NCBI GenBank assembly: GCA_007130885.1
Contig: SLRQ01000050.1
Span: 38,661 to 102,660, forward strand
From: Deltaproteobacteria bacterium
GTDB lineage: Bacteria; Myxococcota; Myxococcia; SLRQ01
DNA: 64,000 nt
Reading direction: 5' to 3'
Part shown: positions 1 to 64,000 of the stretch, piece after piece
How positions within the stretch are numbered: the stretch's first letter is position 1
Layout of the letters: each line of letters opens with the position of its first letter
Translations under genes and position numbers: made by a program
Notes under the pieces: generated by a model
Told to the model about the DNA's origin: nothing
The model's database searches: none
What the model saw: the letters and a program-made list of their open reading frames with translations, nothing else

Positions 1-3000
1 TGGCCTCGGCCAAATCGATTGCCGCGATTATGCGGCGGCACTTGGGCTCAAAGAGAGCTCCCATGGAGCAGGTGGGATCGGATGCTATCCACACGCGCTC
101 CAGGCCCTCTGGATGCTTGGAGGTGTAGTTGGTTACAAGGCCCACCACAACGCCGCAGGTGCTCTCCCCGAGAGGTCGATCCGCTGGAATCAATGCTCTT
201 CCATCCGGGTCGAGATCCAGCTCCATGAAACGGCCTCGCACCATGTCCAGGTGCGGCACCGCCCCCCTCGAGCTCGAGTGACCCTCGAGCATGCGCGCAA
301 GCTCGTAGGGGTATACGCAGCCCATGCGGCTGGCGCGGACGACGCGCAGCTCGTAGGGCGATAGGGCGCGGATGGGGACCTTGGAGGGCGTCTCGGTGCG
401 TACCTCCATGCGATGGCGGCCGGGGCGCTCCACCACGAAGACCGTGTCGCTTGTCTCTCCGCTCTCCGAGGACAAGGTACGAGCGCAGACCACGACCTTC
501 TCGAGGCCGAGGCCACGAGCGTGAGCCTCCAGCCGTCGAGCAGCCCTTACGATACCTTGGACATCCAGGCGCATCAGGGGACGTACGTGGAACGTGATTC
601 GGTTCCAGCGCAGGCGCCGCCGGGGGTCGCGGCGTGACTGCTCCTGCCTTATGACCCGCAGGGCCTCGAACCAAGCTCGTTCGAACTCCCAAAGGCTCTC
701 GTCCTTGCCGGCTTCACCCAGGTCATCGGGCACGTCGCCCACCTCGGCCGTTACGAATATTCGCTCATCTTCGGGGTTGCTCCGGGCGTGCGCCCGAAAG
801 GCGACTATTTGTTCAGGCGCCTCGATGCGTTCGAGCTCGAACTCCGAAAGACGCCAAATCTCCAGACGGCGAGCGGTCTCGGGGTGAATGTCGAAGCAGT
901 TGGGGTCCGCCGTGAGAGAGTCACCGAAATGCACCCAGGTTCTATGGTGAAGCGAGTCGGTGCCGTTGGCCCAGCTGACGGTGAGCCGGGCGAGACCTTT
1001 CTCCAGCAACGCGGGAGCAGCGGCGTCGATAGCGTGCCGGATGGCCGGCTCGTCACAGTTGCCAAAAAGTACCAGCTCCGCGATGTCGAGGCTGGTCTCG
1101 GCGGTTATCAGAGCCAGCAGCCGTTCTAAACTGGTCGAGTCGCCCAGAACCGCGAGAAGCATCCTTCCTTCTCTGTCAAAACGAGCGGTGGTAACGCTTT
1201 CGTTCGGTCGGGATTCGGTCAGGAGCCGGATATCCCGGCCTGCGTGGAGCCTTTGGACCATTGCTCGAAGAAGCAGGGGGGCCTCCGGTTTACCCGGGTC
1301 GGCCTGCTCCAGAATGTGCGGAAGCAGGGGATGATGCGAGCCGGCCAGCGCCTGAACCAAGGTTTCATCCTCGCCGGTCGAGCAGCGGCCGGTTCGCCAC
1401 TTTTCGAGCAATTCATGCAAACCCAGTTTGACTTCCTTGCGCCGTTGGACCCAGCGGAACTGTTCGAAGAGCACGTAAGCGGCCTGCCTGGCGTTGTCCG
1501 CGACAGAGGGATGGCTGTGATGCGCGACTTGTGCAACTTTTTCCAGCACATCCGCCAGCCCGGGATCCTCGAAGGTCGTTCCGGACTCATGCAAGGTGAC
1601 CACGACGCGGAGTATGGCGCTCGCCAACCGGTGGCGTGGTGCGCAGTGCGCATGCGCGACCGCGATCCGCCAAAGAGCTTCACGGAGGGCGTCGGAAGGA
1701 TCGAGGGAGCGTACGTCGTAAGCCTCGAGAGCCGGCCGGAGTAGTTCCATCACCGCTTCCGGGCAGCCGCTCTCGCCTTCTTGATGGCGACGGCAAAACT
1801 CGTAAAAGGCCAGCTCGGCGCTCACGGCCGAGGATCTTCCCTTCAGAGGGAGGAGATTCCGGTTGAAAAGCGACTCGACGTCGGCGAAGCACGCGAGCAG
1901 CTCCACGAGCCTCGTCCAGCGTTCCGGATGGGATAGCGACCTGAAAGCTTGTTCGTTACCAAGCAGAGCATCAATCCTATCCACGATGGCGGCCGGCACT
2001 TCATAGCCGAGAAACGCGCCCTTGAGAATGAAGATCAGGTCATCGATGACCTCCGCGGCCTCCACCGGCTTCAGCCTGTCGAGGATTGCCGGAGATGGCC
2101 GGCCTTCCGCAAACAGGCTGGAACACTTCGTTGGTGCGAGACCCGGCGGATGCTTCTCGGTGCTCCCTGATGTCTTATCGGCTTTTCGGGAGGAATCGAG
2201 GGTGTCGTCGAGTATGACCATCGGTTGTCCGGCGCGCACCTGTTGATTCGGCTGGCATAGTACCGATCGGACCAAGCCGGCTTCCCGGGCGAAGACGGGC
2301 ATCTCCATCTTCATGGCTTCCAGTGTCAGCAAAAGGGTGCCGGCCTCAACGGCGTCGCCTTCGCTCACGGCGAGATGGACGACCGTGGCCGGAGCGGGTG
2401 CTGCGATGACTCCGCCGGTAGCGTGCTCGACGTTCTGATGTACACCGTCAACCTCCACCGATATGCCGGTTCGCCCCCTGGAGTAGAGGACCTGATGACG
2501 CCGCCCCGAAATGTGGAGCACGGCGGAGTGGGGTCCGGTTGGTTCCAGGGTGACATCCTTCAGCAAGTCGTCGGGTCCGGCAAGATATCGATTTGGGCCG
2601 ATGGCGTGGACTCGAATATCGTGCACTCGACCTCGGATCCGCAGGTCGATCTCCAGGCCTTCCGGCGAGGGCAGCCGAGTGGGAATGCCGTTCTGGACCT
2701 CGGCGAAGAACTGCTGCAGGGCAATCCGGCGTCGGTCCCGCCAGGTGACGATAGCGGCGGCCAAGAGAGCTTCCATCTGCCGCGCGGGCTCACTGAACAG
2801 GCCATCGGCCGAGGCCCGATCGAGCCAGCCGGTGTCGGCTCGGGCCTCCAGGAAGGTAGGATTGGCGAGGAGCTCCAAGAGAAATGCCTTGTTGGTGGCT
2901 CCATCCTCGATGACGACGGCCATCTCGCGGAGCGCTCTCGTGAGACGAGCGATTGCTTGCCGCCTGTTCGATCCCCACGCGATGATTTTGGCGATCATCG

Positions 3001-4219
3001 AGTCGAACTCGGGGGCGATGGTCATCCCCTCCGCGAGACCAGTGTCGACACGTACTCCAGGCCCCGATGGCGGACGAAAGAGCCGGACGAAGCCGGGACT
3101 GGGAGCAAAGTCTCGTTCGGGATTCTCCGCGTTCAAGCGAACCTCGATAGCGTGACCCCTCGTTTCCGGGACTGCATTCTCAAGCCAAGGAAGGCCCCGG
3201 GCGATGTCTATCTGCGCTTTTACGAGGTCTATGCCCGTTACGGCTTCCGTAACCGTATGCTCCACTTGAAGACGGGAGTTCACCTCCAAGAACCAGGCGG
3301 ACCTTGTTGTCGAATCGTAAAGGAACTCAGCCGTCCCCACACCCTCGTAGCCGGCGATCTCGGCCATGCGAGCGGCCGCCGACTCGAGCTCTCGGGCGGT
3401 TTCGAACGGCAGAACCGGAGAAGGTGACTCCTCGAGCACCTTTTGATGCCTGCGCTGGATCGAACAGTCGCGTGTGCCCAAGGCCTTCGCTTTGCCATCC
3501 GCGCCGCAGGCTAGCTGAACCTCAATATGGTGCGCGCCCGTGACGCACTTCTCGATCAGTACTCCCCCCTCTCCGAAAGAGGCGAGCGCCTCCTGCCTGA
3601 CGGCTTTGAGCGCGGGGACCAGCTCGTTCGGGTGGTCTACCCTGCGAATGCCGCGTCCTCCACCTCCCGAGGATGCCTTCACCATTAGTGGATAGCCGAC
3701 GCTTTCGGCCTGTGCCGATATCCCGTCTTGCGTGGCGTCATCCGGCGCAACGAACCATGGTGCCACCGGCACATCGGCCTTGGCGGCTATCTTGCGAGAA
3801 GTGATCTTGTCCCCGAGCAGTCGCATGGCCTTGGATGACGGCCCCAGGAAGACAATGCCCGCCTCCTCGACTTTTTCGGCGAAGGCGGCGTCTTCGGCAA
3901 CGAAACCCCAGCCCGGCCACACGGCGTCGCAGCGTGCGGCGAGAAGATGTGACAGGACGTGCTCGTGGTCGCAGTAAGCGCTGCAAGGTCCTCGCCTGTC
4001 CGCTTCGGTGCCTCCGCTCGAGGGCCTTCGAAGAGCGGGACCAAGGTGTACGCTCTCATCAGCCATGCGGGTAAACGGAGTGCCTTGGTCGGGATCCGTA
4101 AAGAAAGCCACGGCGGCAAGGCTTGTGCCTCTCTCGATGTTGTACTCGCGCAAGGCGCGGATGAACCGGACGGCGGCTTCGCCTCGGTTGAGGACGGCGA
4201 TACGGTCAAAAGACCTCAT
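1..4219 (-). CDS. Single-chain biotin-dependent acyl-CoA carboxylase (BC-BCCP-CT fusion), 5' complete; C-terminal carboxyltransferase part runs off the window start (>1406 codons in window)
   Basis: Hand translation of the minus strand from ATG 4219-4217 gives MRSFDRIAVLNRGEAAVRFIRALREYNIE...AVWPGWGFVAEDAAFAEKVEEAGIVFLGP...YPLMVKASSGGGGRGIR, a biotin carboxylase ATP-grasp N-terminus. The same frame at 2200-2390 gives ...VSEGDAVEAGTLLLTLEAMKMEMPVFAREAGLVRSV..., a biotinyl domain with the EAMKM motif. The frame is still open at 1-700 (codon tops = 1 mod 3). No ORF in this frame appears in the supplied track, consistent with it lacking an in-window stop. The ATG overlaps the acpS stop (ATGA). 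Confidence 0.75.
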   Translation of the reverse strand, partial: MRSFDRIAVLNRGEAAVRFIRALREYNIERGTSLAAVAFFTDPDQGTPFTRMADESVHLGPALRRPSSGGTEADRRGPCSAYCDHEHVLSHLLAARCDAVWPGWGFVAEDAAFAEKVEEAGIVFLGPSSKAMRLLGDKITSRKIAAKADVPVAPWFVAPDDATQDGISAQAESVGYPLMVKASSGGGGRGIRRVDHPNELVPALKAVRQEALASFGEGGVLIEKCVTGAHHIEVQLACGADGKAKALGTRDCSIQRRHQKVLEESPSPVLPFETARELESAAARMAEIAGYEGVGTAEFLYDSTTRSAWFLEVNSRLQVEHTVTEAVTGIDLVKAQIDIARGLPWLENAVPETRGHAIEVRLNAENPERDFAPSPGFVRLFRPPSGPGVRVDTGLAEGMTIAPEFDSMIAKIIAWGSNRRQAIARLTRALREMAVVIEDGATNKAFLLELLANPTFLEARADTGWLDRASADGLFSEPARQMEALLAAAIVTWRDRRRIALQQFFAEVQNGIPTRLPSPEGLEIDLRIRGRVHDIRVHAIGPNRYLAGPDDLLKDVTLEPTGPHSAVLHISGRRHQVLYSRGRTGISVEVDGVHQNVEHATGGVIAAPAPATVVHLAVSEGDAVEAGTLLLTLEAMKMEMPVFAREAGLVRSVLCQPNQQVRAGQPMVILDDTLDSSRKADKTSGSTEKHPPGLAPTKCSSLFAEGRPSPAILDRLKPVEAAEVIDDLIFILKGAFLGYEVPAAIVDRIDALLGNEQAFRSLSHPERWTRLVELLACFADVESLFNRNLLPLKGRSSAVSAELAFYEFCRRHQEGESGCPEAVMELLRPALEAYDVRSLDPSDALREALWRIAVAHAHCAPRHRLASAILRVVVTLHESGTTFEDPGLADVLEKVAQVAHHSHPSVADNARQAAYVLFEQFRWVQRRKEVKLGLHELLEKWRTGRCSTGEDETLVQALAGSHHPLLPHILEQADPGKPEAPLLLRAMVQRLHAGRDIRLLTESRPNESVTTARFDREGRMLLAVLGDSTSLERLLALITAETSLDIAELVLFGNCDEPAIRHAIDAAAPALLEKGLARLTVSWANGTDSLHHRTWVHFGDSLTADPNCFDIHPETARRLEIWRLSEFELERIEAPEQIVAFRAHARSNPEDERIFVTAEVGDVPDDLGEAGKDESLWEFERAWFEALRVIRQEQSRRDPRRRLRWNRITFHVRPLMRLDVQGIVRAARRLEAHARGLGLEKVVVCARTLSSESGETSDTVFVVERPGRHRMEVRTETPSKVPIRALSPYELRVVRASRMGCVYPYELARMLEGHSSSRGAVPHLDMVRGRFMELDLDPDGRALIPADRPLGESTCGVVVGLVTNYTSKHPEGLERVWIASDPTCSMGALFEPKCRRIIAAIDLAEA
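2306..2320 (-). other. Biotin attachment motif E-A-M-K-M (biotinyl-lysine codon 2309-2311) inside the BCCP domain of the fused carboxylase
   Basis: Hand-translated codons 2320..2306 on the minus strand read E A M K M, flanked by TLLLTLE and EMPVF. Confidence 0.7.
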
Positions 4220-4626
4220 TGCTCCACCCTCTCTAGAATCACGGTGGCCGCGGCGAAGGGTTCATCGTGGCTCAAGGAAACGTGCGCATTACCCACTCCG
4301 AGGCTCTCCGCCGCGCCGGCTACACGGCCGTGTAGTCGTATGGCGGGACGTTTCCATGCGTCGTTGACAATCTCGATTTCGCGAAGGTCGAGTCCGCCGA
4401 AGGTTGGAGCGAGGCCGCGACGAGCGCTGGACCAAGCTTTCACGAAAGCCTCCTTGGCGGCATAACGCACGGCAAGGTGAGGAGCCATGTCGTCACCGGG
4501 GCGGGATTTTGCCGTGCGCAGCTCGCCCGCCGTGAAGGTGCCCTCGGCGAAGTTCGTTCCGGGCTCGCCGAGCTGCTCGCGAAAGCCTCCGAGATGGACC
4601 ACATCGATCCCTACTCCGAGAATCAT
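4216..4626 (-). CDS. acpS: Holo-[acyl-carrier-protein] synthase (AcpS-type 4'-phosphopantetheinyl transferase)
   Basis: 136 aa, MILGVGIDVVHLGGF...AAKEAFVKAW is the AcpS signature. Its start ATG overlaps the FAS stop (ATGA at 4626-4623) and its stop overlaps the carboxylase start. The fas-acpS order matches Corynebacteriales. Confidence 0.85.
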   Translation of the reverse strand: MILGVGIDVVHLGGFREQLGEPGTNFAEGTFTAGELRTAKSRPGDDMAPHLAVRYAAKEAFVKAWSSARRGLAPTFGGLDLREIEIVNDAWKRPAIRLHGRVAGAAESLGVGNAHVSLSHDEPFAAATVILERVEQ

Positions 4627-7600
4627 GCTCCCGCCTCCGTTTTGGCCTCGACCTCATCTCCTGACGGAGTGCTCGAGGATGGTTCGGTATTGGACGCTGC
4701 TCGCGAAAACACCCCTCTAGCGGGATCGAAGCGCGCGTTCGGATCGAGCAGCATGGAGGCTTCCTCGTCGGCTTGCGCGGCGGAACCATCCGGGGCGACG
4801 AAGCGGCGATGGGTTCGCTTGGTGAAAGCTGCTTCCTCGCCCATCCAAACCTTGGCCCTATGCCGCTCGGCTTCCTCTCTTCGATTCGAGGAGCGGCGCA
4901 GCCAGCTTTCGCGCTCTTTGGGGGACATCAGCCCGGCGAAGCAATCGGGATGCAGCACCAGAGCTACTCCGCTTACGTGACCGAAGCCCAAGGTGGTCAA
5001 CAGTCCCGCTCGAAGAGGGAGCGCTGGGCCGGGTCTGAGGGAGTCGTCGCTGAAGGCCAAATGCGAATGCGACCGCATCGCCGGGTCCACGTTCTCGAGG
5101 TTCCGGTTTCCGGGGATGATGCCCGCGGCTAGGGACTGACACAGGCCGATGATCTGCCATGCCGCTGCTCCGCCCTTGGCGTGACCTGTCAGGCTCTTTT
5201 GAGATACCACCCAAAGGGGGTTCCCCGGCGTTCGTTCGAGAGATTCCTGGATGCGGTGGTGAAGGTCGCTCTCATTGGGGTCATTCGCGTTTGTGGACGT
5301 GTCGTGCTTCGAGACGAAAGCGATGTCGTCGGTAGTCAGACCGAAGCGGGCAAGGGCTTCGCCGAGCGGCGAGTGCCGTCCACCGGTTGCGCAGGCGAGG
5401 GCTCCCATGCCGGGCGCGGGAATCGATTTGTGGATGCCGTCCCCGAAGGAGGCGGAGTAGGCGAGAACCCCAAGGACGGGTAGCCCCATTCGAGCAGCTA
5501 CGTCGCCTCGGGCCAGCAGCAGCGTGCCGCCTCCTTGCGCCTCGATGAAGCCACGGCGCCTGATATCGTTCGCTCGTGACATCTGCTCCGGCTCCATGCC
5601 CATCGCTTGCATCTCGCTGCTGGAAGCCGTGGCCCCCATGTCGGCAAAGCCAAGCGCCCCTTCCTTGCCTATGTCGTCGAAGCCTCCAGCGATCACGAAG
5701 TCGGCTTTACCAACTCGGATCTTGTCCATCGCCTCCTCGATGGAGACGTTGGCGGTTGCGCAAGCTCCGACGGGGTGAATCATCGGGCCGTAGCTTCCCG
5801 AAAAGGCCTGAACTGCATACGCGGCGACAACGTTGACCAGGGTCTCTTGAAGGATGTCGCCTTGGCGCTCTTGACCCAAAATATGGTCGAGGTAGAGCCG
5901 GTGTAGGCTTTGCATGCCGCCGATGCCCGAACCCTGGGTGTTTCCGACTCTAGAGGGATGGATCCAGGTGTACAGCTCCTCCGGAGTCAGACCGGCCGAA
6001 AGGAATGCGTCCGCTGTTGATATGAGGTTGAAGATGGTCGCGCGGTCCAAAGTCTCGACCATCTCGGCTGGAACGCCGTAGCGCGCCGGGTCGAAACCGC
6101 GAGGGACGATGCCTGCAACGCTTCTGTCGAAGTCGACCTCCCGCGGGACCCTGACCTCCGTGCCCGCCAGGCGGGTGACGGTCCATCGATCGCTTTGCGG
6201 GTCATAATGAGCTCGCGTGTTCTCGGGATCGTTTTGCAGGAAGCTCCTTGCTTCTTGCTCGGAGGTGACTGGAAACGAGAAGTCGCGCTCGAGCCACACC
6301 TTGGCCAGCACCGGCGCCCGCTCGGGGTCGTAGCCCGCGGTCTCCGGTTCGATGAATCGGATGCCGCTTTGCTTTCTCACGGTGCTCTCATACCGGGCTT
6401 TGATCTCGGTCTCCTGTACCGCCTCTTCGGTTTCCACGTCGATCCATCCCGATGGAGGTCCCGGCTCCCAGCGGACCAGCCCCGTCATCCAGGCGAGCTC
6501 GAGCACGCCGGCCGACGAGAGAGAGTCCTCGGTTTCGATCTCGAAGCGTGGGCGCGCGCTTCCAAACGGACCAACTTCTCCGGCTCCGACTATGACGACG
6601 GTTTCCGATAGGGGCGTTTCAACCGATGTAGGCCACGGCCGGAGCGAAGGAGGGTTGACGGCTTCGGGCCAGGCGTCCGAGCCGGTGACGGTACTGCGGG
6701 GCACGTTCACGGAATCGAGGAGCTCCGCCTCCTTCGACGAAAGAGCTGCAAGTCTCCTCTTCTTGGTGGTGGCCGCGTCGATGCGGCTCCTTATCCGGTC
6801 CACGGTGGCGCGAAGATTGGCAATGCGCCCGATTCCACCGGTGAGGTCGGCTCGCAAGGGTGTCTTGGACGCGGCGGCGCGAAGATCGTCCGTACATAGA
6901 CCGGCTAGGACCAGGCCCATCTCCGCGCTCGAGAAGGTGCGAGCTCCGGTTTCTTCCTCTAACGCCGCGGCGACGGGATCGTTGGCATCCATGAGGCCGG
7001 TACCTCTGACCCAGCCGATTCGAGCACCGCATATCGTAGTTGCGTTACCCCAGGCTTCTTGCTCGCTGTGCCAGCGCGACAAGAGAGTCTCTAGGCCGGC
7101 CTTGCTCTCGGCGTAGGTTCCGTCGCCTCCGAAGTCACCGTGATTCGGTGAAAGCGGAAGCAGAACGTGGCACGGGCTCCGAGGGATCCCAATTCTTGCA
7201 AAACGAGACGCCACGGCGCCAACCAAGCGCTCTACTCCAAGCAGCATGGCGCGCATGGCCGCTTCCGTGTGAGGCGAAAGACCATCCAAGGTGCCGATCT
7301 GCTTCAGAGCGCCGAAGGGCACCAATATGTCCGGAGCAAACGGCCTTTTGGTGGTTCGGACAGTTGCTCCGGCTTGCTCGGTGATCTCGCCGAAGACCCA
7401 GTCCGCGAGAGCGTCGATGTCCCCGACCGATGCCTGGTTGAACGGAACGACGTGAAGCTCGGCCTCGGGAGAAGCCTCGTGCTGGAACAGCCGCCTGTAA
7501 GAGAGCAGTCTGTCCTTGTTGTAAGTGGACGTCGTCAGCAGAACTCGAGCGCCGCCGCGCAGGAGATGGCGAACCAGCTCGAAGGCGATGGAGCCCGGCC

Positions 7601-10600
7601 CGGCTCCAGTGACCAGCGCCGTCCTCCCAGTGAAGTCCAAGGGATGCTTCGTGGCCGAAGCCAGTACTTCCCTGAAGACCGAGTCGAGACGGTCATCGTC
7701 GGGAGAGAGGGCGTCGCCGGAGAGCTCGATCTCGTTTGCGAGAGATTTCAGCGCGTCCGGGCGTGGGTCCGGCCGTTCTTCGTATCTAATCGAGCCGTTT
7801 TCAGCGATCTCGACCCGCGGCCGGGTTGCTTGGACTGGAACGGGCGCCGGCGATAATCGACCGGAGGCGAGCGATTCGAGGGCCTTCGCCAGCTCCTCTC
7901 GACCGTCCAGGCGAGCAAGCGAAGCGTACCAGGATGCCGTGGAGCAAAATCTTTCGGCATCGCGTCCTCTGCTGTGAACGGCAAGTCGCGCCGTCTCCTC
8001 CGCTAGGCGCGAGATGGACAGCCGATCGTTGGAGGCGTCCAAGTAGAGTTTTGCAATATCGCGTTGCGCGAAAGCCCAAGGAGAAGAGAACGCGACGTGT
8101 CGTTTTGACTCGAAGCTGGGCCTCACCATGCGCTCATACTCCGGTCCGTGCTCTGCCTCCCATGTTTCTAGGCGGGTTTCGGGGGACTCTTGCTTGCTTG
8201 TACCGGCTTCGCCGGCCGTAGCGTCCAGCCTGTGACCTAGATGGCCGGCCAGATCGCGAGCCGCGCGCATGAGTGCCCCGTCGGGTCCGGTGAGGCGTTC
8301 CTCGAGTGCTTCGACGGCCGCGGCGTCCACCACCTGCTGTTTCCCATTGCTCGAAGAGCCTCTTTTTCGAAGAGGGAGCCCGTTGCGATCCGCAAGTGTC
8401 TTGCAAACTTCGTCCAGCAGCTCATACGCCGCCGCCTTGCCGGCCGGCCGGAGGCCTGCCAGGGAGCCGAGAGGGCCTCCACGCGCGGATGTCCCCTCCC
8501 GGCTTTCGAGAGCGAGAAGGTCGAGTGCGGAGCTGATGAGTCCCGGGCCTAGGTTCCATTTTTCCGTGAGGTACTTTTGTGCCGCTTTGCGGTTGAGCCC
8601 CGACCGACCAAGAACTCGCCCTATGGCTTCGTCCTGTACTCCTCGGGTGAAGGGGCCGGGACCCATCCATGACCGGGCTCTGTGGGAAATATCCGCCGCA
8701 AGGACGCCAAGAGGACGTTCGGAGGCTCCGTCTATGGTGCCTAGGTTGAACTCGGCACCCAGGTCCACGAGAGCCTGATTGCGGCGCGATGACACGCCAT
8801 CGAATAAGCCGTCGATGGTTTCATCGTCATCGATTTGTTCGAGCCGAAGTCGAGCTTGCGTCGCCATCATGAGCCGGATTGCATCGAGAGGGCTTACCGG
8901 ATGGTCGACCGGCTCGGCGTCAGGCTCGGCACCCGTTTCAATGACGCTTTCGTTCGCTGAACGGGAGGGCTCCGCCACTTCTTCTCTTGTTGCGCCGGGC
9001 TTGCTCGAGGGAGACGGGCAGGCCTCGGTCGTGTCGTCTCCCGGGCCGTCCGAGGTGGGATCGTCGCGGTCGAGGCAGAGTACGCGATCCAGGTCGGCCT
9101 CCGCGTGCAGAATTTCCACTGTGTCGGCTTGGCCGAGATAGCCGAGGGTAGCCCTGGCCATGTTGGTCAAGACGGGTTGATGTTCGACGCCGATTTCGAT
9201 GATTCGCTCTACGCCGAGACCGCCTTCGTCTCGAGAACGAAGGAGCAGCTCTTGAGTCTCAATCCATCGAACCGGGCTTGCGAACTGCCAGGCCAGCAGC
9301 TCCACGAGTATGGTGCGAGCCAGGGCATCGGGCTGCCTGGCTAATTTGTCGTAGTCGTCGAGCACCTCATCCAGGGCCCGAGTTCCCGTCAGCTCGCGTA
9401 TCTCCAGAGCGAAGGAGCGCTCTAGTGAGAACGGAACGGCGAGCAGGTTCGGCACGTAACGGCCTACCAATCGATCGGCGGGAAGCCTGGCGGGAAGAGC
9501 CGCGTCGATGGCATCCCGGAATGCGTCGACTCCGTCGGAGAGCAGCTCCGAGTGGAAGGGCACGTCGATTCCGGGAACCTCGACGTACGGAGGCTTACCG
9601 CCTACCGCAATCTCCTCGAGCGAATGCCGCAGTTTCTCGAGAGCTTCGATTCGTCCGGTGACGGAGTACTGTCGTCCTCGAACATTGTAATTGACGATTT
9701 GCAGAAAGGCGCCGGTGCTATCTCGAATGTCGCCCACGAGCCGCACCGCCATTTCGTGATCGAGGCCGGCATAGTGGGGCCGAATGACCCCCATTCCGTA
9801 GCCGCTCTCCCCGCGGTCGTTTCTAGGAACGAGACCGTGCATTACGAGCCCGCGCTGGTGGACTACCTCGATGAGGGTCTCGAGCGGCAGGATGCCTAGA
9901 AGAGCTCCAAGCGCGTTGTACTCGCCCACACTGTGGCCGCAGGTGACCGCATCCTCCGCCAGAACGCCGCGCTCACGCAGCTCGGCGGCTTGGGCTTGTG
10001 CCAGAACGGCCATGGCTACCTGAGTGAACTGAGTGAGATTCAGTACGCCTTTTGGGTGTACCAGCGAGCGACCGTTCACGACTATCTCGGAAGGGTTATC
10101 GCGGACGATGCGTAGAATGGAGAAACCTAGAGAGCGCCTGGTAAAGGCGTCGGCGCGATCCCAGATCTCGCGGCAGGCCGCGGAGCGGGCATACCCGGCC
10201 ATTCCCATGTCGCTTCGCTGAATGCCCTGACCTGGAAACACATAGGCGGTGCGAGGGGCGGCGATGCGGGCCTCGGAGCGGGCGATCGGCACGAAGTCGT
10301 CGTCGCGGCGGACCTTGGCCGTCAGCGTTACATTGAGATCTCCAGCGGCAGTGCCGGTGCGCACGGCTTCGAGCCGCAAAGGCTCCCCCGGCAGGGCCGG
10401 GGCAAGGAACTCGGTCTCTTGCTTGCGAAGTCGACCTCTATCTCCAGCGGCGATCTCTTCGATCGCGAAGGCGGTAAGACGCGCGGAGGTCCACATGCCG
10501 TGCGCTATGGGCCTTTCCAGGCCCGCGAATCTCGCCATGACCGGACTGTAATGGATGGGGTTCAGATCCTGCCCGGCCTCGGCGAATGCGTGCATGGACG

Positions 10601-13600
10601 ATGGTACGCGAGCGTCGATGGAGGCCAGTGAAAGCGGTGGTGTTTCCTTGGTCTCCTCGCTCGATGAGCCATTCGAAATCTCGGATACGGGAGTGAATCC
10701 AAGAGGCTCGATTGCCGCGAGGATCGGATGGATCCGGGCGCGCGAGCTTGTGTCTAGAGCGATCGTCCCCAGTATCTCCGGCTCCTTGTTATTCGTGCTC
10801 GCTCGCAACAGACGACCGCCGGCCTCGAAGCGGGCTGTCTCGTTTCGCGGGCGAATCTCGCCAAGCAAACACTCCATGGTGAGCCGGTCACCGGCGGAAA
10901 GCTTGATCCCCGGCTTCAGGGAGAGCCAGTCGTGTCCGGAAAAATATTCGGCCGCCGCCTCGTCGGACAACGTGAAAGCCAGCCGTTTCGGCTCGTCGGC
11001 TCGAACGGAGAACCGGGTGTGTCCGAAGGGTTCCCTCACGAAGAACGTCGAAAGGACCAGGGCGGCGAGCTTGCCGTCCTTGTGTATTTCCGACCGCGCC
11101 TGAAGAGTCCGACCATCACTTCGATCCTCTATGCGCGTCAGGCGCGCCTTTACATCGACTTTGTCGCCCACTCGAAGGGGCCATGTTTCGCCGGGTTCGA
11201 ACTCGTGACGAAGATGAACTAGTCGCGAGAGACCGCCGGCGACTTCCTTGTGAGATAGAACGCGGAACAATGGCTCCCAAACAAGAGAGAAGCACAGATC
11301 CGGGGGCGCCTTCGGTGAGTATTGAAGGCCGGTCAAAGCCGCGTAGTCCTTGACGCGTGCCGGCTCCACGAGTTTGCGGTCCCATGCGGTCTCAAATGGC
11401 GTTACCGCGTCTAGGGGACCTCCAAACAGCGAGGCGTGATAGAAATCGCGCAGGCTTTCGGCATGGTCATCCGGATTGGATACGAAAAGGCCCGACCTGG
11501 GGTGCCGGTTCCAGATGAGCACCAGCGGTGGAGGGGAGGCCGCTTGGTCCGGCAGGGTCGCCATTTGAATAGTCAACCGGATGCATTGGTCGCGTCCGCC
11601 CGACTCCGTGCTTGGGAGAAGGTCGACGGTCACTGACTCGAGGCCGTCCGGACAGACATAGCCCAGGGAGCGTCCCGCTTGGTCGACGGACAGCCTCGCG
11701 CCCTTGAGTGTTCTTATCAGCTTGGGTAGGGGGTTTGGTTTCGATAGCCGGCCTTCGCCGAACCTAGGCGCGACGATGAAATCGGCCAAGGGCGCGGCAC
11801 AACGCGCTCTTACGACCCGGATAAATGACTCCGGTGCGGCGCCGGCGGTCGCACGGAATACGACCTCTTTCGGCTCTTCGTCCATTATGAGGCCTTGGGG
11901 AAGAGGGAGGGCCTTGGCCCTTGAACCCGATGCCTTGACGTCTTCGAGAAGAGCGGAATCAAAGCGGCTCAAGAGGTCCGCCACGGGTTCATCGACCTTG
12001 GTTATCCCTCTCACTGCTTCGGGGCCGGGAAGTACGAGAACCTTGTCCGCTTCAAAGCGGGCCTCGTCCTGCAGCCAGAGGGAGTCGGATTTGTACCAGC
12101 GTCTGACGTCTTCATCGATGATGGGCACGAAGTTCACGGGCTTGCCGGGTCTCGCGCATACTTCCCGGATGAACCAGTGTACGTCGGCGGGCCCCGGACG
12201 ACGCATTGCCGCTTCAGGCCAGCGAGCGACGAGGCGGTCCAAGACCGCCTTGGGATCGTCTAGCTCGTCAAGATGGCCCAGCGTACTGGGAACGGTGCGA
12301 CCAGCGGGTGCGAGTCTTGACTCTGCTCTCCAGAGCACGTCCGCGACGCGAGAGCGCCAACCGGCGTCGGGCCAAATGCCGTCCTCATAACGCCCACCCG
12401 AGCCGATCGCCATTAAGGACACCATGCGCTGGAGGACCTCCAGCCAGCTCATTCGGTCTAGGTCGCCGAAGAAGGGCTTTGCGGTTTGGTCGAGGGCTTT
12501 GACTATTTCGTCCCGCCGAGCCGCGATTGCATCGGCGTCGCCTGCTACCTGATCGAGCAGTCGCCCGCATCTTGCGGCCGCGTTGTCGATGTAGTGGATG
12601 TCGGCGGCGAGCTGGCTCTTGCCGGAGGTGATGCCTCCCTCGGACTCGCCGGACAGAACCCAACTTTCACCGCCTGGGGTTTCGACAAGAGCCTGCTTTA
12701 CGGCCGGTGAAGCCTTGGACTCCTTGCAAGCCATTGCGAGCGTGCCAAGAAAAACGGCGTCGACCGGCATGGGATCCAGCTCATACCGGCATGCCCACCT
12801 GCCCGTGAGCAGCTCGACGGCGCGTGCCTCTGTGGCTATTCCGCCGCCGGCGCAGAGGATCACGTTCGGTCTAGAGCGGAGAAGGTCATAGCCGGCAAGC
12901 AGAAGCTCGTCGAGGTCCTCCCACGAGTGGTGCCCTCCGGCTTTTCCTCCTTCCACGTGCACGAAGATCGTGTGCTCCGGAGCCGCTTCAGCTATGCGGC
13001 CCACTTGCTGCACTTGAGCGATCGTTCCGGGCTTGAACGCGTTCAACCAGATGTCATTCGCGCGAAGCTCGTCCAGAAGGGCGCGTGCCTGGTCCGTATC
13101 GGGTATCCCCGCGCTGATGGTTAGTCCGCGAATAGGTGCGCCGGCGGCGCGTGCCTTTTGAACCAACTTCCGCCGGCGAATATGCAGATCCCACAGGTAG
13201 GGGTCCAGATATAGAGCGTTGAATACGATCTCACGGCCGGGGTCCAAGGTTTCGGATAGCTCCTCCATGCGCAGGTTGAACGTTCGCTCGGTTACCTGAC
13301 CTCCACCGGCGAGCTCCGCTACAAAGCCGGCGTTCGCGGCGGCGGCGACGATCTCCACATCGACTGTTGTCGGGGTCATTCCGCCGAGAATGAAGGGAGG
13401 GCAGCCGGTGGCTCTCGTGAAGCTGTTTTCGGCGGTCAAGGCTCCCCGACTGGTCGAAAGCGAGGGGGCGAGTTCTTCATAGCGGATGATGGGCGGTATG
13501 CTTTCGGGAGAGCTTTCCGAGAAGAGACGCTCTCGGCCGGTCGGCTCGGAAAGAGGGATGACCTCGACTCCGCTTCCCTTGAGAATGGAGCGTGTCAAAC

Positions 13601-14852
13601 GGGCCGCGGCGTCGCCCGGGCCCAAATCCAAGATGTGTTGAAGCTCACCATCTCGCCTGAGCTCTCGAATCGCGCGTGTCCACCGTACAGGCTCTATGAA
13701 CTGCATGTTGACTAGGGCACCGGTGAGGTCGGACGAGTCGTTGAGGCGCTCACCGGTGGCGGGGGAGATGCAGTCGATGACGAGGTCGAATGCTTCCACG
13801 GCGAAGCCGATCTCGCGGACGGTTTGGCGCATGGACTGAAGGCCGGATGCCATGGCTGGAGAGTGGTAAGGGCCGCCCACCGGCAGATCCTCCCACGTGA
13901 AGGTTCCGATTTGCCCGGCGAAACGGCCTGCTCGCCGGAGCTTGGTTTCTCGATCGGCCCGAGCCGCGAGCCACTCGTGGAGACGATAAAGAGCCCTGGG
14001 AGGTCCGCTGACGACGAACCGGGTCCTCGTATTATGCAGAGCAATTACTATCGGTGTACCCGGCGATGCACTCTCTCGGCCACCGTCAATCGTCCCAGAA
14101 TCGAGCAGCCTGTTCACCGCTTCGACCCCTTCGGACAGACGCTCGAGCGTGAGGCCCGAGATGGCGGCCATGGGCGCGGTCCCTGATTGTTTCGCGGTTT
14201 CGGGGGCCTTGGCCCAAGACTCAGCCATATGAAGGCCTTGCCAGGCCATGTATCGGACGTAATCCAGAAAGCGTTTCCTCGAGACAATGCCGCGGGGGCT
14301 CTCGGCTATCAGCACAGAGGGCATTACTCCTTGGGAGTGGCCCAAAGAGGCCTTTATCGCGCCCGACTCGAACGCCGCGGAGAGGCCTTCGTTGAAGGCC
14401 GCGATGTATCTTGCCATCTGTGTGATAAAGAGCAGCGGCTGGGATACGAGCGAGGAGGATAGGTAATCCGCTGTGGGGCGAGCGCTCTCATCACGTACCC
14501 ATCGCAGCAAATCGAGGCCTTGGTCCACGAAGCCGCTGGACCGGAACGAGCGCTCGAGGGCCAGGTCGCGAAGAAGCACGTCGGCCGCGTCGACCCATTC
14601 GCGAACGACCGGCGAGTCACGATAGATATCCGAAAGCTCATCGATACAAGAAGCTCCTTGGCCGGCGAATGCGACGGCCGCGGAGGTCTTGCCTCGAGCC
14701 AGTAGGGCCGCCAGCGAAGACTGCAACGGCTTCGGGATGGACTCGTCGGTCTCGGACAAGACCGACTGGTCTACTTTGGTCTCGAATGACCTGCCTCCGT
14801 TTACCATTTCCGCGGCGATGCTCGAACTCTTGTCTCCACGACCGTGACTCAT
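4623..14852 (-). CDS. fas: Type I fatty-acid synthase, bacterial (CMN-type) single polypeptide, 3409 aa: AT-ER(FMN TIM barrel)-DH-MPT-ACP-KR-KS
   Basis: AFAGQG and GHSQG (AT). FILGGMTPTTV...ELAGGGQ...HVEGGKAGGHHSWEDL (fungal/CMN-type FMN enoyl reductase). DLNPIHYSP (hot-dog DH). YVFPGQGIQ and CGHSVGEY (MPT). LVDLGAEFNLG (ACP). TALVTGAGPGSIAFEL (KR). VGACATANVS and GHAKGGAAAW (KS). Confidence 0.9.
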   Translation of the reverse strand: MSHGRGDKSSSIAAEMVNGGRSFETKVDQSVLSETDESIPKPLQSSLAALLARGKTSAAVAFAGQGASCIDELSDIYRDSPVVREWVDAADVLLRDLALERSFRSSGFVDQGLDLLRWVRDESARPTADYLSSSLVSQPLLFITQMARYIAAFNEGLSAAFESGAIKASLGHSQGVMPSVLIAESPRGIVSRKRFLDYVRYMAWQGLHMAESWAKAPETAKQSGTAPMAAISGLTLERLSEGVEAVNRLLDSGTIDGGRESASPGTPIVIALHNTRTRFVVSGPPRALYRLHEWLAARADRETKLRRAGRFAGQIGTFTWEDLPVGGPYHSPAMASGLQSMRQTVREIGFAVEAFDLVIDCISPATGERLNDSSDLTGALVNMQFIEPVRWTRAIRELRRDGELQHILDLGPGDAAARLTRSILKGSGVEVIPLSEPTGRERLFSESSPESIPPIIRYEELAPSLSTSRGALTAENSFTRATGCPPFILGGMTPTTVDVEIVAAAANAGFVAELAGGGQVTERTFNLRMEELSETLDPGREIVFNALYLDPYLWDLHIRRRKLVQKARAAGAPIRGLTISAGIPDTDQARALLDELRANDIWLNAFKPGTIAQVQQVGRIAEAAPEHTIFVHVEGGKAGGHHSWEDLDELLLAGYDLLRSRPNVILCAGGGIATEARAVELLTGRWACRYELDPMPVDAVFLGTLAMACKESKASPAVKQALVETPGGESWVLSGESEGGITSGKSQLAADIHYIDNAAARCGRLLDQVAGDADAIAARRDEIVKALDQTAKPFFGDLDRMSWLEVLQRMVSLMAIGSGGRYEDGIWPDAGWRSRVADVLWRAESRLAPAGRTVPSTLGHLDELDDPKAVLDRLVARWPEAAMRRPGPADVHWFIREVCARPGKPVNFVPIIDEDVRRWYKSDSLWLQDEARFEADKVLVLPGPEAVRGITKVDEPVADLLSRFDSALLEDVKASGSRAKALPLPQGLIMDEEPKEVVFRATAGAAPESFIRVVRARCAAPLADFIVAPRFGEGRLSKPNPLPKLIRTLKGARLSVDQAGRSLGYVCPDGLESVTVDLLPSTESGGRDQCIRLTIQMATLPDQAASPPPLVLIWNRHPRSGLFVSNPDDHAESLRDFYHASLFGGPLDAVTPFETAWDRKLVEPARVKDYAALTGLQYSPKAPPDLCFSLVWEPLFRVLSHKEVAGGLSRLVHLRHEFEPGETWPLRVGDKVDVKARLTRIEDRSDGRTLQARSEIHKDGKLAALVLSTFFVREPFGHTRFSVRADEPKRLAFTLSDEAAAEYFSGHDWLSLKPGIKLSAGDRLTMECLLGEIRPRNETARFEAGGRLLRASTNNKEPEILGTIALDTSSRARIHPILAAIEPLGFTPVSEISNGSSSEETKETPPLSLASIDARVPSSMHAFAEAGQDLNPIHYSPVMARFAGLERPIAHGMWTSARLTAFAIEEIAAGDRGRLRKQETEFLAPALPGEPLRLEAVRTGTAAGDLNVTLTAKVRRDDDFVPIARSEARIAAPRTAYVFPGQGIQRSDMGMAGYARSAACREIWDRADAFTRRSLGFSILRIVRDNPSEIVVNGRSLVHPKGVLNLTQFTQVAMAVLAQAQAAELRERGVLAEDAVTCGHSVGEYNALGALLGILPLETLIEVVHQRGLVMHGLVPRNDRGESGYGMGVIRPHYAGLDHEMAVRLVGDIRDSTGAFLQIVNYNVRGRQYSVTGRIEALEKLRHSLEEIAVGGKPPYVEVPGIDVPFHSELLSDGVDAFRDAIDAALPARLPADRLVGRYVPNLLAVPFSLERSFALEIRELTGTRALDEVLDDYDKLARQPDALARTILVELLAWQFASPVRWIETQELLLRSRDEGGLGVERIIEIGVEHQPVLTNMARATLGYLGQADTVEILHAEADLDRVLCLDRDDPTSDGPGDDTTEACPSPSSKPGATREEVAEPSRSANESVIETGAEPDAEPVDHPVSPLDAIRLMMATQARLRLEQIDDDETIDGLFDGVSSRRNQALVDLGAEFNLGTIDGASERPLGVLAADISHRARSWMGPGPFTRGVQDEAIGRVLGRSGLNRKAAQKYLTEKWNLGPGLISSALDLLALESREGTSARGGPLGSLAGLRPAGKAAAYELLDEVCKTLADRNGLPLRKRGSSSNGKQQVVDAAAVEALEERLTGPDGALMRAARDLAGHLGHRLDATAGEAGTSKQESPETRLETWEAEHGPEYERMVRPSFESKRHVAFSSPWAFAQRDIAKLYLDASNDRLSISRLAEETARLAVHSRGRDAERFCSTASWYASLARLDGREELAKALESLASGRLSPAPVPVQATRPRVEIAENGSIRYEERPDPRPDALKSLANEIELSGDALSPDDDRLDSVFREVLASATKHPLDFTGRTALVTGAGPGSIAFELVRHLLRGGARVLLTTSTYNKDRLLSYRRLFQHEASPEAELHVVPFNQASVGDIDALADWVFGEITEQAGATVRTTKRPFAPDILVPFGALKQIGTLDGLSPHTEAAMRAMLLGVERLVGAVASRFARIGIPRSPCHVLLPLSPNHGDFGGDGTYAESKAGLETLLSRWHSEQEAWGNATTICGARIGWVRGTGLMDANDPVAAALEEETGARTFSSAEMGLVLAGLCTDDLRAAASKTPLRADLTGGIGRIANLRATVDRIRSRIDAATTKKRRLAALSSKEAELLDSVNVPRSTVTGSDAWPEAVNPPSLRPWPTSVETPLSETVVIVGAGEVGPFGSARPRFEIETEDSLSSAGVLELAWMTGLVRWEPGPPSGWIDVETEEAVQETEIKARYESTVRKQSGIRFIEPETAGYDPERAPVLAKVWLERDFSFPVTSEQEARSFLQNDPENTRAHYDPQSDRWTVTRLAGTEVRVPREVDFDRSVAGIVPRGFDPARYGVPAEMVETLDRATIFNLISTADAFLSAGLTPEELYTWIHPSRVGNTQGSGIGGMQSLHRLYLDHILGQERQGDILQETLVNVVAAYAVQAFSGSYGPMIHPVGACATANVSIEEAMDKIRVGKADFVIAGGFDDIGKEGALGFADMGATASSSEMQAMGMEPEQMSRANDIRRRGFIEAQGGGTLLLARGDVAARMGLPVLGVLAYSASFGDGIHKSIPAPGMGALACATGGRHSPLGEALARFGLTTDDIAFVSKHDTSTNANDPNESDLHHRIQESLERTPGNPLWVVSQKSLTGHAKGGAAAWQIIGLCQSLAAGIIPGNRNLENVDPAMRSHSHLAFSDDSLRPGPALPLRAGLLTTLGFGHVSGVALVLHPDCFAGLMSPKERESWLRRSSNRREEAERHRAKVWMGEEAAFTKRTHRRFVAPDGSAAQADEEASMLLDPNARFDPARGVFSRAASNTEPSSSTPSGDEVEAKTEAGA

Positions 14853-15287
14853 GCGATCCCTTTCTAGCGTTTGCCGGCGTTCCTTGTAGCGCGTAAATGC
14901 AGGCGTAGGCCCGGTTGCCTCAAAGAAAACCGACCGGTCAGTCTAGTAGGGGATCACAGTAGCCGGGCGGATCGGTGCTGTCAACAAGGTCGCTGCCTGA
15001 GCCATCCCCTCTATCGTCCGAGTCGCTTGGCGGAGCAATCCCGAGGTATTTCGATCGCTTGGGGAGCAATCTGAAGGCGAGGAAGAGTCGGAGTGCAAAG
15101 TAGGCCGTTTGAATCAGGCATCGGGTGAGTTTGCACCTTTTTTCGAGCGCGCGAGGGAGCGCGGACTCATGGCTTCCCCGCTTCGTCATGCTCGTTCCGT
15201 TTTTCGAGAGCCCGCGGGAGCGCGGGCGTGGCGAGCGCGGAGAGCGGCAGCCGCGGCAGCGATGGGCCCGGCTGTTGTCCTGCTATA
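14853..15287 (-). promoter_or_regulatory. TetR-to-fas intergenic region (435 bp) with two pairs of direct repeats; candidate fas promoter/operator region
   Basis: CGCTTGGcGGAGCAATCc at 15014-15031 and CGCTTGGgGAGCAATCt at 15046-15062. TTTTTCGAGcGCgCGaGGGAGCGCGG at 15138-15164 and TTTTTCGAGaGCcCGcGGGAGCGCGGG at 15200-15226 (62-bp period). The second pair contains the CCCGCGGGAGCGCGGG palindrome. Confidence 0.3.
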
Positions 15288-16448
15288 TCAGGCCTTCTCG
15301 GCCAGCTTCGAAGCCTGTCGCACCAGAGCGGCGAAGGCGGGGACAGGTACCGGTTTGGTGTGAGGAAGATCGAAGTAGCGAGTGCGGAGCCCCTTGCCTC
15401 GAAGCTTGGCCTCGGGGTCCGAGATGGCGATGCCGTTCTCGAAGGTTACGCGCGTGGCATCTTGACGTGGCTCTATTCGGCAAATGACCGTGCCGCCCCT
15501 GATGTAGCCGAGCGCCTTCTTTCCCCTGGTCAGGCGCTCGCTGGCGTCCGGTGCCGACTCGAGAACCAGGCGCCGTAGCGTGAAAACTTGCTCATGGGCG
15601 ATTTGCGGCATCAAAGCCAAGAGAGCCTTGATCTCTTCCTCTTCGACCCGTGCTCCTTCGATGGCGCTATCAGCCTTTTGGTGTCGGGTTAGAGCGGCGG
15701 TTTCGCCTGCATGCACCCGGCGAAACAGGCGGCCGAGCACACCCACGATCTGTGCCCCGGCTGATGAGCCGTCCTCGGTGCCTTCAGCTTCCGAGTGCGG
15801 CTTGATTCCGATTTGACCTGCGGAGGTGTTCACTCTTTGGAGCAGGCGTCCGAGTACGCCCATGACCTGCCCGAACGCCTGCGGGGGCCGGGAGCTGTCG
15901 AACTCCGAGAGCTCCCATGTCAACAAGCCGGTGTAGGCCCCAAAAATGGCTGATGCGACACCTTGCAGCTCGTCTTCGTTGAGCTCGTCTTTGAGGGCTG
16001 GGCGCAGCATTTCGGCTATGGCGGTTCGAGAGCGGCGATGGAAGCGGGAGAGAGCCTCGCGGATCTTGGGGTCGCGCCGGGCGTGCACCGCGAACTCGAG
16101 CCAAAGAGGAACTATGACCCTGCCGCGGCGGCTTTCCCGCTGAAAGGCACGAGTAATGGCTCCCACGTAGTCAGGCTGATCGAGTGCCTCCTGAAACTGC
16201 TCGTACAGCTCGTCCATCACCTCTCGAGTCCAGGTCTCCAGGATGTCTATGAACACCTCTTGCTTGGACTCGTAGTGCCAGTAGAGGCTGCCCTTGGATA
16301 TGCCTGCTTTCTCGCAAATCGCATCCACGCTGGTCTCGTGGTAGCCGCGATCACGAAAGCACCGATAAGCGGCGCTGCGAATCTCCTGCCGCTTCCGGGT
16401 CCCTTTTGTCGAAGTCTTACGTCTCACCCTGGCTCTCTCATCCGCCAT
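15288..16448 (-). CDS. TetR-family transcriptional regulator, 386 aa, with an unusual long C-terminal extension (possible FasR-like fatty-acid synthesis regulator)
   Basis: N-terminal TetR HTH (RQEIRSAAYRCFRDRGYHETSVDAICEKAGISKGSLYWHY). Lies directly upstream of fas on the same strand. Internal repeat GVLGRLLQRV / GVLGRLFRRV. About 150 extra C-terminal residues. Confidence 0.8.
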   Translation of the reverse strand: MADERARVRRKTSTKGTRKRQEIRSAAYRCFRDRGYHETSVDAICEKAGISKGSLYWHYESKQEVFIDILETWTREVMDELYEQFQEALDQPDYVGAITRAFQRESRRGRVIVPLWLEFAVHARRDPKIREALSRFHRRSRTAIAEMLRPALKDELNEDELQGVASAIFGAYTGLLTWELSEFDSSRPPQAFGQVMGVLGRLLQRVNTSAGQIGIKPHSEAEGTEDGSSAGAQIVGVLGRLFRRVHAGETAALTRHQKADSAIEGARVEEEEIKALLALMPQIAHEQVFTLRRLVLESAPDASERLTRGKKALGYIRGGTVICRIEPRQDATRVTFENGIAISDPEAKLRGKGLRTRYFDLPHTKPVPVPAFAALVRQASKLAEKA

Positions 16449-16514
16449 CGTAGGAGATAATGACCTCGCTGGTGGTCCCGGCGCAAGCCGTCAGAACATT
16501 CACGCTAGGCGTGG

Positions 16515-17399
16515 CTAGCGCCGTTCCACCCATCGCAGCGAGAAGACCTCCTCTTCGAGATCGACTCCGAACTCTATGTTTGCAAACTCGAGCCGGGTCA
16601 CCGAGTCTTCTATCACGTGGTCTTCGATGGTCATTCGGGTGGGAAACCTTCGTTCCTCCTCGAACTCCTCGATTTCGCTCATGGTCCAGGTCTTGAGGAG
16701 CATGTCGTCGAGGGCGTACAGTTCCTGCTTCAAGGGGATGAATGTTCCCTTATCGACCCAGATGACTCGCCGGGGGTATGTGACGGCCCGGTCCTTGGCC
16801 GTCATCTCCAGTTTCCAGGTGGGCTGCCCGTCCAGGTCCTCCTCGCCCACCAGCTCGGCGTCATACATCTCTCTCATCTCGGGTGACTCCATCAGATCTT
16901 CGTACGAAACGTCGGAGCCCATCATCCCTTCCCGAAGCATGTGACCCGAGATCTTTTGGACTCTGTCTATCGCAGGCATGTACATCCACAGCTCGTCGCC
17001 GAGCTTGAGCATTCGCGTGCCTCGCTCGCGCGGCGGGGATAGATACTCTATCGCGGCGTCTTCCAAGCCGCGGGCATACGTTTGCATCTCGAAAGTGCGC
17101 GTTCTTCTGCCCTCCACCACCATGGTTACGCGGGCGGTTCTGGTCTCGAAGGTCAGATTCTCGTCCACCTTATCCAGAATCTCGTCAGCAGACGTTGCAC
17201 CCGCGGACTCCCTTGTCGCGCTCGTCTCTTCCTCGTCACCTTCCTCCGCGGAAGTGGATTGATCGCCAGCCTCGCCTGCTTTCGGCTCCTCCCGGGGTGA
17301 GGATTCATCGGCGCTCCCCTTTGGGAGATCCGCCGCCAAAACGAATGGCGAGAATGCAAGCGACAACAGAACGGCAAGAGTCAGTCTTTTCATGGTCAT
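16515..17399 (-). CDS. LolA-like outer-membrane lipoprotein-sorting family protein with signal peptide and acidic low-complexity linker
   Basis: Start MTMKRLTLAVLLSLAFSPFVLA (ATG at 17399, ATGA overlap with the upstream permease stop). The track ORF is extended upstream by an open frame. Acidic stretch, then a LolA-like beta-rich domain (TFEMQTYARG...KLEMTAKD...). Confidence 0.7.
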   Translation of the reverse strand: MTMKRLTLAVLLSLAFSPFVLAADLPKGSADESSPREEPKAGEAGDQSTSAEEGDEEETSATRESAGATSADEILDKVDENLTFETRTARVTMVVEGRRTRTFEMQTYARGLEDAAIEYLSPPRERGTRMLKLGDELWMYMPAIDRVQKISGHMLREGMMGSDVSYEDLMESPEMREMYDAELVGEEDLDGQPTWKLEMTAKDRAVTYPRRVIWVDKGTFIPLKQELYALDDMLLKTWTMSEIEEFEEERRFPTRMTIEDHVIEDSVTRLEFANIEFGVDLEEEVFSLRWVERR

Positions 17400-18631
17400 C
17401 TCCTGGTGCGCATAGCGACCACGGGCTGCACGTAGGCTGCCCGGATGGACGGGATTACACTTCCGATGAACGCCGCGAGCAAACCGAGCAGGAAGGAACC
17501 GAGCACGACGCCGGCCGTCAGCTCGCCGTATACGGTTGCCGTGACCGGAAGATCGGCTGCCAAGGTCGTCGCGACGTCTCCAATCTCTACGCCTCGCGCA
17601 TGAAGCAGCCAAGCAGGGCCTATGCCGAGCACGATGCCCGCCAAACCGCCGAGGCCGGCGATGATGATCGCTTCTACGATGAAGATCCAGACGACACCCA
17701 AGCGTCCGAGACCCATTGCGCGAAGAACGCCGATTTCGCTGGTGCGTTCGAGTACCGACATCATCATGGTGTTCAGGATGCCCAAGGCCGCCAGAAGCAC
17801 TATTGCGAACACCAGGATCCCTTGTACCTGTTCCATGAACCCCGCCAGCCCGCCGTACGGCTCTCGTTCGATCCAGGCTTCCACCGCCATCCCCTCGAGT
17901 TCGGGAAGCTCGCGTAGCGAGCGCGCCAGAGCCGGGGCGTCTTGATATCTTTCTCCGAACACCAAGATCTCGATAGTCCCTTCGGGTATGTCGGTGATCC
18001 ATCGAAGCTCCTCCAGCGGGAGAAAGACCTGCTGGTCGAAGAAGCTCGAACCGGCGTGCAGGATGCCGACCAGCGTTCCCATGGCGGGGGACATCGAGCC
18101 ATCCTGTGTCATCCCGAGCAGAACAACCTCGTCGCCGAGCTGGGCGTCTACCTGCCTGACTACCCGGTGTCCCATGACGAGCTCGTCCTCGTTCTCGAAC
18201 CAGCGGCCCTCGATCAACTCGTCCATCGCCTGAAGGCGGTCTCTATAGTAGCTCTCGGGGGCTCCGACCGCGCCGGCAAAGACATCCCCTATCTCCTCGC
18301 CCACCGTAACCGTGACCCCCGTCATTATTCTAGGCATTGCCGCGACCACGTCGGGGTGCTTCGAGAGCAGCTCGACCAAAGGGTCGGACGGTTCTATGTT
18401 TTCGTAAAGTGGGGCTAGCTGCTCTTGGGCCGAGTACTCCTGCGTCACTATGCGAACATGGCCGGCAATGGAGGCCGACTCCTCCATCATTCCACCGAAG
18501 ATACCCGTTACCCAGGTCAGGCCCATGACGAGCAACGCTACTCCCAATGCGACCATTGCAGCCGTGAGCAGGCTGCGGGTTCGATGCCGCCACGTGCCTC
18601 GAGCCGCCAGACGAAAAAGATGGGTCCGCAT
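17396..18631 (-). CDS. ABC transporter permease, FtsX/MacB/LolE-like (4 TM plus large periplasmic domain)
   Basis: The track ORF 17396..18796 overlaps the upstream gene. The likely real start is MRTHLFRLAARGTW at 18631 (TAATG junction). C-terminal FtsX TM bundle. Confidence 0.8.
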   Translation of the reverse strand: MRTHLFRLAARGTWRHRTRSLLTAAMVALGVALLVMGLTWVTGIFGGMMEESASIAGHVRIVTQEYSAQEQLAPLYENIEPSDPLVELLSKHPDVVAAMPRIMTGVTVTVGEEIGDVFAGAVGAPESYYRDRLQAMDELIEGRWFENEDELVMGHRVVRQVDAQLGDEVVLLGMTQDGSMSPAMGTLVGILHAGSSFFDQQVFLPLEELRWITDIPEGTIEILVFGERYQDAPALARSLRELPELEGMAVEAWIEREPYGGLAGFMEQVQGILVFAIVLLAALGILNTMMMSVLERTSEIGVLRAMGLGRLGVVWIFIVEAIIIAGLGGLAGIVLGIGPAWLLHARGVEIGDVATTLAADLPVTATVYGELTAGVVLGSFLLGLLAAFIGSVIPSIRAAYVQPVVAMRTRR

Positions 18632-19848
18632 TACTCCGCCCTCACTGCCTCCGCCGGCGGCATTGAGGCAGCCACACGAGCGGGAAATATGGAAGCCAGC
18701 ATGGAAACGACTATTCCGAAGCCGACGCCGAAGAGAACTGTTCCCATGCTGAAGCGGGTATATACGAGGGCCGAGAACGCCAGGTCTTCTCCCCATACGT
18801 CAATTAGATCGCCGAAATCTATTGGATTTACAGCCCAGTGTGCGGCAAGCCCTCCTCCCCACAAGGCTCCGAGAATACTGCCTACGATTCCGATTATCAG
18901 CCCTTCGAACACGAAAAGGCCCGTGACGCCTTGCTTCGTCATTCCCATCGAGCGAAGCGTGCCCACCTCCCTCACGCGCTCATAGGCCGACATTAGTATG
19001 GTGTTTGCCATACCAACGCCGGCCAGAGCGAGCAGTATCGCGGAGATGATCTGGAGAGCGCGCCTGCGAATATTTTGGATCCCCATGAGATCCTGGACGT
19101 CCTCCTGCCACGTCTGAACTTCAGCGCGGTCACCGAGAAGCTCGGAGATGCGAGCGGCGAAGGGCTCGGAGTCGTCGCGGGATTCCAGCCGCGTGCCGAT
19201 ATGCGTCGGGTTGTCGGCGTCTATTAGTCTTTGAGCCAAAGAGAGAGACATGAGAATTCCCATCGAGTCGATGTTATGAAAACCCGTCTCCACGATTCCA
19301 GAGACGCTGACTCGGAGTGCGTTCATCGCTCCCAGGTGGGTTCTTACCCGCAAAATAAGGGTGTCACCGACTGATAGGTTCAGGAGATCGGCAACGCCGG
19401 TGGTCAGCAGCACCTCGTTTTGCTCCGCATCGGGTTTCTCCGCGGTGACTTGCCACAGAGCACGTGAGAATACCTCCGGATCCCGAACCGGATCGTACCC
19501 GATGGCGCGCGCGCGGACATGATCCGGGCCCGCGGCGGCTGTTGGAGAAAAGATGATCCTTTCTGTCCAAGCCACTGTTTCTTCGTCCAGCACGCGGCGG
19601 ACCTCTTCGTCTATTTCGAGCAGTTCGTCCACAGGGTGCTGTATTCCCTCCGGATAGTCGGGAGGGCGAATCAGCACGTGACTGTTCATGCTCTCGATGG
19701 ATGAGACCTTCAGGTTTTCGGTTACCCCGCTGACGAGGCCCTCTCCCAGTATGAACACGCCGATCCCTACCACGATGGCTACCATAGACAGTATTACTCG
19801 TCGCGGGCAGCGAAACAGGTTTCTTCGAGCCAGCCTTGGAATGATCAT
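18631..19848 (-). CDS. ABC transporter permease, FtsX/MacB/LolC-like
   Basis: 405 aa, MIIPRLARRNLFRCPRRVILSMVAIVVGIG... is a typical FtsX N-terminal TM. The start overlaps the ATPase stop (ATGA). Confidence 0.8.
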   Translation of the reverse strand: MIIPRLARRNLFRCPRRVILSMVAIVVGIGVFILGEGLVSGVTENLKVSSIESMNSHVLIRPPDYPEGIQHPVDELLEIDEEVRRVLDEETVAWTERIIFSPTAAAGPDHVRARAIGYDPVRDPEVFSRALWQVTAEKPDAEQNEVLLTTGVADLLNLSVGDTLILRVRTHLGAMNALRVSVSGIVETGFHNIDSMGILMSLSLAQRLIDADNPTHIGTRLESRDDSEPFAARISELLGDRAEVQTWQEDVQDLMGIQNIRRRALQIISAILLALAGVGMANTILMSAYERVREVGTLRSMGMTKQGVTGLFVFEGLIIGIVGSILGALWGGGLAAHWAVNPIDFGDLIDVWGEDLAFSALVYTRFSMGTVLFGVGFGIVVSMLASIFPARVAASMPPAEAVRAE

Positions 19849-20547
19849 CCCGCGCCTCCGCTCGAGTCGCGGCGCTCGTCGCTGCTGACCACACCGTCCG
19901 TGAGGCTGACGATGCGGCGGCCTCGCTCAATCATTCTGGGATCGTGGCTGGAGAACAGAAATGTGATTCCGTGGGTCTCGTTGAGAGCTTGCATGATGTC
20001 GAGCACCTGCGCGCCGTTTGTCGTGTCGAGGTTCGCGGTGGGCTCGTCCGCTATGATCAGTGCCGGGTGCTTGACAAGCGCCCTAGCAATCGCCACGCGC
20101 TGTTGCTGACCTCCCGAGAGCTGGTTGGGCCGGCGGCGCTCGAACCCCTCGAGCCCCACTTCCGAGAGGAGCTTGGCCGCGGGCTCACGTGTATCTTCCT
20201 TCAGGCCGGCGAGCTGTAGGGCCAGCTCGACGTTCTCCAGAGCCGTTAGAACAGGCATGAGATTGAAAGACTGAAAGACGAAGCCGATAGTGCTAGCCCG
20301 GAGGCGAGAGAGTGCGCGCGACGAAAGATCCTTTACCGACCGATCTTTCACGATTACGTCGCCCTCGGTAGGCGTATCAAGGCATCCGACCATGTTGAGC
20401 AATGTGGTCTTACCGGAGCCTGACGGACCCTTGAAGACGGTGAACTCTCCGCTGTCTATGGAAAGAGAGATATCTTTTACGGCGTCTACTCTTGCGGGAC
20501 CGGTGCCATAGGACTTGGTAACGTGTTTCAGCTCACAGACAGCCATG
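19845..20547 (-). CDS. ABC transporter ATP-binding protein (LolD/MacB-type)
   Basis: Walker A GPSGSGKTTLLN, signature LSGGQQQRVAIARAL, Walker B IIADEPT. Start taken at MAVCELKHV, which has a GAGGAAA RBS, rather than at the TTG-extended track start. Confidence 0.85.
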
Positions 20548-20590
20548 ATTTCCTCGTCTTCCGTGGTCAAGCATGAAATGAGAAAGTGAT

Positions 20591-21973
20591 TTAGATACTG
20601 AAGCGAGCCCAGAACGTAATCGTGGAGGAAGGGACCAGTCCGGAAAGGTCCACCTCGATGGGGTCTAGATTCGGCTCGAGATCGAATTCGAACCTCGTGT
20701 CTTGCGGGCGAGGACGGAACTCACCACCATCGCCCCAGGTCGAGAAGGGGATTTGCGCGGACAGTGACAGGTCGAGTCTGCCGGTGGCTATGAAAGTCAA
20801 GGTGGGTATTGCGAAGGCCGTCCCATCGTTCAGGTTCTGAAGCATGAACGTGTCCAGCAACCAGTCCGGCGAAAATGTGAATGAAGTCCCAAGAAGCAGA
20901 TAGTCGCGGGCAAGCGACACGGGTGCAAAGGGAGACTCCTCAAACGGTTCAGCCAGCTCGTCGGGCTGGTTGATTTCGCAGTCGGGAAGGCCAACTCCCG
21001 CTAGGGCGGTGGGTCTGGCGTATTCGTCGGGGCGAGTAGCTCCGGCGCCGTTACGATAGTACTGTGCCAGGACGACCGTCCGATCAAACAGCGGAAACGA
21101 GTAGTCGATGCCGACGGCCAGCTCCGTGTGAGGTTCGCTTCCGGGAAAAAGCGCGGCCTCCGCCCACCAGCCCACGACGGTGGTGCCTCGCAGATCGAGC
21201 CCCACGAGGGTGTCGTCCTCATCTCCGCGCCATGCGCCGACCGCCGCCAGGTTGACCCCTGCGAAGTTCAGGCGCGCTCGCCCCGCGATCCGCGGCTGTA
21301 GCAGGGCATCGTCGATGGCCGCCACCGCCATGACGTCGTTCAATGGACCGAAGGGGACTGTCAAGCGGGCGGCGTTGATCCCTCTTCGAGGTCGCCATGG
21401 CTCGGCCAAGAGCAGCTCCGGAAAGGGATCGGTTGGATTGAAGAACCGCGCTGAGCCCCAGTGCAAGGACTGTCTTCCGATCCGAAGGTCGAAATCGTCC
21501 TGGTAGACGTCGATAAAGAGCCGGTCGACTTCGAGGTAGTCGGAGGCGTCATGGATTCTGAAAAGGTCGTGGCCTCTGTCGGGCCAGGTGCACCCCGCCG
21601 CTTCCAGCAACGGGCCGAGGTCGCTCTCCTCGACTGTTCGGCGTAGCTCGGCGGTTGGATCGCGGCCCTGCATCAGGCCCGCTTCCACCGTGACGGCGAG
21701 CGCGACCCGGTCGACTATACGCATGTTCAAGGTGGGGCGAAAACGTTGAACAGCCTGCCAGCTCTCGCCGGTGGTTCCAGTGAAGGCGGAGACTCTCGCC
21801 TCGGCGAACCCGTGGCCTTCTTCCCTCGCGAGAGCCTGCTGGGAAACGGCCGAAGCAAATAGAAGGAAAGCGGTCGATGCGAGCAAGGTTCTTTGGGCAT
21901 TCGGCCGAGTCCGGTCGGCTGGACCTTGGAGACTTGCGTTTGTTGCTTCGCGGCTGGTTGGGGTCACGGTCAT
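20591..21973 (-). CDS. Putative secreted outer-membrane beta-barrel protein (family unrecognised), first gene of the exporter cluster
   Basis: 460 aa. Signal-like LLASTAFLLFASAVSQQALA. Alternating amphipathic beta-strand pattern through the C-terminus (TFIATGRLDLSLSAQIPF...ITFWARFSI). Confidence 0.45.
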   Translation of the reverse strand: MTVTPTSREATNASLQGPADRTRPNAQRTLLASTAFLLFASAVSQQALAREEGHGFAEARVSAFTGTTGESWQAVQRFRPTLNMRIVDRVALAVTVEAGLMQGRDPTAELRRTVEESDLGPLLEAAGCTWPDRGHDLFRIHDASDYLEVDRLFIDVYQDDFDLRIGRQSLHWGSARFFNPTDPFPELLLAEPWRPRRGINAARLTVPFGPLNDVMAVAAIDDALLQPRIAGRARLNFAGVNLAAVGAWRGDEDDTLVGLDLRGTTVVGWWAEAALFPGSEPHTELAVGIDYSFPLFDRTVVLAQYYRNGAGATRPDEYARPTALAGVGLPDCEINQPDELAEPFEESPFAPVSLARDYLLLGTSFTFSPDWLLDTFMLQNLNDGTAFAIPTLTFIATGRLDLSLSAQIPFSTWGDGGEFRPRPQDTRFEFDLEPNLDPIEVDLSGLVPSSTITFWARFSI

Positions 21974-22204
21974 GTTTCTTTGGCCTCATTCGCTAATGGA
22001 GCCGGCGCAGACGCGACAATCTCGAAGAAAATGGACGTTAGCATCCCAAATCGTCTTTGCCATCCTTAATTGGATCTGCCCGGACCCTGTAATGAGGCCT
22101 GTCGTTGACGCGTGCGGAGTGAGGCCTCATACTCGCGGCGTTCCAGGGTTTTGTCGTCTGCTGGACCCTACCGGGCCCATCAACGCAAGTGAAAGGAAGC
22201 CTGC

Positions 22205-23170
22205 GTGATTTTTCCCATAGCCGGTGTCGAGCTGTGCCCGCTGTTGCCCGTGCTCCTTGGCCTGGCGATTGGCACTCTGGCTGGGGTGTTCGGAATCGGC
22301 GGTGGGGTTCTTGCTACACCTGCGTTGATGTGGGCGGGGGTGCCGCCGGCCGCCGCGGTTGGAACGGGCCTCAACCAGATGATCGCGGCCTCGGCGATTG
22401 GAACAATGTTGAACGTCGAGGCGGGGCGGGTGCGGCCCTCACTTGCTCTGTTTGCGGCTTGTGCGTCGCTGCCCGCAGGTTTTCTGGGCACGCTGGCCGC
22501 CGGATTGTTGATAGAGGGTGGATATTTCGGTGTTGTAGTCGCATCCGCCTACGTGCTGATTCTCGTGGCGGTCGGTTTTCGGATGTTGCGCGAGCTCTGG
22601 ACGGCGGGGTCCAGTCACCCGGCCGGCGATGCCCTCTCCGACGCCGGCGGTGTCGCGGTCGTTGTTCTGTTCAGCCTGCTCGCCGGGCTGTTCGCCGGTT
22701 TATTGGGTGTTGGAGGAGGTTTCATACTCGTTCCGGTCATGATCTACTTGGTGGGAATTGGCACCCGCGTGGCGATCGGTACGAGCCTGATGCAGATCTT
22801 GCTCATCTCCTGTGGAGCAACGGTGTTCCACGCCACTTTCATTGGAGGCGTGGACGTCATGCTCGCGGCCATGCTGATGGTGGGCTCGATTCCCGGCTCC
22901 TGGCTTGGGGTTGCACTGGCTCGACGCCTGCCGGTCGCGCGATTGCGTGGCCTGTTCGGTTTGCTGCTTCTGCTGGCCGCGGCGAGAATGGGCTGGGAGA
23001 TCTTCGGCGCCGCGCCCGCGGCGCAGCCGCTTCCGGCACAGGCTGGCGCGATTGGCAGCGCTATCGAGCTGTTTGCCGGCGAAAAGCCTTTACTTTATGG
23101 CCTCTCAGCAGCCGCGTTCGCGCTGGTCGCGGGAGGTTTAGCGGGGTTCGTGGTCACTCGAGCCCGTTAA
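22205..23170 (+). CDS. TauE/SafE (DUF81) family anion exporter membrane protein
   Basis: GTG start. Repeated GxGGG membrane motifs (GVFGIGGGVLATPALM; GLLGVGGGFILVPVMIYL), 8 predicted TM. Confidence 0.8.
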   Translation: MIFPIAGVELCPLLPVLLGLAIGTLAGVFGIGGGVLATPALMWAGVPPAAAVGTGLNQMIAASAIGTMLNVEAGRVRPSLALFAACASLPAGFLGTLAAGLLIEGGYFGVVVASAYVLILVAVGFRMLRELWTAGSSHPAGDALSDAGGVAVVVLFSLLAGLFAGLLGVGGGFILVPVMIYLVGIGTRVAIGTSLMQILLISCGATVFHATFIGGVDVMLAAMLMVGSIPGSWLGVALARRLPVARLRGLFGLLLLLAAARMGWEIFGAAPAAQPLPAQAGAIGSAIELFAGEKPLLYGLSAAAFALVAGGLAGFVVTRAR

Positions 23171-23987
23171 GGTGAGTGATACCCAGCTCTCGTGCCCGCA
23201 GCGTCGCTGCTTCCACCGCGTTGATGAGAGTCGTGCGGAGTCCGCCCGCCTCCAGCGTGTGTATCCCCGCGATAGCTGTCCCCCCGGGGGAGGTGACCAT
23301 GTCCTTGAGGCGACCGGGGTGCTCACCTGTCTCTATTACCAGCTTGGCGGCGCCGTAAACCGTCTGCGCGGCGAGCCGAAGGGATCTGTCCCGGGAAAGT
23401 CCCATCTTGACTCCTCCATCGGCAAGTGCCTCGATGAGCAGGAACACGTAGGACGGACCGGAACCGGATAGCCCTGTCGCGGCGTCGATGAGATCCTCCT
23501 CCTCGACCACGATCGTCTCGCCCACAGATGCGAAGATCCTTTCAGCCAATGCAGTGTCTTCGCTCGTTGCCTGCGAGCCGGCCGCAAGCACCGACGCACC
23601 GGCGCCCACGAGGCAGGGCAGGTTCGGCATTGCCCGGACGACTCTTACTTGGTTTCCGAGCCGTTTTTCGATGGCGCTGATCGGAACGCCGGCCACTATG
23701 GAAACGACCAGCGCTTCTCGAGCCAAAGCGGGTGCCATTTCCTCCACTACGTGGGGAAATATCTGTGGTTTGACGCACAGCACTACCAGTCCGGCCCCTT
23801 GTACCGCATCCGAGTTGGAGGCGTGCACTCCGGCGCCGTAGAGCTCGGCAATTTCCCTGCGCCTATCTTCTCTGGGGTGGCTGGCTCGAACCTTGTCGGC
23901 GGAGAGCGTATTGGCGGAAAGAAGCCCTTTCATGAGGGTCTCTCCCACGGTGCCCAAACCTACAAATGCAACCTCGGTATCAATCAT
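23154..23987 (-). CDS. proC: Pyrroline-5-carboxylate reductase
   Basis: MIDTEVAFVGLGTVGETLMKGLL (NADP Rossmann) ... GGTAIAGIHTLEAGGLRTTLINAVEAATLRARELG. The track start at 24065 is probably an upstream extension. Confidence 0.8.
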   Translation of the reverse strand: MIDTEVAFVGLGTVGETLMKGLLSANTLSADKVRASHPREDRRREIAELYGAGVHASNSDAVQGAGLVVLCVKPQIFPHVVEEMAPALAREALVVSIVAGVPISAIEKRLGNQVRVVRAMPNLPCLVGAGASVLAAGSQATSEDTALAERIFASVGETIVVEEEDLIDAATGLSGSGPSYVFLLIEALADGGVKMGLSRDRSLRLAAQTVYGAAKLVIETGEHPGRLKDMVTSPGGTAIAGIHTLEAGGLRTTLINAVEAATLRARELGITHLNGLE

Positions 23988-24123
23988 GGCTCGTGCAGCA
24001 TAGTGCATGGCGGTTCGCGGCGCATTTTTTCTTTCTGCTCCCACCGACTTCTTCGACCGATGCAATGTCGAGCGCTCCGCGAGAACACTTGCTAAACCAG
24101 AATCATGGTTTCTAGCCTAGTCA

Positions 24124-26043
24124 CTATGACCCGTCGAGCACTTCTCGCACCTTGCGAGTCAACTCGGTGGCGGAAAAGGGCTTGGCAATGAAGTGCGTGC
24201 CGGCGTTCAAGACCCCGTGATGGACTATGGCGTTGTCCGTGTACCCCGACATATAAAGTACCTTGAGCTTCGGTTGAAGGCTGAGGAGTTTGTCCGCGAG
24301 TTGTCGCCCGCTGGTTTTTGGCATCACTACGTCGGTGAGCAACAGGTCAATCTCGTGTTCCATCTTGTCGTGGATACGCATTGCCTCTTCGGCGTCGCGG
24401 GCGGTAAGAACAGTGTAGCCCGCCTGGCATAGTAGGCGCTCGGCAATGAAACGCACGGCATCCTCGTCCTCCACTAAAAGCAGCGTTTCGGTTCCTCCTC
24501 CGATGTTCAAAACCGGCGAGGGACTCGATTCTTCACGTATTGGATGATCGCTTACCTTGGGAAGATAGATCTTGAAAGCGGCGCCCGCGTTGGGTTCGCT
24601 GTACACCCATATATCGCCCCCGCTTTGTTTGACTATTCCGTAGACCGTGGCCAGACCAAGCCCCGTGCCCCTGCCTCTCGGTTTCGTCGAGAAGAACGGC
24701 TCGAATATTCTGCTCTTTGTTTTTTCGTCCATCCCGTGACCCGTGTCTGTCATGCACATCATCACGTAGTCACCCGGGGACACGTCCACGTGCTGGCGCG
24801 CGTACTCTTCGTCGAGCTTCACGTTGATGGTCTCAATGGTCAAACTACCGCCGCCGGGCATGGCTTCGCGGGCGTTCAATGCCAGGTTGGCGATGATCTG
24901 CTCCATTTGCGAGGGATCGACTAGGACGTGACCCAAGTTCTCGTCGAGATGTATCTCTATATCGATGTCTTCGCCGAGAAGTCGGCGCAGCATGTCTTCT
25001 AAATCCAAGATCACACCGTTCAGGTTGATGACCTTCGGCTGAAGAACTTGCTTGCGGCTGAAGGCGAGAAGTTGGCGAGTCAGGGCGGCGGCCCGTTGAC
25101 CGGCGCTTTGTATTTGAGCGATGTCCTCCTGGACCTGCTTCGTATCCGACAGGTTCTTTTTAGCGAGGGTTGCGCAGTTGTTTATTACCGTAAGCAAGTT
25201 GTTGAAGTCATGAGCGATGCCTCCGGCCAGCAGCCCGACTGCTTCCATTCGTTGCGATACGGCAAGCCGCCGCTCGAGTTCCTTGATTTCGGATATGTCA
25301 ATAGCGAGCTCGAATCTGACATCACGCCCGTCGGGCCACCTAATGATACGATCGATGATCCAGTAATGACGCTTCAAGGCTTCGTTATAATGCTCCCAGC
25401 TATGAGGCCTGCCTTTGTCCTCGAGAATAATTTCGTTCGTGCAGAACTCGCAAGGCGCATCGAGGCCTTGGAACTCCGCGTAGCATCGCCGGCCGGTGGG
25501 ATTAGTGCCTAGTACATCTCGAAAATGACGGTTTACATAGATGATTTCGTGTGTGTAAGGGTCCGTCACATACACGACCTGATCTATGCTGTCGAAGATG
25601 GAGATGAGCTGCCTGCGTTCGGCATCCAGCATCCCTTCGGTTGCTTTGCGCGCCGATATGTCAACGGCAATGCTGAAAATAGCCGGCTCCTCTTCCCAGT
25701 CAACGGTTCGGCTGATTACCTCGAGCGGAATCCAGGTGCCTTTCTTCTGGATGTGATCCACCTCGAAGGAAATCTCTCCTTCCTCGCGAAGAACTCGCAA
25801 TCTTTCCGGAATCGCGGCTCGGGTTTCCGGTGAAGCCAGGTCCCGCAAGGTAAGAGCCGCGAACTCTTCCGCCTCGTAGCCGTGCACCTCGCATGCTCTG
25901 GAGTTGCAGAAGAGGAGTCGCCCTTCAAAGTCGTTCACCATGGCGGCGACGGGGGCAAGCTCGAGCATACGGGCCATCAGGGCGGTCTTGGAGTCGCCGG
26001 AGATGCCAGGGTGATCGGACTGCTTGAATCTCTCTTTGCCCAT
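24124..26043 (-). CDS. Hybrid sensor histidine kinase / response regulator with PAS domains
   Basis: PAS repeats, HisKA (IAHDFNNLLTVI), HATPase_c (GHGMDEKTKSRIFEPFFSTK...GTGLGLATV), C-terminal REC (LLVEDEDAVR...LLTD...KPF). Start tentatively MGKERFKQ (26043); the track start is 26247. Confidence 0.8.
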   Translation of the reverse strand: MGKERFKQSDHPGISGDSKTALMARMLELAPVAAMVNDFEGRLLFCNSRACEVHGYEAEEFAALTLRDLASPETRAAIPERLRVLREEGEISFEVDHIQKKGTWIPLEVISRTVDWEEEPAIFSIAVDISARKATEGMLDAERRQLISIFDSIDQVVYVTDPYTHEIIYVNRHFRDVLGTNPTGRRCYAEFQGLDAPCEFCTNEIILEDKGRPHSWEHYNEALKRHYWIIDRIIRWPDGRDVRFELAIDISEIKELERRLAVSQRMEAVGLLAGGIAHDFNNLLTVINNCATLAKKNLSDTKQVQEDIAQIQSAGQRAAALTRQLLAFSRKQVLQPKVINLNGVILDLEDMLRRLLGEDIDIEIHLDENLGHVLVDPSQMEQIIANLALNAREAMPGGGSLTIETINVKLDEEYARQHVDVSPGDYVMMCMTDTGHGMDEKTKSRIFEPFFSTKPRGRGTGLGLATVYGIVKQSGGDIWVYSEPNAGAAFKIYLPKVSDHPIREESSPSPVLNIGGGTETLLLVEDEDAVRFIAERLLCQAGYTVLTARDAEEAMRIHDKMEHEIDLLLTDVVMPKTSGRQLADKLLSLQPKLKVLYMSGYTDNAIVHHGVLNAGTHFIAKPFSATELTRKVREVLDGS

Positions 26044-26281
26044 GGTTTCCCCCGCCTGGCCTCCCCGGGGCTTCGCCCCGGAGAACGGCGACCTGTCTGA
26101 CAGTCCATTGACGTTTTTGAGCGATGATCGCGTTGGTTCAATCTTATACACTAGATGACGAGGCTCTGGAAGATAGAAGTCGATTATTGCTCGAGCATTT
26201 CCTTCGCGAATTACCGGAAATTGGGCGAACATGAACCGTCTTGCCATGCTACGATGTCATGCTGGTGAAACGGAGGTGCGG

Positions 26282-26773
26282 ATGTCGCGATACAAGTCTG
26301 TCATGCTCGCCATAGCAGCCGGCGTGCTCGTGCCGATGCTCATTCATGGGTCCGCGCAGGTCAGCGTAGCCGTAAAAGAGGCCCGCGTTCGGGAGGTTCC
26401 TAGTTTTTTCGGTGAAACAATAGAGGTTCTAACCTATGGCCAGCAGGTTCGAGTCTTACATGACGAAAGGGGCTGGAAGCGTATCGAAACCAGTTCGGGA
26501 AATATCGGCTGGCTGCACGAGTCCGCTGTCACGGCGGGGCGGGTCACCTTTTCGGCGGGCGATGGGGACGTTCGACATGGCGCGGGCGATGAAGAGGTTG
26601 CGCTAGCAGCGCGGGGCTTCACCGAACAAGTAGAAAGCCGGTATAGGACCGAGCGAGGGTTGGACTACGAGTGGGTTGATCGCCTGGAGGCCCAGGAGGC
26701 TATCAACCCAGACGATTTGCGGGAGTTTCTGCGAGAAGGCGGACTGAAGGTTCCGGAGGAGGATGGCCGATGA
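26282..26773 (+). CDS. Secreted hypothetical protein, SH3b-like
   Basis: Start MSRYKSVMLAIAAGVLVPMLIHGSAQV with an ACGGAGGTG RBS. Its stop overlaps the M48 start (ATGA). Confidence 0.4.
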   Translation: MSRYKSVMLAIAAGVLVPMLIHGSAQVSVAVKEARVREVPSFFGETIEVLTYGQQVRVLHDERGWKRIETSSGNIGWLHESAVTAGRVTFSAGDGDVRHGAGDEEVALAARGFTEQVESRYRTERGLDYEWVDRLEAQEAINPDDLREFLREGGLKVPEEDGR

Positions 26774-27717
26774 CATTCTCTTCTTCCGGTAAACGAGCAG
26801 TCGGTCCACGGTTTGGAGGACTGGTTGTCGGGGCTATCGTCGCCGGCGTGTTTTCCGTTGTCGTTGGGTGCGTGGCCATCACTCGTGTCGGAACCGGGAT
26901 AGGCATGGCTACCGGGCACGTGGATGAAAACCAAGCGGCGGCCCTGGAGCGAAGTGCCGAGGCGGTTGAGCGAAGCTTTGAAGACTTCACTCCGGAGCAG
27001 GAACACTACATAGGTAGAGCCGTAGGAGCGGAGATTCTTTCGAGATATGAGCCTTTTGATGAATCGAAGGTCAATGAGTACCTCAACAAGATCGGCCAGA
27101 GCCTGGCTATGGCATCCGATAGGCCCGAAATATTCGCCGGCTACCGTTTTGTCGTTCTCGACACCGATGAAGTAAACGCTTTTGCTTCACCTAACGGACT
27201 GGTCATGGTGACTCGAGGAATACTGCGTCTTACCGACTCCGAGGATGGAGTTGCCGCCATATTGGCGCACGAGATCGGCCATATCGAACACAAGCACGGG
27301 CTGGCCGCCATACGAACTTCACGGGTTACAGCAGCACTCACGAGTGCCGCGATAACCGGTGTTCGGGTGGCGTCATCGGAGGAGATTGCAGAGTTGACCG
27401 ATATTTTCGAGAACTCGATAGAAGATATTACCTCGACGTTGATCGACAGTGGATACTCGCGGGGAGCAGAGCGAGAAGCGGACCGGGCGGCGGTTCGTAT
27501 GATGCAGCGTTTGAATTATGATCCAGATGCGTTGCTTGCTTTGCTCGAGGAGATGGACGCGGCTTTCGAGACCAAGACAATCGGACTGGCCAGAACTCAC
27601 CCGGCGCCGTCGAGACGCATTAGGGTTGTCGAGCGGGCGATGAGAGATCATCCGAAGCCGCCGGCTGCTACGCAGGCACGTCAGGAGAGATATGAGAGAT
27701 TACTTGGCGCAATCTGA
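26770..27717 (+). CDS. M48-family zinc metallopeptidase
   Basis: HEIGHIEHKHG zinc-binding motif (HExxH). N-terminal TM/lipobox VVVGC. Confidence 0.8.
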   Translation: MTFSSSGKRAVGPRFGGLVVGAIVAGVFSVVVGCVAITRVGTGIGMATGHVDENQAAALERSAEAVERSFEDFTPEQEHYIGRAVGAEILSRYEPFDESKVNEYLNKIGQSLAMASDRPEIFAGYRFVVLDTDEVNAFASPNGLVMVTRGILRLTDSEDGVAAILAHEIGHIEHKHGLAAIRTSRVTAALTSAAITGVRVASSEEIAELTDIFENSIEDITSTLIDSGYSRGAEREADRAAVRMMQRLNYDPDALLALLEEMDAAFETKTIGLARTHPAPSRRIRVVERAMRDHPKPPAATQARQERYERLLGAI

Positions 27718-27806
27718 AGCGATTGATTGCAACTTCCTAAACATGCTGATCCCATCTGCCTCGTACAAGGTGCTGTACCGTTAGGTTCCACCTTGATTCG
27801 ATCCGT

Positions 27807-29966
27807 ATGGCTACACCAGAATCCAGCTCATCGTTGCGAGGGGCCAAACAGTTGCCGGTGTTGCGGCGTGGGCTGGCGGCAGGTGGTATCGCCGCCTTGC
27901 TTTCGATGTTTCTCTGGTGGTCGGGAGCGCTCACCTCATTTGAATATCGAACTTGGGACTGGCGAGCCCGTTTGTTGGCTGCGTCTCCGGATTCCGAAGA
28001 GGTGGTCTTGATCCTGATTGACGAGCACAGCATCGAATGGATGCTGGAAACAAATGGGCTTTCTTGGCCTTGGCCGCGTGAAACATATGCTCTCATGGCC
28101 AACTTCTTTGAGCGAGCAGGCGCCAAGGCGCTCGCTTTTGATTTGATATTCGCCGACCCTTCCACAGCGGGCGTCCATGACGACCGGGCTTTTGCTGAAG
28201 CGATTGATGGCCACGGTGATGTTGTCTTGGCTGCCTTCCTGGGAAGTGGGGGCAGCCTCAATTCCTGGCCCGGCGCGACGGATGACTCATTTGCATCCTA
28301 TCATGGAGAGGCGAACGCGAACGAGCTGGAAATGCTTGCGGTTGCACACGTCGGAGCGTTATTCCCGGTCAGTGAGTTGATGAGTCGATGCCGCCTAATC
28401 GGCAACGTGAACATCCTCCCGGATTTGGATGGTGTATACCGAAGAGGAAATCTCATCGCGACCTTCGACGGTCGTATTGTTCCAACACTGGGAGTCGCTG
28501 CCTTTCTGGTGGGAGCAGGTGGAGACGTGGCGATCCGTGCTTCAAACGGGCACTTGATGTTTGATGATCTCAAAGTGCCGCTTGATGGCAAGGGACGGAT
28601 GCTGATGCGTTACCCCGATCTTGGCGATCTCTCTATCTACAACGCTGCCGAGATAATCCAGAGTGAGCTTCTGTTGCTTGCGGGACGGGAGCCTCTTGTC
28701 AAGCCGGAGGTGTTCAGTGAAGCGCACGTCCTAGTTGGTGCCTCGGCGGCGGGACTATACGATCTCAGGCCTACGCCCGTTCACGCCCGTGCCGCCGGAG
28801 TGATGGTTCACGCGGCTATGCTGGACAACCTCCTGAACAATCGAATGATGCGCGAGCTTTCGGCCTTCAGCTTTGTCGTGCTGCTTCTGTTTCTGGCGGT
28901 TCCGGCAGCCCTGATGGCTTCTTTTGTTACAAGCCCTTATCGGCTGGCTTTGCCTTATCTACTGTTTCTTCCACTGCCTGCGGCAGCATCTATCGGGGGC
29001 TATCTCGCGGGCTTTTGGGTGCCACTCGTACCGGCTTTTGTCGGAACCTCGCTCGGTCTGGTATCGGCGAGCATACTCGGGTACGCGGTAGAGGGCCGAC
29101 AAAAGCGCTTCATCAAGCAAGCGTTCGAGCAATACTTGAGCCCAATGGTGATAGGTGAGCTGATAGAGTCGCCGGATAAGCTTCGATTGGGAGGCGAGCG
29201 ACGCGAACTCACGATATTCTTTTCGGATTTGGCGGGGTTCACTCGTATTTCCGAGGGGCTTTCGCCGGAAGAACTGACGGGGTTGTTGAATGATTACCTG
29301 TCAGTGATGACGGATATAATCTTGGATGAGGGGGGTACCGTCGATAAATACGAGGGGGACGCCATAATCGCTTTCTGGAATGCTCCTTTGTCACAGAAGG
29401 ATCATGCCGTGCGAGCGGTAAGGGCCGCGCTACGTTGTCAGGCCGCTTTGGCAAGGCTCAGACCTGATTTCAGACGGCAAGTCGGCCATGAGCTTTTCAT
29501 GCGTATAGGGTTGAACAGCGGACCCGCGGTGGTGGGCAACATGGGGAGCCACAAGCGATTTGATTACACAATGATAGGGGACTCCGTGAATCTTGCGGCC
29601 AGACTGGAAGCCGCAAATAAAGAGCTTGGAACATATACGATACTATCCAAAAATACCGCCGATCTCCTTGAAGACCGTTTGCATATAAGGGAAGTGGGCC
29701 GTATAGCCGTAATCGGACGCGCGAGCTCGGTCAGGGTATACGAGCCCTTGGAGCCGAACGACTTCGAAAAGCGAAAAAGAGATCTTGAAGTGTTCAGGTC
29801 CGGGCTGCTCGCATTCTATGATGGTAGGTTGGCGGAAGCCACGGAAGCTTTTTCCGAGATTGCCGGGGAAGATACCGTTGCGGAGATGTATCTCCGGCGT
29901 CTCGAGGAATGGCCGTGCTCTTCTCCCGAGGAGTGGAGCGGAGTGCTGACCATGACATCCAAGTAG
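27807..29966 (+). CDS. CHASE2 sensor domain-containing class III adenylate/guanylate cyclase
   Basis: N-terminal periplasmic CHASE2-like domain and TM bundle, then the cyclase core (LTIFFSDLAGFTRISEGL...KYEGDAIIAFWNAP...GLNSGPAVVGNMGS...YTMIGDSVNLAARLE). Confidence 0.85.
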   Translation: MATPESSSSLRGAKQLPVLRRGLAAGGIAALLSMFLWWSGALTSFEYRTWDWRARLLAASPDSEEVVLILIDEHSIEWMLETNGLSWPWPRETYALMANFFERAGAKALAFDLIFADPSTAGVHDDRAFAEAIDGHGDVVLAAFLGSGGSLNSWPGATDDSFASYHGEANANELEMLAVAHVGALFPVSELMSRCRLIGNVNILPDLDGVYRRGNLIATFDGRIVPTLGVAAFLVGAGGDVAIRASNGHLMFDDLKVPLDGKGRMLMRYPDLGDLSIYNAAEIIQSELLLLAGREPLVKPEVFSEAHVLVGASAAGLYDLRPTPVHARAAGVMVHAAMLDNLLNNRMMRELSAFSFVVLLLFLAVPAALMASFVTSPYRLALPYLLFLPLPAAASIGGYLAGFWVPLVPAFVGTSLGLVSASILGYAVEGRQKRFIKQAFEQYLSPMVIGELIESPDKLRLGGERRELTIFFSDLAGFTRISEGLSPEELTGLLNDYLSVMTDIILDEGGTVDKYEGDAIIAFWNAPLSQKDHAVRAVRAALRCQAALARLRPDFRRQVGHELFMRIGLNSGPAVVGNMGSHKRFDYTMIGDSVNLAARLEAANKELGTYTILSKNTADLLEDRLHIREVGRIAVIGRASSVRVYEPLEPNDFEKRKRDLEVFRSGLLAFYDGRLAEATEAFSEIAGEDTVAEMYLRRLEEWPCSSPEEWSGVLTMTSK

Positions 29967-30030
29967 GCGTGTTGCCGGCTGATATCGGCGATGTTACCTT
30001 GATGCGGTCTGATTACTTCGAGGAGAGGGA

Positions 30031-30447
30031 ATGAAATCGTATAGAGAAGAAATGTGGATGAACATCCCGGCCCGGATGGACTTCGAGAACATCACTGACA
30101 GGGTACAAAGGGCCGTGGACAAGAGCGGCGTCAAGGAAGGGCTGGTGCTCGTAAATCCCATGCACATCACGGCGAGCGTGTTCATCAACGATGACGAATC
30201 CGGTCTGCATCACGACTACAAGGTGTGGCTGGAGAAGCTGGCGCCGCATGAGCCGGTCTCGAGCTACCGGCACAATGTCGCCGAGGACAATGCCGACGCC
30301 CACATGAAGCGCCAAGTAATGGGGCGAGAGGTCGTCGTGGCCATCACCAACGGCGAATTGGACCTTGGAACTTGGGAACGGATCTTCTACGGAGAGTTCG
30401 ACGGAAGAAGGAAAAAGAGGGTTCTCATCAAAGTCATCGGCGAATGA
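30031..30447 (+). CDS. YjbQ/UPF0047 family protein (secondary thiamine-phosphate synthase-like)
   Basis: 138 aa, [36 protein letters not shown]...[35 protein letters not shown]. Confidence 0.75.
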
Positions 30448-30627
30448 TGATGTTTCCCTCGCCTTGCGGCGACGGTCGTGTTCGTCTGTGGAGGGTGTCG
30501 CCTGGCGAAAGTCAGGGACCAGCCGGTCCGGTGCTGGCTTTCGTCAGAACGACTTGCGGGCGTTTAGCGACACCCCCTGTGGATATTTTGGCGATCGGGT
30601 GCCTGTTGAGGCATGCTGGCTGGTGTC

Positions 30628-32382
30628 ATGAATAGGTCTGACTTTCGCTCTGTGCTCGTTATCTGTTTTTTTCTTGCAGGTTGCTCGTGTGGTGAGCAGG
30701 AGAACTTCGAGGAGTTCGAGTGTCCCCCTACCCATGAGCTCATGGACGGAGAGTGCGTGTGTCTTCCTCCCGAAAAACCTTGCAGGCTGGACTGCGATCC
30801 TCTCGATGACTCTTGTGACCGAGGTTACATCGATCCCGTGGACTGCTCTTGTAAAGCACCAGGGCCTAACTATTTGGAGCGCCTGGAGGTGACCCCGAGT
30901 TTCGTTGCTCTTCAGCGTGGAGAGTCTAAGCAGTTGGCCGCCACCGGCTCGTTCAGTGACGGGCAGGAAGTCGACGTGACCTTATCGGTTGTTTGGAGCA
31001 GCAAGAAGCCGAGCATTGCAAGCGTAACAGAAGGCTGTGGCACGGTTACCGGGCTCCAGGGAGGGGCAGCCGTCATAGTCGCGTCCAGCGGTGACGTTTG
31101 GGGAGAGGCGGAGGTCGCCGTTTGTGACTGCCCCCCCTGCAGTTACTGCGACTTCGAAACCGGCGACTGCGCTCCCGGCTGCCTAGGGGATGAGGACTGC
31201 CCCGCCGGCCTCGTCTGTGGAGACGAAGGTGCTTGTGTCGAGGACGGGCTTGGGGAGCTGCGAGGCCTTTGGGTGACTCGCTGGGATTTCGCCGGCCCCT
31301 CCGACATAGAGGATATCTTCGAAAACGCGGATCGCGCGGGGTTCAACGCGGTGTTTCTGCAGGTGCGCGGCCGCGCGGATGCATACTATGCTTCATCCCA
31401 TGAGCCGTGGGCCGGGATTGGCGGCTCCGCCTTTGGAGAGCATCCAGGCTGGGATCCCTTGGAGCTGGCGATAGAGGAGGGCGCTCACAGGGGACTCGAT
31501 GTGCACGCGTGGATTAATACTTTGCCTGCTTGGAGCGGCGGCACGCCTCCCCCCGAAAGCGAGATTCGCCACAAGGTCCTTACTAACCCGGAGTGGCTAA
31601 TGGTCGATCGAGATGGCCGGCGTCAGCAGATTGGTGACGCCGGTTACATCGCCTTTTCTCCGGGGATCCCGGAGGTAGTGGACCACATTGTCGCGGTGGC
31701 GGCGGACATAGTGGATCACTACCCCGTACATGGCTTGCATCTCGATTACATCCGGTATCTAGGCGGCGAGTTCAGTCATGATCCCGTCAGCAATGAGCGC
31801 TACGAGGCTGCTCTATCCGAGAACCCGTCCTTGTCACGGGCGGACTGGCAGCGCGAGCGGATCAATGAAGTTGTCGAGCGAGTGCACGAGGTGGTTTCCG
31901 AGCACCCGGGAGTGATGCTGACGGCCGCGAGCTGGCATAACAACAATCTTACGGACAAGGAAGGCGTGCCTGGTACCAGCGGCTACCGTGACTACTACCA
32001 GGACGCACACGCCTGGTTGCGGCAACGCACAATCGATGCGCTGATCCCCATGAACTACTTCCGGCTGGACTCGAACCCTAGTTTTTCGGCGATGGCCGAT
32101 GACCACTTGGCGGCGTCCGAGGATGCGGGACGCCACTTGTACATGGGCATCAACGTAATGGGACGGGCTCCCGGCGGCTGGCACGACGAGGAGGATCCTA
32201 CCGGGGCGAGCATGCTGGAGAACATCGCGTACAGCCGAGAGGTTGGAGCGCAGGGCGTGGTCCTGTTCGCCTATGATTTTCTGCTACAGCATGATCTTTG
32301 GGATTTGGTGGCGACGGAGGCCTTCCAGTCCCCCCAGCCGGATGTTCCGGTAATGCCCTGGAAAGCCTGTCCGCCTGACTGA
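30628..32382 (+). CDS. Lipoprotein with Big_2-like domain and glycoside-hydrolase-like (GHL10/DUF4015-type TIM barrel) domain
   Basis: Lipobox FFLAGCSC. LRGLWVTRWDFAGP...GFNAVFLQVRGRADAYYAS...HAWINTLPAW pattern. Start at MNRSD (30628) or 30613. Confidence 0.55.
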   Translation: MNRSDFRSVLVICFFLAGCSCGEQENFEEFECPPTHELMDGECVCLPPEKPCRLDCDPLDDSCDRGYIDPVDCSCKAPGPNYLERLEVTPSFVALQRGESKQLAATGSFSDGQEVDVTLSVVWSSKKPSIASVTEGCGTVTGLQGGAAVIVASSGDVWGEAEVAVCDCPPCSYCDFETGDCAPGCLGDEDCPAGLVCGDEGACVEDGLGELRGLWVTRWDFAGPSDIEDIFENADRAGFNAVFLQVRGRADAYYASSHEPWAGIGGSAFGEHPGWDPLELAIEEGAHRGLDVHAWINTLPAWSGGTPPPESEIRHKVLTNPEWLMVDRDGRRQQIGDAGYIAFSPGIPEVVDHIVAVAADIVDHYPVHGLHLDYIRYLGGEFSHDPVSNERYEAALSENPSLSRADWQRERINEVVERVHEVVSEHPGVMLTAASWHNNNLTDKEGVPGTSGYRDYYQDAHAWLRQRTIDALIPMNYFRLDSNPSFSAMADDHLAASEDAGRHLYMGINVMGRAPGGWHDEEDPTGASMLENIAYSREVGAQGVVLFAYDFLLQHDLWDLVATEAFQSPQPDVPVMPWKACPPD

Positions 32383-32497
32383 GTCCGCGGTATTCACGGG
32401 GTGGAGTAAGCGCCGGAACCACGGTCATCTCAACGGCCTTGTGACGGCGCACCGTGAATAAGGAGGGATGAACTCTTTACTGCTGTCGCTCCGGCGG

Positions 32498-33046
32498 CTA
32501 GGCGGTTTTCGTCAGGCCGAGCGAGTCCAGTTTTCCGACCGACTCATCAAGCTGCTCTCCGACTCGACTGAGAGACGCTAGACATTCATCTCTGTGATTG
32601 TCGGTTGCCGCCGACCAAGCCCGGTGTAAGAGACGTTCCCCGGTTGCGTACGCGGACATTACCTCGGCGTAATCACGTGATCCCAAGTGAAGGAGAAGGC
32701 TGGGAGCGGCATCCGCGATGGGTTGCAGATAGTCCTTGCTGATCTCGCCGATCCTGTCCCTGATCTCATCCAGAGGCAGATCGGCTGCGTTCTCGGAGAG
32801 CTCGGCCACCGGAGCCGGCAGCTTCGCCAAGGTTTCAAGGGCCTCTCCAGCCGTGCCACCGGGCCCTGTGCCCGTTTCTCCAGAAGCCGATGAGCGCCTG
32901 GACAAACGCAGCATGGCCGCTCCCGCCGCCAGTATCAGAAGGCCCGTGCCGGCGATCCAGGGGCAGGCCGTGGGGAGATGAGCACCGCCAAGTGCTCCGA
33001 CTATGGTTCCGATTACGAGAAATGCAATAGCGGCGGTTCGCAGCAT
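32498..33046 (-). CDS. Hypothetical membrane protein (2 N-terminal TM)
   Basis: 182 aa; MLRTAAIAFLVIGTIVGALGG...GLLILAAGAAMLRL. Confidence 0.4.
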   Translation of the reverse strand: MLRTAAIAFLVIGTIVGALGGAHLPTACPWIAGTGLLILAAGAAMLRLSRRSSASGETGTGPGGTAGEALETLAKLPAPVAELSENAADLPLDEIRDRIGEISKDYLQPIADAAPSLLLHLGSRDYAEVMSAYATGERLLHRAWSAATDNHRDECLASLSRVGEQLDESVGKLDSLGLTKTA

Positions 33047-33055
33047 GAAAGCCTC

Positions 33056-34837
33056 CTACAGCGCCGTTTCGAACAGCTTGTAAATCGAGAACACGACCCC
33101 GGCGAGCGCGCCCCCGACCAGCAGGCCGGCGGCTATTGGTATACCGGTCTCTCTGTTCCAGGTTTTACCCACGGCTTTCTCGGTGCAAATCGAAATCACG
33201 CACCCTAGACCGTAGGGCAGTATGAAGGCCATCGGCAGGTACATCGACAGTCCCACCAGCACGCCAAGTCCCCCTCCTGTTCCAAGGGTAAGTATTGCTC
33301 CAACCAGAGCTCCCACCGCGTACTTGTCCACTGGTACCGCCCCACCTCGTACGGCTTCGATCATTGCTTGCAGAGTCGCGGCCTGCGGGGCGGGAATATC
33401 CGGGTTTTCAGGGCCGAACTTTACCGTCTGCCATATGAGGTAGACAGTCAGAACGCTGATGGCGGGCCCTATCCAAGCCAGAGCCAGTTGCATGGTTTGC
33501 TGTTTCACCGGCCGAGAACCGACCAGATGACCTGTACGAAGATCGGCCATCATGTCCGCGCCTTGAGCGATGGCCACGCAAACGGCCGCACCTATCAGAA
33601 CTGCTAGGCCCACGCTCCCACCGCTCACTATCAACACCACGGTCACGGCCAGCAGAGCCAGCCCCGATACGGGGCTCCAGTCTGTCATACCGGCGCATTG
33701 AGCCACTATCACTCCGGCAAGCCACATCCAGAGCACACCGATGATTGCGGTAAGTAGCGCGCGGGGCAGTCCTATGTCCGGGTCGCCGAAAAACGCCGCA
33801 GCGCAGACGACGACGACGGCCAGGCTCACTCCGGTATACATCCAATTCACCGAGAGTTCGTCTCGACCTCCGGTTCCCACACCACCGGCCTTGAGGGATC
33901 TGAAGGCGGCGAAGATCATGGGGGCGGCCAGGATCACGCCGGCGAGCGCTCCGCCTATCAAGAGCCCGATCCCAAGTGGGCGGATGATTTGAGAGAATAT
34001 GTTCGCGGCCAGCCAGCCTTCCACGACCGCTCTGCTGGTCATGCCGTCCGGCACCGGCAAATCGGCGGGAGCCTCGATCCAGCCGAGCCCGACCACCATT
34101 GGTGCGATAACCCAGTGAGCAAGGACTCCACCGGCGAGCACCACCAGTCCTATTCGTCCGGTGATGAAGCCGGCACCCACCGAAAGAAGCATGAGCGCCC
34201 ATACGAAGGGCATGTATGCGGGTAGGCCGAGCGGGGTGCCGAGATCGACTGTTTTTGGAATTACGCCGAAATCGGTGAGCAGGCTGAAGCCGAGCGCTAC
34301 GAGCGTTGCCACACCGAGCAAGGCTGATTTGCGCATGCCGGCGCCGGGGGACCGAAGAATCTCGGCTACCGCCATCCCGGAAGGAAATCGCAGGCGCTCC
34401 AGCTCGATCATCTGCTTTCGCAGGGGAATGATGAAAAGCGCTCCCAGCGCCGCGCCCGCCATTGCCGCGGCGCCTATGGCCCAGGGATTGAAGGTTACCC
34501 CCTCCATTAGGAACAGTGCGGGGAAGGTGAAGATGACCCCTGCCGCGGTGTTGTTTATGGCGGACGCCACGGTCTGGTTGATGTTGTTCTCGACCACCGA
34601 GCCTTTTCGCAATACGCCCCGCAGCAACCCCCAGCCGAGGATCGCCGCGATGGCCGAGGCCGGCACCACGAACCCGATGACCAGTCCCGCGTACGTCATG
34701 GCGGCCGTGAGCAGGACGCCGACCGCGATGCCCAAAATCATGGCGGCAACGGTTACTTCCCGGTAAGGGGGTAGTCCTGCTTCGTCGGGCATGTGTTTTG
34801 ACGGGACGAGATTCGGCGCCGGCCGTGGCTGAGTCAT
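33056..34837 (-). CDS. OPT-family oligopeptide transporter
   Basis: 593 aa polytopic membrane protein with OPT-like sequence pattern. The overlapping 491-aa Arg-rich ORF in another frame is a shadow. Confidence 0.75.
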   Translation of the reverse strand: MTQPRPAPNLVPSKHMPDEAGLPPYREVTVAAMILGIAVGVLLTAAMTYAGLVIGFVVPASAIAAILGWGLLRGVLRKGSVVENNINQTVASAINNTAAGVIFTFPALFLMEGVTFNPWAIGAAAMAGAALGALFIIPLRKQMIELERLRFPSGMAVAEILRSPGAGMRKSALLGVATLVALGFSLLTDFGVIPKTVDLGTPLGLPAYMPFVWALMLLSVGAGFITGRIGLVVLAGGVLAHWVIAPMVVGLGWIEAPADLPVPDGMTSRAVVEGWLAANIFSQIIRPLGIGLLIGGALAGVILAAPMIFAAFRSLKAGGVGTGGRDELSVNWMYTGVSLAVVVVCAAAFFGDPDIGLPRALLTAIIGVLWMWLAGVIVAQCAGMTDWSPVSGLALLAVTVVLIVSGGSVGLAVLIGAAVCVAIAQGADMMADLRTGHLVGSRPVKQQTMQLALAWIGPAISVLTVYLIWQTVKFGPENPDIPAPQAATLQAMIEAVRGGAVPVDKYAVGALVGAILTLGTGGGLGVLVGLSMYLPMAFILPYGLGCVISICTEKAVGKTWNRETGIPIAAGLLVGGALAGVVFSIYKLFETAL

Positions 34838-35035
34838 TTAGCCCTCCAAGTCGTCGCTTGTTTCCACGAAATACTAAAAACACCGCCCTCCAGCGAAAGC
34901 CGGTTCCATGGGCCCGCCTTTGGTCGGGGGTCTGCCTATCAGACCATCGGTGGGGTTGAAAAGGGTCTTGCGTGTTGGCTGCTCGAGTCGAAAAGTTGGT
35001 TCAACACCCCGGGCAAGGTTCGAGCGAGGCTCTTT

Positions 35036-37963
35036 ATGACCATCTCGAGCACCGTGGCAGGCCCGTTGCTCATTGCGCCACGTATTCAGCGGTACGAATG
35101 GGGCGATCCCTTATTCTTGCCGAGAATATTCGGCCTCCCAGAGGGACCTTGCGCCGAGGCCTGGTTCGGCGCGCATCCGATTGCACCGGCGACGGCTCTC
35201 GTAGGAGGTGCTTGGGGGAGACTCGACCATGTGATCGCCGAGCGTGGCGATGAGATCCTAGGTCCGCGCATACGGAAGCGCTTCGGCGGTCTACCCTATC
35301 TCCTCAAGCTGCTGTCCGCGGCGAGCCCACTTTCGATTCAAGTTCACGCTACCAAATCGCAGGCGGAGGAAGGGTTTGCCCGCGAGCAAGAGGCCGCAAT
35401 TCCTCTGTGGCACCCCACCCGGTGCTACAGGGACCGAAATCACAAGCCCGAGCTGCTGGTGGCGCTCACCCCTTTTCATGCTTTGGTGGGCCTTCGCAGG
35501 CACGACGAGATCAGGCGGGTGCTGACCGGTTTGCCCGAGATGAGCCGGCTGTTGCCTCACTGTGTTCCCAGCCCCGCCGGTATTCGGCGTCTGCTTGCCT
35601 CCTACTTCGCTCTTCCGAAGCCCGTGCTTCAGTCGGCGCTGGGGGCGCTGCTCGACCGGCTTTCCGTGGAGGATTCCCGGTCGCCTTTTCAAACGACCGA
35701 CCCTGCCTACTGGGCTCTTCAGGCACATCGGTTTCCATGCGCCGCGAAAGAACCGGATCCGGGCCTGCTCTTCATCTTTTTGATGGAGCTGGTTCGACTG
35801 GAGCCGGGACAGGCCGTCTTTCTACCTCCCGGGGTCCTTCACGCCTATCTGCGAGGCACCGGAGTCGAGCTGATGGCAAACTCCGATAATGTCCTGCGGG
35901 CCGGTTTGACCGGCAAGCACGTGGATCCCAAGGAGCTCTTGCGGGTCGCGAGCCTTGACCACGGGCTGGGGGGGCTCGTGGGGTCGGAAGAGGGGTGCCC
36001 GGGTGTTGAGACCATCTACAGGGTTCCCGCGGTGGAGATTGGTCTCCGGCGAATGAGGCTGGAGCCCGGCAGGCGAATCGAGTGCATGGCAAGAGGCCCG
36101 GAGACGTTGCTTGCGCTTTCGGACAGCCCGAAAACGGTCGCCAGGGTCGGCTTCGGGGGCAAAAGCCTGGATTTGGGAGCTGGACAAGCCTGCCTCGTGC
36201 CGGACGGATTGCGCTACGCCCTGGAGGTTGACGGCGAGGGAGACATCTTCCGCGCGGGAGTGGCTGAAGACGAATACGTCAAAAGCAACCGGGTCTCGCG
36301 GGGTGTCTCTGTGGTCTCGACCGGCGGGCGCGGCGGCTTCGCGGGTGCGGTCGTGGCCAACATTGATGCGACGGAACGGTTTCTCATCGAGGGCTCCGCG
36401 GCCGCGGTCATTGGAGCCGTATCCGGAACCTCGCATTCAAGGATCTTCTGGGAGCGACACCTCGAGCAGGCCAGGCGGGCACTTGGGGCTCGTGAAGCAA
36501 TCTCGTTTCACGAAGACCTTCCTGTCAACCAGGCGCTAGGCTTGTTGCTGATGTGGCGTCGGCTGCGGCCACGTCTGCGCTCCGGTGAGGGCGCGCTCGT
36601 TGCGTTCGTGTTCGGAGAGGGCAGCAGGGCGGCTCCCTTCACCGAGGCGGAGAGCGGCCAGAAGCCGGCCATACGATCGTTCGTGGCCAGTGGATCAGGC
36701 AGAGAAAAGCGGCTCCTACCCATGGTGGAGCTTGCCATGCGGTACTTTGCGCCAATTGAGGGTTACTTGCGTAGGTCCGGTTTCGACGGAGTCGTTGTGA
36801 AGTGGGGGGATGAGGTGCAGATCCCCACGTTCGATCTGACCGGCACGGATTCGCGTTTCGCCGGCGCCGATATAGTTCGCTTCGTGTCGATGCGTGAAGT
36901 AACGCCGGATGAGGCACTGAACAAGGACTGGATTGGTGTCGACCAGCAAGGAATGGTTACGGCCTTCATCCCTCGCCGGCCTATTCAGGCCATGGAGGCT
37001 CTTGCTGACCGAGGCATCCTTCAGCGTCGAGGCGGTCGCCTGCATGGAGGTGTCAACCTTGGATCCATAGCCGTTTCCCGGGTGTTCTTGGACGCCCTGC
37101 TGGAGGAGTTCGATGATGAGATAGACCATCCGTTTGCAAAAAGAGAAGAGCGGCCGGATCTCGATCCCCAGATATTTTCCGCCTTGACGGTCGCCATGTT
37201 GGACGACCGGGCCGAGCGCGAGCACGAATGGACGAGGCTAATCGAGGAAAGCGACGCTATACGCAAGCTGGACGAGATCATGCCGCGAGTGGTCGAGCGA
37301 CTTCGAGGAGTGCTCGATCGTTTTCGAATGATCCACGGTCGAAAGGTCCGCATTGTCGCGATGGACTTCAATGATCAGTACTGGGGCGACATCGGGCAGC
37401 ACCGCAAAATGTTCGAGTTCTACATGGCGCTGGCTTCTCATGGAGAAGACGGCCAGATCGCACGCGCGCTGGCGGGGGTGACCTCAAGACGTGACTCTCG
37501 AGGCAACATCATCGCTGGAGATACGGTGTTGGGCGAAGGTGTCGAGGCGCGCAACTCCGTGCTCATCGATGCTCGGATAGGCGCCGGGCAAATCATCGAC
37601 TCAGTGCTCATCGGCACTCGCTGCGCGTCGCTTCATGCGCGTCAGGCTTTCGACATACGAAGCACGGCCCTCACGATGTGTCTTGCTCCTCGGGGCGGGA
37701 CGTACGGCGTGATAGCGGGCCAGCATGTCGAGGCCGGACCGGGCGAGCGGCTGGCAAGCGTGTTCTTGCCCGATCGTGAGCTGCTGCTTCGTGTGCACGA
37801 GGAGACGGACTTGCAGGACCGCCGCGCGAACTATGACGTCCCAATACTCGGGAATCCTGTTTCTTTCAGGGAGTTGCACGCCGTTGTCGCCGCGGCGGAT
37901 CCTCCGCTAGTGGAAGCCCGGCGCCTAAAGAGGCTAATGGAAGTGGAAAGGCTCTTGGATTAG
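35036..37963 (+). CDS. Fusion protein: type I mannose-6-phosphate isomerase (N-terminal) + fucokinase-family sugar-1-phosphate nucleotidyltransferase-like domain with left-handed beta-helix (C-terminal)
   Basis: N-terminal QRYEWGDP...AWFGAHP and HAYLRGTGVELMANSDNVLRAGLTGKHVD (PMI type I). C-terminal GEGSRAAPFTEAESGQKPAI...VVKWGDEVQIP and hexapeptide-like repeats IAGDTVLGEGVEARNSVLIDARIGAGQIIDSVLIG. Confidence 0.65.
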   Translation: MTISSTVAGPLLIAPRIQRYEWGDPLFLPRIFGLPEGPCAEAWFGAHPIAPATALVGGAWGRLDHVIAERGDEILGPRIRKRFGGLPYLLKLLSAASPLSIQVHATKSQAEEGFAREQEAAIPLWHPTRCYRDRNHKPELLVALTPFHALVGLRRHDEIRRVLTGLPEMSRLLPHCVPSPAGIRRLLASYFALPKPVLQSALGALLDRLSVEDSRSPFQTTDPAYWALQAHRFPCAAKEPDPGLLFIFLMELVRLEPGQAVFLPPGVLHAYLRGTGVELMANSDNVLRAGLTGKHVDPKELLRVASLDHGLGGLVGSEEGCPGVETIYRVPAVEIGLRRMRLEPGRRIECMARGPETLLALSDSPKTVARVGFGGKSLDLGAGQACLVPDGLRYALEVDGEGDIFRAGVAEDEYVKSNRVSRGVSVVSTGGRGGFAGAVVANIDATERFLIEGSAAAVIGAVSGTSHSRIFWERHLEQARRALGAREAISFHEDLPVNQALGLLLMWRRLRPRLRSGEGALVAFVFGEGSRAAPFTEAESGQKPAIRSFVASGSGREKRLLPMVELAMRYFAPIEGYLRRSGFDGVVVKWGDEVQIPTFDLTGTDSRFAGADIVRFVSMREVTPDEALNKDWIGVDQQGMVTAFIPRRPIQAMEALADRGILQRRGGRLHGGVNLGSIAVSRVFLDALLEEFDDEIDHPFAKREERPDLDPQIFSALTVAMLDDRAEREHEWTRLIEESDAIRKLDEIMPRVVERLRGVLDRFRMIHGRKVRIVAMDFNDQYWGDIGQHRKMFEFYMALASHGEDGQIARALAGVTSRRDSRGNIIAGDTVLGEGVEARNSVLIDARIGAGQIIDSVLIGTRCASLHARQAFDIRSTALTMCLAPRGGTYGVIAGQHVEAGPGERLASVFLPDRELLLRVHEETDLQDRRANYDVPILGNPVSFRELHAVVAAADPPLVEARRLKRLMEVERLLD

Positions 37964-38979
37964 CTTTGAAGCGCGCTTCCGATCATGTACTCGGCGGCGT
38001 CCGCCAGTCGCCGGGCGTATGCCCATTCGTTGTCGTACCAGGCAAGCACCTTGACCATGCGGTTTTGAAGAACACTGGTGGAGGGACCGTCCACCAATGC
38101 GGACCAGTTGGTCTTTATTATGTCCGCTGAAACCAACTCCTCGTCCGTGTATCCCAGGATTCCGTGAAGCCTGCCTTCACCGGCTGCCTTGCGGAAAGCG
38201 TCGTTCACCGAGTTTGTATCCGTTTCCTTACGGGTCTCCACAACGAAGTCGATGATCGAACCATCGATTACGGGAACGCGCATTGCCATGCCGTCGAGGC
38301 GTCCCTTGAGGTTTGGAAGCACCTCGGCGGTGGCTTGGGCGGCTCCAGTGGTGGTTGGGACGATGGATGTGAGAGCCGAGCGTCCACGGCGGAGCTTCTT
38401 TGCCGGTGCGTCTACCAGCTTCTGGCCGCTGGTGACGGCGTGCACGGTCGTGACGAAACCTCGCTCTATGCCGAAGTACTCGTCCAGAACTTTTGCCACG
38501 GGCGCGACGCAGTTGGTAGTGCAAGACGCGTTCGAGACCACTTTGTGGTTGTGTGGGTCGAAGCGCTCCTCGTTGACGCCGTAGCATATCGTGAGCTCCG
38601 TGCCCTTTACAGGAGCGCTCACCAGCACGTGGTTTGCACCGGCTTTGAGATGGCTCGCCGCGCTGTCGCGGTCGGTGAACACTCCGCTGCATTCCAGGAC
38701 CAGGCCGACCTCCATCTCCCCCCACGGGAGATTCGCGGGGTCCTTCTCGTTAAAGAAGCGGATCTTCGTGTCGTTCCAGCGAATGTACCCGTCGCCGGCG
38801 GATATGCGCGCATCGGGTGGTCCGTGAACCGAATCGTGCTTGAGTAGGTATTCGATGGCCTCGGGAGGGGCGATGTCGTTTATCCCGACTATTTCGAACT
38901 CATACCCGGCTTCCATGATTTGTCGAAATGTCAAGCGGCCTATCCTGCCGAAGCCGTTGATTGCAATACGCGAATCCAT
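37960..38979 (-). CDS. gap: Glyceraldehyde-3-phosphate dehydrogenase, type I
   Basis: MDSRIAINGFGRIGR (GGAGG RBS), SNASCTTNCVAP active site, WYDNEWAY. Confidence 0.9.
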   Translation of the reverse strand: MDSRIAINGFGRIGRLTFRQIMEAGYEFEIVGINDIAPPEAIEYLLKHDSVHGPPDARISAGDGYIRWNDTKIRFFNEKDPANLPWGEMEVGLVLECSGVFTDRDSAASHLKAGANHVLVSAPVKGTELTICYGVNEERFDPHNHKVVSNASCTTNCVAPVAKVLDEYFGIERGFVTTVHAVTSGQKLVDAPAKKLRRGRSALTSIVPTTTGAAQATAEVLPNLKGRLDGMAMRVPVIDGSIIDFVVETRKETDTNSVNDAFRKAAGEGRLHGILGYTDEELVSADIIKTNWSALVDGPSTSVLQNRMVKVLAWYDNEWAYARRLADAAEYMIGSALQS

Positions 38980-39223
38980 GAGGTTGCCTCCGGTTGCATG
39001 GGTGTAGCCCGACAAGACACGCTCGATGTCGCGCCCAGCCCCCTCTTGGCGGCCGCCTCGTCGGACTACGGTCGTTTAGGCATGGTGGATTCATGCCGCA
39101 ACACCCCCGTAAGTGATGCCGGCGAAGGAGGGTGCCGCGAAACCTTTTTAGGATCACTTGGCCTCGTCACGGGGCACTCGAGGCCCGGGAGCAGTGCGAT
39201 GAGACGAGACCAGTGTGATTAGG

Positions 39224-40366
39224 CTAGGCTCTATCCTTTAGGATTCTCGCCACTGCCCGGGCATCTATGTCGCGGTGCTCGCCCAGGCGCATGTCCGTCT
39301 CCTCGAATCTGCGGCTCACTATCTTCGCGGCCTCCGCCGCGTCGATGTCGTAGTCGGACAGCTTCGTGGACATGCCGGTATCGAGAAAGAATCTCTCGGT
39401 CCTCTCGATTGCTTCCTCCGCTGAGTTCACGCCGAAGATCCTGTCGCCGTATTGCTCGAGCTTGGGCCTTTTCGCTTCGATCTTGTGACGGAGAACGCCG
39501 GGGAGGACCACCGCCAGGGTGGCTCCGTGGTCCAGGCTGTAAAGCGCTGTAAGCTCATGGCCTATTGCGTGGGTTGACCAGTCCAAAGGGACGCCCATGG
39601 CCAACAACCGGTTCAATGCTTGCGTGGCGCACCACATGAACGTCGCGCGGGCATCGTAATCTGGAGGATCGGCCATGATCGCCGGAGCTTGCTCAACAAG
39701 TGTCGCGAGAACCGCCTCTGCCTGCCTGTCTTGGAGAGGTGCCTTGGCGGGGTAGGTCGCGTACTGCTCCATGACGTGTACGAAAGCGTCGACTATGCCG
39801 TTGCGGATCTGCCGGGGGGGTAGGGAGTATGTCGTCTCCGGATCGAGAATAGAGAAGCGAGGGAAGACGGTCTCGGCGCCGAATACTTTTTTTACCTTCC
39901 ATTCACGGCGTGAGATCACGGCGTTTGGATTCGCCTCGGAACCCGTGGCCGGAAGAGTGAGCACGGATCCGAAAGGTAATGCTCGTTTCACTGCGGCGCC
40001 GCGTGTCTCCAGAATTCGCCACGGCTCACCTTCATCGAAGCAAGCCGCGGCCGCGATGAACTTCGTCCCGTCCAGGACCGATCCGCCGCCCGCGGCAACG
40101 ACGAAGTCCACTCTTTCCTCTCTTGCGAGTCGGGCGGCGCGAAGAAGGGTCTCGTACTCCGGGTTGGGCTCGATTCCGCCGAAATCGACTACGAACCGGT
40201 CCGCGAGCGCGGCCCGAACTTGTTCGTAAACCCCGTTCTCCTTGATGGAACCGCCACCGTATGTAACCAGCACGCGGTTGCCGTCCGGAATGAGATCATC
40301 AAGCCTTGCAATCCGTCCTCTTCCAAGGATCAGGCGTGTCGGGTTGTAGTATGTGAAGTCCTTCAC
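39224..40366 (-). CDS. Iron-containing alcohol dehydrogenase
   Basis: 380 aa; GGGS(V/L)xD NAD motif (VVAAGGGSVLDGTKF), Fe-ADH His cluster. GTG start with AAGGAGA RBS. Confidence 0.8.
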   Translation of the reverse strand: MKDFTYYNPTRLILGRGRIARLDDLIPDGNRVLVTYGGGSIKENGVYEQVRAALADRFVVDFGGIEPNPEYETLLRAARLAREERVDFVVAAGGGSVLDGTKFIAAAACFDEGEPWRILETRGAAVKRALPFGSVLTLPATGSEANPNAVISRREWKVKKVFGAETVFPRFSILDPETTYSLPPRQIRNGIVDAFVHVMEQYATYPAKAPLQDRQAEAVLATLVEQAPAIMADPPDYDARATFMWCATQALNRLLAMGVPLDWSTHAIGHELTALYSLDHGATLAVVLPGVLRHKIEAKRPKLEQYGDRIFGVNSAEEAIERTERFFLDTGMSTKLSDYDIDAAEAAKIVSRRFEETDMRLGEHRDIDARAVARILKDRA

Positions 40367-40417
40367 TAGTTCTCTCCTTGACTCGAGTAGTCACCGGGGG
40401 ATGAAAGAGATTCGTCA

Positions 40418-41653
40418 ATGGATACCTTGAAAAGTTCGCGGTCTTCGGAATTGCCTCCAAGAGGCCGGTTCTCGGAGCTATGGGACCTGGACCCCGAAGT
40501 AGTGTACCTAAATCACGGAGTCTTCGGGGCTTGTCCGGCCGCCATCCGGAAGAAGCAAACCGCGATCCAGGCGCGTATGGAACTCCAGCCGGTCCGTTTT
40601 TTCGAAAGAGATCTTCCAGGCCTTCTCGATGCGGCCAGGCAGAGTACCGCGGCTTATCTCGGTGCCGAGCCCGAAGGGCTGGCGTTTGTAACCAACGCAA
40701 CCGAGGGGGTGAACGCCGTGCTGCGCTCTTTCCCCCTGGAATCGGGAGACGAGGTGCTGGTTACGGACCACACCTATGAGGCATGTTTTCGAGCTGCCGG
40801 TTTTGTATCGCGGAAAGCCGGGGCCCGTGTCGCCGTAGCGAGGATTCCGTTTCCCCTCGCCGAGCCGGAAGAGGTGGTCGAGAGGGTTGTCGACGCCGTC
40901 ACGGAACGAACGCGTATTGCCGTCATCGACCATGTTACGAGCCCCACCGGTCTCGTGCTGCCTGTCCGGGACCTTACCCGTGAGCTCGAGTCACGAGGAG
41001 TGGCGGTGCTGGTAGACGGTGCTCATGCCCCAGGAATGGTCCCTTTGAGAATAGATGAGCTCGGCGCAAGCTGGTATGCGGGCAACTTCCATAAATGGCT
41101 CTGCGCGCCGAAGGGTTCGGGGATGCTTTGGACTCGAGAGGACCGGCGTGAATCGACAAGGCCTCTGTGCATCAGCCATGGAGCGGGCACTTCGGTGGAG
41201 GATAACCAGCGGTATCGTCATGAGTTCGATTGGACCGGAACCCGCGACTTCAGCGCTTGGCTCGTCGTCCCCGACTGCATCGAGATGCTGGGCGGTCTTC
41301 GAGACGGTGGATGGAAGGCGCATATGAGCGAGAATCGCGCTCTCTCACTTCGTGGTAGAGAGCTTTTATGCGGCAGACTGGGAATGGAAGCGCCGGCGCC
41401 GGAAGACATGATCGGCTCGCTTGCCGCGGTCCCTCTTTCCCCGGGACCGCCTCTAGGTACATCGAGTTCCATGGAGCCGCTGCAAAAGCTTCTTATAGAC
41501 AAGTGGAAAGTGGACGTTACCGTCACCAGATGGCCGTCGGAACCGAGTAGGGTGCTTCGCATTTCGACTCAAGCGTATAATGGCGTGGAGGAGCTGGAGT
41601 ATCTTGCCGAGGTACTTCCGGCCGCGCTAAGTGAAGCCGACCGATGCGGTTGA
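40418..41653 (+). CDS. Class V aminotransferase (isopenicillin-N-epimerase/cysteine desulfurase-like, PLP-dependent)
   Basis: 411 aa; fold-type I pattern with NFHKWLCAPKGSGML (PLP-lysine region). Confidence 0.75.
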   Translation: MDTLKSSRSSELPPRGRFSELWDLDPEVVYLNHGVFGACPAAIRKKQTAIQARMELQPVRFFERDLPGLLDAARQSTAAYLGAEPEGLAFVTNATEGVNAVLRSFPLESGDEVLVTDHTYEACFRAAGFVSRKAGARVAVARIPFPLAEPEEVVERVVDAVTERTRIAVIDHVTSPTGLVLPVRDLTRELESRGVAVLVDGAHAPGMVPLRIDELGASWYAGNFHKWLCAPKGSGMLWTREDRRESTRPLCISHGAGTSVEDNQRYRHEFDWTGTRDFSAWLVVPDCIEMLGGLRDGGWKAHMSENRALSLRGRELLCGRLGMEAPAPEDMIGSLAAVPLSPGPPLGTSSSMEPLQKLLIDKWKVDVTVTRWPSEPSRVLRISTQAYNGVEELEYLAEVLPAALSEADRCG

Positions 41654-41669
41654 CTTTGTGGGGACGGGC

Positions 41670-44600
41670 ATGATCGAGCTGATTTACTCCAACAGGACCG
41701 AGATGCTGCTGCGGCGTTTGGTGTCCGACATCTCCGAAGGACGCCGCTCCGGCATGCACCCGTTGGACCAGGTCGAGCTGGTGGTCCCCAACCGAAACAT
41801 GGAGACTTGGGTGCGACTCGGCTTGGCCCAGGCAATGGGGGTAGCCGCCAACCTTAGGTTCAGAAGGCTGGAGGAGTTCGTTGGAGACATCGTCGAAGTC
41901 GCCACCGATGGGAAGGTACGGCTTGCCGGCCTCGATTTGGTCGAGTCCGCGGTTCTTTCCGTTCTTCTCGATGACGATGCGTTGGGCCGAGATGACCTCG
42001 AGCCGGTTCGGCACTATCTGGAAAGCGGAACGGAAGGCGCGGGGCATGATCGCGTTCTCGAGGCGGATGGTTTCGACCTGCGAGCCGTGCAGCTGGCGGC
42101 CCGCATGGCTCTTCTATATCAAGAGTACGTTTTTTCCCGGCCGGAAATGATAGCCGCCTGGCGGACGAAACCTGACGACCTGTTTGGGACTGATTCCCTG
42201 CTGACGCGTACTTCCAAGCTTTCGCAGTCGCAGGGACGAAAAGACCTGGAGTCAACGGCGGTCTGGCAGCGCGCGCTCTGGAGGTTGGTGTTCGGGGAGG
42301 GAGGTGTTCTGTCGGCAAGTCCCCCCGCGGGCGGTGGGAAGTGGACGACGCTCGACATCTTGGTGGAGGACCAGAGCGTGTTGGAGCCACTCCGGGATGC
42401 GTCGCTTCCAGGAATTCATGTTTTCGGAGTGTCGTACGTTGCACGGTTGTTTCAGCTTCTTTTCGCCCGGCTGGGTGAGGCAACTGATCTTCGCGTCTAT
42501 ACCCTGAACCCCTGCGCCGAGTACTGGGAAGATCTGGCAACGGAACGCGAGAAATGGCGCAGGTCCGTCTTTCGCGCCGCGAGACGCGGGGACGACGATG
42601 AGGATCCTTTCGGTCTGTCGGAGGCTGACAACCCGGCTCTTCGCTACTGGGGCCGGCCGGGACGCGAGCACATACGGCTTCTAGGAGAGCTGACGGAGTG
42701 TGATTTTACGAGTGCTTTTCAAACCCCCAACTCCGATGGAAGCGGCGGTCTTCTTCACCGCCTTCAAGAAGACATTTTGGCGCGCGAGCCGGAGCGCGTC
42801 GTGGGCGGCGACATCGCGGCTCCGGACGCGACCATCAAGCTCGTGGCGGCACCCTCGGTGCGCCGTGAGGTCGAGTGGGTGGCCGACGAGATCTGGCGGT
42901 TGATGCGGGATGACCTGCCGGGGAAAGGGGAGATGCCGCTGCGCTTCAACGATGTGGCCGTCATTGTCAACAGCGCAAGCAGGGATGAGTACCTCCCCCA
43001 CATAGAAACTGTCTTCTCCGCTTGTCACCACCTCCCAAGCAGTGTGTCGGACATCTCGGCCGAGGCGGGCAGCCCTTTGATCGAGGCGATGAAGATGCTG
43101 CTAGATCTGCCGTTCGGGTGTTTCTCCCGGGCCGAGATGCTCGCCTTGATGGGACATTCCGCGGTCACCGGCGGCTTCGGGGATATCAGTGCCGATGACC
43201 TTGCGTTTCAGGCGGAGGCTCTGGGAATAGTATTCGGTGCCGATCGGAGCCATCACGCCGGAACCTACATAGACGAGGACGTGTACAACTGGGACCAAGG
43301 TGTTCGCCGCTTGGCTTTGGGGGCTTTCATGACCGGCGAGAAAAGCGGCGACGAGCGGGTCTTCGAGACCGACCAAGGCAGGTGGCTGGTGGAGGAGCTG
43401 AGAGGTTCTTCGATGTCCTCCGCCGCTCACTTCGGTCTTCTGGCTCGTTCTCTCATAGCGGATGCGCGGTTCGTGCGCGAACGCAAAATGACCCTTTCCA
43501 GATGGGCACGGTTCTACCAGGCTCAGGTGGACGCCTATCTGAACGTTGCCGGTGATGGGGACGAGCGGGATCGCCTGCGGTGCTTGCGAGCCCTTTCGAC
43601 CCTGGAGGCTCGCGACCTCGGTGGTAAGGTGAGCGGTAGGATAGCGGCAGAGTTCGCGGGCAGGGCGCTTTCCGGTCTTACCGGCGGCAAGGGCCAGTAT
43701 CTGGCCGAAGGAGTGGTCATCTCCTCGTTCCTGCCCATGCGCGCCATTCCGTTCCGAAACGTCTTCGTGCTTGGACTTGGGGAGGGCCGATTCCCGGCAT
43801 CGAGTAGGCGCGACGCGCTGGATCTTCGGGCGGCCGGCCGTAGAGCGGGCGACGTCGATCCCTCGGAGCGCGATCGCTACATGTTCTTGGAGACGCTTCT
43901 TTGCGCTAGGGACCGTCTCTATTTGTCGTATGTTCGGCGTGATGAGCAGACGGGGAGCGACCTCGAGCCCTCCGCGGTAGTCCAGGAGCTCATGCACATT
44001 TTGAGGCGAGGTTACGTTGGAGAGGATGGAGAAAAGGATCTCGTGGTTCACCCGCCGCTTCGCCGTCATGTGGATGATGCCGACACCTTCATGGACGAGG
44101 CGCGCGTGGAAGCCAGGGTGGAGAAGCTTGGATCGGGACTTCCTGTTGATATCCGCGAGATCCAGGAGGTCGTGGGAGAGCAGACATGGTCTCGGCTCTC
44201 TTCGATGCTGGGTCTGCCGGGTGTGCCGCCCAGCATCTCGGCGGATGGCCCCGGCGTCACCGGATCGATGTCGAGCTCGAAGCAGCTTGTCGAGGGTCAC
44301 ATCCCCATCTCCATTCCGGCACTTCGAGGGTTCCTCGAGTGCCCGATGCAGGGATGGGCCAAGTTGGTGTTGGGGCTTGCCGAGGATGACGAGGACCTGG
44401 TGGACCGCGAAGAGGAGGACTTCGAGGTCGGACGCGCCATGGAGACCGTTCTGCTGCGAGAGTCATTCCTGGACGCGGCGGCGAGCGAATCCGATCCGAA
44501 CGAGATCTACGAGGACCGCGCGCAACGTCTTCGGTTGGCGGGCCGGCTACCCGTGGGGGCCCTCGGCGATATCCATGGAATACGGCACCGGGACGTGCTC

Positions 44601-45368
44601 GCGGGTTGGGGCGAGACGCTCTTGGAGCAATGCGGCGCGAGGAATGGGCGCTCTTTTGCTTCAGGTCACTCCCTGGAGCTCCCTTCATTGCACCGATATC
44701 GTCTGGGCCGCTCCGGTCGGCAGGCTCATGCGGAAACCGTCGTCGATCCCTTGGTCCTGAATGTACCCTCGATAGAGAGCACGGAGGCGACGGTACAGGT
44801 TCACATCACGGGCCGCACGGAGGGAGTCAGCGCTGACGGCTCGACTTCTTTCGTGTTCAGACCCGGCAAGCCGCCCTCGGGGAGGAGAAAGAACGGGGCA
44901 CTGTTTCGCCATCTCCTCCGAGGTCTAGTGGATCATGCCGTCCTTTCCGCGAAGGGGCTGGCGGGTGACAGCGACCGCCAGGTGTTGTTGTGTCACGCCG
45001 AGGATAGCGAGAACCGGCACACCTGCGGAGTCATCATGAGGGTGATGGCTCCCGAAACGGCGCGCTCCTGGTTGACCAGTGCGGCCGAAAGTATTCTCGG
45101 TGGGCATCATGCCTACCTTATGCCGGTAGAGGCGGTTCTAAATGCCGCGCGTGTCGCGCCACCCTCCGATAGCTTCTCTCCGGACGGCGAGCTGTTTCAT
45201 AGGGAAGCGGCGGCCATGAAGGATGAGGAGAAGACCTTTTCGAGCTGCTGGGGGCCTGTACCCGATCCTCGCAGCTATGACATTCCGCTCCCGGACGATG
45301 CCGCCGACTTGATTCGTCTTCGCTTCGGGCCCCTCTTCGACCACATTCTGGATTATATCGGCTGGTGA
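41670..45368 (+). CDS. recC: Exodeoxyribonuclease V gamma subunit
   Basis: MIELIYSNRTEMLL N-terminus is typical of RecC; ~1230 aa; followed by recB and recD. The track start 41631 overlaps the preceding gene, so 41670 (ATG) is preferred. Confidence 0.85.
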   Translation: MIELIYSNRTEMLLRRLVSDISEGRRSGMHPLDQVELVVPNRNMETWVRLGLAQAMGVAANLRFRRLEEFVGDIVEVATDGKVRLAGLDLVESAVLSVLLDDDALGRDDLEPVRHYLESGTEGAGHDRVLEADGFDLRAVQLAARMALLYQEYVFSRPEMIAAWRTKPDDLFGTDSLLTRTSKLSQSQGRKDLESTAVWQRALWRLVFGEGGVLSASPPAGGGKWTTLDILVEDQSVLEPLRDASLPGIHVFGVSYVARLFQLLFARLGEATDLRVYTLNPCAEYWEDLATEREKWRRSVFRAARRGDDDEDPFGLSEADNPALRYWGRPGREHIRLLGELTECDFTSAFQTPNSDGSGGLLHRLQEDILAREPERVVGGDIAAPDATIKLVAAPSVRREVEWVADEIWRLMRDDLPGKGEMPLRFNDVAVIVNSASRDEYLPHIETVFSACHHLPSSVSDISAEAGSPLIEAMKMLLDLPFGCFSRAEMLALMGHSAVTGGFGDISADDLAFQAEALGIVFGADRSHHAGTYIDEDVYNWDQGVRRLALGAFMTGEKSGDERVFETDQGRWLVEELRGSSMSSAAHFGLLARSLIADARFVRERKMTLSRWARFYQAQVDAYLNVAGDGDERDRLRCLRALSTLEARDLGGKVSGRIAAEFAGRALSGLTGGKGQYLAEGVVISSFLPMRAIPFRNVFVLGLGEGRFPASSRRDALDLRAAGRRAGDVDPSERDRYMFLETLLCARDRLYLSYVRRDEQTGSDLEPSAVVQELMHILRRGYVGEDGEKDLVVHPPLRRHVDDADTFMDEARVEARVEKLGSGLPVDIREIQEVVGEQTWSRLSSMLGLPGVPPSISADGPGVTGSMSSSKQLVEGHIPISIPALRGFLECPMQGWAKLVLGLAEDDEDLVDREEEDFEVGRAMETVLLRESFLDAAASESDPNEIYEDRAQRLRLAGRLPVGALGDIHGIRHRDVLAGWGETLLEQCGARNGRSFASGHSLELPSLHRYRLGRSGRQAHAETVVDPLVLNVPSIESTEATVQVHITGRTEGVSADGSTSFVFRPGKPPSGRRKNGALFRHLLRGLVDHAVLSAKGLAGDSDRQVLLCHAEDSENRHTCGVIMRVMAPETARSWLTSAAESILGGHHAYLMPVEAVLNAARVAPPSDSFSPDGELFHREAAAMKDEEKTFSSCWGPVPDPRSYDIPLPDDAADLIRLRFGPLFDHILDYIGW

Positions 45369-45402
45369 CTTCGACCCCACCGCTGGTGCTCTCGAGGTTG
45401 CG

Positions 45403-45417
45403 CGCCCCCCAAGGGCG
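45403..45417 (+). terminator. GC-rich hairpin (CGCCC-cccaa-GGGCG) followed by a T-rich tract, immediately after recC; weak intrinsic-terminator candidate
   Basis: 5-bp GC stem, 5-nt loop, then gcgTTCTCTGTAATTG. Confidence 0.3.
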
Positions 45418-45430
45418 GCGTTCTCTGTAA

Positions 45431-45459
45431 TTGAATGCCTTTGTTGCAGCTGCTATCAG
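45431..45459 (+). promoter_or_regulatory. Sigma70-like promoter candidate for the inserted gene pair (-35 TTGAAT, 17-nt spacer, -10 TATCAG)
   Basis: Lies in a locally AT-rich 60-bp stretch between recC and ORF 45485; GAGG lies 11 nt upstream of ATG 45485. Confidence 0.3.
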
Positions 45460-45484
45460 TCAAGGCTTGTAGAGGCTAGTAGCT

Positions 45485-46507
45485 ATGAGAGCTTATCCTT
45501 TTCCAAAATGTCCCGTTTGTTTCGCCCACGACCTGTGCTTGGCGACGAGGTTCTCCAAGGCTCGAAGGCAAGGAAGATGTTACAGGGATTCAAGAAAGGT
45601 GAATCTGAGGCTGCAGGCCCGATACCTGCAAAAGTTATTCAAGGAGGCCGGTTTCGGGTACGCACTTTCCCATGAGCGGGTGCGAAAGCTTCTTCGGCCA
45701 GTGGAGATGGCGCAGGGACGCATGTCGAGACCCATCGAGTTTTCCGCCGGTTTCGAAGGAGAGCTTCAGCACTGGTGTCGATTCACGGTTGCCTACAGGG
45801 ACCAACAGCCGGATCTACTGGAGGAAGATGCGGAAATGATCGCGGGGTGTGTCGCGGAGCTTCTTCCCTACCGAAGTGAGGCGCTCGAGGCGATCCTGGG
45901 GAACCTCGATCCTTCCATGGTGATCCAGTTACTTTATGGGCTGGATTTGCGACGGGAGGGAAGTTCCAGGCAGAAGGTGTATCTTCGATTGGTTGACGGG
46001 TGCCCTGACGCGAAACGGGGATTTATCGAGAGGCTCTTGAATCAGTCCGCGGATTTTCGATGGGCTTTGCCGCCGGAGCAGCTTCGGCTCGTGGGCTTGG
46101 ACCTTCCTCATGAGAGGGAAGCCCTGGAGTTCAAGCTGTACTACCGGGCCGGGCCCAAGGAGGAGGTGGATTGGGGCGTGCACGAGGTTGCTGGGCGAAG
46201 CCTGGAACGGGTCATCGGCTGCGAAAAGCTGGAGCGTGATCTGTTATGGATTCAGCGGGTGTCGCAAAGTGAACAGGAACAAGGGAAGATAACCGAACTG
46301 GACATACACCTTCTTCATGGTGGAGTCGGAATGGATGTGGTCGAGAGGTTCGTAGAGCAGGATGGCATGAAGCTCCGACTCGATCGGTTTCGGGCTCTAA
46401 ACAGTGATTATCAAGTGGTTCCTACCTGCATGACCTTGTCTTTGGGGGACCGTGACAAGATGAACCTTTACTACATCTTACCAAGGTCAAGACGTGACGA
46501 TCGATGA
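45485..46507 (+). CDS. Hypothetical protein (340 aa) with N-terminal CPVC zinc-ribbon-like motif, inserted between recC and recB
   Basis: MRAYPFPKCPVCFAHD...; no recognisable catalytic motifs. The start could instead be MAQGRM at ~45703. Overlaps the radical SAM start by 14 nt (coupled). Confidence 0.5.
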   Translation: MRAYPFPKCPVCFAHDLCLATRFSKARRQGRCYRDSRKVNLRLQARYLQKLFKEAGFGYALSHERVRKLLRPVEMAQGRMSRPIEFSAGFEGELQHWCRFTVAYRDQQPDLLEEDAEMIAGCVAELLPYRSEALEAILGNLDPSMVIQLLYGLDLRREGSSRQKVYLRLVDGCPDAKRGFIERLLNQSADFRWALPPEQLRLVGLDLPHEREALEFKLYYRAGPKEEVDWGVHEVAGRSLERVIGCEKLERDLLWIQRVSQSEQEQGKITELDIHLLHGGVGMDVVERFVEQDGMKLRLDRFRALNSDYQVVPTCMTLSLGDRDKMNLYYILPRSRRDDR

Positions 46508-47930
46508 TCTGAAGCAGAACGCGGGACGGCGCATCGTGCTGGTTAATCCACCGGTGGCGGTCGTGGATCCGGTGCAGCTTTACTTCTACGCGGACTCGTT
46601 TCCTTTAGGCCTACATCAGATTCGCCGCTGGCTCGCCTCAATGGGCCATGAGGTCGAGCTGGCGGACATGATGGGTTATGGAAAACACGAGAAGAGCTTC
46701 GATGAGATGCTCGAGTCCGGGGAGCTGGCGCCCTTGCCGCGAATGCCGGCAGGGGCACCGGAAACCGATTTTGCCGTTTGGAGGTACGGGCAGGGTGTCG
46801 GCTGGCTGGAGAGCTGGTTCGCAGGCCGCGATTCTCCGGATGAAGTTTGGGTTTCCTGCTCAATTCTGTTCAACGCGTTTCTTGCGCATGAGGTCATTCG
46901 CTGGGTGCGAAAACGGTTCCCAGAAGCTCTAGTTCGTTTCGGGGGAGGCTATCCGACCTTGCTCCCTGAGGACGCGGCTTCCAGCGGAGCTCATGACATT
47001 GTGCAGGGGCGCATTTACGAAGCGGATGCAATGCAGCCCAGCCTCGAAGGAATTGCTCATCCACTTCATTACGTATCATTTCGCCTCACCACCGGCTGTC
47101 CAAACCGATGCGCTTTCTGTATCAACGGCCGAGACAGAATGGTCCGACACGATGCGGATGAGGTGGTGGATTTCATCCAGCGGACTCGGGAGACCCTGGG
47201 GATTAAATACTTCAATAATTGGGATCCCAATGTATTGCGTTTCAAGCCTCACCTGAAGAAGTTTTTGAGGGAGTTGGCTTCACGCGAACTTGATGTGCGG
47301 ATACGTTTTGATATGGGACTGGAGCCTCCGCTGTTGGACGATGAACTATTGGACTTGTTGGCGGTATCGGGAGTGGATGCTTTTACACTTCCATTCGAAA
47401 CATCGGATCCTGTTTTCGCGAGGTTGTTCAACAAGCCCTATACGATCATCTCCTCTATCCGCGCGGCCGTCCGAATGAGAGAAAGGAATCTCTCGATTCG
47501 AGAGTGTCACGGCACCTATGTCATTGGCTGTCCAGATGAGGAGTTCGCGGATCTATTTGCGACGTATCATGTCACACACAGGTTCGGGTTGCGTTCCACG
47601 CCGTTTCCACTGCTAGTGATTCCGGGTTCGCCCATCTTTCAACGGTATAGCGCTTTACTGAAGGGGAAGCCGAGCTCTTGCTACAATGGGCACCTGTTCC
47701 CTTTGATTCAGGACAAGGAAAGGCTTGGCCGATACCGAATGATGCTCGGTATTTTGTCGGCCAACGACGATAGATCGAAATCGCAAATAGCTGCTCGACT
47801 GCCCGAGGATTTGAGGGAGGCTTACGGGCGGGGCAGAGTACGGGGTGAAAGGCTGGTGGAGCAGGTTCTTGATACGGACGAAGAAGACAGCTTGGATCTC
47901 CTGGAGAGGTTGCATAATAAAGTGCAATGA
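46494..47930 (+). CDS. B12-binding-domain radical SAM protein (class B radical SAM, COG1032-like)
   Basis: N-terminal RIVLVNPPVAVVD (B12-binding-like Rossmann), then TTGCPNRCAFCIN (CxxxCxxC radical SAM cluster motif). GTG start. Confidence 0.75.
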   Translation: MTIDDLKQNAGRRIVLVNPPVAVVDPVQLYFYADSFPLGLHQIRRWLASMGHEVELADMMGYGKHEKSFDEMLESGELAPLPRMPAGAPETDFAVWRYGQGVGWLESWFAGRDSPDEVWVSCSILFNAFLAHEVIRWVRKRFPEALVRFGGGYPTLLPEDAASSGAHDIVQGRIYEADAMQPSLEGIAHPLHYVSFRLTTGCPNRCAFCINGRDRMVRHDADEVVDFIQRTRETLGIKYFNNWDPNVLRFKPHLKKFLRELASRELDVRIRFDMGLEPPLLDDELLDLLAVSGVDAFTLPFETSDPVFARLFNKPYTIISSIRAAVRMRERNLSIRECHGTYVIGCPDEEFADLFATYHVTHRFGLRSTPFPLLVIPGSPIFQRYSALLKGKPSSCYNGHLFPLIQDKERLGRYRMMLGILSANDDRSKSQIAARLPEDLREAYGRGRVRGERLVEQVLDTDEEDSLDLLERLHNKVQ

Positions 47931-47983
47931 TTGTGCCCTGTTGACGAGCTAGTCGGGAGCGACATTCCGACGGATCACTCGAG

Positions 47984-51678
<3,695 letters not shown>

Positions 51679-51682
<4 letters not shown>

Positions 51683-53730
51683 GCTCGCAGGTGGCCTGGA
51701 CGCCGTTGGGCGCGGGAGCGACGGCTCTTGGAATGTCACGCGCCGGCTATCCAGACGATTTGGTTTCGCGGGTGTCGAAGTTGGACCTCGGTCCAGAGCA
51801 TGTCTTCCTTGCGTGGGAGCTGACGCGGCTGGCTTCAGACCTCTCTGATTCCGACCGTCGGGCCCTTGCAACGGTGGTGCTCGCTCTGCTCGTCGTACAG
51901 GGGGAAGGCGGGACCAGGCTGTCGCTGGATGATGAAGGTGGCAATCTAGGCCGTATTCTAGATGAGCTGGAACTGGAAGACAGCGAGAGCTTGGATATCG
52001 TTCACTTGCTGGATGAAGCTCGCCGCCTAGGAACCGGCGGCAATGTTCCCAGCGGCTTGTCGGCGGTGCTCGGACCGCCCGGTTCTTACAAGCCGCTCAT
52101 CTTGGAGCATGGTTTTCTTTACACTCAGCGGCTACAGGTTCTCGAGGAGAGGGTAGGGCGGCTGCTGTCCGATTTGCTTTCAAGCGGTTATGAAGAAGTC
52201 GGGCTCGATGGGTCGCAAGATGCGCTCTTGGATGTTCTGGATAGATGCCCGGTGCACGACGCCAGTCCCATTCGTTTGACCGAGGAACAGCAAAATGCGG
52301 TTCAACTGGCAATGGATGGGCGGGTGGCCGTGATAAGCGGCCGGCCCGGCAGCGGAAAGACGTCGATAGTGGCAAGCCTTCTTCGTGTTCTTGCCCGAAT
52401 AGGCGAACCACCTATCGAGTCGATGGCGCTCGCGGCGCCCACCGGAAAAGCTGCCGACCGCATGAGACAGTCTCTTTCGATGCAGCTATCGGCCATCAAG
52501 CGTCCGAACGAGGCGGATCTAAGGCTGATGGCCGCCTGTCCGCCCGCGGCGACACTTCACAGACTCTTGGGGTACTCGGCCGGCAGCGATCGGTTTCGGC
52601 ATAATGAGCACAATCCCCTCTCGGAGCGTCTAGTGATCGTCGATGAATGCTCCATGGTCGATCTCGACCTTATGGATCGGCTGCTTCGAGCAATGCATCC
52701 GGAAGGTCGGCTCGTTCTATTGGGCGACGCCGATCAGCTTCCGTCCGTTGATACGGGCGCCGTGCTGCGGGACCTATGCAGTGCCAAGGCGACCGAGCGA
52801 GCGCGAAGGGCCGTTGTTCTGCGGCACAGCTTCCGGGCGCGTGCCGACGATCCATCGGGTCGAGCAATTCTTTCGGTTGCGCAGTCGATCAATGATGGCG
52901 ATACGGAGGCCTTACTGAATTGCTCGGAGTCGGAGACATCCGCCAGTAAGGTTCCTCCTTGCTTGGTGAAGCGAGACCGCGCGGTTGAGCTTCAGTTCGA
53001 GGGTGCCGAGATGCTAGAAGGCTCCCTGGAGGAGACGGAGTTCTTCCTGGAGAGGTGGCTTGGGAGACTAGAGGAGGGGCTGCCCGATCTCGAGGAGCGT
53101 TTGAGTCGAGCCTACGTCCTCGCCGCGGATGGTTTCGGTCCAGAGGACACCGCCGCTTTGCTCGTGCTGCTCGGCCACTTCGAGCGGTTTCGCATTCTCT
53201 GTGCGACCAGGATGCCGCTGGATGGTACCGGTTCGGAGGCCGTCAACCGCTGGTTTCACCGCCGGCGATTGCGCTCACTAGGGGTAGGCTCGACCAAAGA
53301 CGGTCCTAGGTTTCTGGTTGGCGAGCCGGTGCTGGTTACGAGAAACGACCACCTCCGTCGCCTCTACAACGGAGACTCCGGTTTGATTGTTTGGGTGAGC
53401 CGCGACGGCGAGGATGAGAGGTCGAAGTCCTCGCCGGTGGCGGTTTTTCCTCGCGGAGATGCTCTTGCGGCCTTTTCTCTGGAATCTCTGCGCGGCAAGT
53501 TGGAACCGGCATGGGCGACCACGGTGCACAAGGCACAAGGCTCGGAGTATGACCACGTCGCGGTGATGCTGCCCACTATCGATGTTCGGCCGCTTACCCG
53601 AGAGCTTCTCTACACGGCCGTTACTCGTGCCAAGAGGTCCGTAACCATTTTGGGTTCCAGGAAACGTCTCGTGGCTGGTACGAGTCGTCGAATGGATAGA
53701 GCTTCAGGCTTATCAGCCCGTCTGAGCTAG
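51679..53730 (+). CDS. recD: Exodeoxyribonuclease V alpha subunit
   Basis: ISGRPGSGKTSIVASLL (Walker A), LVIVDECSMVDLDLM (Walker B), VTRAKRSVTILG. Start MSSQVAW; its ATG overlaps the recB stop (ATGA). Confidence 0.85.
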
Positions 53731-53743
53731 TCGTCACCCGCGA

Positions 53744-54352
53744 TTGGCCGCCTTTTTTCGGCTGGCACTGGCGCAAGTTCCTTCCGAGTCACATTGTAGT
53801 CGTGCCTTGGATCGTTTGACGAAAGCATGCGCGAGGATCGTTTGTCCGCCTGTCGGACGGAGAGGACATGCAGGCTTGTTCGTTGGAGCAATTGCTTGCC
53901 TCATGTCAGGCATGGCTTCGGCCTGTGGTCCGCTCGGTTTCGAGCCGGTACCGGAGGACACCTCGGGAGACTGCTCCCAGGCCACGGTCGAGGGAGTGGT
54001 CTTCGAGCATGATCCGGAAGGGGGTGATCTGTATATTCTGCTTCTGAACGAGCAGCAGTACGGTGCAGGCGAAGGTGAGTTCGACTTCGATTTCTCGGCG
54101 ATTATCGGAGCCGGCGACGCTCGGTTCAGCTTCGAGGAAGTGCCTTACGGGAAATGGATTCTGGTCGGTTTTCAGGACGACGATGGAAACGGCATGCTCA
54201 CCCAGGGCCTGTTCGGAGCTCCCGTGGAGCCATGGGGCACCTTCGCTGGAGAGTCCCGGTTCGTTCCCGTATCGTTCGAGGAAGGGCACTTCGTGGTGGA
54301 AGGTGACGAATGGCGCGATATCGAGTTGCGCCTCACCGGTTTTCACTGGTGA
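53744..54352 (+). CDS. Hypothetical secreted/lipoprotein (start uncertain)
   Basis: Hydrophobic FVGAIACLMSGMASACGP region followed by a soluble acidic domain. Probable TTG or internal start. Confidence 0.35.
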   Translation: MAAFFRLALAQVPSESHCSRALDRLTKACARIVCPPVGRRGHAGLFVGAIACLMSGMASACGPLGFEPVPEDTSGDCSQATVEGVVFEHDPEGGDLYILLLNEQQYGAGEGEFDFDFSAIIGAGDARFSFEEVPYGKWILVGFQDDDGNGMLTQGLFGAPVEPWGTFAGESRFVPVSFEEGHFVVEGDEWRDIELRLTGFHW

Positions 54353-54355
54353 AGA

Positions 54356-55600
54356 CTATTCGTCCGGTTCCTCGAGGCGGATCACTCCTTGAGCCGTCAG
54401 GGTACGGACGAGCTTCAAAGCATCGATCTCCTTGACTGGGCTCACCTTTAGTATCGTGGAAAGAGTCTTGCTCCCGTCGAAGCGCTTGAGGAGGTAGCGT
54501 TCCGTTGGATCCTGACGTCTCTTCTTCAGATCTTCCGGGCTTGCCGATATCTTCGGAACGACAGGTCTTGCCAAGAGGCGATGGCGAAGCTCGGCGAGAA
54601 GCCCCGTTTCCGCTTCCTTGAGAGCGGTTTGGACCGCCGCGTCATGCGGGTCCATCTCGAGGGCCTTCGAAGCGAGATCCTCCGCTTCCACGAATCGGTT
54701 TTTGGACAGCATTTTCCTCGAGGCGGCCACCAGCTTGGAAACTTCGGTGGCTTCACCGTCTTGGTGTGCTTCATCGGGCTCAATCTCAATGACTACTTCT
54801 TCGGTGTCGGTCTCATCCGCGACATCTTCGAGTAGAAGATCCTCCTCGTCCGCCTCCTCGTATTCCAAAGGTGCGATCAGGCTTCGCCGGTGCATTGCCA
54901 GCAGCCGCTGATACAGGGAGAAGGGAGTTGCGTGCAACGACAGACCTATTTCTTCTATGGATTGGCCTTCGATGGCGAGGTCGATGATCTTGGTGTCGAG
55001 TGGGTGCTCCGGTTCCTTCGGCACGTCGCTTGCCGACACCTCGAGAAGCAGCCTGTCATGGGGAAACACTTGTCGGATGGATGTCCATGCCGTTTGTCTG
55101 AACTCCGCTTCCTCGAGCAGGTCGGCAGTGCGCACGCGAACGTCAATCGTCGGTTTCTCTTCCGGTACCTCGCCATGGTTGAAGTGAAACCGGCCCTTGT
55201 CCCAACCCATCATCGACAGCACCGTTTCGCGCAGCTTGACGGTGAGAACGTCTCGGAGAGTCTTTTCGTCGACCAGCCCGATCATTACTAGGATCCGTCC
55301 GAGAAAGACATTCGTCTCCTGTTGAGTCTCGAAGGCTTGAGTAAGCTGCTCCTCGTTGATGTGCCCGAAGTTTATAAGGAACTGGCCCAGGTACTCCCGA
55401 GGATCGTTGGAGAATGCTTGCAGCACATGGCCTTCATGCATGACTACCGTTTTTTCGGTCGTGCCCGACTCGCAACGCAGGCTGCCGTCCAGCCCCTTAC
55501 CGTGGCAGTACCTCATCACCTCGGAGGCGGGCATGAGACTCAACGATCCCCAGATAGCGTCCATGGCGGATATGTTCGGACACAATGGATAACGTAGCAA
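54356..55600 (-). CDS. DUF4388 (PATAN-like) domain-containing protein
   Basis: N-terminal GSLSLMPASEVMRYCHGKGLDGSLRCESG...VVMHEGHVLQAFSNDP pattern typical of DUF4388; acidic C-terminal region. Confidence 0.55.
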   Translation of the reverse strand: MLRYPLCPNISAMDAIWGSLSLMPASEVMRYCHGKGLDGSLRCESGTTEKTVVMHEGHVLQAFSNDPREYLGQFLINFGHINEEQLTQAFETQQETNVFLGRILVMIGLVDEKTLRDVLTVKLRETVLSMMGWDKGRFHFNHGEVPEEKPTIDVRVRTADLLEEAEFRQTAWTSIRQVFPHDRLLLEVSASDVPKEPEHPLDTKIIDLAIEGQSIEEIGLSLHATPFSLYQRLLAMHRRSLIAPLEYEEADEEDLLLEDVADETDTEEVVIEIEPDEAHQDGEATEVSKLVAASRKMLSKNRFVEAEDLASKALEMDPHDAAVQTALKEAETGLLAELRHRLLARPVVPKISASPEDLKKRRQDPTERYLLKRFDGSKTLSTILKVSPVKEIDALKLVRTLTAQGVIRLEEPDE

Positions 55601-55658
55601 CCTGTAATGCTTCCAGAGCTAGGACTTGGTTGCGGCAAAGTCCCTCATGGTCGCCGTC

Positions 55659-56087
55659 TCAGAACTCATGATGGCACCAAAGGCACAGGTCTCCAGGCTT
55701 GCCCTCGACGTTCTCCAAGGTCCTCTTGCAAGAGGGACAATTCAAGGTAAACACATGCCCGCACCACTCGCACCTGTCCCCGTATTCTCCGGCACAGCGA
55801 AGGACGGAGTTGCAGGAAGGGCAGGTAACGGTGGGACCGGTCGGCTCTCCGGGTAGGCTCCTGCTCTTGAGCCCCTGGCGGCGAAGATCCTGTAGGGCAT
55901 TTTCCCATTGAGCCAGGAAGGGTGCTTCCGGATCGAGGTGCCCGGAGTCGCAAAGCTGCTCGACTGTTTTTGAGAAAGTGCGTTCGAGCAATGCAAAGGC
56001 GTCGCAAAGAAGATCGATCCTGCTTTGCAGCTCGGCTCGATCGGATACGAGAAAGCTCTGTACGCTGTCGTGCCCACGCTTGGCCAT
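55659..56087 (-). CDS. Hypothetical protein with C-terminal double zinc-ribbon (4 CxxC)
   Basis: CPSCNSV...CEWCGH...CPSCKR...CLWCHH. Confidence 0.4.
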   Translation of the reverse strand: MAKRGHDSVQSFLVSDRAELQSRIDLLCDAFALLERTFSKTVEQLCDSGHLDPEAPFLAQWENALQDLRRQGLKSRSLPGEPTGPTVTCPSCNSVLRCAGEYGDRCEWCGHVFTLNCPSCKRTLENVEGKPGDLCLWCHHEF

Positions 56088-56121
56088 GCCGGCAAGGTCC
56101 CATGTGCCGTGAAGTCAGTCA

Positions 56122-56155
56122 ATGGCCACCGCTTCTGAATGGCCACCGCTTCTGA
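56122..56155 (+). repeat. Perfect 17-bp tandem duplication ATGGCCACCGCTTCTGA x2 in a divergent intergenic region
   Basis: Read directly at 56122-56138 and 56139-56155, between the minus-strand zinc-ribbon gene and the plus-strand lipoprotein gene. Confidence 0.8.
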
Positions 56156-56426
56156 AGGATGCCGGCCAGCTCTGGAACCGGGTCCGAGCTTTGAGCGTCT
56201 GGTGGCGAGCGTGATTGGCTCGTGGAAGGGAGGAATGATTGCCCTGGACTTGTCCCCCTTTGGGATGCTAGTAGCTAGCTGTTCGTTCTCGATGCTCGCG
56301 GACAATCTTGCCGGTCGTGAAGGCGGCTGTTGGCTCGGGTCACGCGCTTGCCGGCGGTCGGAGCTTCGTTGGGCGCCAGCTAGCAGGAGAATGGGGAGAG
56401 ACAGGGTCACTTACGGAGATCGATAG

Positions 56427-57299
56427 ATGAAACGTGTCATCTCATGTACGCCGCTTGTTTGCATTTTGATGGGTTTGCTTGCTTGTGCCGGTCGTCAGGC
56501 TGCCTGGGACGCCAAAGGCGAGTGGCCGGAGCGCGAGGAGGTTCTCCTCGACGAAGCCAGTCTGCTTGCTTCCGAAGGAGACGACTTCTGGCAGCGGCGC
56601 GACGATAAGGAGCAGGTGCGCGATGCTCTCGTTAGGTGGGAGCAGGCTGTGGAGATCGACCCCCAGGATTACGAGACCTACGTAAAGATCAGCCAGGCCT
56701 ATGCTTTTCTTGCTTCAAATCATCTGAAGGACGAGCCGGAGAGCATCGAGGCGAGGGAGGCGGCCCTACGAGCCGCCGAGATGGCAATGATGGCGGTGTC
56801 TTCCGAGTTCGGAGAGCGGATGATGCTGGGTGCCGAGCTGGGTGAAACGGTGGAAATACTCGGCAGGCAGGCCGTGCCCGCCATGTACTGGTATGCCGTC
56901 AACCTCGACGCTTGGCTGGCCGAGCAGTCGATGTTCGTTCGAATGCACCACGGCGATACGGCTGAAAGACTCATTCAGCGAGTCGTTGCAGTGCGAGAAG
57001 ATTACTTGCATGCCGCCCCGCATCGCTTCCTTGGCCTGCGATATGCCGACAAAGGTGATCTTGATAACGCCAAGAGGCACTTTCAAAGAGCTGTCCAGCT
57101 CGCTCCCGATCTTCTCGAGAACAGTCTACTTCTGGCCGAGCACGTAGCCGTGCCGCTGGGAGATCTTAGGTTGTTCGAAGCACAAATGGAGAGGATTCTT
57201 ACCGCCGATGTAGACGCGACATCTGATTTGGTGCTCGAGAACGAACGTGCCCAGGCGAGAGCCCGGGAGTTGCTCGCGGAGGCGAGGGATAGTTTCTAA
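56427..57299 (+). CDS. Lipoprotein, TPR-like helical repeats
   Basis: Signal/lipobox LVCILMGLLACAG; helical repeat content. Confidence 0.5.
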   Translation: MKRVISCTPLVCILMGLLACAGRQAAWDAKGEWPEREEVLLDEASLLASEGDDFWQRRDDKEQVRDALVRWEQAVEIDPQDYETYVKISQAYAFLASNHLKDEPESIEAREAALRAAEMAMMAVSSEFGERMMLGAELGETVEILGRQAVPAMYWYAVNLDAWLAEQSMFVRMHHGDTAERLIQRVVAVREDYLHAAPHRFLGLRYADKGDLDNAKRHFQRAVQLAPDLLENSLLLAEHVAVPLGDLRLFEAQMERILTADVDATSDLVLENERAQARARELLAEARDSF

Positions 57300-57318
57300 A
57301 ACTTGCCTGGGTGATGTT

Positions 57319-58212
57319 ATGCAGCTTGCAAGAGCGGCATCTCGTCTCGAGGGCTCGCTGATGACAGGCATTCGAGCAAAGGGTAGTAGCGGCGCATCCA
57401 GAAAAGCGCTCGCGTCGATTGCATTGATGGCGATAGCGATTGCCGGTTGCCCTCGGCCGCCTCCCACCTTTGGTCCGGAGCCTTACGAGGAGGCCGAGGC
57501 CGTGCTCCGCGCCGTACGGGAGCGCCAGCTAAGGCCGGAAGCCATCATAGCTGATGCCAGGGTGCGCGTTGCCGGCCCGGATGGGCGCGGCAGCGCCGAC
57601 CACTTCATAGTGGTGCGCAGGCCGGCCGATTTGAGATTCGAGACGCTGTCCTTTTTCGGTAGCCCCATGACCATGGTCCTGGTGACCGGGGATCGGTTCT
57701 TGCTGTGGGAGATCGAAGAGAATCGAGCCTGGGAGGGCTCCCCAACCGCGGAGACTTTCGGGATCTTCATTCCGGTTGGTATGGAGCCGAAGGTAGTAGC
57801 CGATATGCTGGTCGGCATGCCCCCCGTTTATGAAAGCAGGGGCAGACTGAAACTCGATCACGATCGCGGAAGATACGTGGTCGGATTCAGCAGGGGCCCC
57901 CTGGCTCAGCATCTGGTAGTTCGCCCGGATGATTACTCACTCGAGATTGTGGAGTGGCTCGATCAAGATGCCACGGTGCTGGCTAGGCTCGAGTATGATC
58001 GCTACCGGGAGGTAGACGGCAAGCTTTTCCCCTACGAGATTCGTTATGAGACGGTCCGTGGCACTCAGCTTCGAGTTCGCTACCGTGATGTGACTTTCAA
58101 TCCGCCGGATGCTGATGTCGAAGTGTTGTTCGAAGGAGGACTGCCGGAGCATGTCATCGTGCGGCCAGTGGACCCGGGCGCTCCTCCGCAACTAATGATG
58201 CCCGAGGATTAG
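57319..58212 (+). CDS. Lipoprotein, possible LolB-like/DUF4292-like fold
   Basis: MQLARA...ALASIALMAIAIAGC lipobox. In-frame ATG at 57319 within track ORF 57247..58212. Confidence 0.45.
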   Translation: MQLARAASRLEGSLMTGIRAKGSSGASRKALASIALMAIAIAGCPRPPPTFGPEPYEEAEAVLRAVRERQLRPEAIIADARVRVAGPDGRGSADHFIVVRRPADLRFETLSFFGSPMTMVLVTGDRFLLWEIEENRAWEGSPTAETFGIFIPVGMEPKVVADMLVGMPPVYESRGRLKLDHDRGRYVVGFSRGPLAQHLVVRPDDYSLEIVEWLDQDATVLARLEYDRYREVDGKLFPYEIRYETVRGTQLRVRYRDVTFNPPDADVEVLFEGGLPEHVIVRPVDPGAPPQLMMPED

Positions 58213-58220
58213 TGAAGGCA

Positions 58221-59978
58221 ATGCCTACACCCATAGCTAAACGAAATTCGAGCAAAGATCGCGTTTCTCGAATCTTTGTCGCGGTTTCGGCTTTCGCTCT
58301 TCTTCTTCTAATGTCTGTGGGTTGCCTGGTTCGTGGGGACTCCGAGCAGGACAGGAAGAGATTAGGCGCTATAGACGTGGTCCCGGAGGAAGAGGAGGCG
58401 GATGACTGGACCGCGGGGCGCCTACCTCAAGAGATTGTGATAGGTGAGCCGCGTTCAGGTGGGCAAGCGGTGATCAGGATGACTGTTGATCCGCCATCTC
58501 TCAACCGCTTGATAGACAGCGACTGGTGGGGCGCCCGTATCAGCGAGCTGGTCTACGAACCATTGCTCGAGATGGACCCCTACGATGATCCGGATTATCG
58601 CTACATGCCGGTGTTGGCGAAGAGCTGGGAGGTCAACGAGGACGCGACCGAGTTCACTTTTCATCTTCGGCGTGAAGTGAAATGGCACGATGGGGAGCCG
58701 TTTACCTCTCGTGACGTCATCGCGACCTTCGACAAGGTAATGGACCCGAGTACTCGCGCGGTTCACATCCGCTCCTACTTGCAGGAACTGGAAGAAGTGG
58801 AAGCGCTGGATGACTACACGGTTCGCTTCAAATGGAAGCAACCGTATGCGCTGGCCATGTCGGGAATGTCACTCGGTATTCAGCCGGCCCATATCATCGA
58901 ACCGCTCACTCCCGGTGAGTACAACGAGGCCAGGACGAACCCTCTACAGAGAAGCCCTCTTGGTACCGGCCCCTGGGAGTTTCGGGAGTGGGCGAGCAAC
59001 CGCCGAATAGTGCTGTCGAGAAACGAAGATTACTGGGGGGATCCAACGTATCTGGATCGCTTGGTTTTTCGTATAGTACCGGACGATACGGTGGCCATGC
59101 AGCTTACCGAGCGCGGCGAGGTCGATGTTCTTGCCGGCGTTACGGCGGAGCGTTGGGTATCGATGGACAGTAAGTTTTTGCGCGAAAACTATCATCGTTC
59201 AATGCATCATGACGCCAACTACACATGGATTGGTTGGAACCAAGATTTGAAGATCTTCCAGGACATGCGTGTGAGGCGGGCTTTGTCGATGCTCATCGAT
59301 CGCCCCGGCTTGATTCAATATATTTTCTTTGGGCTTCCCGTTCCGGCCACCTGTCACTTCTACTGGCGAAGCGACGCATGCGATCCGGACCTCGAACCGT
59401 TGCCTTACGACCCACGGGCGGCGATTGCTCTGATGGCGGAGGCGGGGTGGAAGGATACGACAGGTGATGGTTTTCTCAATGATGAAAGGGGACGCCCTTT
59501 TAGATTTACTTTGATGCTCCCCGCCGGTCGAGCCACCACGCAGCGAATGGCGACCAAGATGCGCGAGGACTTCATTCGCGCGGGCGTGGACATGCGGATC
59601 CAACAAGTGGAGTGGGCGGGGTTCACTCGGCGCCTTCGAGAACGCGAGTTCGACGCCTGTTCACTTGCTTGGTCGGGTGGCCATCCGCACGGAGGTGATC
59701 CCACCCAGATTTGGCACTCCAGCTCTGTCGAAGGCGGGTCCAACTACATCGGCTTCAGCAACGAGGAGGTGGATCGCCTGATAGAAAAAGCTCGGGTCGA
59801 GATGGACACCGATGTTCGTAACGAGATGTGGCGGGAGTTCAGTCGCAAGATATATCATGAACAGCCATATACCTGGCTGTGGACGGGACCGAGACTGACA
59901 CTGATACATAAGCGATTCAGGGGCGTGCGCGAGAGCTTGATGTGGTGGCAGTTTAGGGACTGGTGGATTGAGGAGTAA
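58221..59978 (+). CDS. ABC transporter substrate-binding protein, family 5 (peptide/nickel, OppA/DppA-like)
   Basis: ~585 aa with signal peptide FVAVSAFALLLLMSVGC; SBP_bac_5 pattern. ATG with GAAGG RBS. Confidence 0.8.
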   Translation: MPTPIAKRNSSKDRVSRIFVAVSAFALLLLMSVGCLVRGDSEQDRKRLGAIDVVPEEEEADDWTAGRLPQEIVIGEPRSGGQAVIRMTVDPPSLNRLIDSDWWGARISELVYEPLLEMDPYDDPDYRYMPVLAKSWEVNEDATEFTFHLRREVKWHDGEPFTSRDVIATFDKVMDPSTRAVHIRSYLQELEEVEALDDYTVRFKWKQPYALAMSGMSLGIQPAHIIEPLTPGEYNEARTNPLQRSPLGTGPWEFREWASNRRIVLSRNEDYWGDPTYLDRLVFRIVPDDTVAMQLTERGEVDVLAGVTAERWVSMDSKFLRENYHRSMHHDANYTWIGWNQDLKIFQDMRVRRALSMLIDRPGLIQYIFFGLPVPATCHFYWRSDACDPDLEPLPYDPRAAIALMAEAGWKDTTGDGFLNDERGRPFRFTLMLPAGRATTQRMATKMREDFIRAGVDMRIQQVEWAGFTRRLREREFDACSLAWSGGHPHGGDPTQIWHSSSVEGGSNYIGFSNEEVDRLIEKARVEMDTDVRNEMWREFSRKIYHEQPYTWLWTGPRLTLIHKRFRGVRESLMWWQFRDWWIEE

Positions 59979-60017
59979 GTTTTTGGTCTCGATCCGCCTG
60001 AAAGGCTTTGAGCTTAT

Positions 60018-61109
60018 ATGTGGCAATACATAATCCGCCGTTTGCTGTTGATGGTCCCTACCTTTTTCGGGATCACGTTCGCATGCTTTCTGGTATTGCG
60101 AATGGCCGATGTAGACCCCGTGGCCACGCAAATGGAGATGGGCCTCCAAGGCGGACAGGTTTCTCAAGAGGCCATGGAGCATCTGCGAAAGCTGTATCAC
60201 TTGGATCGTCCGTGGTACGAGCAATATGCGCGATTGGTCGGGCGGCTGACCGTACCGCTCTGCATGGATTACTCTGAAGAAGGTATTTCGGTGGCGGGAT
60301 GGCGTCTGTTTTCTCGTATGGCGTGTGATGAAGGCGCTCGTCTCACTCTCGACTTGGGCACTTCGTGGAGAGACGGCAGACCGATAGTGGAGATAGTCGG
60401 AGAGGCTCTTCCGATAACGGTGCTTTTGGCGACACTATCGCTTCTCATCGCTTACTTCATTGCCATACCGCTCGGTATTTACTCAGCCGTACGGCAGTAC
60501 ACTGTCGGAGATCAGATAACCACGGTCATCGTGTTCATGCTTTACTCTTTGCCTAGGTTCTGGATAGGCACGATGCTCCTTATATTTTTCGCCGGAGGTC
60601 ACTATCTCGAATGGTTCCCCTTGCAAGGGTGGCACAGCTTCGAGGGGTTCGATGAGATGAGCTTGGGCGAGAGAATCAGCGATGTAGCTTGGCACATCGT
60701 TCTGCCCGTGGTGACCCTGACATTCAATGCCTTTGCGGCGCTCTCCCGATACATGCGGACAGGCATGTTGGAAGTCATTAGACAGGACTATATAAGGACG
60801 GCACGCGCAAAGGGTCTGTCCGAGCATATGGTCGTGTTCAAACACGCCCTGCGGAATAGTCTCATCCCAATAATCACCATGCTCGGGTTGCTCTTGCCTT
60901 TCGTCGTCAGCGGCTCCGTCGTGGTGGAGTTCATCTTCGGTATTCGGGGCATGGGTGGCGTGGCGCTCGAAGCGATACGCCTGCCTGACTATCCGCTTGT
61001 CATAACAATCGTTGCATTTGTGTCCCTTCTCACCATGGTAGGTATTCTGCTTTCCGACATAATGTACGGGGTGGTCGATCCCCGCATAAGTTACGGTAAG
61101 GAGCAATAA
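60018..61109 (+). CDS. ABC transporter permease (OppB/DppB-like)
   Basis: MWQYIIRRLLLMVPTFFGITF start. EAA-like loop region ...RTARAKGLSEHMVVFKHALRNSLIP. Confidence 0.85.
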   Translation: MWQYIIRRLLLMVPTFFGITFACFLVLRMADVDPVATQMEMGLQGGQVSQEAMEHLRKLYHLDRPWYEQYARLVGRLTVPLCMDYSEEGISVAGWRLFSRMACDEGARLTLDLGTSWRDGRPIVEIVGEALPITVLLATLSLLIAYFIAIPLGIYSAVRQYTVGDQITTVIVFMLYSLPRFWIGTMLLIFFAGGHYLEWFPLQGWHSFEGFDEMSLGERISDVAWHIVLPVVTLTFNAFAALSRYMRTGMLEVIRQDYIRTARAKGLSEHMVVFKHALRNSLIPIITMLGLLLPFVVSGSVVVEFIFGIRGMGGVALEAIRLPDYPLVITIVAFVSLLTMVGILLSDIMYGVVDPRISYGKEQ

Positions 61110-62222
61110 GTGGCAGCTCCCCAACGAAAAACTGCAAGTGGCGTTGGCTCCCCCGACGAAGCGGAGGGACAGGTGCGGGTGCCGCCGCAAGCCGCCCGTT
61201 CAGTCAAGCGCAGCTACTGGCGAATGGTCTGGCAGCAATTCTGGCGCAGGCGGATCAGTCAAGTCGGCCTGTTCTTCATTGGTGGGATTTTTATTGTAGC
61301 TCTGTCCGCGGATTTTCTGGCATCGGACAAGCCGATTGTTCTTCGCATGGACGGACAAACATATCTGTTCCCAAACCTTAGGGATCCGGCTGAGCTTCGT
61401 ATGTATGACAACCATCAAATCATCGACGAGATGAAGCCGGGCGACTGGGCGCTGATGCCCCTAATTAGCAGGTGGGGCGTAAACAATCATGACTTTGTCT
61501 CGGTGCTGGCGTTGGGTCATCATCCACAGCCACCTACGCGACGGCATTTGTTGGGCACCGACCCCTCTGGACGAGATGTCATGACGAGGGTGATCCACGG
61601 AACGCGCGTTAGTCTCGCCGTGGGTATCCTGGCTGTAAGCATAATGGTGGTAGTGGGTGTGATTCTCGGCAGTTTGGCCGGCTATTACGGCGGTTGGGTC
61701 GACGGAGTCATAATGCGTTTCGTCGAGATCTTTTTGTGCATACCACCGTTGCTTCTAATCGTGACGGTGCTGGCGGTGCTTGCGCCGACCGGCTGGTGGA
61801 TGGTGGTGGCCATGATGGCGTGTATCGGGCTGACCGGGTGGACCAACATTGCACGTCTCATTCGGGGCGAGATATTCAAGGTCAAAACGCAGGAGTACGT
61901 TCAGGCTTCTAGGGCTTTGGGGGGGTCGGACGCTCGAATCATCGTGCGCCATGTTATTCCTAATTCCATCAGCCCCGTCCTAGTTGCCGCCACGTTCGGT
62001 ATAGCGTCGGCGATTTTGCTGGAAGGCGCGCTTTCGTTCCTGGGTTTCGGAATTCCCCCGGATATGGCTTCCTGGGGAGGGATTTTAACCGAGGCCCGCG
62101 GTCACATTCCGGCCTGGTGGCTGGCAATTTATCCCGGTCTGGCAATATTCATAACCGTCACGGCGTACAATCTGGTCGGCGAGGGCCTGCGCGACGCAAT
62201 CGACCCCAGGCTCAAAACATGA
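61110..62222 (+). CDS. ABC transporter permease (OppC/DppC-like)
   Basis: ...VQASRALGGSDARIIVRHVIPNSISPVLV. GTG start immediately after the previous stop. Confidence 0.85.
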   Translation: MAAPQRKTASGVGSPDEAEGQVRVPPQAARSVKRSYWRMVWQQFWRRRISQVGLFFIGGIFIVALSADFLASDKPIVLRMDGQTYLFPNLRDPAELRMYDNHQIIDEMKPGDWALMPLISRWGVNNHDFVSVLALGHHPQPPTRRHLLGTDPSGRDVMTRVIHGTRVSLAVGILAVSIMVVVGVILGSLAGYYGGWVDGVIMRFVEIFLCIPPLLLIVTVLAVLAPTGWWMVVAMMACIGLTGWTNIARLIRGEIFKVKTQEYVQASRALGGSDARIIVRHVIPNSISPVLVAATFGIASAILLEGALSFLGFGIPPDMASWGGILTEARGHIPAWWLAIYPGLAIFITVTAYNLVGEGLRDAIDPRLKT

Positions 62223-62272
62223 AAACCGACAGTCGATTCGACGTTTCGGTGCTTCCCCCGAGGAACTAGGCA

Positions 62273-63304
62273 ATGTCAGAACCTATGCTGTCCATCGAGA
62301 ACTTGGTCACGGCGTTCGAGACCGACGATGGGAGAGTGACCGCCGTCGACGATGTCTCCATATCGATGGAGGAGGGGAAGACATTGGGCGTAGTCGGGGA
62401 ATCGGGTTGCGGTAAGAGTGTTACAGCTCTATCGATTCTACGCCTTATTCCCAATCCGCCGGGGCGGATTTTGGGGGGTAGGATCATGTATCGAGGTGAG
62501 AACCTTCTTGCCAAGTCCGAAGAAAAGATGCGCGGAATTCGGGGGAAGAAGATCTCCATGATCTTTCAGGAACCCATGACCTCGCTAAACCCGGTGTTCA
62601 CCATAGGTGACCAGATCGGGGAAACGGTTCGGCTCCACGAGGGTGTCTCGAAGCGGATTGCGCGGGCGAAGGCGACGGAAATGCTCGATTTGGTCGGCAT
62701 TCCGGACCCCGCGGAGCGCGTAGACACCTATCCGCATCAGCTTTCGGGAGGAATGCGGCAGCGCGTAATGATCGCCATGGCCCTCGCGTGCGATCCGGAT
62801 CTATTGATCGCCGATGAGCCGACCACGGCGCTCGATGTCACCATCCAGGCCCAAATCCTCGACTTGCTCAAGAAGTTGCAAGAAGAGCGAGGTATGGCCG
62901 TCATGTTGATTACACATGATTTGGGCGTGGTAGCCGAGACATGCAGCGACGTCGTGGTGATGTATGCCGGGAAAGTCATCGAGCGTGCCGGGGTGGCCGA
63001 GATTTTCGAGACGCCGCGTCATCCCTACACCTCCGGACTGCTGGCTTCGATTCCGGGACGGCATGCCCGATCTAGACGAGGTGCCGATCCAGGCGCGGAA
63101 AGCTCACGGAGCATGGGAAGAACGAGGCTCCCCGCTATTCCTGGGACGGTGCCGAGTTTGCTGGATCTGCCGGGTGGCTGCAGGTTCCGGACTCGCTGCC
63201 AGGAAGAAGTGCCGGAGTGCGCTGCCGGAGAGCCGAGACTTTCTGAATGGACTCGGGGGCATCACGTTGCGTGCGTCAAGGGACCAAGGGAGAAGGCTTC
63301 ATGA
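62273..63304 (+). CDS. ABC transporter ATP-binding protein (OppD/DppD-like)
   Basis: [10 protein letters not shown] Walker [16 protein letters not shown] signature, [12 protein letters not shown] Walker B. Confidence 0.85.
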
Positions 63305-64000
63305 AAGATGACGACGTCCTTCTCGAGTGCGAGAACCTCAAGACCTATTTTCCGGTTCGAGGCGGGGTTCTGAGTCGAAAGGTCGGCGATGTGCGAGCCG
63401 TGGATGGCGTAAGCCTCCAGGTTCGAAAAGGGGAAACCGTCGGCTTGGTGGGAGAGTCGGGCTGCGGAAAGTCCACTTTGGGCCGTACTTTGCTCAAGCT
63501 TTACGAGCCCACCTCGGGCAAGATTCGCTTCCAGGGAAGAGACATAACCAACTATGGATCTGGCCGAATGCGGCCGCTTCGCCGCAAGCTGCAGATGATA
63601 TTCCAGGATCCCTATGCATCGCTCAACCCTAGGATGACGGTGGGTAGTATCGTTGGTGAGGCCCTCATCATCCACGGCCTCGAGGATAGCCGCTCCAGGA
63701 AAAAGCGGGTTATGGAGCTACTCGAGAAAGTGGGCTTGCTCCCGGATGCAGCCGACAGGTATCCACATGAGTTCTCCGGTGGACAGCGGCAACGGATAGG
63801 AATTGCCAGGGCCTTGTCCGTCTCGCCGGAGGTCATCATCGCGGATGAGCCTGTAAGTGCGCTTGATGTCTCCATCCAAGCCCAGGTAATCAACCTTCTG
63901 AAGGATCTGCAGGAGGAGTTCTCGCTTACCTACATTTTCATCGCCCACGATCTCAATGTAGTGGAGTACTTCTCGGATCGAGTCGCGGTGATGTACCTCG
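63301..64000 (+). CDS. ABC transporter ATP-binding protein (OppF/DppF-like), 3' truncated by window end
   Basis: Hand translation from ATG 63301 (ATGA overlap with the preceding stop) gives [19 protein letters not shown]...[15 protein letters not shown]...[15 protein letters not shown]...[11 protein letters not shown]. Not in the ORF track because it has no in-window stop. Confidence 0.8.

Follow-up and report, generated by a model that had tools for sequence, protein, structure and literature searches.

A probable TetR-controlled lipogenic operon with a type I fatty acid synthase in an uncultured diderm bacterium, most probably of the Myxococcota

Analysis of the window (the whole stretch of DNA under study, 64,000 nucleotides) identified a module of four genes on the minus strand, encoding a TetR-family regulator fused to a C-terminal DUF1801 domain, a type I fatty acid synthase (FAS), the phosphopantetheinyl transferase AcpS and a single-chain carboxylase (ACC), in that order. 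This module is likely to be a lipogenic operon complete in itself and under TetR control, carried by an uncultured diderm bacterium that most probably belongs to the Myxococcota; it would stem from an old FAS-I radiation and not from a recent transfer out of the Corynebacteriales. No description of this system was found in the literature, and in the literature found the bacterial occurrence of this synthase is described for mycobacteria and their kin only.

Gene order, setting and distribution of the module

The genes for FAS, AcpS and the carboxylase are translationally coupled, being joined by ATGA start/stop overlaps (4626-4623 and 4219-4216) that were read directly from the sequence, while a control region of 435 bp separates the regulator gene from that of FAS (Table 1). 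The sequence-only reading had given correct positions for the FAS, AcpS and TetR-family genes and had rightly placed acpS downstream of FAS, with a fused BC-BCCP-CT carboxylase added after it in the same apparent operon. Its description of a complete module chained by ATGA overlaps holds in part: all four genes are present, but the window contains only 1406 of the 1890 carboxylase residues, its edge falling within that gene, and the chain includes FAS, AcpS and carboxylase but not the regulator. For parts beyond the window, the source contig was used (ENA ERZ27301263 k141_82886, a short-read metagenome assembly, here L001), on which the complete carboxylase gene runs past the window start (L001:20634-26306, 1890 aa).

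Table 1. Features of the module and its control region (window coordinates; residue numbers refer to the protein concerned)
Feature	Position	Strand	Remarks
TetR-family regulator fused to C-terminal DUF1801	15288..16448	-	386 aa; HTH 23-67, TetR_C_6 98-175, DUF1801 286-379
-35-like TTGACA hexamer, putative FAS promoter	14979..14984	-	read from the sequence
Palindromic operator-like site AGACTGACCGGTCGGTTT	14927..14944	.	ends 75 bp upstream of FAS ATG
Single-chain microbial type I FAS	4623..14852	-	3409 aa; Pfam and PDB sequence searches
FAS AT domain	residues 61-310, bases 13923-14672	-	approximate
FAS FMN-type ER domain	residues 470-961, bases 11970-13445	-	approximate
FAS fungal-like DH N-terminal region	residues 960-1410	-	approximate
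FAS DH domain	residues 1180-1511, bases 10320-11315	-	approximate
FAS MPT domain	residues 1537-1790, bases 9483-10244	-	approximate
FAS ACP domain	residues 1983-2112, bases 8517-8906	-	approximate
FAS KR domain	about residues 2390-2860, bases 6273-7685	-	approximate
FAS KS domain	residues 2886-3252, bases 5097-6197	-	approximate
AcpS, group I 4'-phosphopantetheinyl transferase	4216..4626	-	136 aa; ATG overlaps FAS stop
Eukaryote-like acyl/acetyl-CoA carboxylase	1..4219	-	first 1406 of 1890 residues; ATG overlaps AcpS stop
Carboxylase domains	BC 1-470; BT-like linker; BCCP 605-670; central about 690-1330; CT from about 1360		

Genes for a LolA-like protein, MacB/FtsX-type permeases and a LolB1-like protein were found near the module, upholding the Gram-negative appearance that had been noted for its surroundings. 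GC3 and codon usage, a comparison which the sequence-only reading had proposed, were indistinguishable between the genes of the module and the other genes of the window, and neither composition nor codon usage showed a break across positions 1-64000. No PKS, NRPS, wax-ester or TAG genes were found adjoining the module in the window and the recovered flank.

Searches with tblastn identified the order TetR-FAS-AcpS-ACC in at least 21 species-level MAG loci of Myxococcota type or unclassified (labelled Myxococcota, Myxococcales, Polyangiales, Deltaproteobacteria or unclassified), as well as in one Actinomycetota MAG. Independent assemblies from different studies show this order in more than 20 MAGs, some on contigs of several hundred kb, and a closed chromosome of 9.29 Mb (L041, OW818691.1) is among the carriers. 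For FAS, for ACC and for the module as a whole, the closest relatives came from MAGs labelled Myxococcota. The flanking genes differ between genomes, and the four genes therefore form a conserved unit; a CMAS-type methyltransferase gene adjoins FAS in some relatives (L002). Labels in this metagenome data space are unreliable, with three related records (L009, L011 and L016) being oddly assigned to uncultured Enterobacterales/Enterobacteriaceae.

The synthase, AcpS and the carboxylase

Pfam searches gave the domain order AT-ER-DH-MPT-ACP-KR-KS, that of microbial type I FAS, with Fas1-AflB-like_hel matched at residues 628-961 (E 1.7e-91) and further matches to FAS1_DH, MaoC, Acyl_transf_1, Fas_alpha_ACP, FAS_I_H and the N- and C-terminal KS families; no fused PPT domain was identified. 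Catalytic motifs were examined as columns conserved across 36 aligned FAS, and all were found to be intact: GHSQG171 (AT), DLNPIH1429-1434 (DH), GVSSRRNQ with the ACP serine (ACP), GHSVGE1639 (MPT), YAESK (KR) and GACATA3030, KHDTST and TGHAKG (KS). The ER motif GGKAGGHHSWED was invariant across the same 36 proteins, and by its sequence the ER is assigned to the FMN-dependent TIM-barrel type, not to the MDR or SDR type. FAS_meander and FAS1_thioest_ins were not detected by Pfam in the FAS of the window; another bacterial FAS, P0384 (3662 aa, followed by AcpS), possesses both.

The best solved relative was mycobacterial FAS-I (2160 bits, phmmer against PDB), which aligned in three stretches (query 50-978, 1394-2332 and 2389-3375) leaving residues 978-1394 unaligned. 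The fungal beta subunit aligned in one continuous stretch (query 39-1593 with beta 132-1730), and its DH region was the sole match for residues 960-1410 (E 2.4e-10), where no mycobacterial chain was matched. At 3409 aa, the protein is 250-340 aa longer than those of Mycobacteriales (3073-3164 aa), to which it is 31-35% identical over its first 600 aa and about 50% identical over KS. The domain order, the motifs and homology along the solved members confirm the large ORF as a genuine FAS-I of the fungal/CMN kind, as had been read from the sequence. Membership of the CMN subtype itself was rejected given this length, the fungal-like DH N-terminal region and a position outside the actinobacterial clade (92/100). 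The alternative named in the sequence-only reading, a PUFA synthase or type I PKS, was likewise rejected, with only partial matches below threshold (PfaA, 36.5 bits, cut-off 1010; PKS_plus_SDR, 100 bits, cut-off 1740) and a domain order that is that of FAS-I.

AcpS passed the cut-off of NCBIfam equivalog NF000831 (138 bits, cut-off 124) and that of TIGR00556 (110.5 bits, cut-off 45.35), and was matched by Pfam ACPS (E 1.8e-16). Its gene comes after that of FAS in all related loci that extend far enough, both Myxococcota-type and actinobacterial.

For the carboxylase, the part inside the window consists of BC, BCCP, the central region and the first ~50 CT residues, with the remaining CT examined on the source contig. 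Pfam identified the BC N, ATP-grasp and C families, Biotin_lipoyl (605-670) and Carboxyl_trans (1360-1860, E 4e-37), and the BCCP carries the biotinyl-lysine motif EAMKME (LEAMKMEMP, with the AMKM biotinylation motif). ACC_central was matched weakly (19.5 bits, below the Pfam cut-off of 23.2); close relatives carry PF08326. The CT gave its best match to that of yeast ACC (3tv5, E 1.8e-21), with bacterial AccD5/PccB at 1e-9 or worse and bacterial beta subunits at 6e-10 or worse. A profile of the family gave its highest matches to yeast 5csk (267 bits) and human ACC1, over BT-BCCP and a portion of the central domain; it also matched 5i6e, an entry for the central domain by itself. Judged by these matches, the closest likeness of the CT and central parts is to eukaryotic ACC, and not to bacterial AccA/D or PccB. 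More than 2000 database proteins are related to this family, of which those in Myxococcota MAGs are nearest (57-65% identity), followed by Acidobacteriota, Eisenbacteria, Planctomycetota and Actinomycetota. About a quarter of the Myxococcota-type loci (L013, L028, L033, L042, L044, L047 and L054) have FAS-AcpS without ACC, so that the system does not strictly depend on the carboxylase.

Regulator, control region and proposed working

The regulator was matched by TetR_N (E 1.9e-16), TetR_C_6 (E 1.2e-7) and DUF1801 (E 1.1e-6). In 27 related loci, FAS is preceded on its own strand by a TetR homologue (39-64% identity), with the long DUF1801-bearing form present in L010, L012, L015, L022 and L027. 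Its earlier designation as FasR-type did not stand: the protein scored 48.3 bits against NCBIfam FasR equivalog NF053731 (cut-off 330), and the match covered only HTH residues 13-102. It is a different TetR protein, probably playing a role analogous to that of FasR.

The palindrome between the regulator and FAS genes is the only such site in the 64-kb window, with 0.05 expected by chance. In about 22 related loci, sites matching it at 16 or more of 18 positions were identified, each either in the interval that separates the TetR gene from FAS or a short way upstream of the TetR gene, with the consensus AGACYGACYRGTCRGTCT and the core AGAC-N6-GTC. This core was found 51 times in 56 kb of upstream zones, compared to 120 times in 881 kb elsewhere, and in 27 of 28 loci with a TetR gene; it was absent from the loci of FAS group B, which are without that gene. 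Conserved and co-occurring with the TetR gene, the site is a likely operator of its product. In 13 related loci, a TTGAC(N) hexamer precedes the palindrome by 37-44 nt. A consensus promoter scan called no canonical sigma-70 promoter at FAS, due to a poor -10 element.

From these elements, the following working is proposed. The carboxylase would convert acetyl-CoA, its presumed substrate, to malonyl-CoA, and AcpS would attach the phosphopantetheine arm to the ACP domain of the synthase. The latter, predicted by homology to form a barrel-shaped hexamer, would perform the whole elongation cycle within one polypeptide, probably loading acetyl and malonyl groups from CoA through AT and MPT and releasing acyl-CoA. 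The TetR-DUF1801 protein may bind the palindrome just downstream of the -35-like hexamer and repress the operon until released by a lipid-derived ligand, most plausibly a long-chain acyl-CoA. As this protein and FasR are not orthologous, both the ligand and the sign of regulation are guesses.

Origin of the module and comparison with known systems

In distance trees (NJ bootstraps out of 100), carriers of the module fell into three deep FAS groups comprising more than 20 species-level MAGs, with the FAS of the window inside a clade of MAG proteins labelled Myxococcota. Actinobacterial FAS-I was found to nest within the Myxococcota-type diversity as sister to the group of the window (Actino+MyxoA split, 100/100), forming a clade (92/100) outside of which the FAS of the window lies. 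Groups B and C, with a Planctomycetota sequence, branched outside Actino+A (91/100), a topology that would fit a transfer the other way round or an event of great age. Eukaryotic sequences formed a clade of their own (100/100). The module is likely to belong to an old and diverse bacterial FAS-I radiation. Taken with the diderm context, the Myxococcota labels of the nearest relatives favour a rarely described non-actinobacterial FAS-I system, one of two readings previously offered. RecD, used as an independent marker, showed about 52% identity to metagenome proteins, its few named relatives being Bacillota MAGs. The host is most probably a member of the Myxococcota, a placement for which the module itself and general diderm markers are the basis.

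It is possible, though we lean against it, that the synthase is a specialised secondary system beside an ordinary type II FAS, serving storage lipid, envelope lipid or a natural-product starter and switched separately through its own ACC and repressor. Mycobacteria and corynebacteria run FAS-I along with other systems, and cultured myxobacteria use FAS II to produce fatty acids that are mainly iso-branched. A dedicated regulator and malonyl-CoA supply are typical of a conditionally expressed pathway, the methyltransferase beside FAS in some relatives would agree with such a role, and fungal FAS paralogues such as the sterigmatocystin FAS (P0431/P0461) supply PKS starters. However, the module adjoins none of the PKS, NRPS, wax-ester or TAG genes sought, its neighbours vary between genomes, every catalytic centre of the full reducing cycle is intact, and the homologous ACC of Saccharopolyspora erythraea is an essential housekeeping enzyme (PMC6491548).

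The other reading previously offered, that a Gram-negative host recently took up an actinobacterial (Corynebacteriales) fas-acpS block to which a carboxylase was added, is highly improbable. The fas-acpS linkage is common to all Mycobacteriales loci examined, mycobacterial FAS is the best solved relative, the two FAS groups are sisters, and multidomain ACC was first described in actinobacteria (PMC6491548). Yet identity to Mycobacteriales FAS is low, the additional length includes a DH-region segment that is fungal-like and not mycobacterial-like, and GC3 and codon usage match those of neighbouring genes; the module is moreover spread over three deep FAS groups, two of which branch outside Actino+A, with the actinobacterial sequences nested inside. 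Misjoining of an actinobacterial fragment to Gram-negative DNA, for which the short-read assembly (a k141 contig) and the odd labels of related records might speak, is extremely unlikely, as composition is unbroken, identical proteins are on record in both NCBI and ENA (148,016-bp contig) and the gene order recurs in the independent MAGs, the closed chromosome included.

If the module is indeed an old lipogenic operon, it is relevant to the evolution of both FAS and ACC. A further reading, which we regard as doubtful, is that Myxococcota-type bacteria are the main and older bacterial home of 'fungal-type' FAS-I, that CMN FAS is a trimmed offshoot transferred to Actinomycetota from a relative of the group of the window, and that the operon is a bacterial equivalent of the entire enzyme set for lipogenesis in the eukaryotic cytosol (ACC1, fungal-type FAS and PPT), possibly its source or a lineage sister to it. 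If true, this would bear on the acquisition of bacterial-type fatty acid synthesis by eukaryotes and on the proposed part of myxobacteria in eukaryogenesis.

Among known systems, CMN-type FAS-I (M. tuberculosis Rv2524c and M. smegmatis FAS; PDB 6GJC, 4V8V) shares with the FAS of the window a single polypeptide of the same domain order, the FMN-type TIM-barrel ER, all active-site motifs and a separate AcpS gene immediately downstream in place of a fused PPT. It differs in its shorter and divergent sequence, in the segment leading from the ER to the catalytic DH fold (960-1410), detectably similar in the window to fungal beta only, and in the diderm host of the latter; linkage of FAS to a carboxylase and a dedicated TetR gene was found in no Mycobacteriales locus examined. 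The FAS of the window also scored higher against fungal FAS (alpha 767 bits and beta 648 bits, PDB) than did a Mycobacterium FAS (628 and 574 bits). Fungal FAS (the alpha6beta6 complexes of Saccharomyces, Thermomyces and Candida; PDB 2UV8, 4V58, 6U5V) shares its domain order, its ER, DH, MPT, ACP, KR and KS families and the DH N-terminal region that is reduced in mycobacterial FAS. In contrast to the fungal enzyme, however, it is one chain and not two, without a C-terminal PPT domain or the two undetected Pfam families, and the eukaryotic sequences form a clade apart.

FasR of Mycobacterium and Corynebacterium is likewise a TetR-family HTH protein tied to a type I FAS gene, with a palindrome in the fas promoter region (a candidate site here), whereas the regulator of the window is not orthologous, bears the extra DUF1801 domain and is encoded directly upstream of FAS on the same strand. 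For the carboxylase, the counterpart is SACE_4237 of S. erythraea, a homodimeric multidomain acyl-CoA carboxylase (Livieri et al. 2019, PMC6491548) that alone of this type has a shown homodimer and acetyl/propionyl-CoA carboxylase activity, and for which orthologues were listed in actinobacterial families only, with the proposed name 'actinobacterial homodimeric ACC' (PMC6491548). SACE_4237, compared by its published description, and eukaryotic ACC1 share with the carboxylase of the window a single chain of ~200 kDa arranged BC-BCCP-central-CT, with a CT and central region akin to those of eukaryotic ACC and not to AccD/PccB. As points of difference, the carboxylase of the window has its nearest relatives in Myxococcota MAGs, and its gene is coupled in translation to those of AcpS and a type I FAS.

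Gene layout and enzymes of the module

Four co-directional genes were identified on the minus strand of the window from the ORF list and translations, encoding a TetR-family regulator, a type I fatty-acid synthase (FAS), an AcpS and a single-chain carboxylase (ACC). Direct reading of the sequence showed the FAS and AcpS genes, and the AcpS and carboxylase genes, to be joined by two ATGA start/stop overlaps. The ORFs, these overlaps and the domain content confirm the co-linear FAS, AcpS and ACC block with a TetR gene upstream that had been proposed by the sequence-only reading. The carboxylase was found complete, at 1890 aa, on the 148-kb source metagenome contig (ENA ERZ27301263 k141_82886; locus L001).

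Coordinates of the module genes, putative regulatory sites and other features (window positions unless a locus or contig is named)
Feature	Position	Strand	Size
TetR-family gene	15288-16448	-	386 aa
Type I FAS ORF	4623-14852	-	3409 aa
AcpS ORF	4216-4626	-	136 aa
Carboxylase ORF	start 4219, continues past window start	-	
Near-palindrome, putative operator	14927-14944		18 bp
-35-like hexamer TTGACA	14979-14984		
Short palindrome in FAS coding sequence	14759-14772	+	
LolA_like, two MacB/FtsX permeases, ABC ATPase, 460-aa orphan directly 5' of TetR gene	16515-21973	-	
Mannose-6-phosphate isomerase-like protein	35036-37963	+	975 aa
recC-recB-recD cluster	41631-53730		
Orphan between recC and recB	45485-46507		340 aa
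Radical SAM protein between recC and recB	46494-47930		478 aa
DUF4388 protein	54356-55600	-	
LolB1-like gene	57247-58212	+	
Alpha/beta hydrolase, outside window	L001:26388-27386	ACC strand	332 aa
Two adjacent B12-binding radical SAM genes, outside window	L001:27588-30230	convergent with module	
ACC-ACPS frame, L004 (ENA ERZ25039546 contig_148971)	6765-9749		
CMAS-type methyltransferase, L002/L037 (GCA_006226565.1 SBGO01000658.1)	8540-9391		
P0384 FAS-I, then AcpS, L087 (GCA_040960375.1, JBFOMN010001514.1)	8001-19415		

The FAS protein was found to carry the Pfam families of the fungal and CMN enzymes in the order AT-ER-DH-MPT-ACP-KR-KS, with no fused PPT domain, and the catalytic motifs of every domain are conserved across 36 aligned full-length bacterial FAS. 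Reading the large ORF as a PKS or PUFA synthase can be dismissed, as the domain order is that of FAS-I and the scores against the corresponding models amount to only a small part of the respective cut-offs. Its match to mycobacterial FAS-I (2160 bits) comes in three stretches that together span almost the entire protein, with residues 978-1394 unaligned; residues 960-1410 match only the DH region of the fungal beta subunit and no mycobacterial chain. Measured stop to stop, Myxococcota-type FAS are 3250-3575 aa long, against 3073-3164 aa for those of Mycobacteriales.

The AcpS exceeds the NCBIfam AcpS equivalog cut-off. The carboxylase consists of BC, BCCP (with an AMKM motif), a 650-aa central region and CT, the last of these being nearest to the CT of yeast ACC rather than to bacterial beta subunits. 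A profile of the ACC family gave yeast and human ACC as best matches, with the BT-BCCP and part of the central domain covered. The family is large (more than 2000 database matches), its nearest members being from Myxococcales and Myxococcota MAGs (57-65% identity), followed by Acidobacteriota, Eisenbacteria, Planctomycetota and Actinomycetota. A multidomain ACC frame with an ACPS domain at its end and KR/PKS_DH fragments upstream was seen on L004, a long-read contig full of frameshifts; this may represent a different ACC-PPTase linkage adjoining a PKS-like synthase.

Regulator and putative operator

The regulator is a TetR protein with an added DUF1801 domain (Pfam). Its earlier description as FasR-type was mistaken, as it scores 48 bits against a FasR equivalog cut-off of 330, and orthology with FasR was rejected. 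Within the 435-bp region 5' of the FAS gene lies an 18-bp near-palindrome, AGACTGACCGGTCGGTTT, and a site of this type occurs once in the 64 kb, with a chance expectation of 0.05. Related loci carry sites with at least 16 of 18 matches to AGACYGACYRGTCRGTCT, located either in the TetR-FAS interval or immediately 5' of the TetR gene. The core AGAC-N6-GTC is enriched approximately seven-fold in the 1.1 kb 5' of the FAS and was found in 27 of 28 loci with the TetR gene and in none of the FAS group that lacks this gene. The TetR+DUF1801 protein and the palindrome are thereby predicted to form a repressor/operator pair.

In 13 loci, the window included, a -35-like hexamer is situated 37-44 nt 5' of the palindrome, such that the palindrome would cover the -10/+1 region. 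From this comparative geometry the hexamer is putatively that of the FAS promoter; a scan with the sigma-70 consensus called no promoter. A short palindrome, AGACCGACTGGTCT, resembling the operator half-sites, was also seen less than 100 bp into the FAS coding sequence and may be a second, weaker site for the regulator, or a chance occurrence.

Related loci and flanking genes

A protein search with the 701-aa ER-DH segment of the FAS, the matches to which were partial proteins of at most about 1200 aa, returned first MAGs of Myxococcota, Deltaproteobacteria and Polyangiaceae (48-63% identity) and then actinobacteria. An alignment of such relatives (A1), scanned against one genome per GTDB species, gave 573 relatives; the single protein had no match in a genome scan, and the window's genome is accordingly not one of the species representatives. 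Of the 80 best relatives, approximately 45 are MAGs either left unclassified or carrying a label of Myxococcota, Myxococcales, Polyangiales, Bradymonadia or Deltaproteobacteria. Also among them are a single MAG each of Planctomycetota and Thermoleophilia and some Acidimicrobiales, followed by Mycobacteriales. Carriers of the module include OW818691.1 (L041), a 9.29-Mb chromosome, and JARACJ01 'Proteobacteria bacterium DTSAM18', which bears no MAG flag and may come from a culture. Three related records (L009, L011, L016) bear the label Enterobacterales or Enterobacteriaceae, probably in error.

Searching with the window proteins (tblastn) identified FAS-AcpS-ACC in 21 loci that are Myxococcota-type or unclassified, and in a single Actinomycetota MAG, the ACC being seen for its first 1000-1200 residues since the related loci end 10 kb past the match. 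In 27 loci a TetR homologue lies 5' of the FAS in the same orientation. FAS-AcpS without ACC was found in seven Myxococcota-type loci, in the Planctomycetota and Thermoleophilia loci and in all Mycobacteriales. These results show that fungal-type FAS-I and single-chain ACC are common among uncultured bacteria labelled Myxococcota, and that in such bacteria the two are coupled both physically and at the level of translation, under a dedicated predicted repressor.

The Actinomycetota MAG (L070, CAVPQM010000025.1) is the sole actinobacterial-labelled locus with FAS-AcpS-ACC, and in a KS-region tree its FAS groups with actinobacteria, together with Acidimicrobiales and Thermoleophilia FAS. Either the carboxylase coupling is not exclusive to Myxococcota, or this bin is mixed. 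At L002/L037, from one Deltaproteobacteria MAG, a CMAS-type methyltransferase (cyclopropane/mycolic-acid-synthase type) lies directly 5' of the FAS, in the position held by the TetR gene in other loci.

No related locus showed synteny beyond the four genes, and the window's flanking genes never adjoin the module elsewhere, indicating that the conserved unit consists of these four genes. For want of synteny, the LolA-like/MacB cluster and the PHB-depolymerase-like esterase that lies downstream were rejected as parts of the conserved module. The 332-aa hydrolase, 82 bp past the ACC stop, matches PHB-depolymerase-family esterases below threshold (TIGR01840, 53.7 bits; cut-off 107.85) and could be a fifth operon gene; it is not found 3' of the ACC in the related loci L005 or L006. 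Past it lies the B12-binding radical SAM pair, the weak best matches of which are C-methyltransferases and a 'lipid biosynthesis B12/radical SAM' family.

Diderm markers are present on the contig, namely the LolA-like protein, the MacB/FtsX permeases and the LolB1-like protein, which in other genomes show no synteny with the module. RecD showed approximately 52% identity to mostly unnamed proteins, and its few named relatives are from Bacillota or Dethiobacteria MAGs (approximately 50% identity), an unexpected affinity on a contig that resembles Myxococcota. The window yielded neither a tRNA nor an Rfam RNA, and ten flanking proteins yielded no lineage-specific NCBIfam family; the probable Myxococcota assignment of the host is drawn from the module and the general diderm markers. 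Two inserted genes separate recC and recB. The DUF4388 protein has an MshE-type cyclic-di-GMP-binding motif (NF053729, 48.6 bits; cut-off 38), and the 975-aa protein begins with a class I mannose-6-phosphate isomerase (approximately 400 aa), its last 570 or so residues having no family match.

Origin of the FAS and comparison with known systems

In a neighbour-joining tree over 2821 columns, Myxococcota-type FAS divide into three deep groups, and that of the window belongs to group A. A search for outgroups with residues 960-1410 against 1.84 billion representative proteins recovered eukaryotic FAS from Cyanophora, a chytrid and an oomycete, fungal beta subunits and unusual long bacterial FAS. 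One of the latter, P0384 (3662 aa), possesses the fungal FAS_meander and FAS1_thioest_ins domains in a bacterial gene context and is even more fungal-like than the FAS of the module. In a tree of the AT-ER-DH-MPT half (1483 columns, 100 NJ bootstraps), P0384 and P0435 (4077 aa) branch beside the eukaryotic FAS (100/100). The eukaryotes form a clade (100), and eukaryotes with these two proteins are split from the remaining bacteria (100). Actinobacteria were recovered alone (92), with group A (100) and with groups A and C (91), and all Myxococcota-type FAS as a clade in none (0). This pattern places actinobacterial FAS-I as nested within Myxococcota-type diversity.

The two origins previously offered fared differently. 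In GC, GC3 and codon usage the four module genes fall inside the range of the window's other 24 genes. This composition and the trees, which are distance-based and built on submitter-labelled MAGs, argue strongly against a recent acquisition from Corynebacteriales and favour a non-actinobacterial FAS-I system; the same trees only suggest the opposite polarity of transfer.

Among bacteria, fungal-type FAS-I has been described, in papers as late as 2024, as peculiar to Corynebacterium, Mycobacterium and Nocardia (PMC11714747). A literature search found no description of FAS-I or multidomain ACC in Myxococcota, which is no proof of novelty. Each component of the module is of a known kind. The one-operon coupling, the predicted regulator-operator pair, the fungal-leaning FAS architecture, and the system's breadth and depth across Myxococcota appear to be undescribed so far. 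The module is a concrete, testable candidate for a bacterial forerunner of the eukaryotic ACC and FAS pair, and its compact three-gene cassette from acetyl-CoA to acyl-CoA could serve engineering.

The carboxylase is the same kind of enzyme as SACE_4237, characterised in Saccharopolyspora erythraea. Single-chain ACC was presented in 2019 as an actinobacterial invention, with orthologues listed only in actinobacterial families (PMC6491548), whereas the taxonomic range found here is much broader. A Mycobacterium FAS (L083) scores 628 and 574 bits against the fungal alpha and beta subunits, lower than the FAS of the window (767 and 648), group C (L042; 737 and 600) and group B (L036; 881 and 739), in agreement with the neighbour-joining tree. 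Myxococcota-type FAS are shown to be structural intermediates between the mycobacterial 'minimal' and the fungal enzymes, and are natural ones in which to study scaffold gain and loss of the 2-MDa barrel.

Follow-up and report, generated by a model that had tools for sequence, protein, structure and literature searches.

The left end of the window (the whole stretch of 64,000 nucleotides that was analysed) carries three minus-strand genes in the order fas, acpS, and acc, the last of which runs off the edge (Table 1). Neighbouring genes overlap, since the stop of fas and the start of acpS share an ATGA at 4623-4626, as do the stop of acpS and the start of acc at 4216-4219, where the acc start is preceded by GGAG. 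In this arrangement acc is the last gene of a translationally coupled operon. On the same strand, 435 nt ahead of fas, lies a TetR-family gene, which its position alone makes a candidate regulator of the operon; its match to the mycobacterial FasR (6o6n/6o6p) is confined to the HTH region (E ~5e-8), and FasR is not its top match.

Table 1. Genes of the locus and predicted domains of the acc product, in window coordinates.
Feature	Positions	Strand	Basis
acc, first 1,406 of 1,890 codons, single-chain eukaryote-type acetyl/acyl-CoA carboxylase (very probable class)	1..4219	-	Open frame, P0001, Pfam
Junction of central domain and CT, and first ~47 CT residues (Pfam start at residue 1360, window 2-142)	1..229	-	Carboxyl_trans
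ACC central domain (AC1-AC5 / CD), residues ~698-1330, predicted fold	230..2128	-	AF2, Foldseek, Pfam in relatives
Linker, low-confidence, residues 671-697	2129-2209	-	Ahead of central domain
BCCP (biotinoyl) domain, residues 605-670	2210..2407	-	Pfam Biotin_lipoyl E 4e-15
BT domain (BC-CT interaction domain), residues 471-604, predicted fold	2408..2809	-	AF2, Foldseek, conserved spacer length
Biotin carboxylase (BC) domain, residues 1-470	2810..4219	-	Pfam, NCBIfam, PDB matches, invariant motifs
Loop in BC N-subdomain, residues 62-82	3974..4036	-	22-member alignment block, Pfam coordinates
acpS, holo-ACP synthase, 136 aa	4216..4626	-	Pfam ACPS E 1.8e-16, NCBIfam NF000831
fas, type I fatty acid synthase on a single chain (3,409 aa), of mycobacterial/fungal kind	4623..14852	-	Pfam, PDB
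TetR-family regulator with C-terminal DUF1801, 386 aa	15288..16448	-	Pfam TetR_N, TetR_C_6, DUF1801

The frame of acc holds 1,406 stop-free codons from ATG 4219 down to base 2, which has a chance of ~2.5e-21 at the base composition of the window, and its GC content at codon positions 1, 2, and 3 (0.69, 0.48, and 0.72) follows a coding pattern. The first-pass annotation had described this open frame, its absence from the list of open reading frames, and its continuation past the window. Translation confirms the frame; it is missing from the list solely because the listing tool omits frames running off the end of the source; and the full-length protein P0001 (1,890 aa up to its stop codon, 100% identical across the window's 1,406 residues) adds 484 codons and the stop beyond the left edge. 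P0001 is carried by ENA contig k141_82886 (148 kb) and by NCBI SKUP01000185.1 (L001/L002). No in-frame stop was found in any of the 1,890 codons, hence none within 1-4219 that would split BC and BCCP from the carboxyltransferase (CT) into separate genes. Together with the Pfam domains, this uninterrupted gene bears out the proposal of a large single-polypeptide biotin-dependent acyl-CoA carboxylase.

The Pfam matches Biotin_carb_N (residues 4-132), CPSase_L_D2 (137-344), Biotin_carb_C (359-467), Biotin_lipoyl (605-670), and Carboxyl_trans (1360-1860, E 4e-37) confirm that BC precedes BCCP and place CT at the C-terminus, mostly outside the window. The BC assignment is further supported by NCBIfam accC-type matches spanning residues 4-470, by PDB matches at E ~1e-90 to 1e-113, in which bacterial MCC/PCC alpha subunits outscore yeast ACC, and by the Gly-rich loop GGGGRGIR (window 3644-3667) and the catalytic motif EVNSRLQVEH (3257-3286), both invariant in the family alignment (22 relatives). 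Biotin_carb_N covers 129 residues here against 110 profile positions (4-132 versus positions 2-110), and the alignment traces the excess to one loop of ~20 aa, of which ~12 residues are family-wide and 7 (TEADRRG, window 3989-4009) peculiar to this protein. The several GC-rich insertions in BC that had been read from the DNA thus reduce to this loop, and the extra length of the chain comes from the central domain instead. The spacer between BC and BCCP (~135 aa; 133-163 aa throughout the family) is predicted to fold as a BT domain: its AF2 model (pLDDT 89.2) consists of a long helix that leads into a beta-barrel of eight strands, and Foldseek matches it best (E 2e-11 to 1e-10) to BT-BCCP regions, both from MCC/PCC alpha subunits and from the ACCs of yeast and human. 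In BCCP, the EAMKM motif (residues 634-638) lies exactly where it had been placed, at 2306-2320, and the lysine predicted to carry the biotin, K637, occupies 2309-2311; all aligned members of the family share E634, M636, K637, and E639.

The spacer between BCCP and CT (~650 aa, with a domain of ~630 aa) adopts, as modelled, a true ACC central domain fold. The AF2 model has a pLDDT of 91.3 and a pTM of 0.89, and a Foldseek search of the PDB with it puts ACC central domains from yeast, Chaetomium, or human in every one of the first 29 places (E 3e-21 to 1.6e-6, aligned over ~700 columns), the next match having E>8e-3. The Pfam profile ACC_central is sub-threshold in this protein (20.5 bits versus a cut-off of 23.2), but 15 of the 22 relatives match it (best E 2.7e-11). 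An early guess at extra linker or BT-like regions as in eukaryote-like ACCs was therefore right, given the BT spacer and the central domain. The CT-like region noted after BCCP does exist, but only ~47 of its Carboxyl_trans residues lie in the window, and the remainder of what had been so described is mostly central domain. The CT itself appears nearest to that of yeast and human ACC rather than to the PccB/AccD type: in a phmmer search of the PDB the first 20 matches are all eukaryotic ACC (E 7.5e-20 to 1e-11), whereas bacterial beta subunits enter the list at 4.6e-10 and AccD5/PccB at ~3e-9, in what is a similarity ranking and not a phylogeny with eukaryotes. Its motifs (SGA-I-M, GGAY) align with yeast CT and do not vary within the family.

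This architecture decides against the initial label of the frame as LCC-like. The long-chain acyl-CoA carboxylase of M. avium and Pseudomonas also joins BC, BCCP, and CT on one chain. However, LCC (Tran et al. 2015, as described in PMC6491548) is a homohexamer with a preference for long-chain substrates, and its chain of ~120 kDa lacks a central region and has CT N-terminal to BC-BCCP. The acc product is ~205 kDa by length, with a central domain and a C-terminal CT, and this CT has 37 PDB matches at E<=1e-3, none of which is an LCC chain. With domain order, central domain, and CT matches all against it, an LCC-type enzyme is refuted on architecture and retains virtually no probability. We conclude that acc very probably encodes an acetyl-CoA carboxylase of the homomeric eukaryote type, in the order BC-BT-BCCP-central domain-CT, which would serve the FAS I encoded in its operon.

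The two genes directly upstream, initially passed over, are the most informative feature of the locus. The synthase has the domain order AT/SAT-ER-DH-MPT-ACP-KR-KS, with Pfam matches to SAT, Fas1-AflB-like_hel, FAS1_DH_region, MaoC, Acyl_transf_1, Fas_alpha_ACP, FAS_I_H, and ketoacyl-synt, and its best PDB matches, over the full length, are the FAS I of M. smegmatis and M. tuberculosis (~2,130-2,160 bits), followed by fungal alpha and beta chains. Pfam detects no built-in PPTase (ACPS domain) within its 3,409 aa; the adjacent AcpS matches the NCBIfam equivalog NF000831 at 138 bits (cut-off 124). Because fas, acpS, and acc stand in one operon, this operon supplies the synthase, the enzyme activating its ACP, and the enzyme making its extender units. 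In the mechanism that we propose, BC, with ATP and bicarbonate, would carboxylate the K637-linked biotin of BCCP, which would swing to CT, where the carboxyl would move to acetyl-CoA (possibly to propionyl-CoA too) to give malonyl-CoA; BT and the central domain would be non-catalytic scaffolds that, as in the yeast and human enzymes, hold BC and CT in position. The likely role of acc, we infer, is the supply of malonyl-CoA to FAS I.

The same architecture could instead serve propionyl-CoA or another short acyl-CoA as the physiological substrate, providing methylmalonyl-CoA or other extenders that go into branched or specialised lipids, in place of housekeeping malonyl-CoA. SACE_4237 of Saccharopolyspora erythraea is about equally efficient in carboxylating acetyl- and propionyl-CoA (PMC6491548), and the synthase at our locus exceeds mycobacterial FAS I by ~320 aa, so that an altered product chemistry is conceivable. 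Furthermore, in another clade of the ACC tree the ACC gene is again the last of a cluster with lipid-synthase and PPTase genes, in that clade discrete FabA, KR, KS, acyltransferase, and PPTase genes that could make a specialised lipid. Yet the MPT domain of the synthase matches FabD/malonyl transferase models, the CT most resembles those of bona fide acetyl-CoA carboxylases, and no gene of the operon suggests a propionyl-CoA supply, so that we regard a dedicated role of this kind as unlikely and retain malonyl-CoA supply as the preferred reading.

Full-length relatives of the enzyme occur in at least 592 species-representative genomes of Myxococcota, Acidobacteriota, Gammaproteobacteria, and Actinomycetota. 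Such enzymes, initially described as uncommon in bacteria, are so in relative terms only, and with this spread the label of an actinobacterial ACC does not fit them. The fas-acpS-acc operon is found in at least 8 genomes, namely this one and at least 7 others (L004, L005, L010, P0057, P0066, P0107, and P0109, a closed 9.29-Mb chromosome), and the FAS-linked ACCs all fall within one clade of the neighbour-joining (NJ) tree of ACC. The closest relatives of the ACC (L003, L008, and P0017) have no adjacent FAS, which shows that the pairing is not obligatory.

As the source is a metagenome assembly and FAS I is classically a trait of the actinobacterial CMN group (PMC11714747, PMC9260719), one may ask whether the contig is chimeric, a mis-binned actinobacterial fragment, or the site of a decaying pseudogene that is still open in the window. 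In favour of such readings, among the relatives the ACC of L004 has two in-frame stops and P0099 has no CT match. Nevertheless, an artefact is very unlikely on several grounds. First, the same acc gene with identical neighbours is present in two independent public assemblies. Second, the operon recurs in the other genomes listed above, the closed chromosome included. Third, the neighbouring genes in the window are of diderm type (LolA-like, FtsX/MacB, DUF4388). Fourth, the nearest ACC homologues are from Myxococcota MAGs, at 50-58% identity, versus 41-43% for Actinomycetota. Fifth, the catalytic motifs are intact in a gene free of stops. The window contains no rRNA or marker gene, and the placement in Myxococcota follows the source names of the homologous MAGs.

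The locus can be compared with four known systems. The mycobacterial fas-acpS operon (CMN-type FAS I) likewise has a single-chain AT-ER-DH-MPT-ACP-KR-KS synthase followed by a stand-alone AcpS, with a TetR-family gene nearby, although the one here is not demonstrably FasR-like. The present operon differs in including a homomeric ACC and a longer synthase, and in its host, which is a diderm of Myxococcota type and not one of the Corynebacteriales (Corynebacterium, Mycobacterium, Nocardia): the closest homologues of both FAS and ACC are named as Myxococcota, Myxococcales, or Deltaproteobacteria MAGs.

The enzyme type itself is already known from actinobacteria. The "group V" homodimeric multidomain ACCs, including SACE_4237 (Livieri et al. 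2019, PMC6491548), share with the acc product a ~200-kDa chain with BC, BT, BCCP, ACC-central, and CT, a CT that groups with that of eukaryotic ACC, and, as predicted from sequence, a role in malonyl-CoA supply for fatty-acid synthesis. SACE_4237 is an essential acetyl/propionyl-CoA carboxylase feeding this pathway (PMC6491548) and complements an E. coli accB(ts) strain; a homodimeric holoenzyme with both activities has been shown for SACE_4237 only (PMC6491548), and we infer a homomeric state for the acc product. The likeness to SACE_4237 is drawn through its Pseudonocardiaceae group rather than its own sequence: tblastn finds collinear matches of 41-43% identity over query residues ~2-1867 at loci of Haloechinothrix, Pseudonocardia, Actinosynnema, Actinophytocola, and Gordonia. 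Group V nonetheless belongs to a different phylum and a separate clade of the NJ tree, and none of the actinobacterial ACC loci examined, two from Gordonia included, adjoins a FAS I, in contrast to the operon described here.

Yeast Acc1 (5CSL/5CSK) and human ACC1 (6G2D/8XL0) have the same order BC-BT-BCCP-CD-CT and match the acc product in the predicted central-domain fold over ~700 columns, in BT-BCCP, and in being the nearest PDB entries to its CT. The acc product is, however, ~330-450 aa shorter (1,890 versus 2,218-2,346 aa), its CT has ~530-560 aa against ~750, and the identity of the central domains is only ~14%. LCC and AccADCB (PDB 9KKM) are also bacterial single-chain carboxylases with BC, BCCP, and CT, but their CT precedes BC (residues 943-1395 in 9KKM) and they have no ACC central domain; these enzymes and the eukaryote-type ACC are independent fusion events. 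What stands out against these known systems is the position of a eukaryote-type ACC at the end of a FAS I operon in an uncultured Myxococcota-like bacterium, where fas-acpS-acc would form a self-contained module for CoA-based fatty-acid synthesis.

The minus-strand frame opening at ATG 4219 (acc) stays open to the left edge of the window, and its translation, 1,406 codons with zero stops, bears out the first-pass annotation, which had noticed the frame where the mechanical ORF list has no entry. The sole cause of that absence is that the tool skips ORFs running off the source end; read merely as a "large carboxylase gene", acc is an ordinary annotation gap produced by the window edge. At the base composition of the window an open frame of 1,406 codons has a chance probability of about 2.5e-21, and the GC content at codon positions 1/2/3 (0.69/0.48/0.72) shows the coding pattern. 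The gene does extend past the left edge, as had been supposed. A 1,890-aa protein (P0001) is 100% identical, its residues 1-1,406 matching the window translation, and because its gene is complete, with a stop codon, on both a 148-kb ENA contig and NCBI contig SKUP01000185.1 (GCA_007129935.1), where the neighbours are the same, the last 484 codons fall outside the window, and neither a frameshift nor a stop splits the biotin carboxylase (BC) and biotinoyl (BCCP) domains from the carboxyltransferase (CT).

Motifs are conserved, and the biotinylation motif EAMKM occupies residues 634-638 (window 2306-2320), just where it had been placed. The "CT-like region" reported after it holds for some 47 residues, since Carboxyl_trans begins so late in the full protein (see the table), and the remainder is mostly something else. 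The two spacers, BC-BCCP (133-163 aa) and BCCP-CT (about 480-690 aa, typically about 650), are conserved in length across 22 relatives. The "GC-rich insertions in BC", proposed as a source of the extra length, come down to one minor loop of about 20 aa, with about 12 extra residues found family-wide and 7 (TEADRRG) unique to the window protein, and we reject that explanation. The accompanying hint of BT-like regions, as in eukaryote-like ACCs, was well founded: the modelled fold of the first spacer is that of the BC-CT interaction domain (BT), and that of the second is the ACC central domain (CD). The model of residues 460-680, covering the first spacer and BCCP (69-sequence alignment, pLDDT 89), has a single long helix, then eight strands, then the BCCP sandwich, and the PDB folds that match it best are BT-BCCP of MCC/PCC alpha subunits and of human/yeast ACC (E 2e-11 to 1e-10). 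For residues 671-1340, the second spacer (pLDDT 91.3, pTM 0.89), central domains of ACC from yeast, Chaetomium or human take all of the first 29 places among the PDB fold matches (E 3e-21 to 1.6e-6, fold alignment of about 700 columns), and the next match has E>8e-3. Pfam ACC_central reaches 20.5 bits in the window protein, just under its cut-off of 23.2, and is matched in 15 of the 22 relatives (best E 2.7e-11). The CT has its nearest solved relatives in the CT domains of eukaryotic ACC (7.5e-20), with bacterial AccD5/PccB following far behind (about 3e-9); BC is of a generic kind (383 bits to MCC-alpha vs 273-326 bits to yeast ACC). With Pfam domains, spacer folds and CT affinity combined, the protein follows the eukaryotic ACC plan, BC-BT-BCCP-CD-CT, in a shorter chain.

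Features of the ACC protein (residues) and of the window (nucleotide positions)
Feature	Location	Strand	Remarks
Biotin_carb_N	residues 4-132		Pfam
CPSase_L_D2	residues 137-344		Pfam
Biotin_carb_C	residues 359-467		Pfam
Biotin_lipoyl	residues 605-670		Pfam
Carboxyl_trans	residues 1360-1860 of full protein		Pfam
fas	4623-14852	-	type I FAS, 3,409 aa
TetR-DUF1801 gene	15288-16448	-	386 aa; 435 nt upstream of fas; DUF1801 C-terminal, unusual
CHASE2-adenylate/guanylate cyclase	27807-29966	+	
recC, recB, recD set	41631-53730	+	interrupted between recC and recB
340-aa protein	45485-46507	+	no Pfam match; between recC and recB
B12-binding radical SAM enzyme	46494-47930	+	between recC and recB
DUF4388 (PatA_N-like) protein	54356-55600	-	

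Directly upstream of acc, on the same strand, lies acpS (136 aa; NCBIfam equivalog, 138 bits vs a 124-bit cut-off), and upstream of it fas, which encodes a fatty acid synthase of type I (FAS I) with SAT/AT, Fas1 helical/ER region, DH, MPT, ACP, KR-associated helical and KS domains. In the PDB it is matched best by FAS I of M. smegmatis and M. tuberculosis, over the full length of those chains at about 2,150 bits, with the fungal alpha/beta chains behind; the M. tuberculosis enzyme is about 320 aa shorter. The genes overlap by ATGA at both junctions, GGAG precedes the acc start, and the three are probably co-transcribed. Scans for sigma-70 promoters and intrinsic terminators, covering the surroundings of the operon's 5' end and the stretch downstream of acc in L001, a locus with the full-length gene, gave nothing above shuffled background, and a scan of the whole window for Rfam families was without matches. 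In L001 (15755-20611), 82 nt past the ACC stop and just beyond the left edge of the window, stands a same-strand esterase/PHB-depolymerase-like gene, and after it come two B12-binding radical SAM genes of opposite orientation. We rejected the esterase-like gene as a fourth operon member, as it is not conserved at other FAS-linked loci. At the other end, orthology of the TetR-DUF1801 gene with FasR is unsupported: FasR (6o6n/6o6p) matches the HTH alone (E about 5e-8) and is not the best match, so that a FasR-like role is just a positional guess. The rest of the window carries ordinary diderm chromosomal genes (LolA-like, FtsX/MacB, proC, GAPDH, recBCD, DUF4388, Opp transporter), of which the recBCD set is interrupted; the CHASE2-cyclase and DUF4388 signalling genes were taken as consistent with a Myxococcota-like host.

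The fas-acpS-acc order recurs at three of the best 80 loci (L004, L005 and L010) and at the loci of four additional homologues, P0109 (on the closed 9.29-Mb chromosome OW818691.1), P0057, P0066 and P0107; among the additional loci inspected it is absent at P0010, P0017 and P0099. The operon is thus present in at least 8 distinct genomes, whose ACCs are just 48-57% identical to the window protein. Identity of the locus in two assemblies, occurrence of the operon on a closed chromosome and undamaged motifs all disfavour an artefact or a pseudogene. In an approximate, midpoint-rooted neighbour-joining tree of 86 ACCs (1,800 columns, no support values), the FAS-linked ACCs all fall inside one 17-sequence clade that includes the window protein and is labelled Myxococcota, Deltaproteobacteria or Proteobacteria; other clades are formed by Actinomycetota, by Acidobacteriota/Gammaproteobacteria and by a Polyangia-type group. 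In the last, at L043 (4721-15652, +), ACC closes a lipid cluster of discrete genes (FabA-like, SDR/KR, hot-dog dehydratase, KS, PlsC-type acyltransferase and PPTase), and a KS gene lies 2-3 kb upstream of ACC in about 25 loci (within L012-L072). FAS I operon and discrete-gene clusters together make "synthase + PPTase + single-chain ACC" a recurrent module. As a compact, self-sufficient unit of three genes, fas-acpS-acc is attractive for enzymology and metabolic engineering; its heterologous expression should be easy and should result in conversion of acetyl-CoA to acyl-CoA.

Papers of 2022 and 2024 restrict bacterial fungal-type FAS I to Corynebacterium, Mycobacterium and Nocardia (PMC11714747, PMC9260719). 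The window FAS I, which in an apparent Myxococcota-type genome is in translational coupling with AcpS and a homomeric ACC, falls outside this limit. Myxococcota homologues of it are already labelled fatty acid synthase by database annotators (the homologues come from a search with the ER-DH part alone, and partial proteins make up most of the list), and a limited literature search found no reports of Myxococcota FAS I. A much bolder idea, which we hold to be improbable although worth stating, is that a Myxococcota lineage possesses the complete "eukaryote-style" cytosolic fatty-acid machinery as one operon (FAS I, AcpS and homomeric ACC), in a linkage ancestral to the whole ACC clade. If proper phylogenies were to put eukaryotic ACC and/or fungal-type FAS I beside the myxobacterial clade and not Actinobacteria, the "actinobacterial origin" published for eukaryotic ACC would need revision, as would the "CMN-only" view of bacterial FAS I, and Myxococcota would acquire one more tie, through lipid metabolism, to the origin of eukaryotes. 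In a weaker form of the claim, the module would be the primary pathway of these organisms, in place of type II FAS and accABCD. Bit scores, for which both yeast and human ACC were used, did not discriminate which of three bacterial clades is most eukaryote-like (326, 292 and 321 against 5csk), and by this crude comparison the myxobacterial clade is no nearer than the actinobacterial one to eukaryotic ACC.

In a scan with one genome per species, relatives of the ACC occur in at least 592 genomes; the 80 best loci were kept, all of them matched over the full length. The sources are Myxococcota or "Deltaproteobacteria" MAGs, Acidobacteriota, Woeseiaceae/Xanthomonadales, Binatia, MAGs with the label Spirochaetaceae, and Actinomycetota, so that the family, though uncommon, reaches far beyond Actinobacteria. 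Searched by itself against 1.84 billion representatives, the central domain gave 719 clusters at E<=1e-3, of which 115 reach E<=1e-30, the matches listed being all of bacterial size (<=1,995 aa). Some relatives look degraded: in the ACC of L004 (10001-15613) codons 173 and 183 are in-frame stops, and P0099 (L086 10001-15202; 1,733 aa) is without detectable Carboxyl_trans and has no adjacent FAS. The spread of one architecture over Myxococcota, Acidobacteriota, Gammaproteobacteria (Woeseiaceae/Xanthomonadales) and other groups conflicts with the name "actinobacterial homodimeric ACCs" proposed for such enzymes (PMC6491548), and implies that the inferred actinobacterial origin of eukaryotic ACC rests on incomplete sampling. 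A limited literature search found no reports of non-actinobacterial homomeric ACCs.

The first bacterial multidomain ACC to be characterised, SACE_4237 of Saccharopolyspora erythraea (Livieri et al. 2019), is a homodimer of about 200 kDa with a central region, takes acetyl- and propionyl-CoA as substrates, is essential, and provides malonyl-CoA to fatty-acid synthesis (PMC6491548). The window protein agrees with this type in every sequence- and fold-level trait and shares 41-43% identity, over almost the full length, with actinobacterial proteins, those of Pseudonocardiaceae among them; it therefore belongs to an already known kind and is not a new type. It would be a dimer and probably act on acetyl-CoA, its product would feed the co-encoded FAS I, and the co-encoded AcpS would activate the ACP domain of that synthase. 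The main rival, that the enzyme acts on a different short-chain acyl-CoA substrate, strikes us as very unlikely. The protein is also an attractive target for structural study, since its central domain is minimal (about 630 aa) and its CT short. The label "LCC-like" does not fit: LCC, the single-chain long-chain acyl-CoA carboxylase, as related from Tran et al. 2015 in PMC6491548, is a hexamer without central region in which CT lies N-terminal to BC-BCCP, and the window protein departs from that description in domain order and in having a central domain, while its CT affinity also speaks against the label. The recently solved bacterial multifunctional ACC "AccADCB" (PDB 9kkm; 1,517 aa), with BC in its C-terminal half, is a third, independent bacterial route to a one-chain fusion.

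Follow-up and report, generated by a model that had tools for sequence, protein, structure and literature searches.

Does an ABC transporter that lies directly upstream of a FAS-I operon export the product of that synthase? The question is raised by a stretch of 64,000 nucleotides (hereafter the window) from contig SLRQ01000050.1 of a Deltaproteobacteria bacterium (Myxococcota). In this window five tightly packed, co-directional genes encode, in the order barrel–ABC ATPase–FtsX1–FtsX2–LolA_like, an outer-membrane barrel, an ABC ATPase, two FtsX-type permeases and a LolA-like periplasmic protein (positions 16515–21973, minus strand; Table 1). The initial annotation, made from the letters of the DNA, listed these genes and took their position next to the TetR-fas-acpS-acc genes as a sign that this route carries what FAS-I makes, or some lipid built from it, to the outer envelope. 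The gene inventory stands: all five open reading frames are where they were placed, and a TetR gene follows on the same strand 66 bp after the LolA_like gene, and then the genes for FAS-I, AcpS and a fused acetyl-CoA carboxylase (ACC). The proposed export of the FAS-I product found no support. It is probable instead that the window holds one copy of a self-contained and widely conserved transport cassette, working by the mechanism proposed below, and that it came to lie beside the FAS genes in this lineage only, the two modules being conserved independently of each other.

Organization of the locus

Table 1. Genes and sites of the transport cassette and its neighbors (window positions)
Feature	Position	Strand	Description
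Fused ACC (BC-BCCP-CT), 5' part	1–4219	minus	gene exits the left edge of the window
AcpS phosphopantetheinyl transferase	4216–4626	minus	136 aa; PF01648; 4-nt overlap with FAS stop
FAS-I, single chain	4623–14852	minus	3409 aa; mycobacterial/fungal architecture (Pfam domains)
Operator-like palindromes AGAC-N6-GTCT	14759–14772 and 14931–14944		either side of the FAS start codon
TetR fused to DUF1801	15288–16448	minus	386 aa; Pfam TetR_N, TetR_C_6, DUF1801
LolA_like periplasmic protein	16515–17399	minus	294 aa; PF17131
FtsX/MacB-type permease 2 (FtsX2)	17396–18631	minus	411 aa; FtsX + MacB_PCD (Pfam)
FtsX/MacB-type permease 1 (FtsX1)	18631–19848	minus	405 aa; FtsX + MacB_PCD (Pfam)
ABC ATPase	19845–20546	minus	233 aa from ATG at 20546; PF00005
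Outer-membrane barrel	20591–21973	minus	460 aa; signal peptide; 18 strands
Intergenic region 5' of the cassette	21974–22204		common to the cassette and the divergent TauE-family gene
TauE-family gene, divergent	22205–23170	plus	

As read from the sequence, the ABC ATPase and FtsX1 genes overlap by 4 nt (ATGA), FtsX1 and FtsX2 by 1 nt (TAATG), and FtsX2 and LolA_like again at an ATGA; the barrel gene is separated from the ABC ATPase gene by 44 nt. The cassette promoter presumably lies in the region shared with the TauE-family gene; a promoter scan of 21974–22204 gave sites no more numerous than in shuffled sequence. At the other end, a scan of the gap between the LolA_like and TetR genes found no terminator-like site, and transcription may read through this gap into the TetR gene.

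The inner-membrane components

The ABC ATPase (PF00005, E = 7.8e-34) has intact Walker A, signature, Walker B and H-loop motifs in its sequence and belongs to the LolD/DevA/MacB-NBD-like group. Its best NCBIfam match is DevA (TIGR02982, 218 bits, below the cutoff of 295.8); it scores 210 bits against LolD (TIGR02211, below the cutoff of 308) and 199 bits against MacB (NF007826, cutoff 966). GAGGAA lies 5' of the ATG at 20546; translation from a TTG at 20570 instead would give 241 aa. Permease 1 consists of four TM segments and a periplasmic MacB_PCD domain, and the two permeases are paralogues (26% identity, E = 1e-28 in a pairwise BLASTP comparison). Against the NCBIfam model lolCE (TIGR02212, cutoff 362) they score 106 bits (permease 1) and 101 bits (permease 2). 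The best PDB match of permease 1 is LolE (E = 2.6e-12), and permease 2 matches MacB, LolF and LolE (E about 1e-11 to 1e-12). Judged by these sequence matches, the permeases and the ATPase are LolCDE-like but non-orthologous to LolCDE.

The carrier and the barrel

The carrier matches PF17131 (LolA_like / TP_0789-like) with 191.3 bits (cutoff 30) over HMM positions 3–184 of 184. It is a soluble periplasmic protein of the LolA superfamily without a lipid anchor: its signal peptide is of the SPI type and has no lipobox, and no lipobox motif was found in the N-termini of 29 homologues. Residues 25–70 form an acidic low-complexity linker and residues 151–168 an invariant Met-rich loop (SGHMLRxGMMGSDVSYEDL); an alternative start (ATG at 17393) would give 292 aa. 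The carrier has no Pfam match to the canonical LolA family at E <= 0.01, and NCBIfam gave it no match of any kind. Sequence searches of the PDB returned 3BUU, 3BK5, 4Z48 and 9TP6, and in Foldseek comparisons the AF2 model (pLDDT 79) reached TM scores of 0.59–0.66 to the same four structures, compared with about 0.4 to true LolA. The carrier groups with NE2245 and Porphyromonas gingivalis LolA3, not with canonical LolA. Identity with the LolA of lipoprotein sorting had been named in the initial annotation as a finding that would speak against its proposal; structure prediction and family searches agree that the carrier is a different protein, and the proposal therefore does not fail on this point. 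The carrier also has a weak match to DUF1329 (PF07044, E = 0.0059, 16.4 bits, cutoff 23.1), and 4Z48, one of its best structural matches, was deposited as a DUF1329 family protein.

The barrel protein has no match in Pfam or NCBIfam. It ends in an aromatic/hydrophobic beta-signal, and an invariant loop (residues 166–198, GRQ..WGS..FFNPTDPFPE...EPWRPRRG) lies between strands 5 and 6. It is a porin/AlgE-like barrel with a weak relationship to DUF1302 (PF06980): sub-threshold DUF1302 matches are found for 28 of the 34 members of the barrel family (best E = 9.4e-5), and that of the window barrel (E = 0.11; family cutoff 23.2 bits) lies on the residues that run up to the conserved GRQ..WG..NP motif. 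Two features of the barrel count against a role in export. Its best structural matches include the uptake porins OccD/OprD (the export-related AlgE and Wzi fit nearly as well), and charged residues (R, D, E) predominate at its invariant positions, unlike in a greasy slide.

Conservation and genomic contexts of the two modules

We found the five genes colinear in 45 out of 63 relatives, spanning 5.0–5.7 kb with one outlier of 8.9 kb. As 15 of the 18 incomplete loci end at a contig edge, 45 of the 48 informative relatives keep the gene order. In 23 loci, that of a cultured Corallococcus among them, a small TetR gene lies directly upstream of the cassette on the same strand; no other recurrent neighbor was found among the 63 loci, and in particular neither a cargo lipoprotein gene nor catabolic genes are conserved beside the cassette. 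The window cassette and its closest relatives lack the upstream TetR, which counts against the transport route proposed below. In a distant lineage the same six parts are permuted (TetR–LolA_like–FtsX–FtsX–ABC–barrel), with the full set present in all four loci of sufficient length, and the barrels of permuted and window-type cassettes are homologous (hhalign probability 97.3%, E = 1.9e-11). One permuted-cassette permease has a marginal match to LptF_LptG.

The neighboring module has its own conserved organization. FAS-I has mycobacterial FAS-I as its best PDB matches (2130–2160 bits), and the whole fused ACC, from a gene call and Pfam search on the source contig, is 1890 aa long. At 19 loci a homologue of the TetR-DUF1801 protein is encoded immediately 5' of FAS-I, so this regulator is a conserved partner of FAS-I and not of the exporter. 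The AGAC-N6-GTCT motif, the putative operator of the FAS-associated TetR, is present in 19 out of 19 TetR-FAS loci, at a density of 2.4 per kb in regulatory DNA compared with 0.2 per kb in the DNA downstream. The two sites at the FAS start are the best PWM matches of the window (19.3 and 17.0 bits); weaker operator-like sites are found at 14739 and 14606, and a promoter-like TTGACA-N17-TACTGT lies just upstream of the site at 14931. Upstream of the cassette there is no credible operator of this type: the best site there (22009, 5.4 bits) ranks 25th in the window.

FAS-I was found near none of the 45 complete cassettes of other genomes, 33 of which are followed by 5.5 kb of sequence or more (in the window FAS starts 1.7 kb downstream). 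The closest homologues of the barrel (64% and 60% identity) and of the carrier (78% identity) have unrelated flanks. Conversely, no exporter match was found at the 19 loci with a TetR immediately upstream of FAS-I; the upstream DNA available is 10 kb at six of these loci and 2.0–4.3 kb at another seven. In the MAG AMX-MBFR-64 the exporter is on contig 1 and the TetR-FAS genes are on contig 36. The adjacency of cassette and FAS is peculiar to the genome of the window, and it gives no evidence for export of the synthase product. Lack of co-location in related genomes had been named in the initial annotation as one part of a finding that would speak against its proposal, and on this synteny part the surveys go against it.

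A proposed transport route and its alternatives

On our best reading the cassette is an often TetR-associated, LolCDE-like route by which a hydrophobic substrate moves to or through the outer membrane. At the inner membrane, two different FtsX-type permeases and an ABC ATPase dimer would form a LolCDE-like type VII ABC machine; the domains of these proteins, and the pairing of two permeases with an ATPase encoded on its own, are observed in the cassette. ATP hydrolysis would make the periplasmic domains draw a hydrophobic or amphipathic molecule either out of the inner membrane (its outer leaflet) or out of the periplasm, and pass it to the soluble LolA-superfamily protein, whose fold, signal peptide and lack of a lipid anchor are described above. 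This protein may shuttle or bridge the molecule to the dedicated 18-stranded barrel. The barrel would then release it, either within the outer membrane or on its far side, by way of a channel that is narrowed by the invariant loop between strands 5 and 6. In many lineages the TetR at the cassette head probably makes expression ligand-inducible, and a small lipophilic substrate, be it a lipid or metabolite of the cell itself or a hydrophobic compound that is toxic, is therefore favored over bulk lipoprotein sorting. Sets of a barrel, a LolA-superfamily protein and an inner-membrane transporter acting on hydrophobic compounds or envelope components are known, e.g. AmeABCD (PMC6394551) and the DUF1302/DUF1329/BNR/RND cofitness group (bioRxiv 10.1101/072470).

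Three other readings were weighed. The layout of the window itself invites the one from which we started, a cassette that serves only to export what FAS-I makes, or a derived lipid, in functional coupling with TetR-fas-acpS-acc: the modules are adjacent and co-directional across a 66-bp gap without a terminator-like site, the window cassette has no TetR of its own, the TetRs heading permuted cassettes are ∼30% identical to the FAS-associated TetR over the DNA-binding and TetR_C_6 domains, and there is a 12.4-bit operator-like site at 18025 inside FtsX2, against a chance expectation of ∼0.17 such sites for the cassette. But the surveys of both modules, the unrelated flanks of the closest barrel and carrier relatives, the separate contigs in AMX-MBFR-64, the cultured Corallococcus cassette (headed by a TetR of its own, and without FAS in the vicinity) and the lack of a credible FAS-type operator upstream of the cassette all speak against the coupling, and we give it the least credence of the three. 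The accompanying generalization, by which export clusters for lipids or polyenes repeatedly pair LolA-like carriers with FtsX pumps, could not be substantiated, as a full-text search for LolA-like together with FtsX returned no paper; aryl-polyene and flexirubin clusters have other LolA families and RND/MMPL-type exporters.

A specialized paralogue of the lipoprotein-sorting pathway, in which the LolCDE-like extractor and the LolA-like chaperone serve a subset of lipoproteins and the barrel replaces LolB as insertase or surface-exposure pore, would agree with the LolCDE layout, with LolE, LolC and LolF as the proteins that the permeases match best in PDB and NCBIfam, with the LolA/LolB fold of the carrier and with the lack of a LolB-type lipoprotein gene in the cassette. 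We nevertheless consider it unlikely: every Lol equivalog model scores far below its cutoff, the carrier falls outside the LolA family, no cargo lipoprotein gene is kept beside the cassette, and a dedicated TetR at the cassette head is common. Such a TetR is typical of small-molecule-responsive pumps. Related carriers argue in the same direction: P. gingivalis LolA3, which lacks the diagnostic residues (LolA Arg and LolB Leu), binds LolB at most very weakly (PMC13103446), and deletion of lolA3 in Flavobacterium johnsoniae gave no lipoprotein-dependent phenotype, in gliding or T9SS (PMC11885536). The third reading reverses the direction, with hydrophobic nutrients scavenged through an OprD/DUF1302-like channel and passed via the LolA-like protein to the inner membrane. 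Substrate-specific uptake porins are indeed the best structural matches of the barrel, and DUF1302/DUF1329 genes occur in catabolic clusters and play a part when cells grow on monoterpenes, Tween and fatty esters (PMC6394551; bioRxiv 10.1101/2020.07.04.188060; bioRxiv 10.1101/072470). However, AlgE and Wzi match the barrel almost equally and catabolic genes are not kept beside the cassette. Type VII (MacB/LolCDE/FtsEX) ABC proteins are mechanotransmitters and are not known to offer a transmembrane import path. We regard uptake as very improbable.

Comparison with known systems

The initial annotation called the exporter a tripartite-looking MacB/LolCDE-type system. It is an ABC system of the LolCDE/MacB superfamily, but the term tripartite is loose: no HlyD-family adaptor (membrane-fusion protein) was found among the five cassette genes or the recurrent neighbors at 63 loci, and the cassette has no TolC-family outer-membrane duct. 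With MacAB-TolC it has in common the FtsX/MacB_PCD permease fold, the MacB-like nucleotide-binding domain and, as proposed here, substrates moved out of the periplasm; the cassette ATPase, however, is unfused, and its permeases would form a heterodimer rather than the homodimer of MacAB-TolC. DevBCA-type glycolipid exporters differ in that the cassette ATPase is below the DevA cutoff and no DevB membrane-fusion gene is present. LptB2FG-LptA-LptDE is a functional analogy only (an ABC extractor, a periplasmic beta-jellyroll/half-barrel carrier and a dedicated outer-membrane barrel), the families being unrelated save for the marginal LptF_LptG match mentioned above.

LolCDE-LolA-LolB of the E. 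coli type likewise combines two distinct 4-TM FtsX permeases carrying MacB-type periplasmic domains with a separate ATPase and a soluble carrier of the LolA/LolB half-barrel fold, and has no membrane-fusion protein; this layout without adaptor is kept in 45 cassette loci. The differences are the scores against the Lol equivalogs (101–106 bits vs 362 for the permeases, 210 vs 308 for the ATPase), the PF17131 carrier, an 18-stranded barrel as acceptor in place of the lipoprotein LolB, and the TetR that often heads the cassette. P. gingivalis PG1175-PG1181, whose LolA3 (PDB 9TP6) is one of the nearest relatives of the window carrier with a solved structure, shares the TetR head, a PF17131 protein, ABC ATPases and a ‘porin’/hypothetical outer-membrane protein, and shows strong induction, 13- to 136-fold, when iron is low (PMC10434189); it has an MMPL/RND transporter and no FtsX permeases, and belongs to Bacteroidota, not Myxococcota.

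The DUF1302/DUF1329/BNR/RND (HAE3) systems (e.g. AmeABCD of Castellaniella defragrans and Sama_1588-1591), which have been linked to hydrophobic compounds or components of the envelope, are also built from a barrel, a LolA-superfamily protein and an inner-membrane transporter. They differ from the cassette in the barrel (∼600 aa DUF1302 vs ∼430–460 aa without a Pfam family), in the carrier (PF07044 vs PF17131) and in the motor, RND (HAE3/COG1033) in the one and type VII ABC in the other; neither an RND transporter nor a BNR/Ycf48-like protein is found in the cassette or among its recurrent neighbors. The cassette is best read as an ABC-driven variant of DUF1302/DUF1329-type systems.

Gene organization

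The window comes from a metagenome contig of 148 kb. All five cassette genes lie on the minus strand (see the table), and their junctions read as overlaps (ATGA, TAATG and ATGA), with a 44-nt gap after the first gene, which encodes the barrel. The neighbours named in the initial annotation (TetR, FAS-I, acpS and acetyl-CoA carboxylase) are real and stand at the downstream side of the cassette. They make up a complete TetR-DUF1801/single-chain FAS-I/AcpS/fused BC-BCCP-CT ACC module (1890 aa for the ACC) on the minus strand of this Myxococcota-like MAG (window positions 1–16448); FAS-I of this module is a 3300–3400-aa protein of mycobacterial/fungal architecture, and we found no description of FAS-I in Myxococcota in the literature searched.

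Genes of the cassette and of the adjacent FAS module, and two regions of the carrier (positions in the window)
Feature	Position	Strand	Remarks
Barrel (signal-peptide protein, 460 aa)	20591–21973	minus	no match in Pfam or NCBIfam
ABC ATPase	19845–20546	minus	SD-like GAGGAA before ATG; alternative TTG at 20570
FtsX permease 1	18631–19848	minus	MacB_PCD and FtsX domains
FtsX permease 2	17396–18631	minus	MacB_PCD and FtsX domains; 26% identity to permease 1
LolA_like carrier	16515–17399	minus	PF17131, 191 bits
Carrier residues 25–70	17190–17327	minus	acidic low-complexity linker
Carrier residues 151–168	16896–16949	minus	Met/His-rich loop
TetR fused to DUF1801, 386 aa	15288–16448	minus	66 bp past the cassette
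FAS-I, 3409 aa	4623–14852	minus	435 bp past TetR-DUF1801; closest to mycobacterial FAS-I
acpS		minus	overlaps the FAS stop
Fused acetyl-CoA carboxylase, 1890 aa		minus	after acpS; leaves the window

Conservation of the cassette and its relation to FAS-I

A search of GTDB genomes with a profile of the barrel gave 59 loci, one per species, and look-ups of contigs supplied further, closer relatives. In 45 of the 63 relatives all five genes of the cassette are present and colinear; of the 18 that are incomplete, 15 are truncated by the end of a contig. The homologues come overwhelmingly from Myxococcota MAGs. Some MAGs carrying the cassette are titled Enterobacteriaceae, Klebsiella pneumoniae or Rickettsiales (e.g. 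loci L016, L027, L041 and L062); their cassette proteins are 40–48% identical to the Myxococcota ones, and these MAGs are probably mislabelled bins.

No FAS-I is found near any of the 45 complete cassettes in relatives, 33 of which have at least 5.5 kb of downstream DNA available (in the window, FAS begins 1.7 kb past the cassette). Flanks are unrelated even in the closest relatives (barrel homologues of 64% and 60% identity, and a carrier homologue of 78%). From the other side, homologues of TetR-DUF1801 are encoded directly upstream of a 3300–3400-aa FAS-I in 19 other loci, all metagenomic (among L069, L070, L071 and L076–L095), and none of these loci has a match to the exporter (six with 10 kb of upstream DNA, seven with 2.0–4.3 kb). 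MAG AMX-MBFR-64 has both modules on separate contigs: contig 1 carries the cassette and contig 36 the TetR-FAS pair. The exporter-side and FAS-side surveys, which are independent, agree that the link between cassette and FAS is not conserved, and the coupling to FAS-I proposed in the initial annotation, in which the cassette exports the FAS-I product or a lipid derived from it, is left unsupported on both sides.

An all-against-all comparison of flanking ORFs revealed a single recurrent neighbour of the cassette: a small TetR (∼220 aa), which 23 loci encode directly upstream and in the same orientation. Cultured Corallococcus is among the organisms with the cassette and its own TetR, which makes the question experimentally addressable. 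A metagenome scan also identified a more distant lineage, whose six components are the same and follow the order TetR-LolA_like-FtsX-FtsX-ABC-barrel; four loci are of sufficient length, and each has the full set. The barrels of this permuted version are homologous to those of the cassette (hhalign probability 97.3%, E = 1.9e-11). That the component set is kept through a permutation of gene order argues strongly for a joint function of the six proteins. The permuted version lies at 9917–16052 of locus L113, and also in L099, L103 and L116 from other metagenomes. The TetR of this version and the one associated with FAS have ∼30% identity and the motifs SKGSFYWH / SKQEVFIDI in common.

Putative regulatory sites of the FAS module

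The palindrome AGAC-N6-GTCT (extended consensus AGACYnnCCRGTCT) is found in the regulatory DNA of 19 out of 19 TetR-FAS loci, at a density of 2.4 per kb against 0.2 per kb downstream (12-fold enrichment), and is a candidate conserved operator. The top two matches of the window (19.3 and 17.0 bits; 14759–14772 and 14931–14944) flank the FAS start codon: one site is just downstream of a promoter-like element (TTGACA-N17-TACTGT) and another ∼80 nt within the FAS coding region. Control of the exporter by the same TetR was considered on account of an AGAT-N6-GTCT site, with one mismatch, 36–49 nt upstream of the barrel gene; this site was dismissed as background, the match upstream of the cassette scoring 5.4 bits and ranking 25th in the window (PWM from 20 sites). 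With candidate operators at the FAS start and only a background match at the cassette, TetR-DUF1801 therefore belongs to the FAS module. Cassette and FAS module are independent units that happen to be adjacent here.

A scan of 14700–22400 for sigma-70 promoters and intrinsic terminators gave sites no more numerous than in shuffled sequence. It placed neither in the 66-bp gap between the LolA_like and TetR genes and is uninformative in either direction; transcription may read through this gap. The closest homologue of the TetR domain of the window (77–79% identity; locus L072, 172–2840) has no DUF1801 and precedes an acyl-CoA dehydrogenase, not FAS, in keeping with a clade of TetR proteins dedicated to the metabolism of fatty acids.

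Components of the cassette

No lipobox motif is seen in the carrier or in 28 aligned homologues, all of which begin with what reads as a type I signal peptide; the carrier is therefore a soluble periplasmic protein. It has no match to the LolA models of Pfam and NCBIfam, and groups by sequence and fold with NE2245 (3BUU), 3BK5, 4Z48 (deposited as a DUF1329 family protein) and Porphyromonas gingivalis LolA3 (9TP6), with TM scores of 0.59–0.66 to these proteins vs only ∼0.4 to true LolA structures. The Met/His-rich loop (SGHMLRxGMMGSDVSYEDL) is invariant in 29 out of 29 aligned homologues, is modelled with low confidence (pLDDT ∼51–56) and is not shared by NE2245. It could act as a lid, in the docking of a partner or in the binding of a ligand or metal. 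The acidic linker (∼45 residues between signal peptide and fold) is absent from most homologues (240–260 aa), and a similar stretch is seen only in the closest relatives (299 aa).

The permeases and ATPase have a LolCDE-like layout, yet they score far below every Lol, MacB and DevA equivalog cutoff, and the permeases match their PDB relatives (LolE, LolC, LolF and MacB) only at E ∼1e-12. The cassette encodes no membrane-fusion protein, and a MacAB-TolC identity was rejected, since an adaptor, TolC and a fused ATPase are all missing.

The AlphaFold2 model of the barrel is confident (pLDDT 85.7, pTM 0.80) and has 18 strands; homologues carry signal peptides and C-terminal aromatic beta-signals. 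An invariant motif, GRQ..WGS..FFNPTDPFPE...EPWRPRRG, sits in the long loop joining strands 5 and 6, which by standard barrel topology would be extracellular and able to fold into the lumen. Searched with a profile, 1.84 billion representatives include 2713 relatives with E ≤ 1e-3, of which 103 reach E ≤ 1e-30, and 28 out of 34 family members have sub-threshold matches to DUF1302 (seven to Alginate_exp and five to Wzi). Judged by these searches, the family is a sizeable one without an above-threshold match to a Pfam model. Two of its representatives, P0321 (861 aa) and P0374 (802 aa), have an extra N-terminal region of ∼340–440 residues, which may reflect either a fusion or an error of gene calling.

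Possible function and relation to known systems

The cassette is conserved and uncharacterised: we found no description in the literature of an ABC(FtsX)-PF17131-barrel system, and no paper that pairs LolA-like proteins with FtsX. The literature searched on TP0789, PF17131 and LolA with MacB gave nothing on function, the matches being a proteome paper that names TP0789 once, an unrelated immunoproteome paper and a general review. The domain families, folds, signal peptides, lack of an adaptor or TolC and TetR association are established here, and as the most likely mechanism we infer the following transport steps. The LolCDE-like type VII ABC machine would pull a hydrophobic or amphipathic molecule out at the periplasmic side of the inner membrane and load it onto the soluble LolA-superfamily carrier. 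The carrier would pass it on to the dedicated barrel, which would release it into the outer membrane or through it. Control by a TetR favours a small lipophilic ligand rather than general lipoprotein sorting. Published data on relatives are in line with a function that is not that of the canonical Lol pathway. P. gingivalis LolA3 interacts only very weakly with LolB and is without the diagnostic Arg and Leu (PMC13103446), and lolA3 of Flavobacterium johnsoniae is dispensable for gliding and the T9SS (PMC11885536). In low iron, the P. gingivalis cluster of TetR, ABC, MMPL, LolA3 and 'porin' shows an induction of 13- to 136-fold (PMC10434189; PMC13096392). The DUF1302/DUF1329/BNR/RND sets are required for growth on monoterpenes (PMC6394551), are cofit (bioRxiv 10.1101/072470) and have an important part in growth on fatty esters (bioRxiv 10.1101/2020.07.04.188060). 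We tentatively propose that the cassette is a third, undescribed ABC-driven trans-envelope route beside Lol and Lpt (ABC to PF17131 chaperone to DUF1302-related 18-stranded barrel), with the barrel–chaperone pair an ancient module that is driven by either ABC or RND motors. Its cargo would be an endogenous lipid, a lipophilic metabolite or a special lipoprotein, inserted into or passed across the outer membrane.

A narrower version of this proposal, in which the source MAG has recruited the cassette for a FAS-I-derived lipid, is less likely. Other readings have to be weighed against the inferred mechanism. A dedicated exporter of the FAS product is very unlikely, and so is an uptake system; a specialised lipoprotein route is unlikely. 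Adjacency to the FAS-I operon is no ground for labelling the cassette an exporter of fatty acids or lipids.

If the inferred mechanism is correct, Myxococcota and several other Gram-negative lineages own a dedicated route for hydrophobic cargo across the periplasm, which follows LolCDE-like logic and has a barrel instead of LolB as its outer-membrane end-point. The poorly understood DUF1302/DUF1329 and LolA3-type proteins would then join one functional class, in which ABC and RND motors are interchangeable. By the tests applied the cassette is a member of neither known system: its inner-membrane and periplasmic parts work in the manner of Lol, its outer-membrane half in that of the DUF1302/DUF1329 systems.
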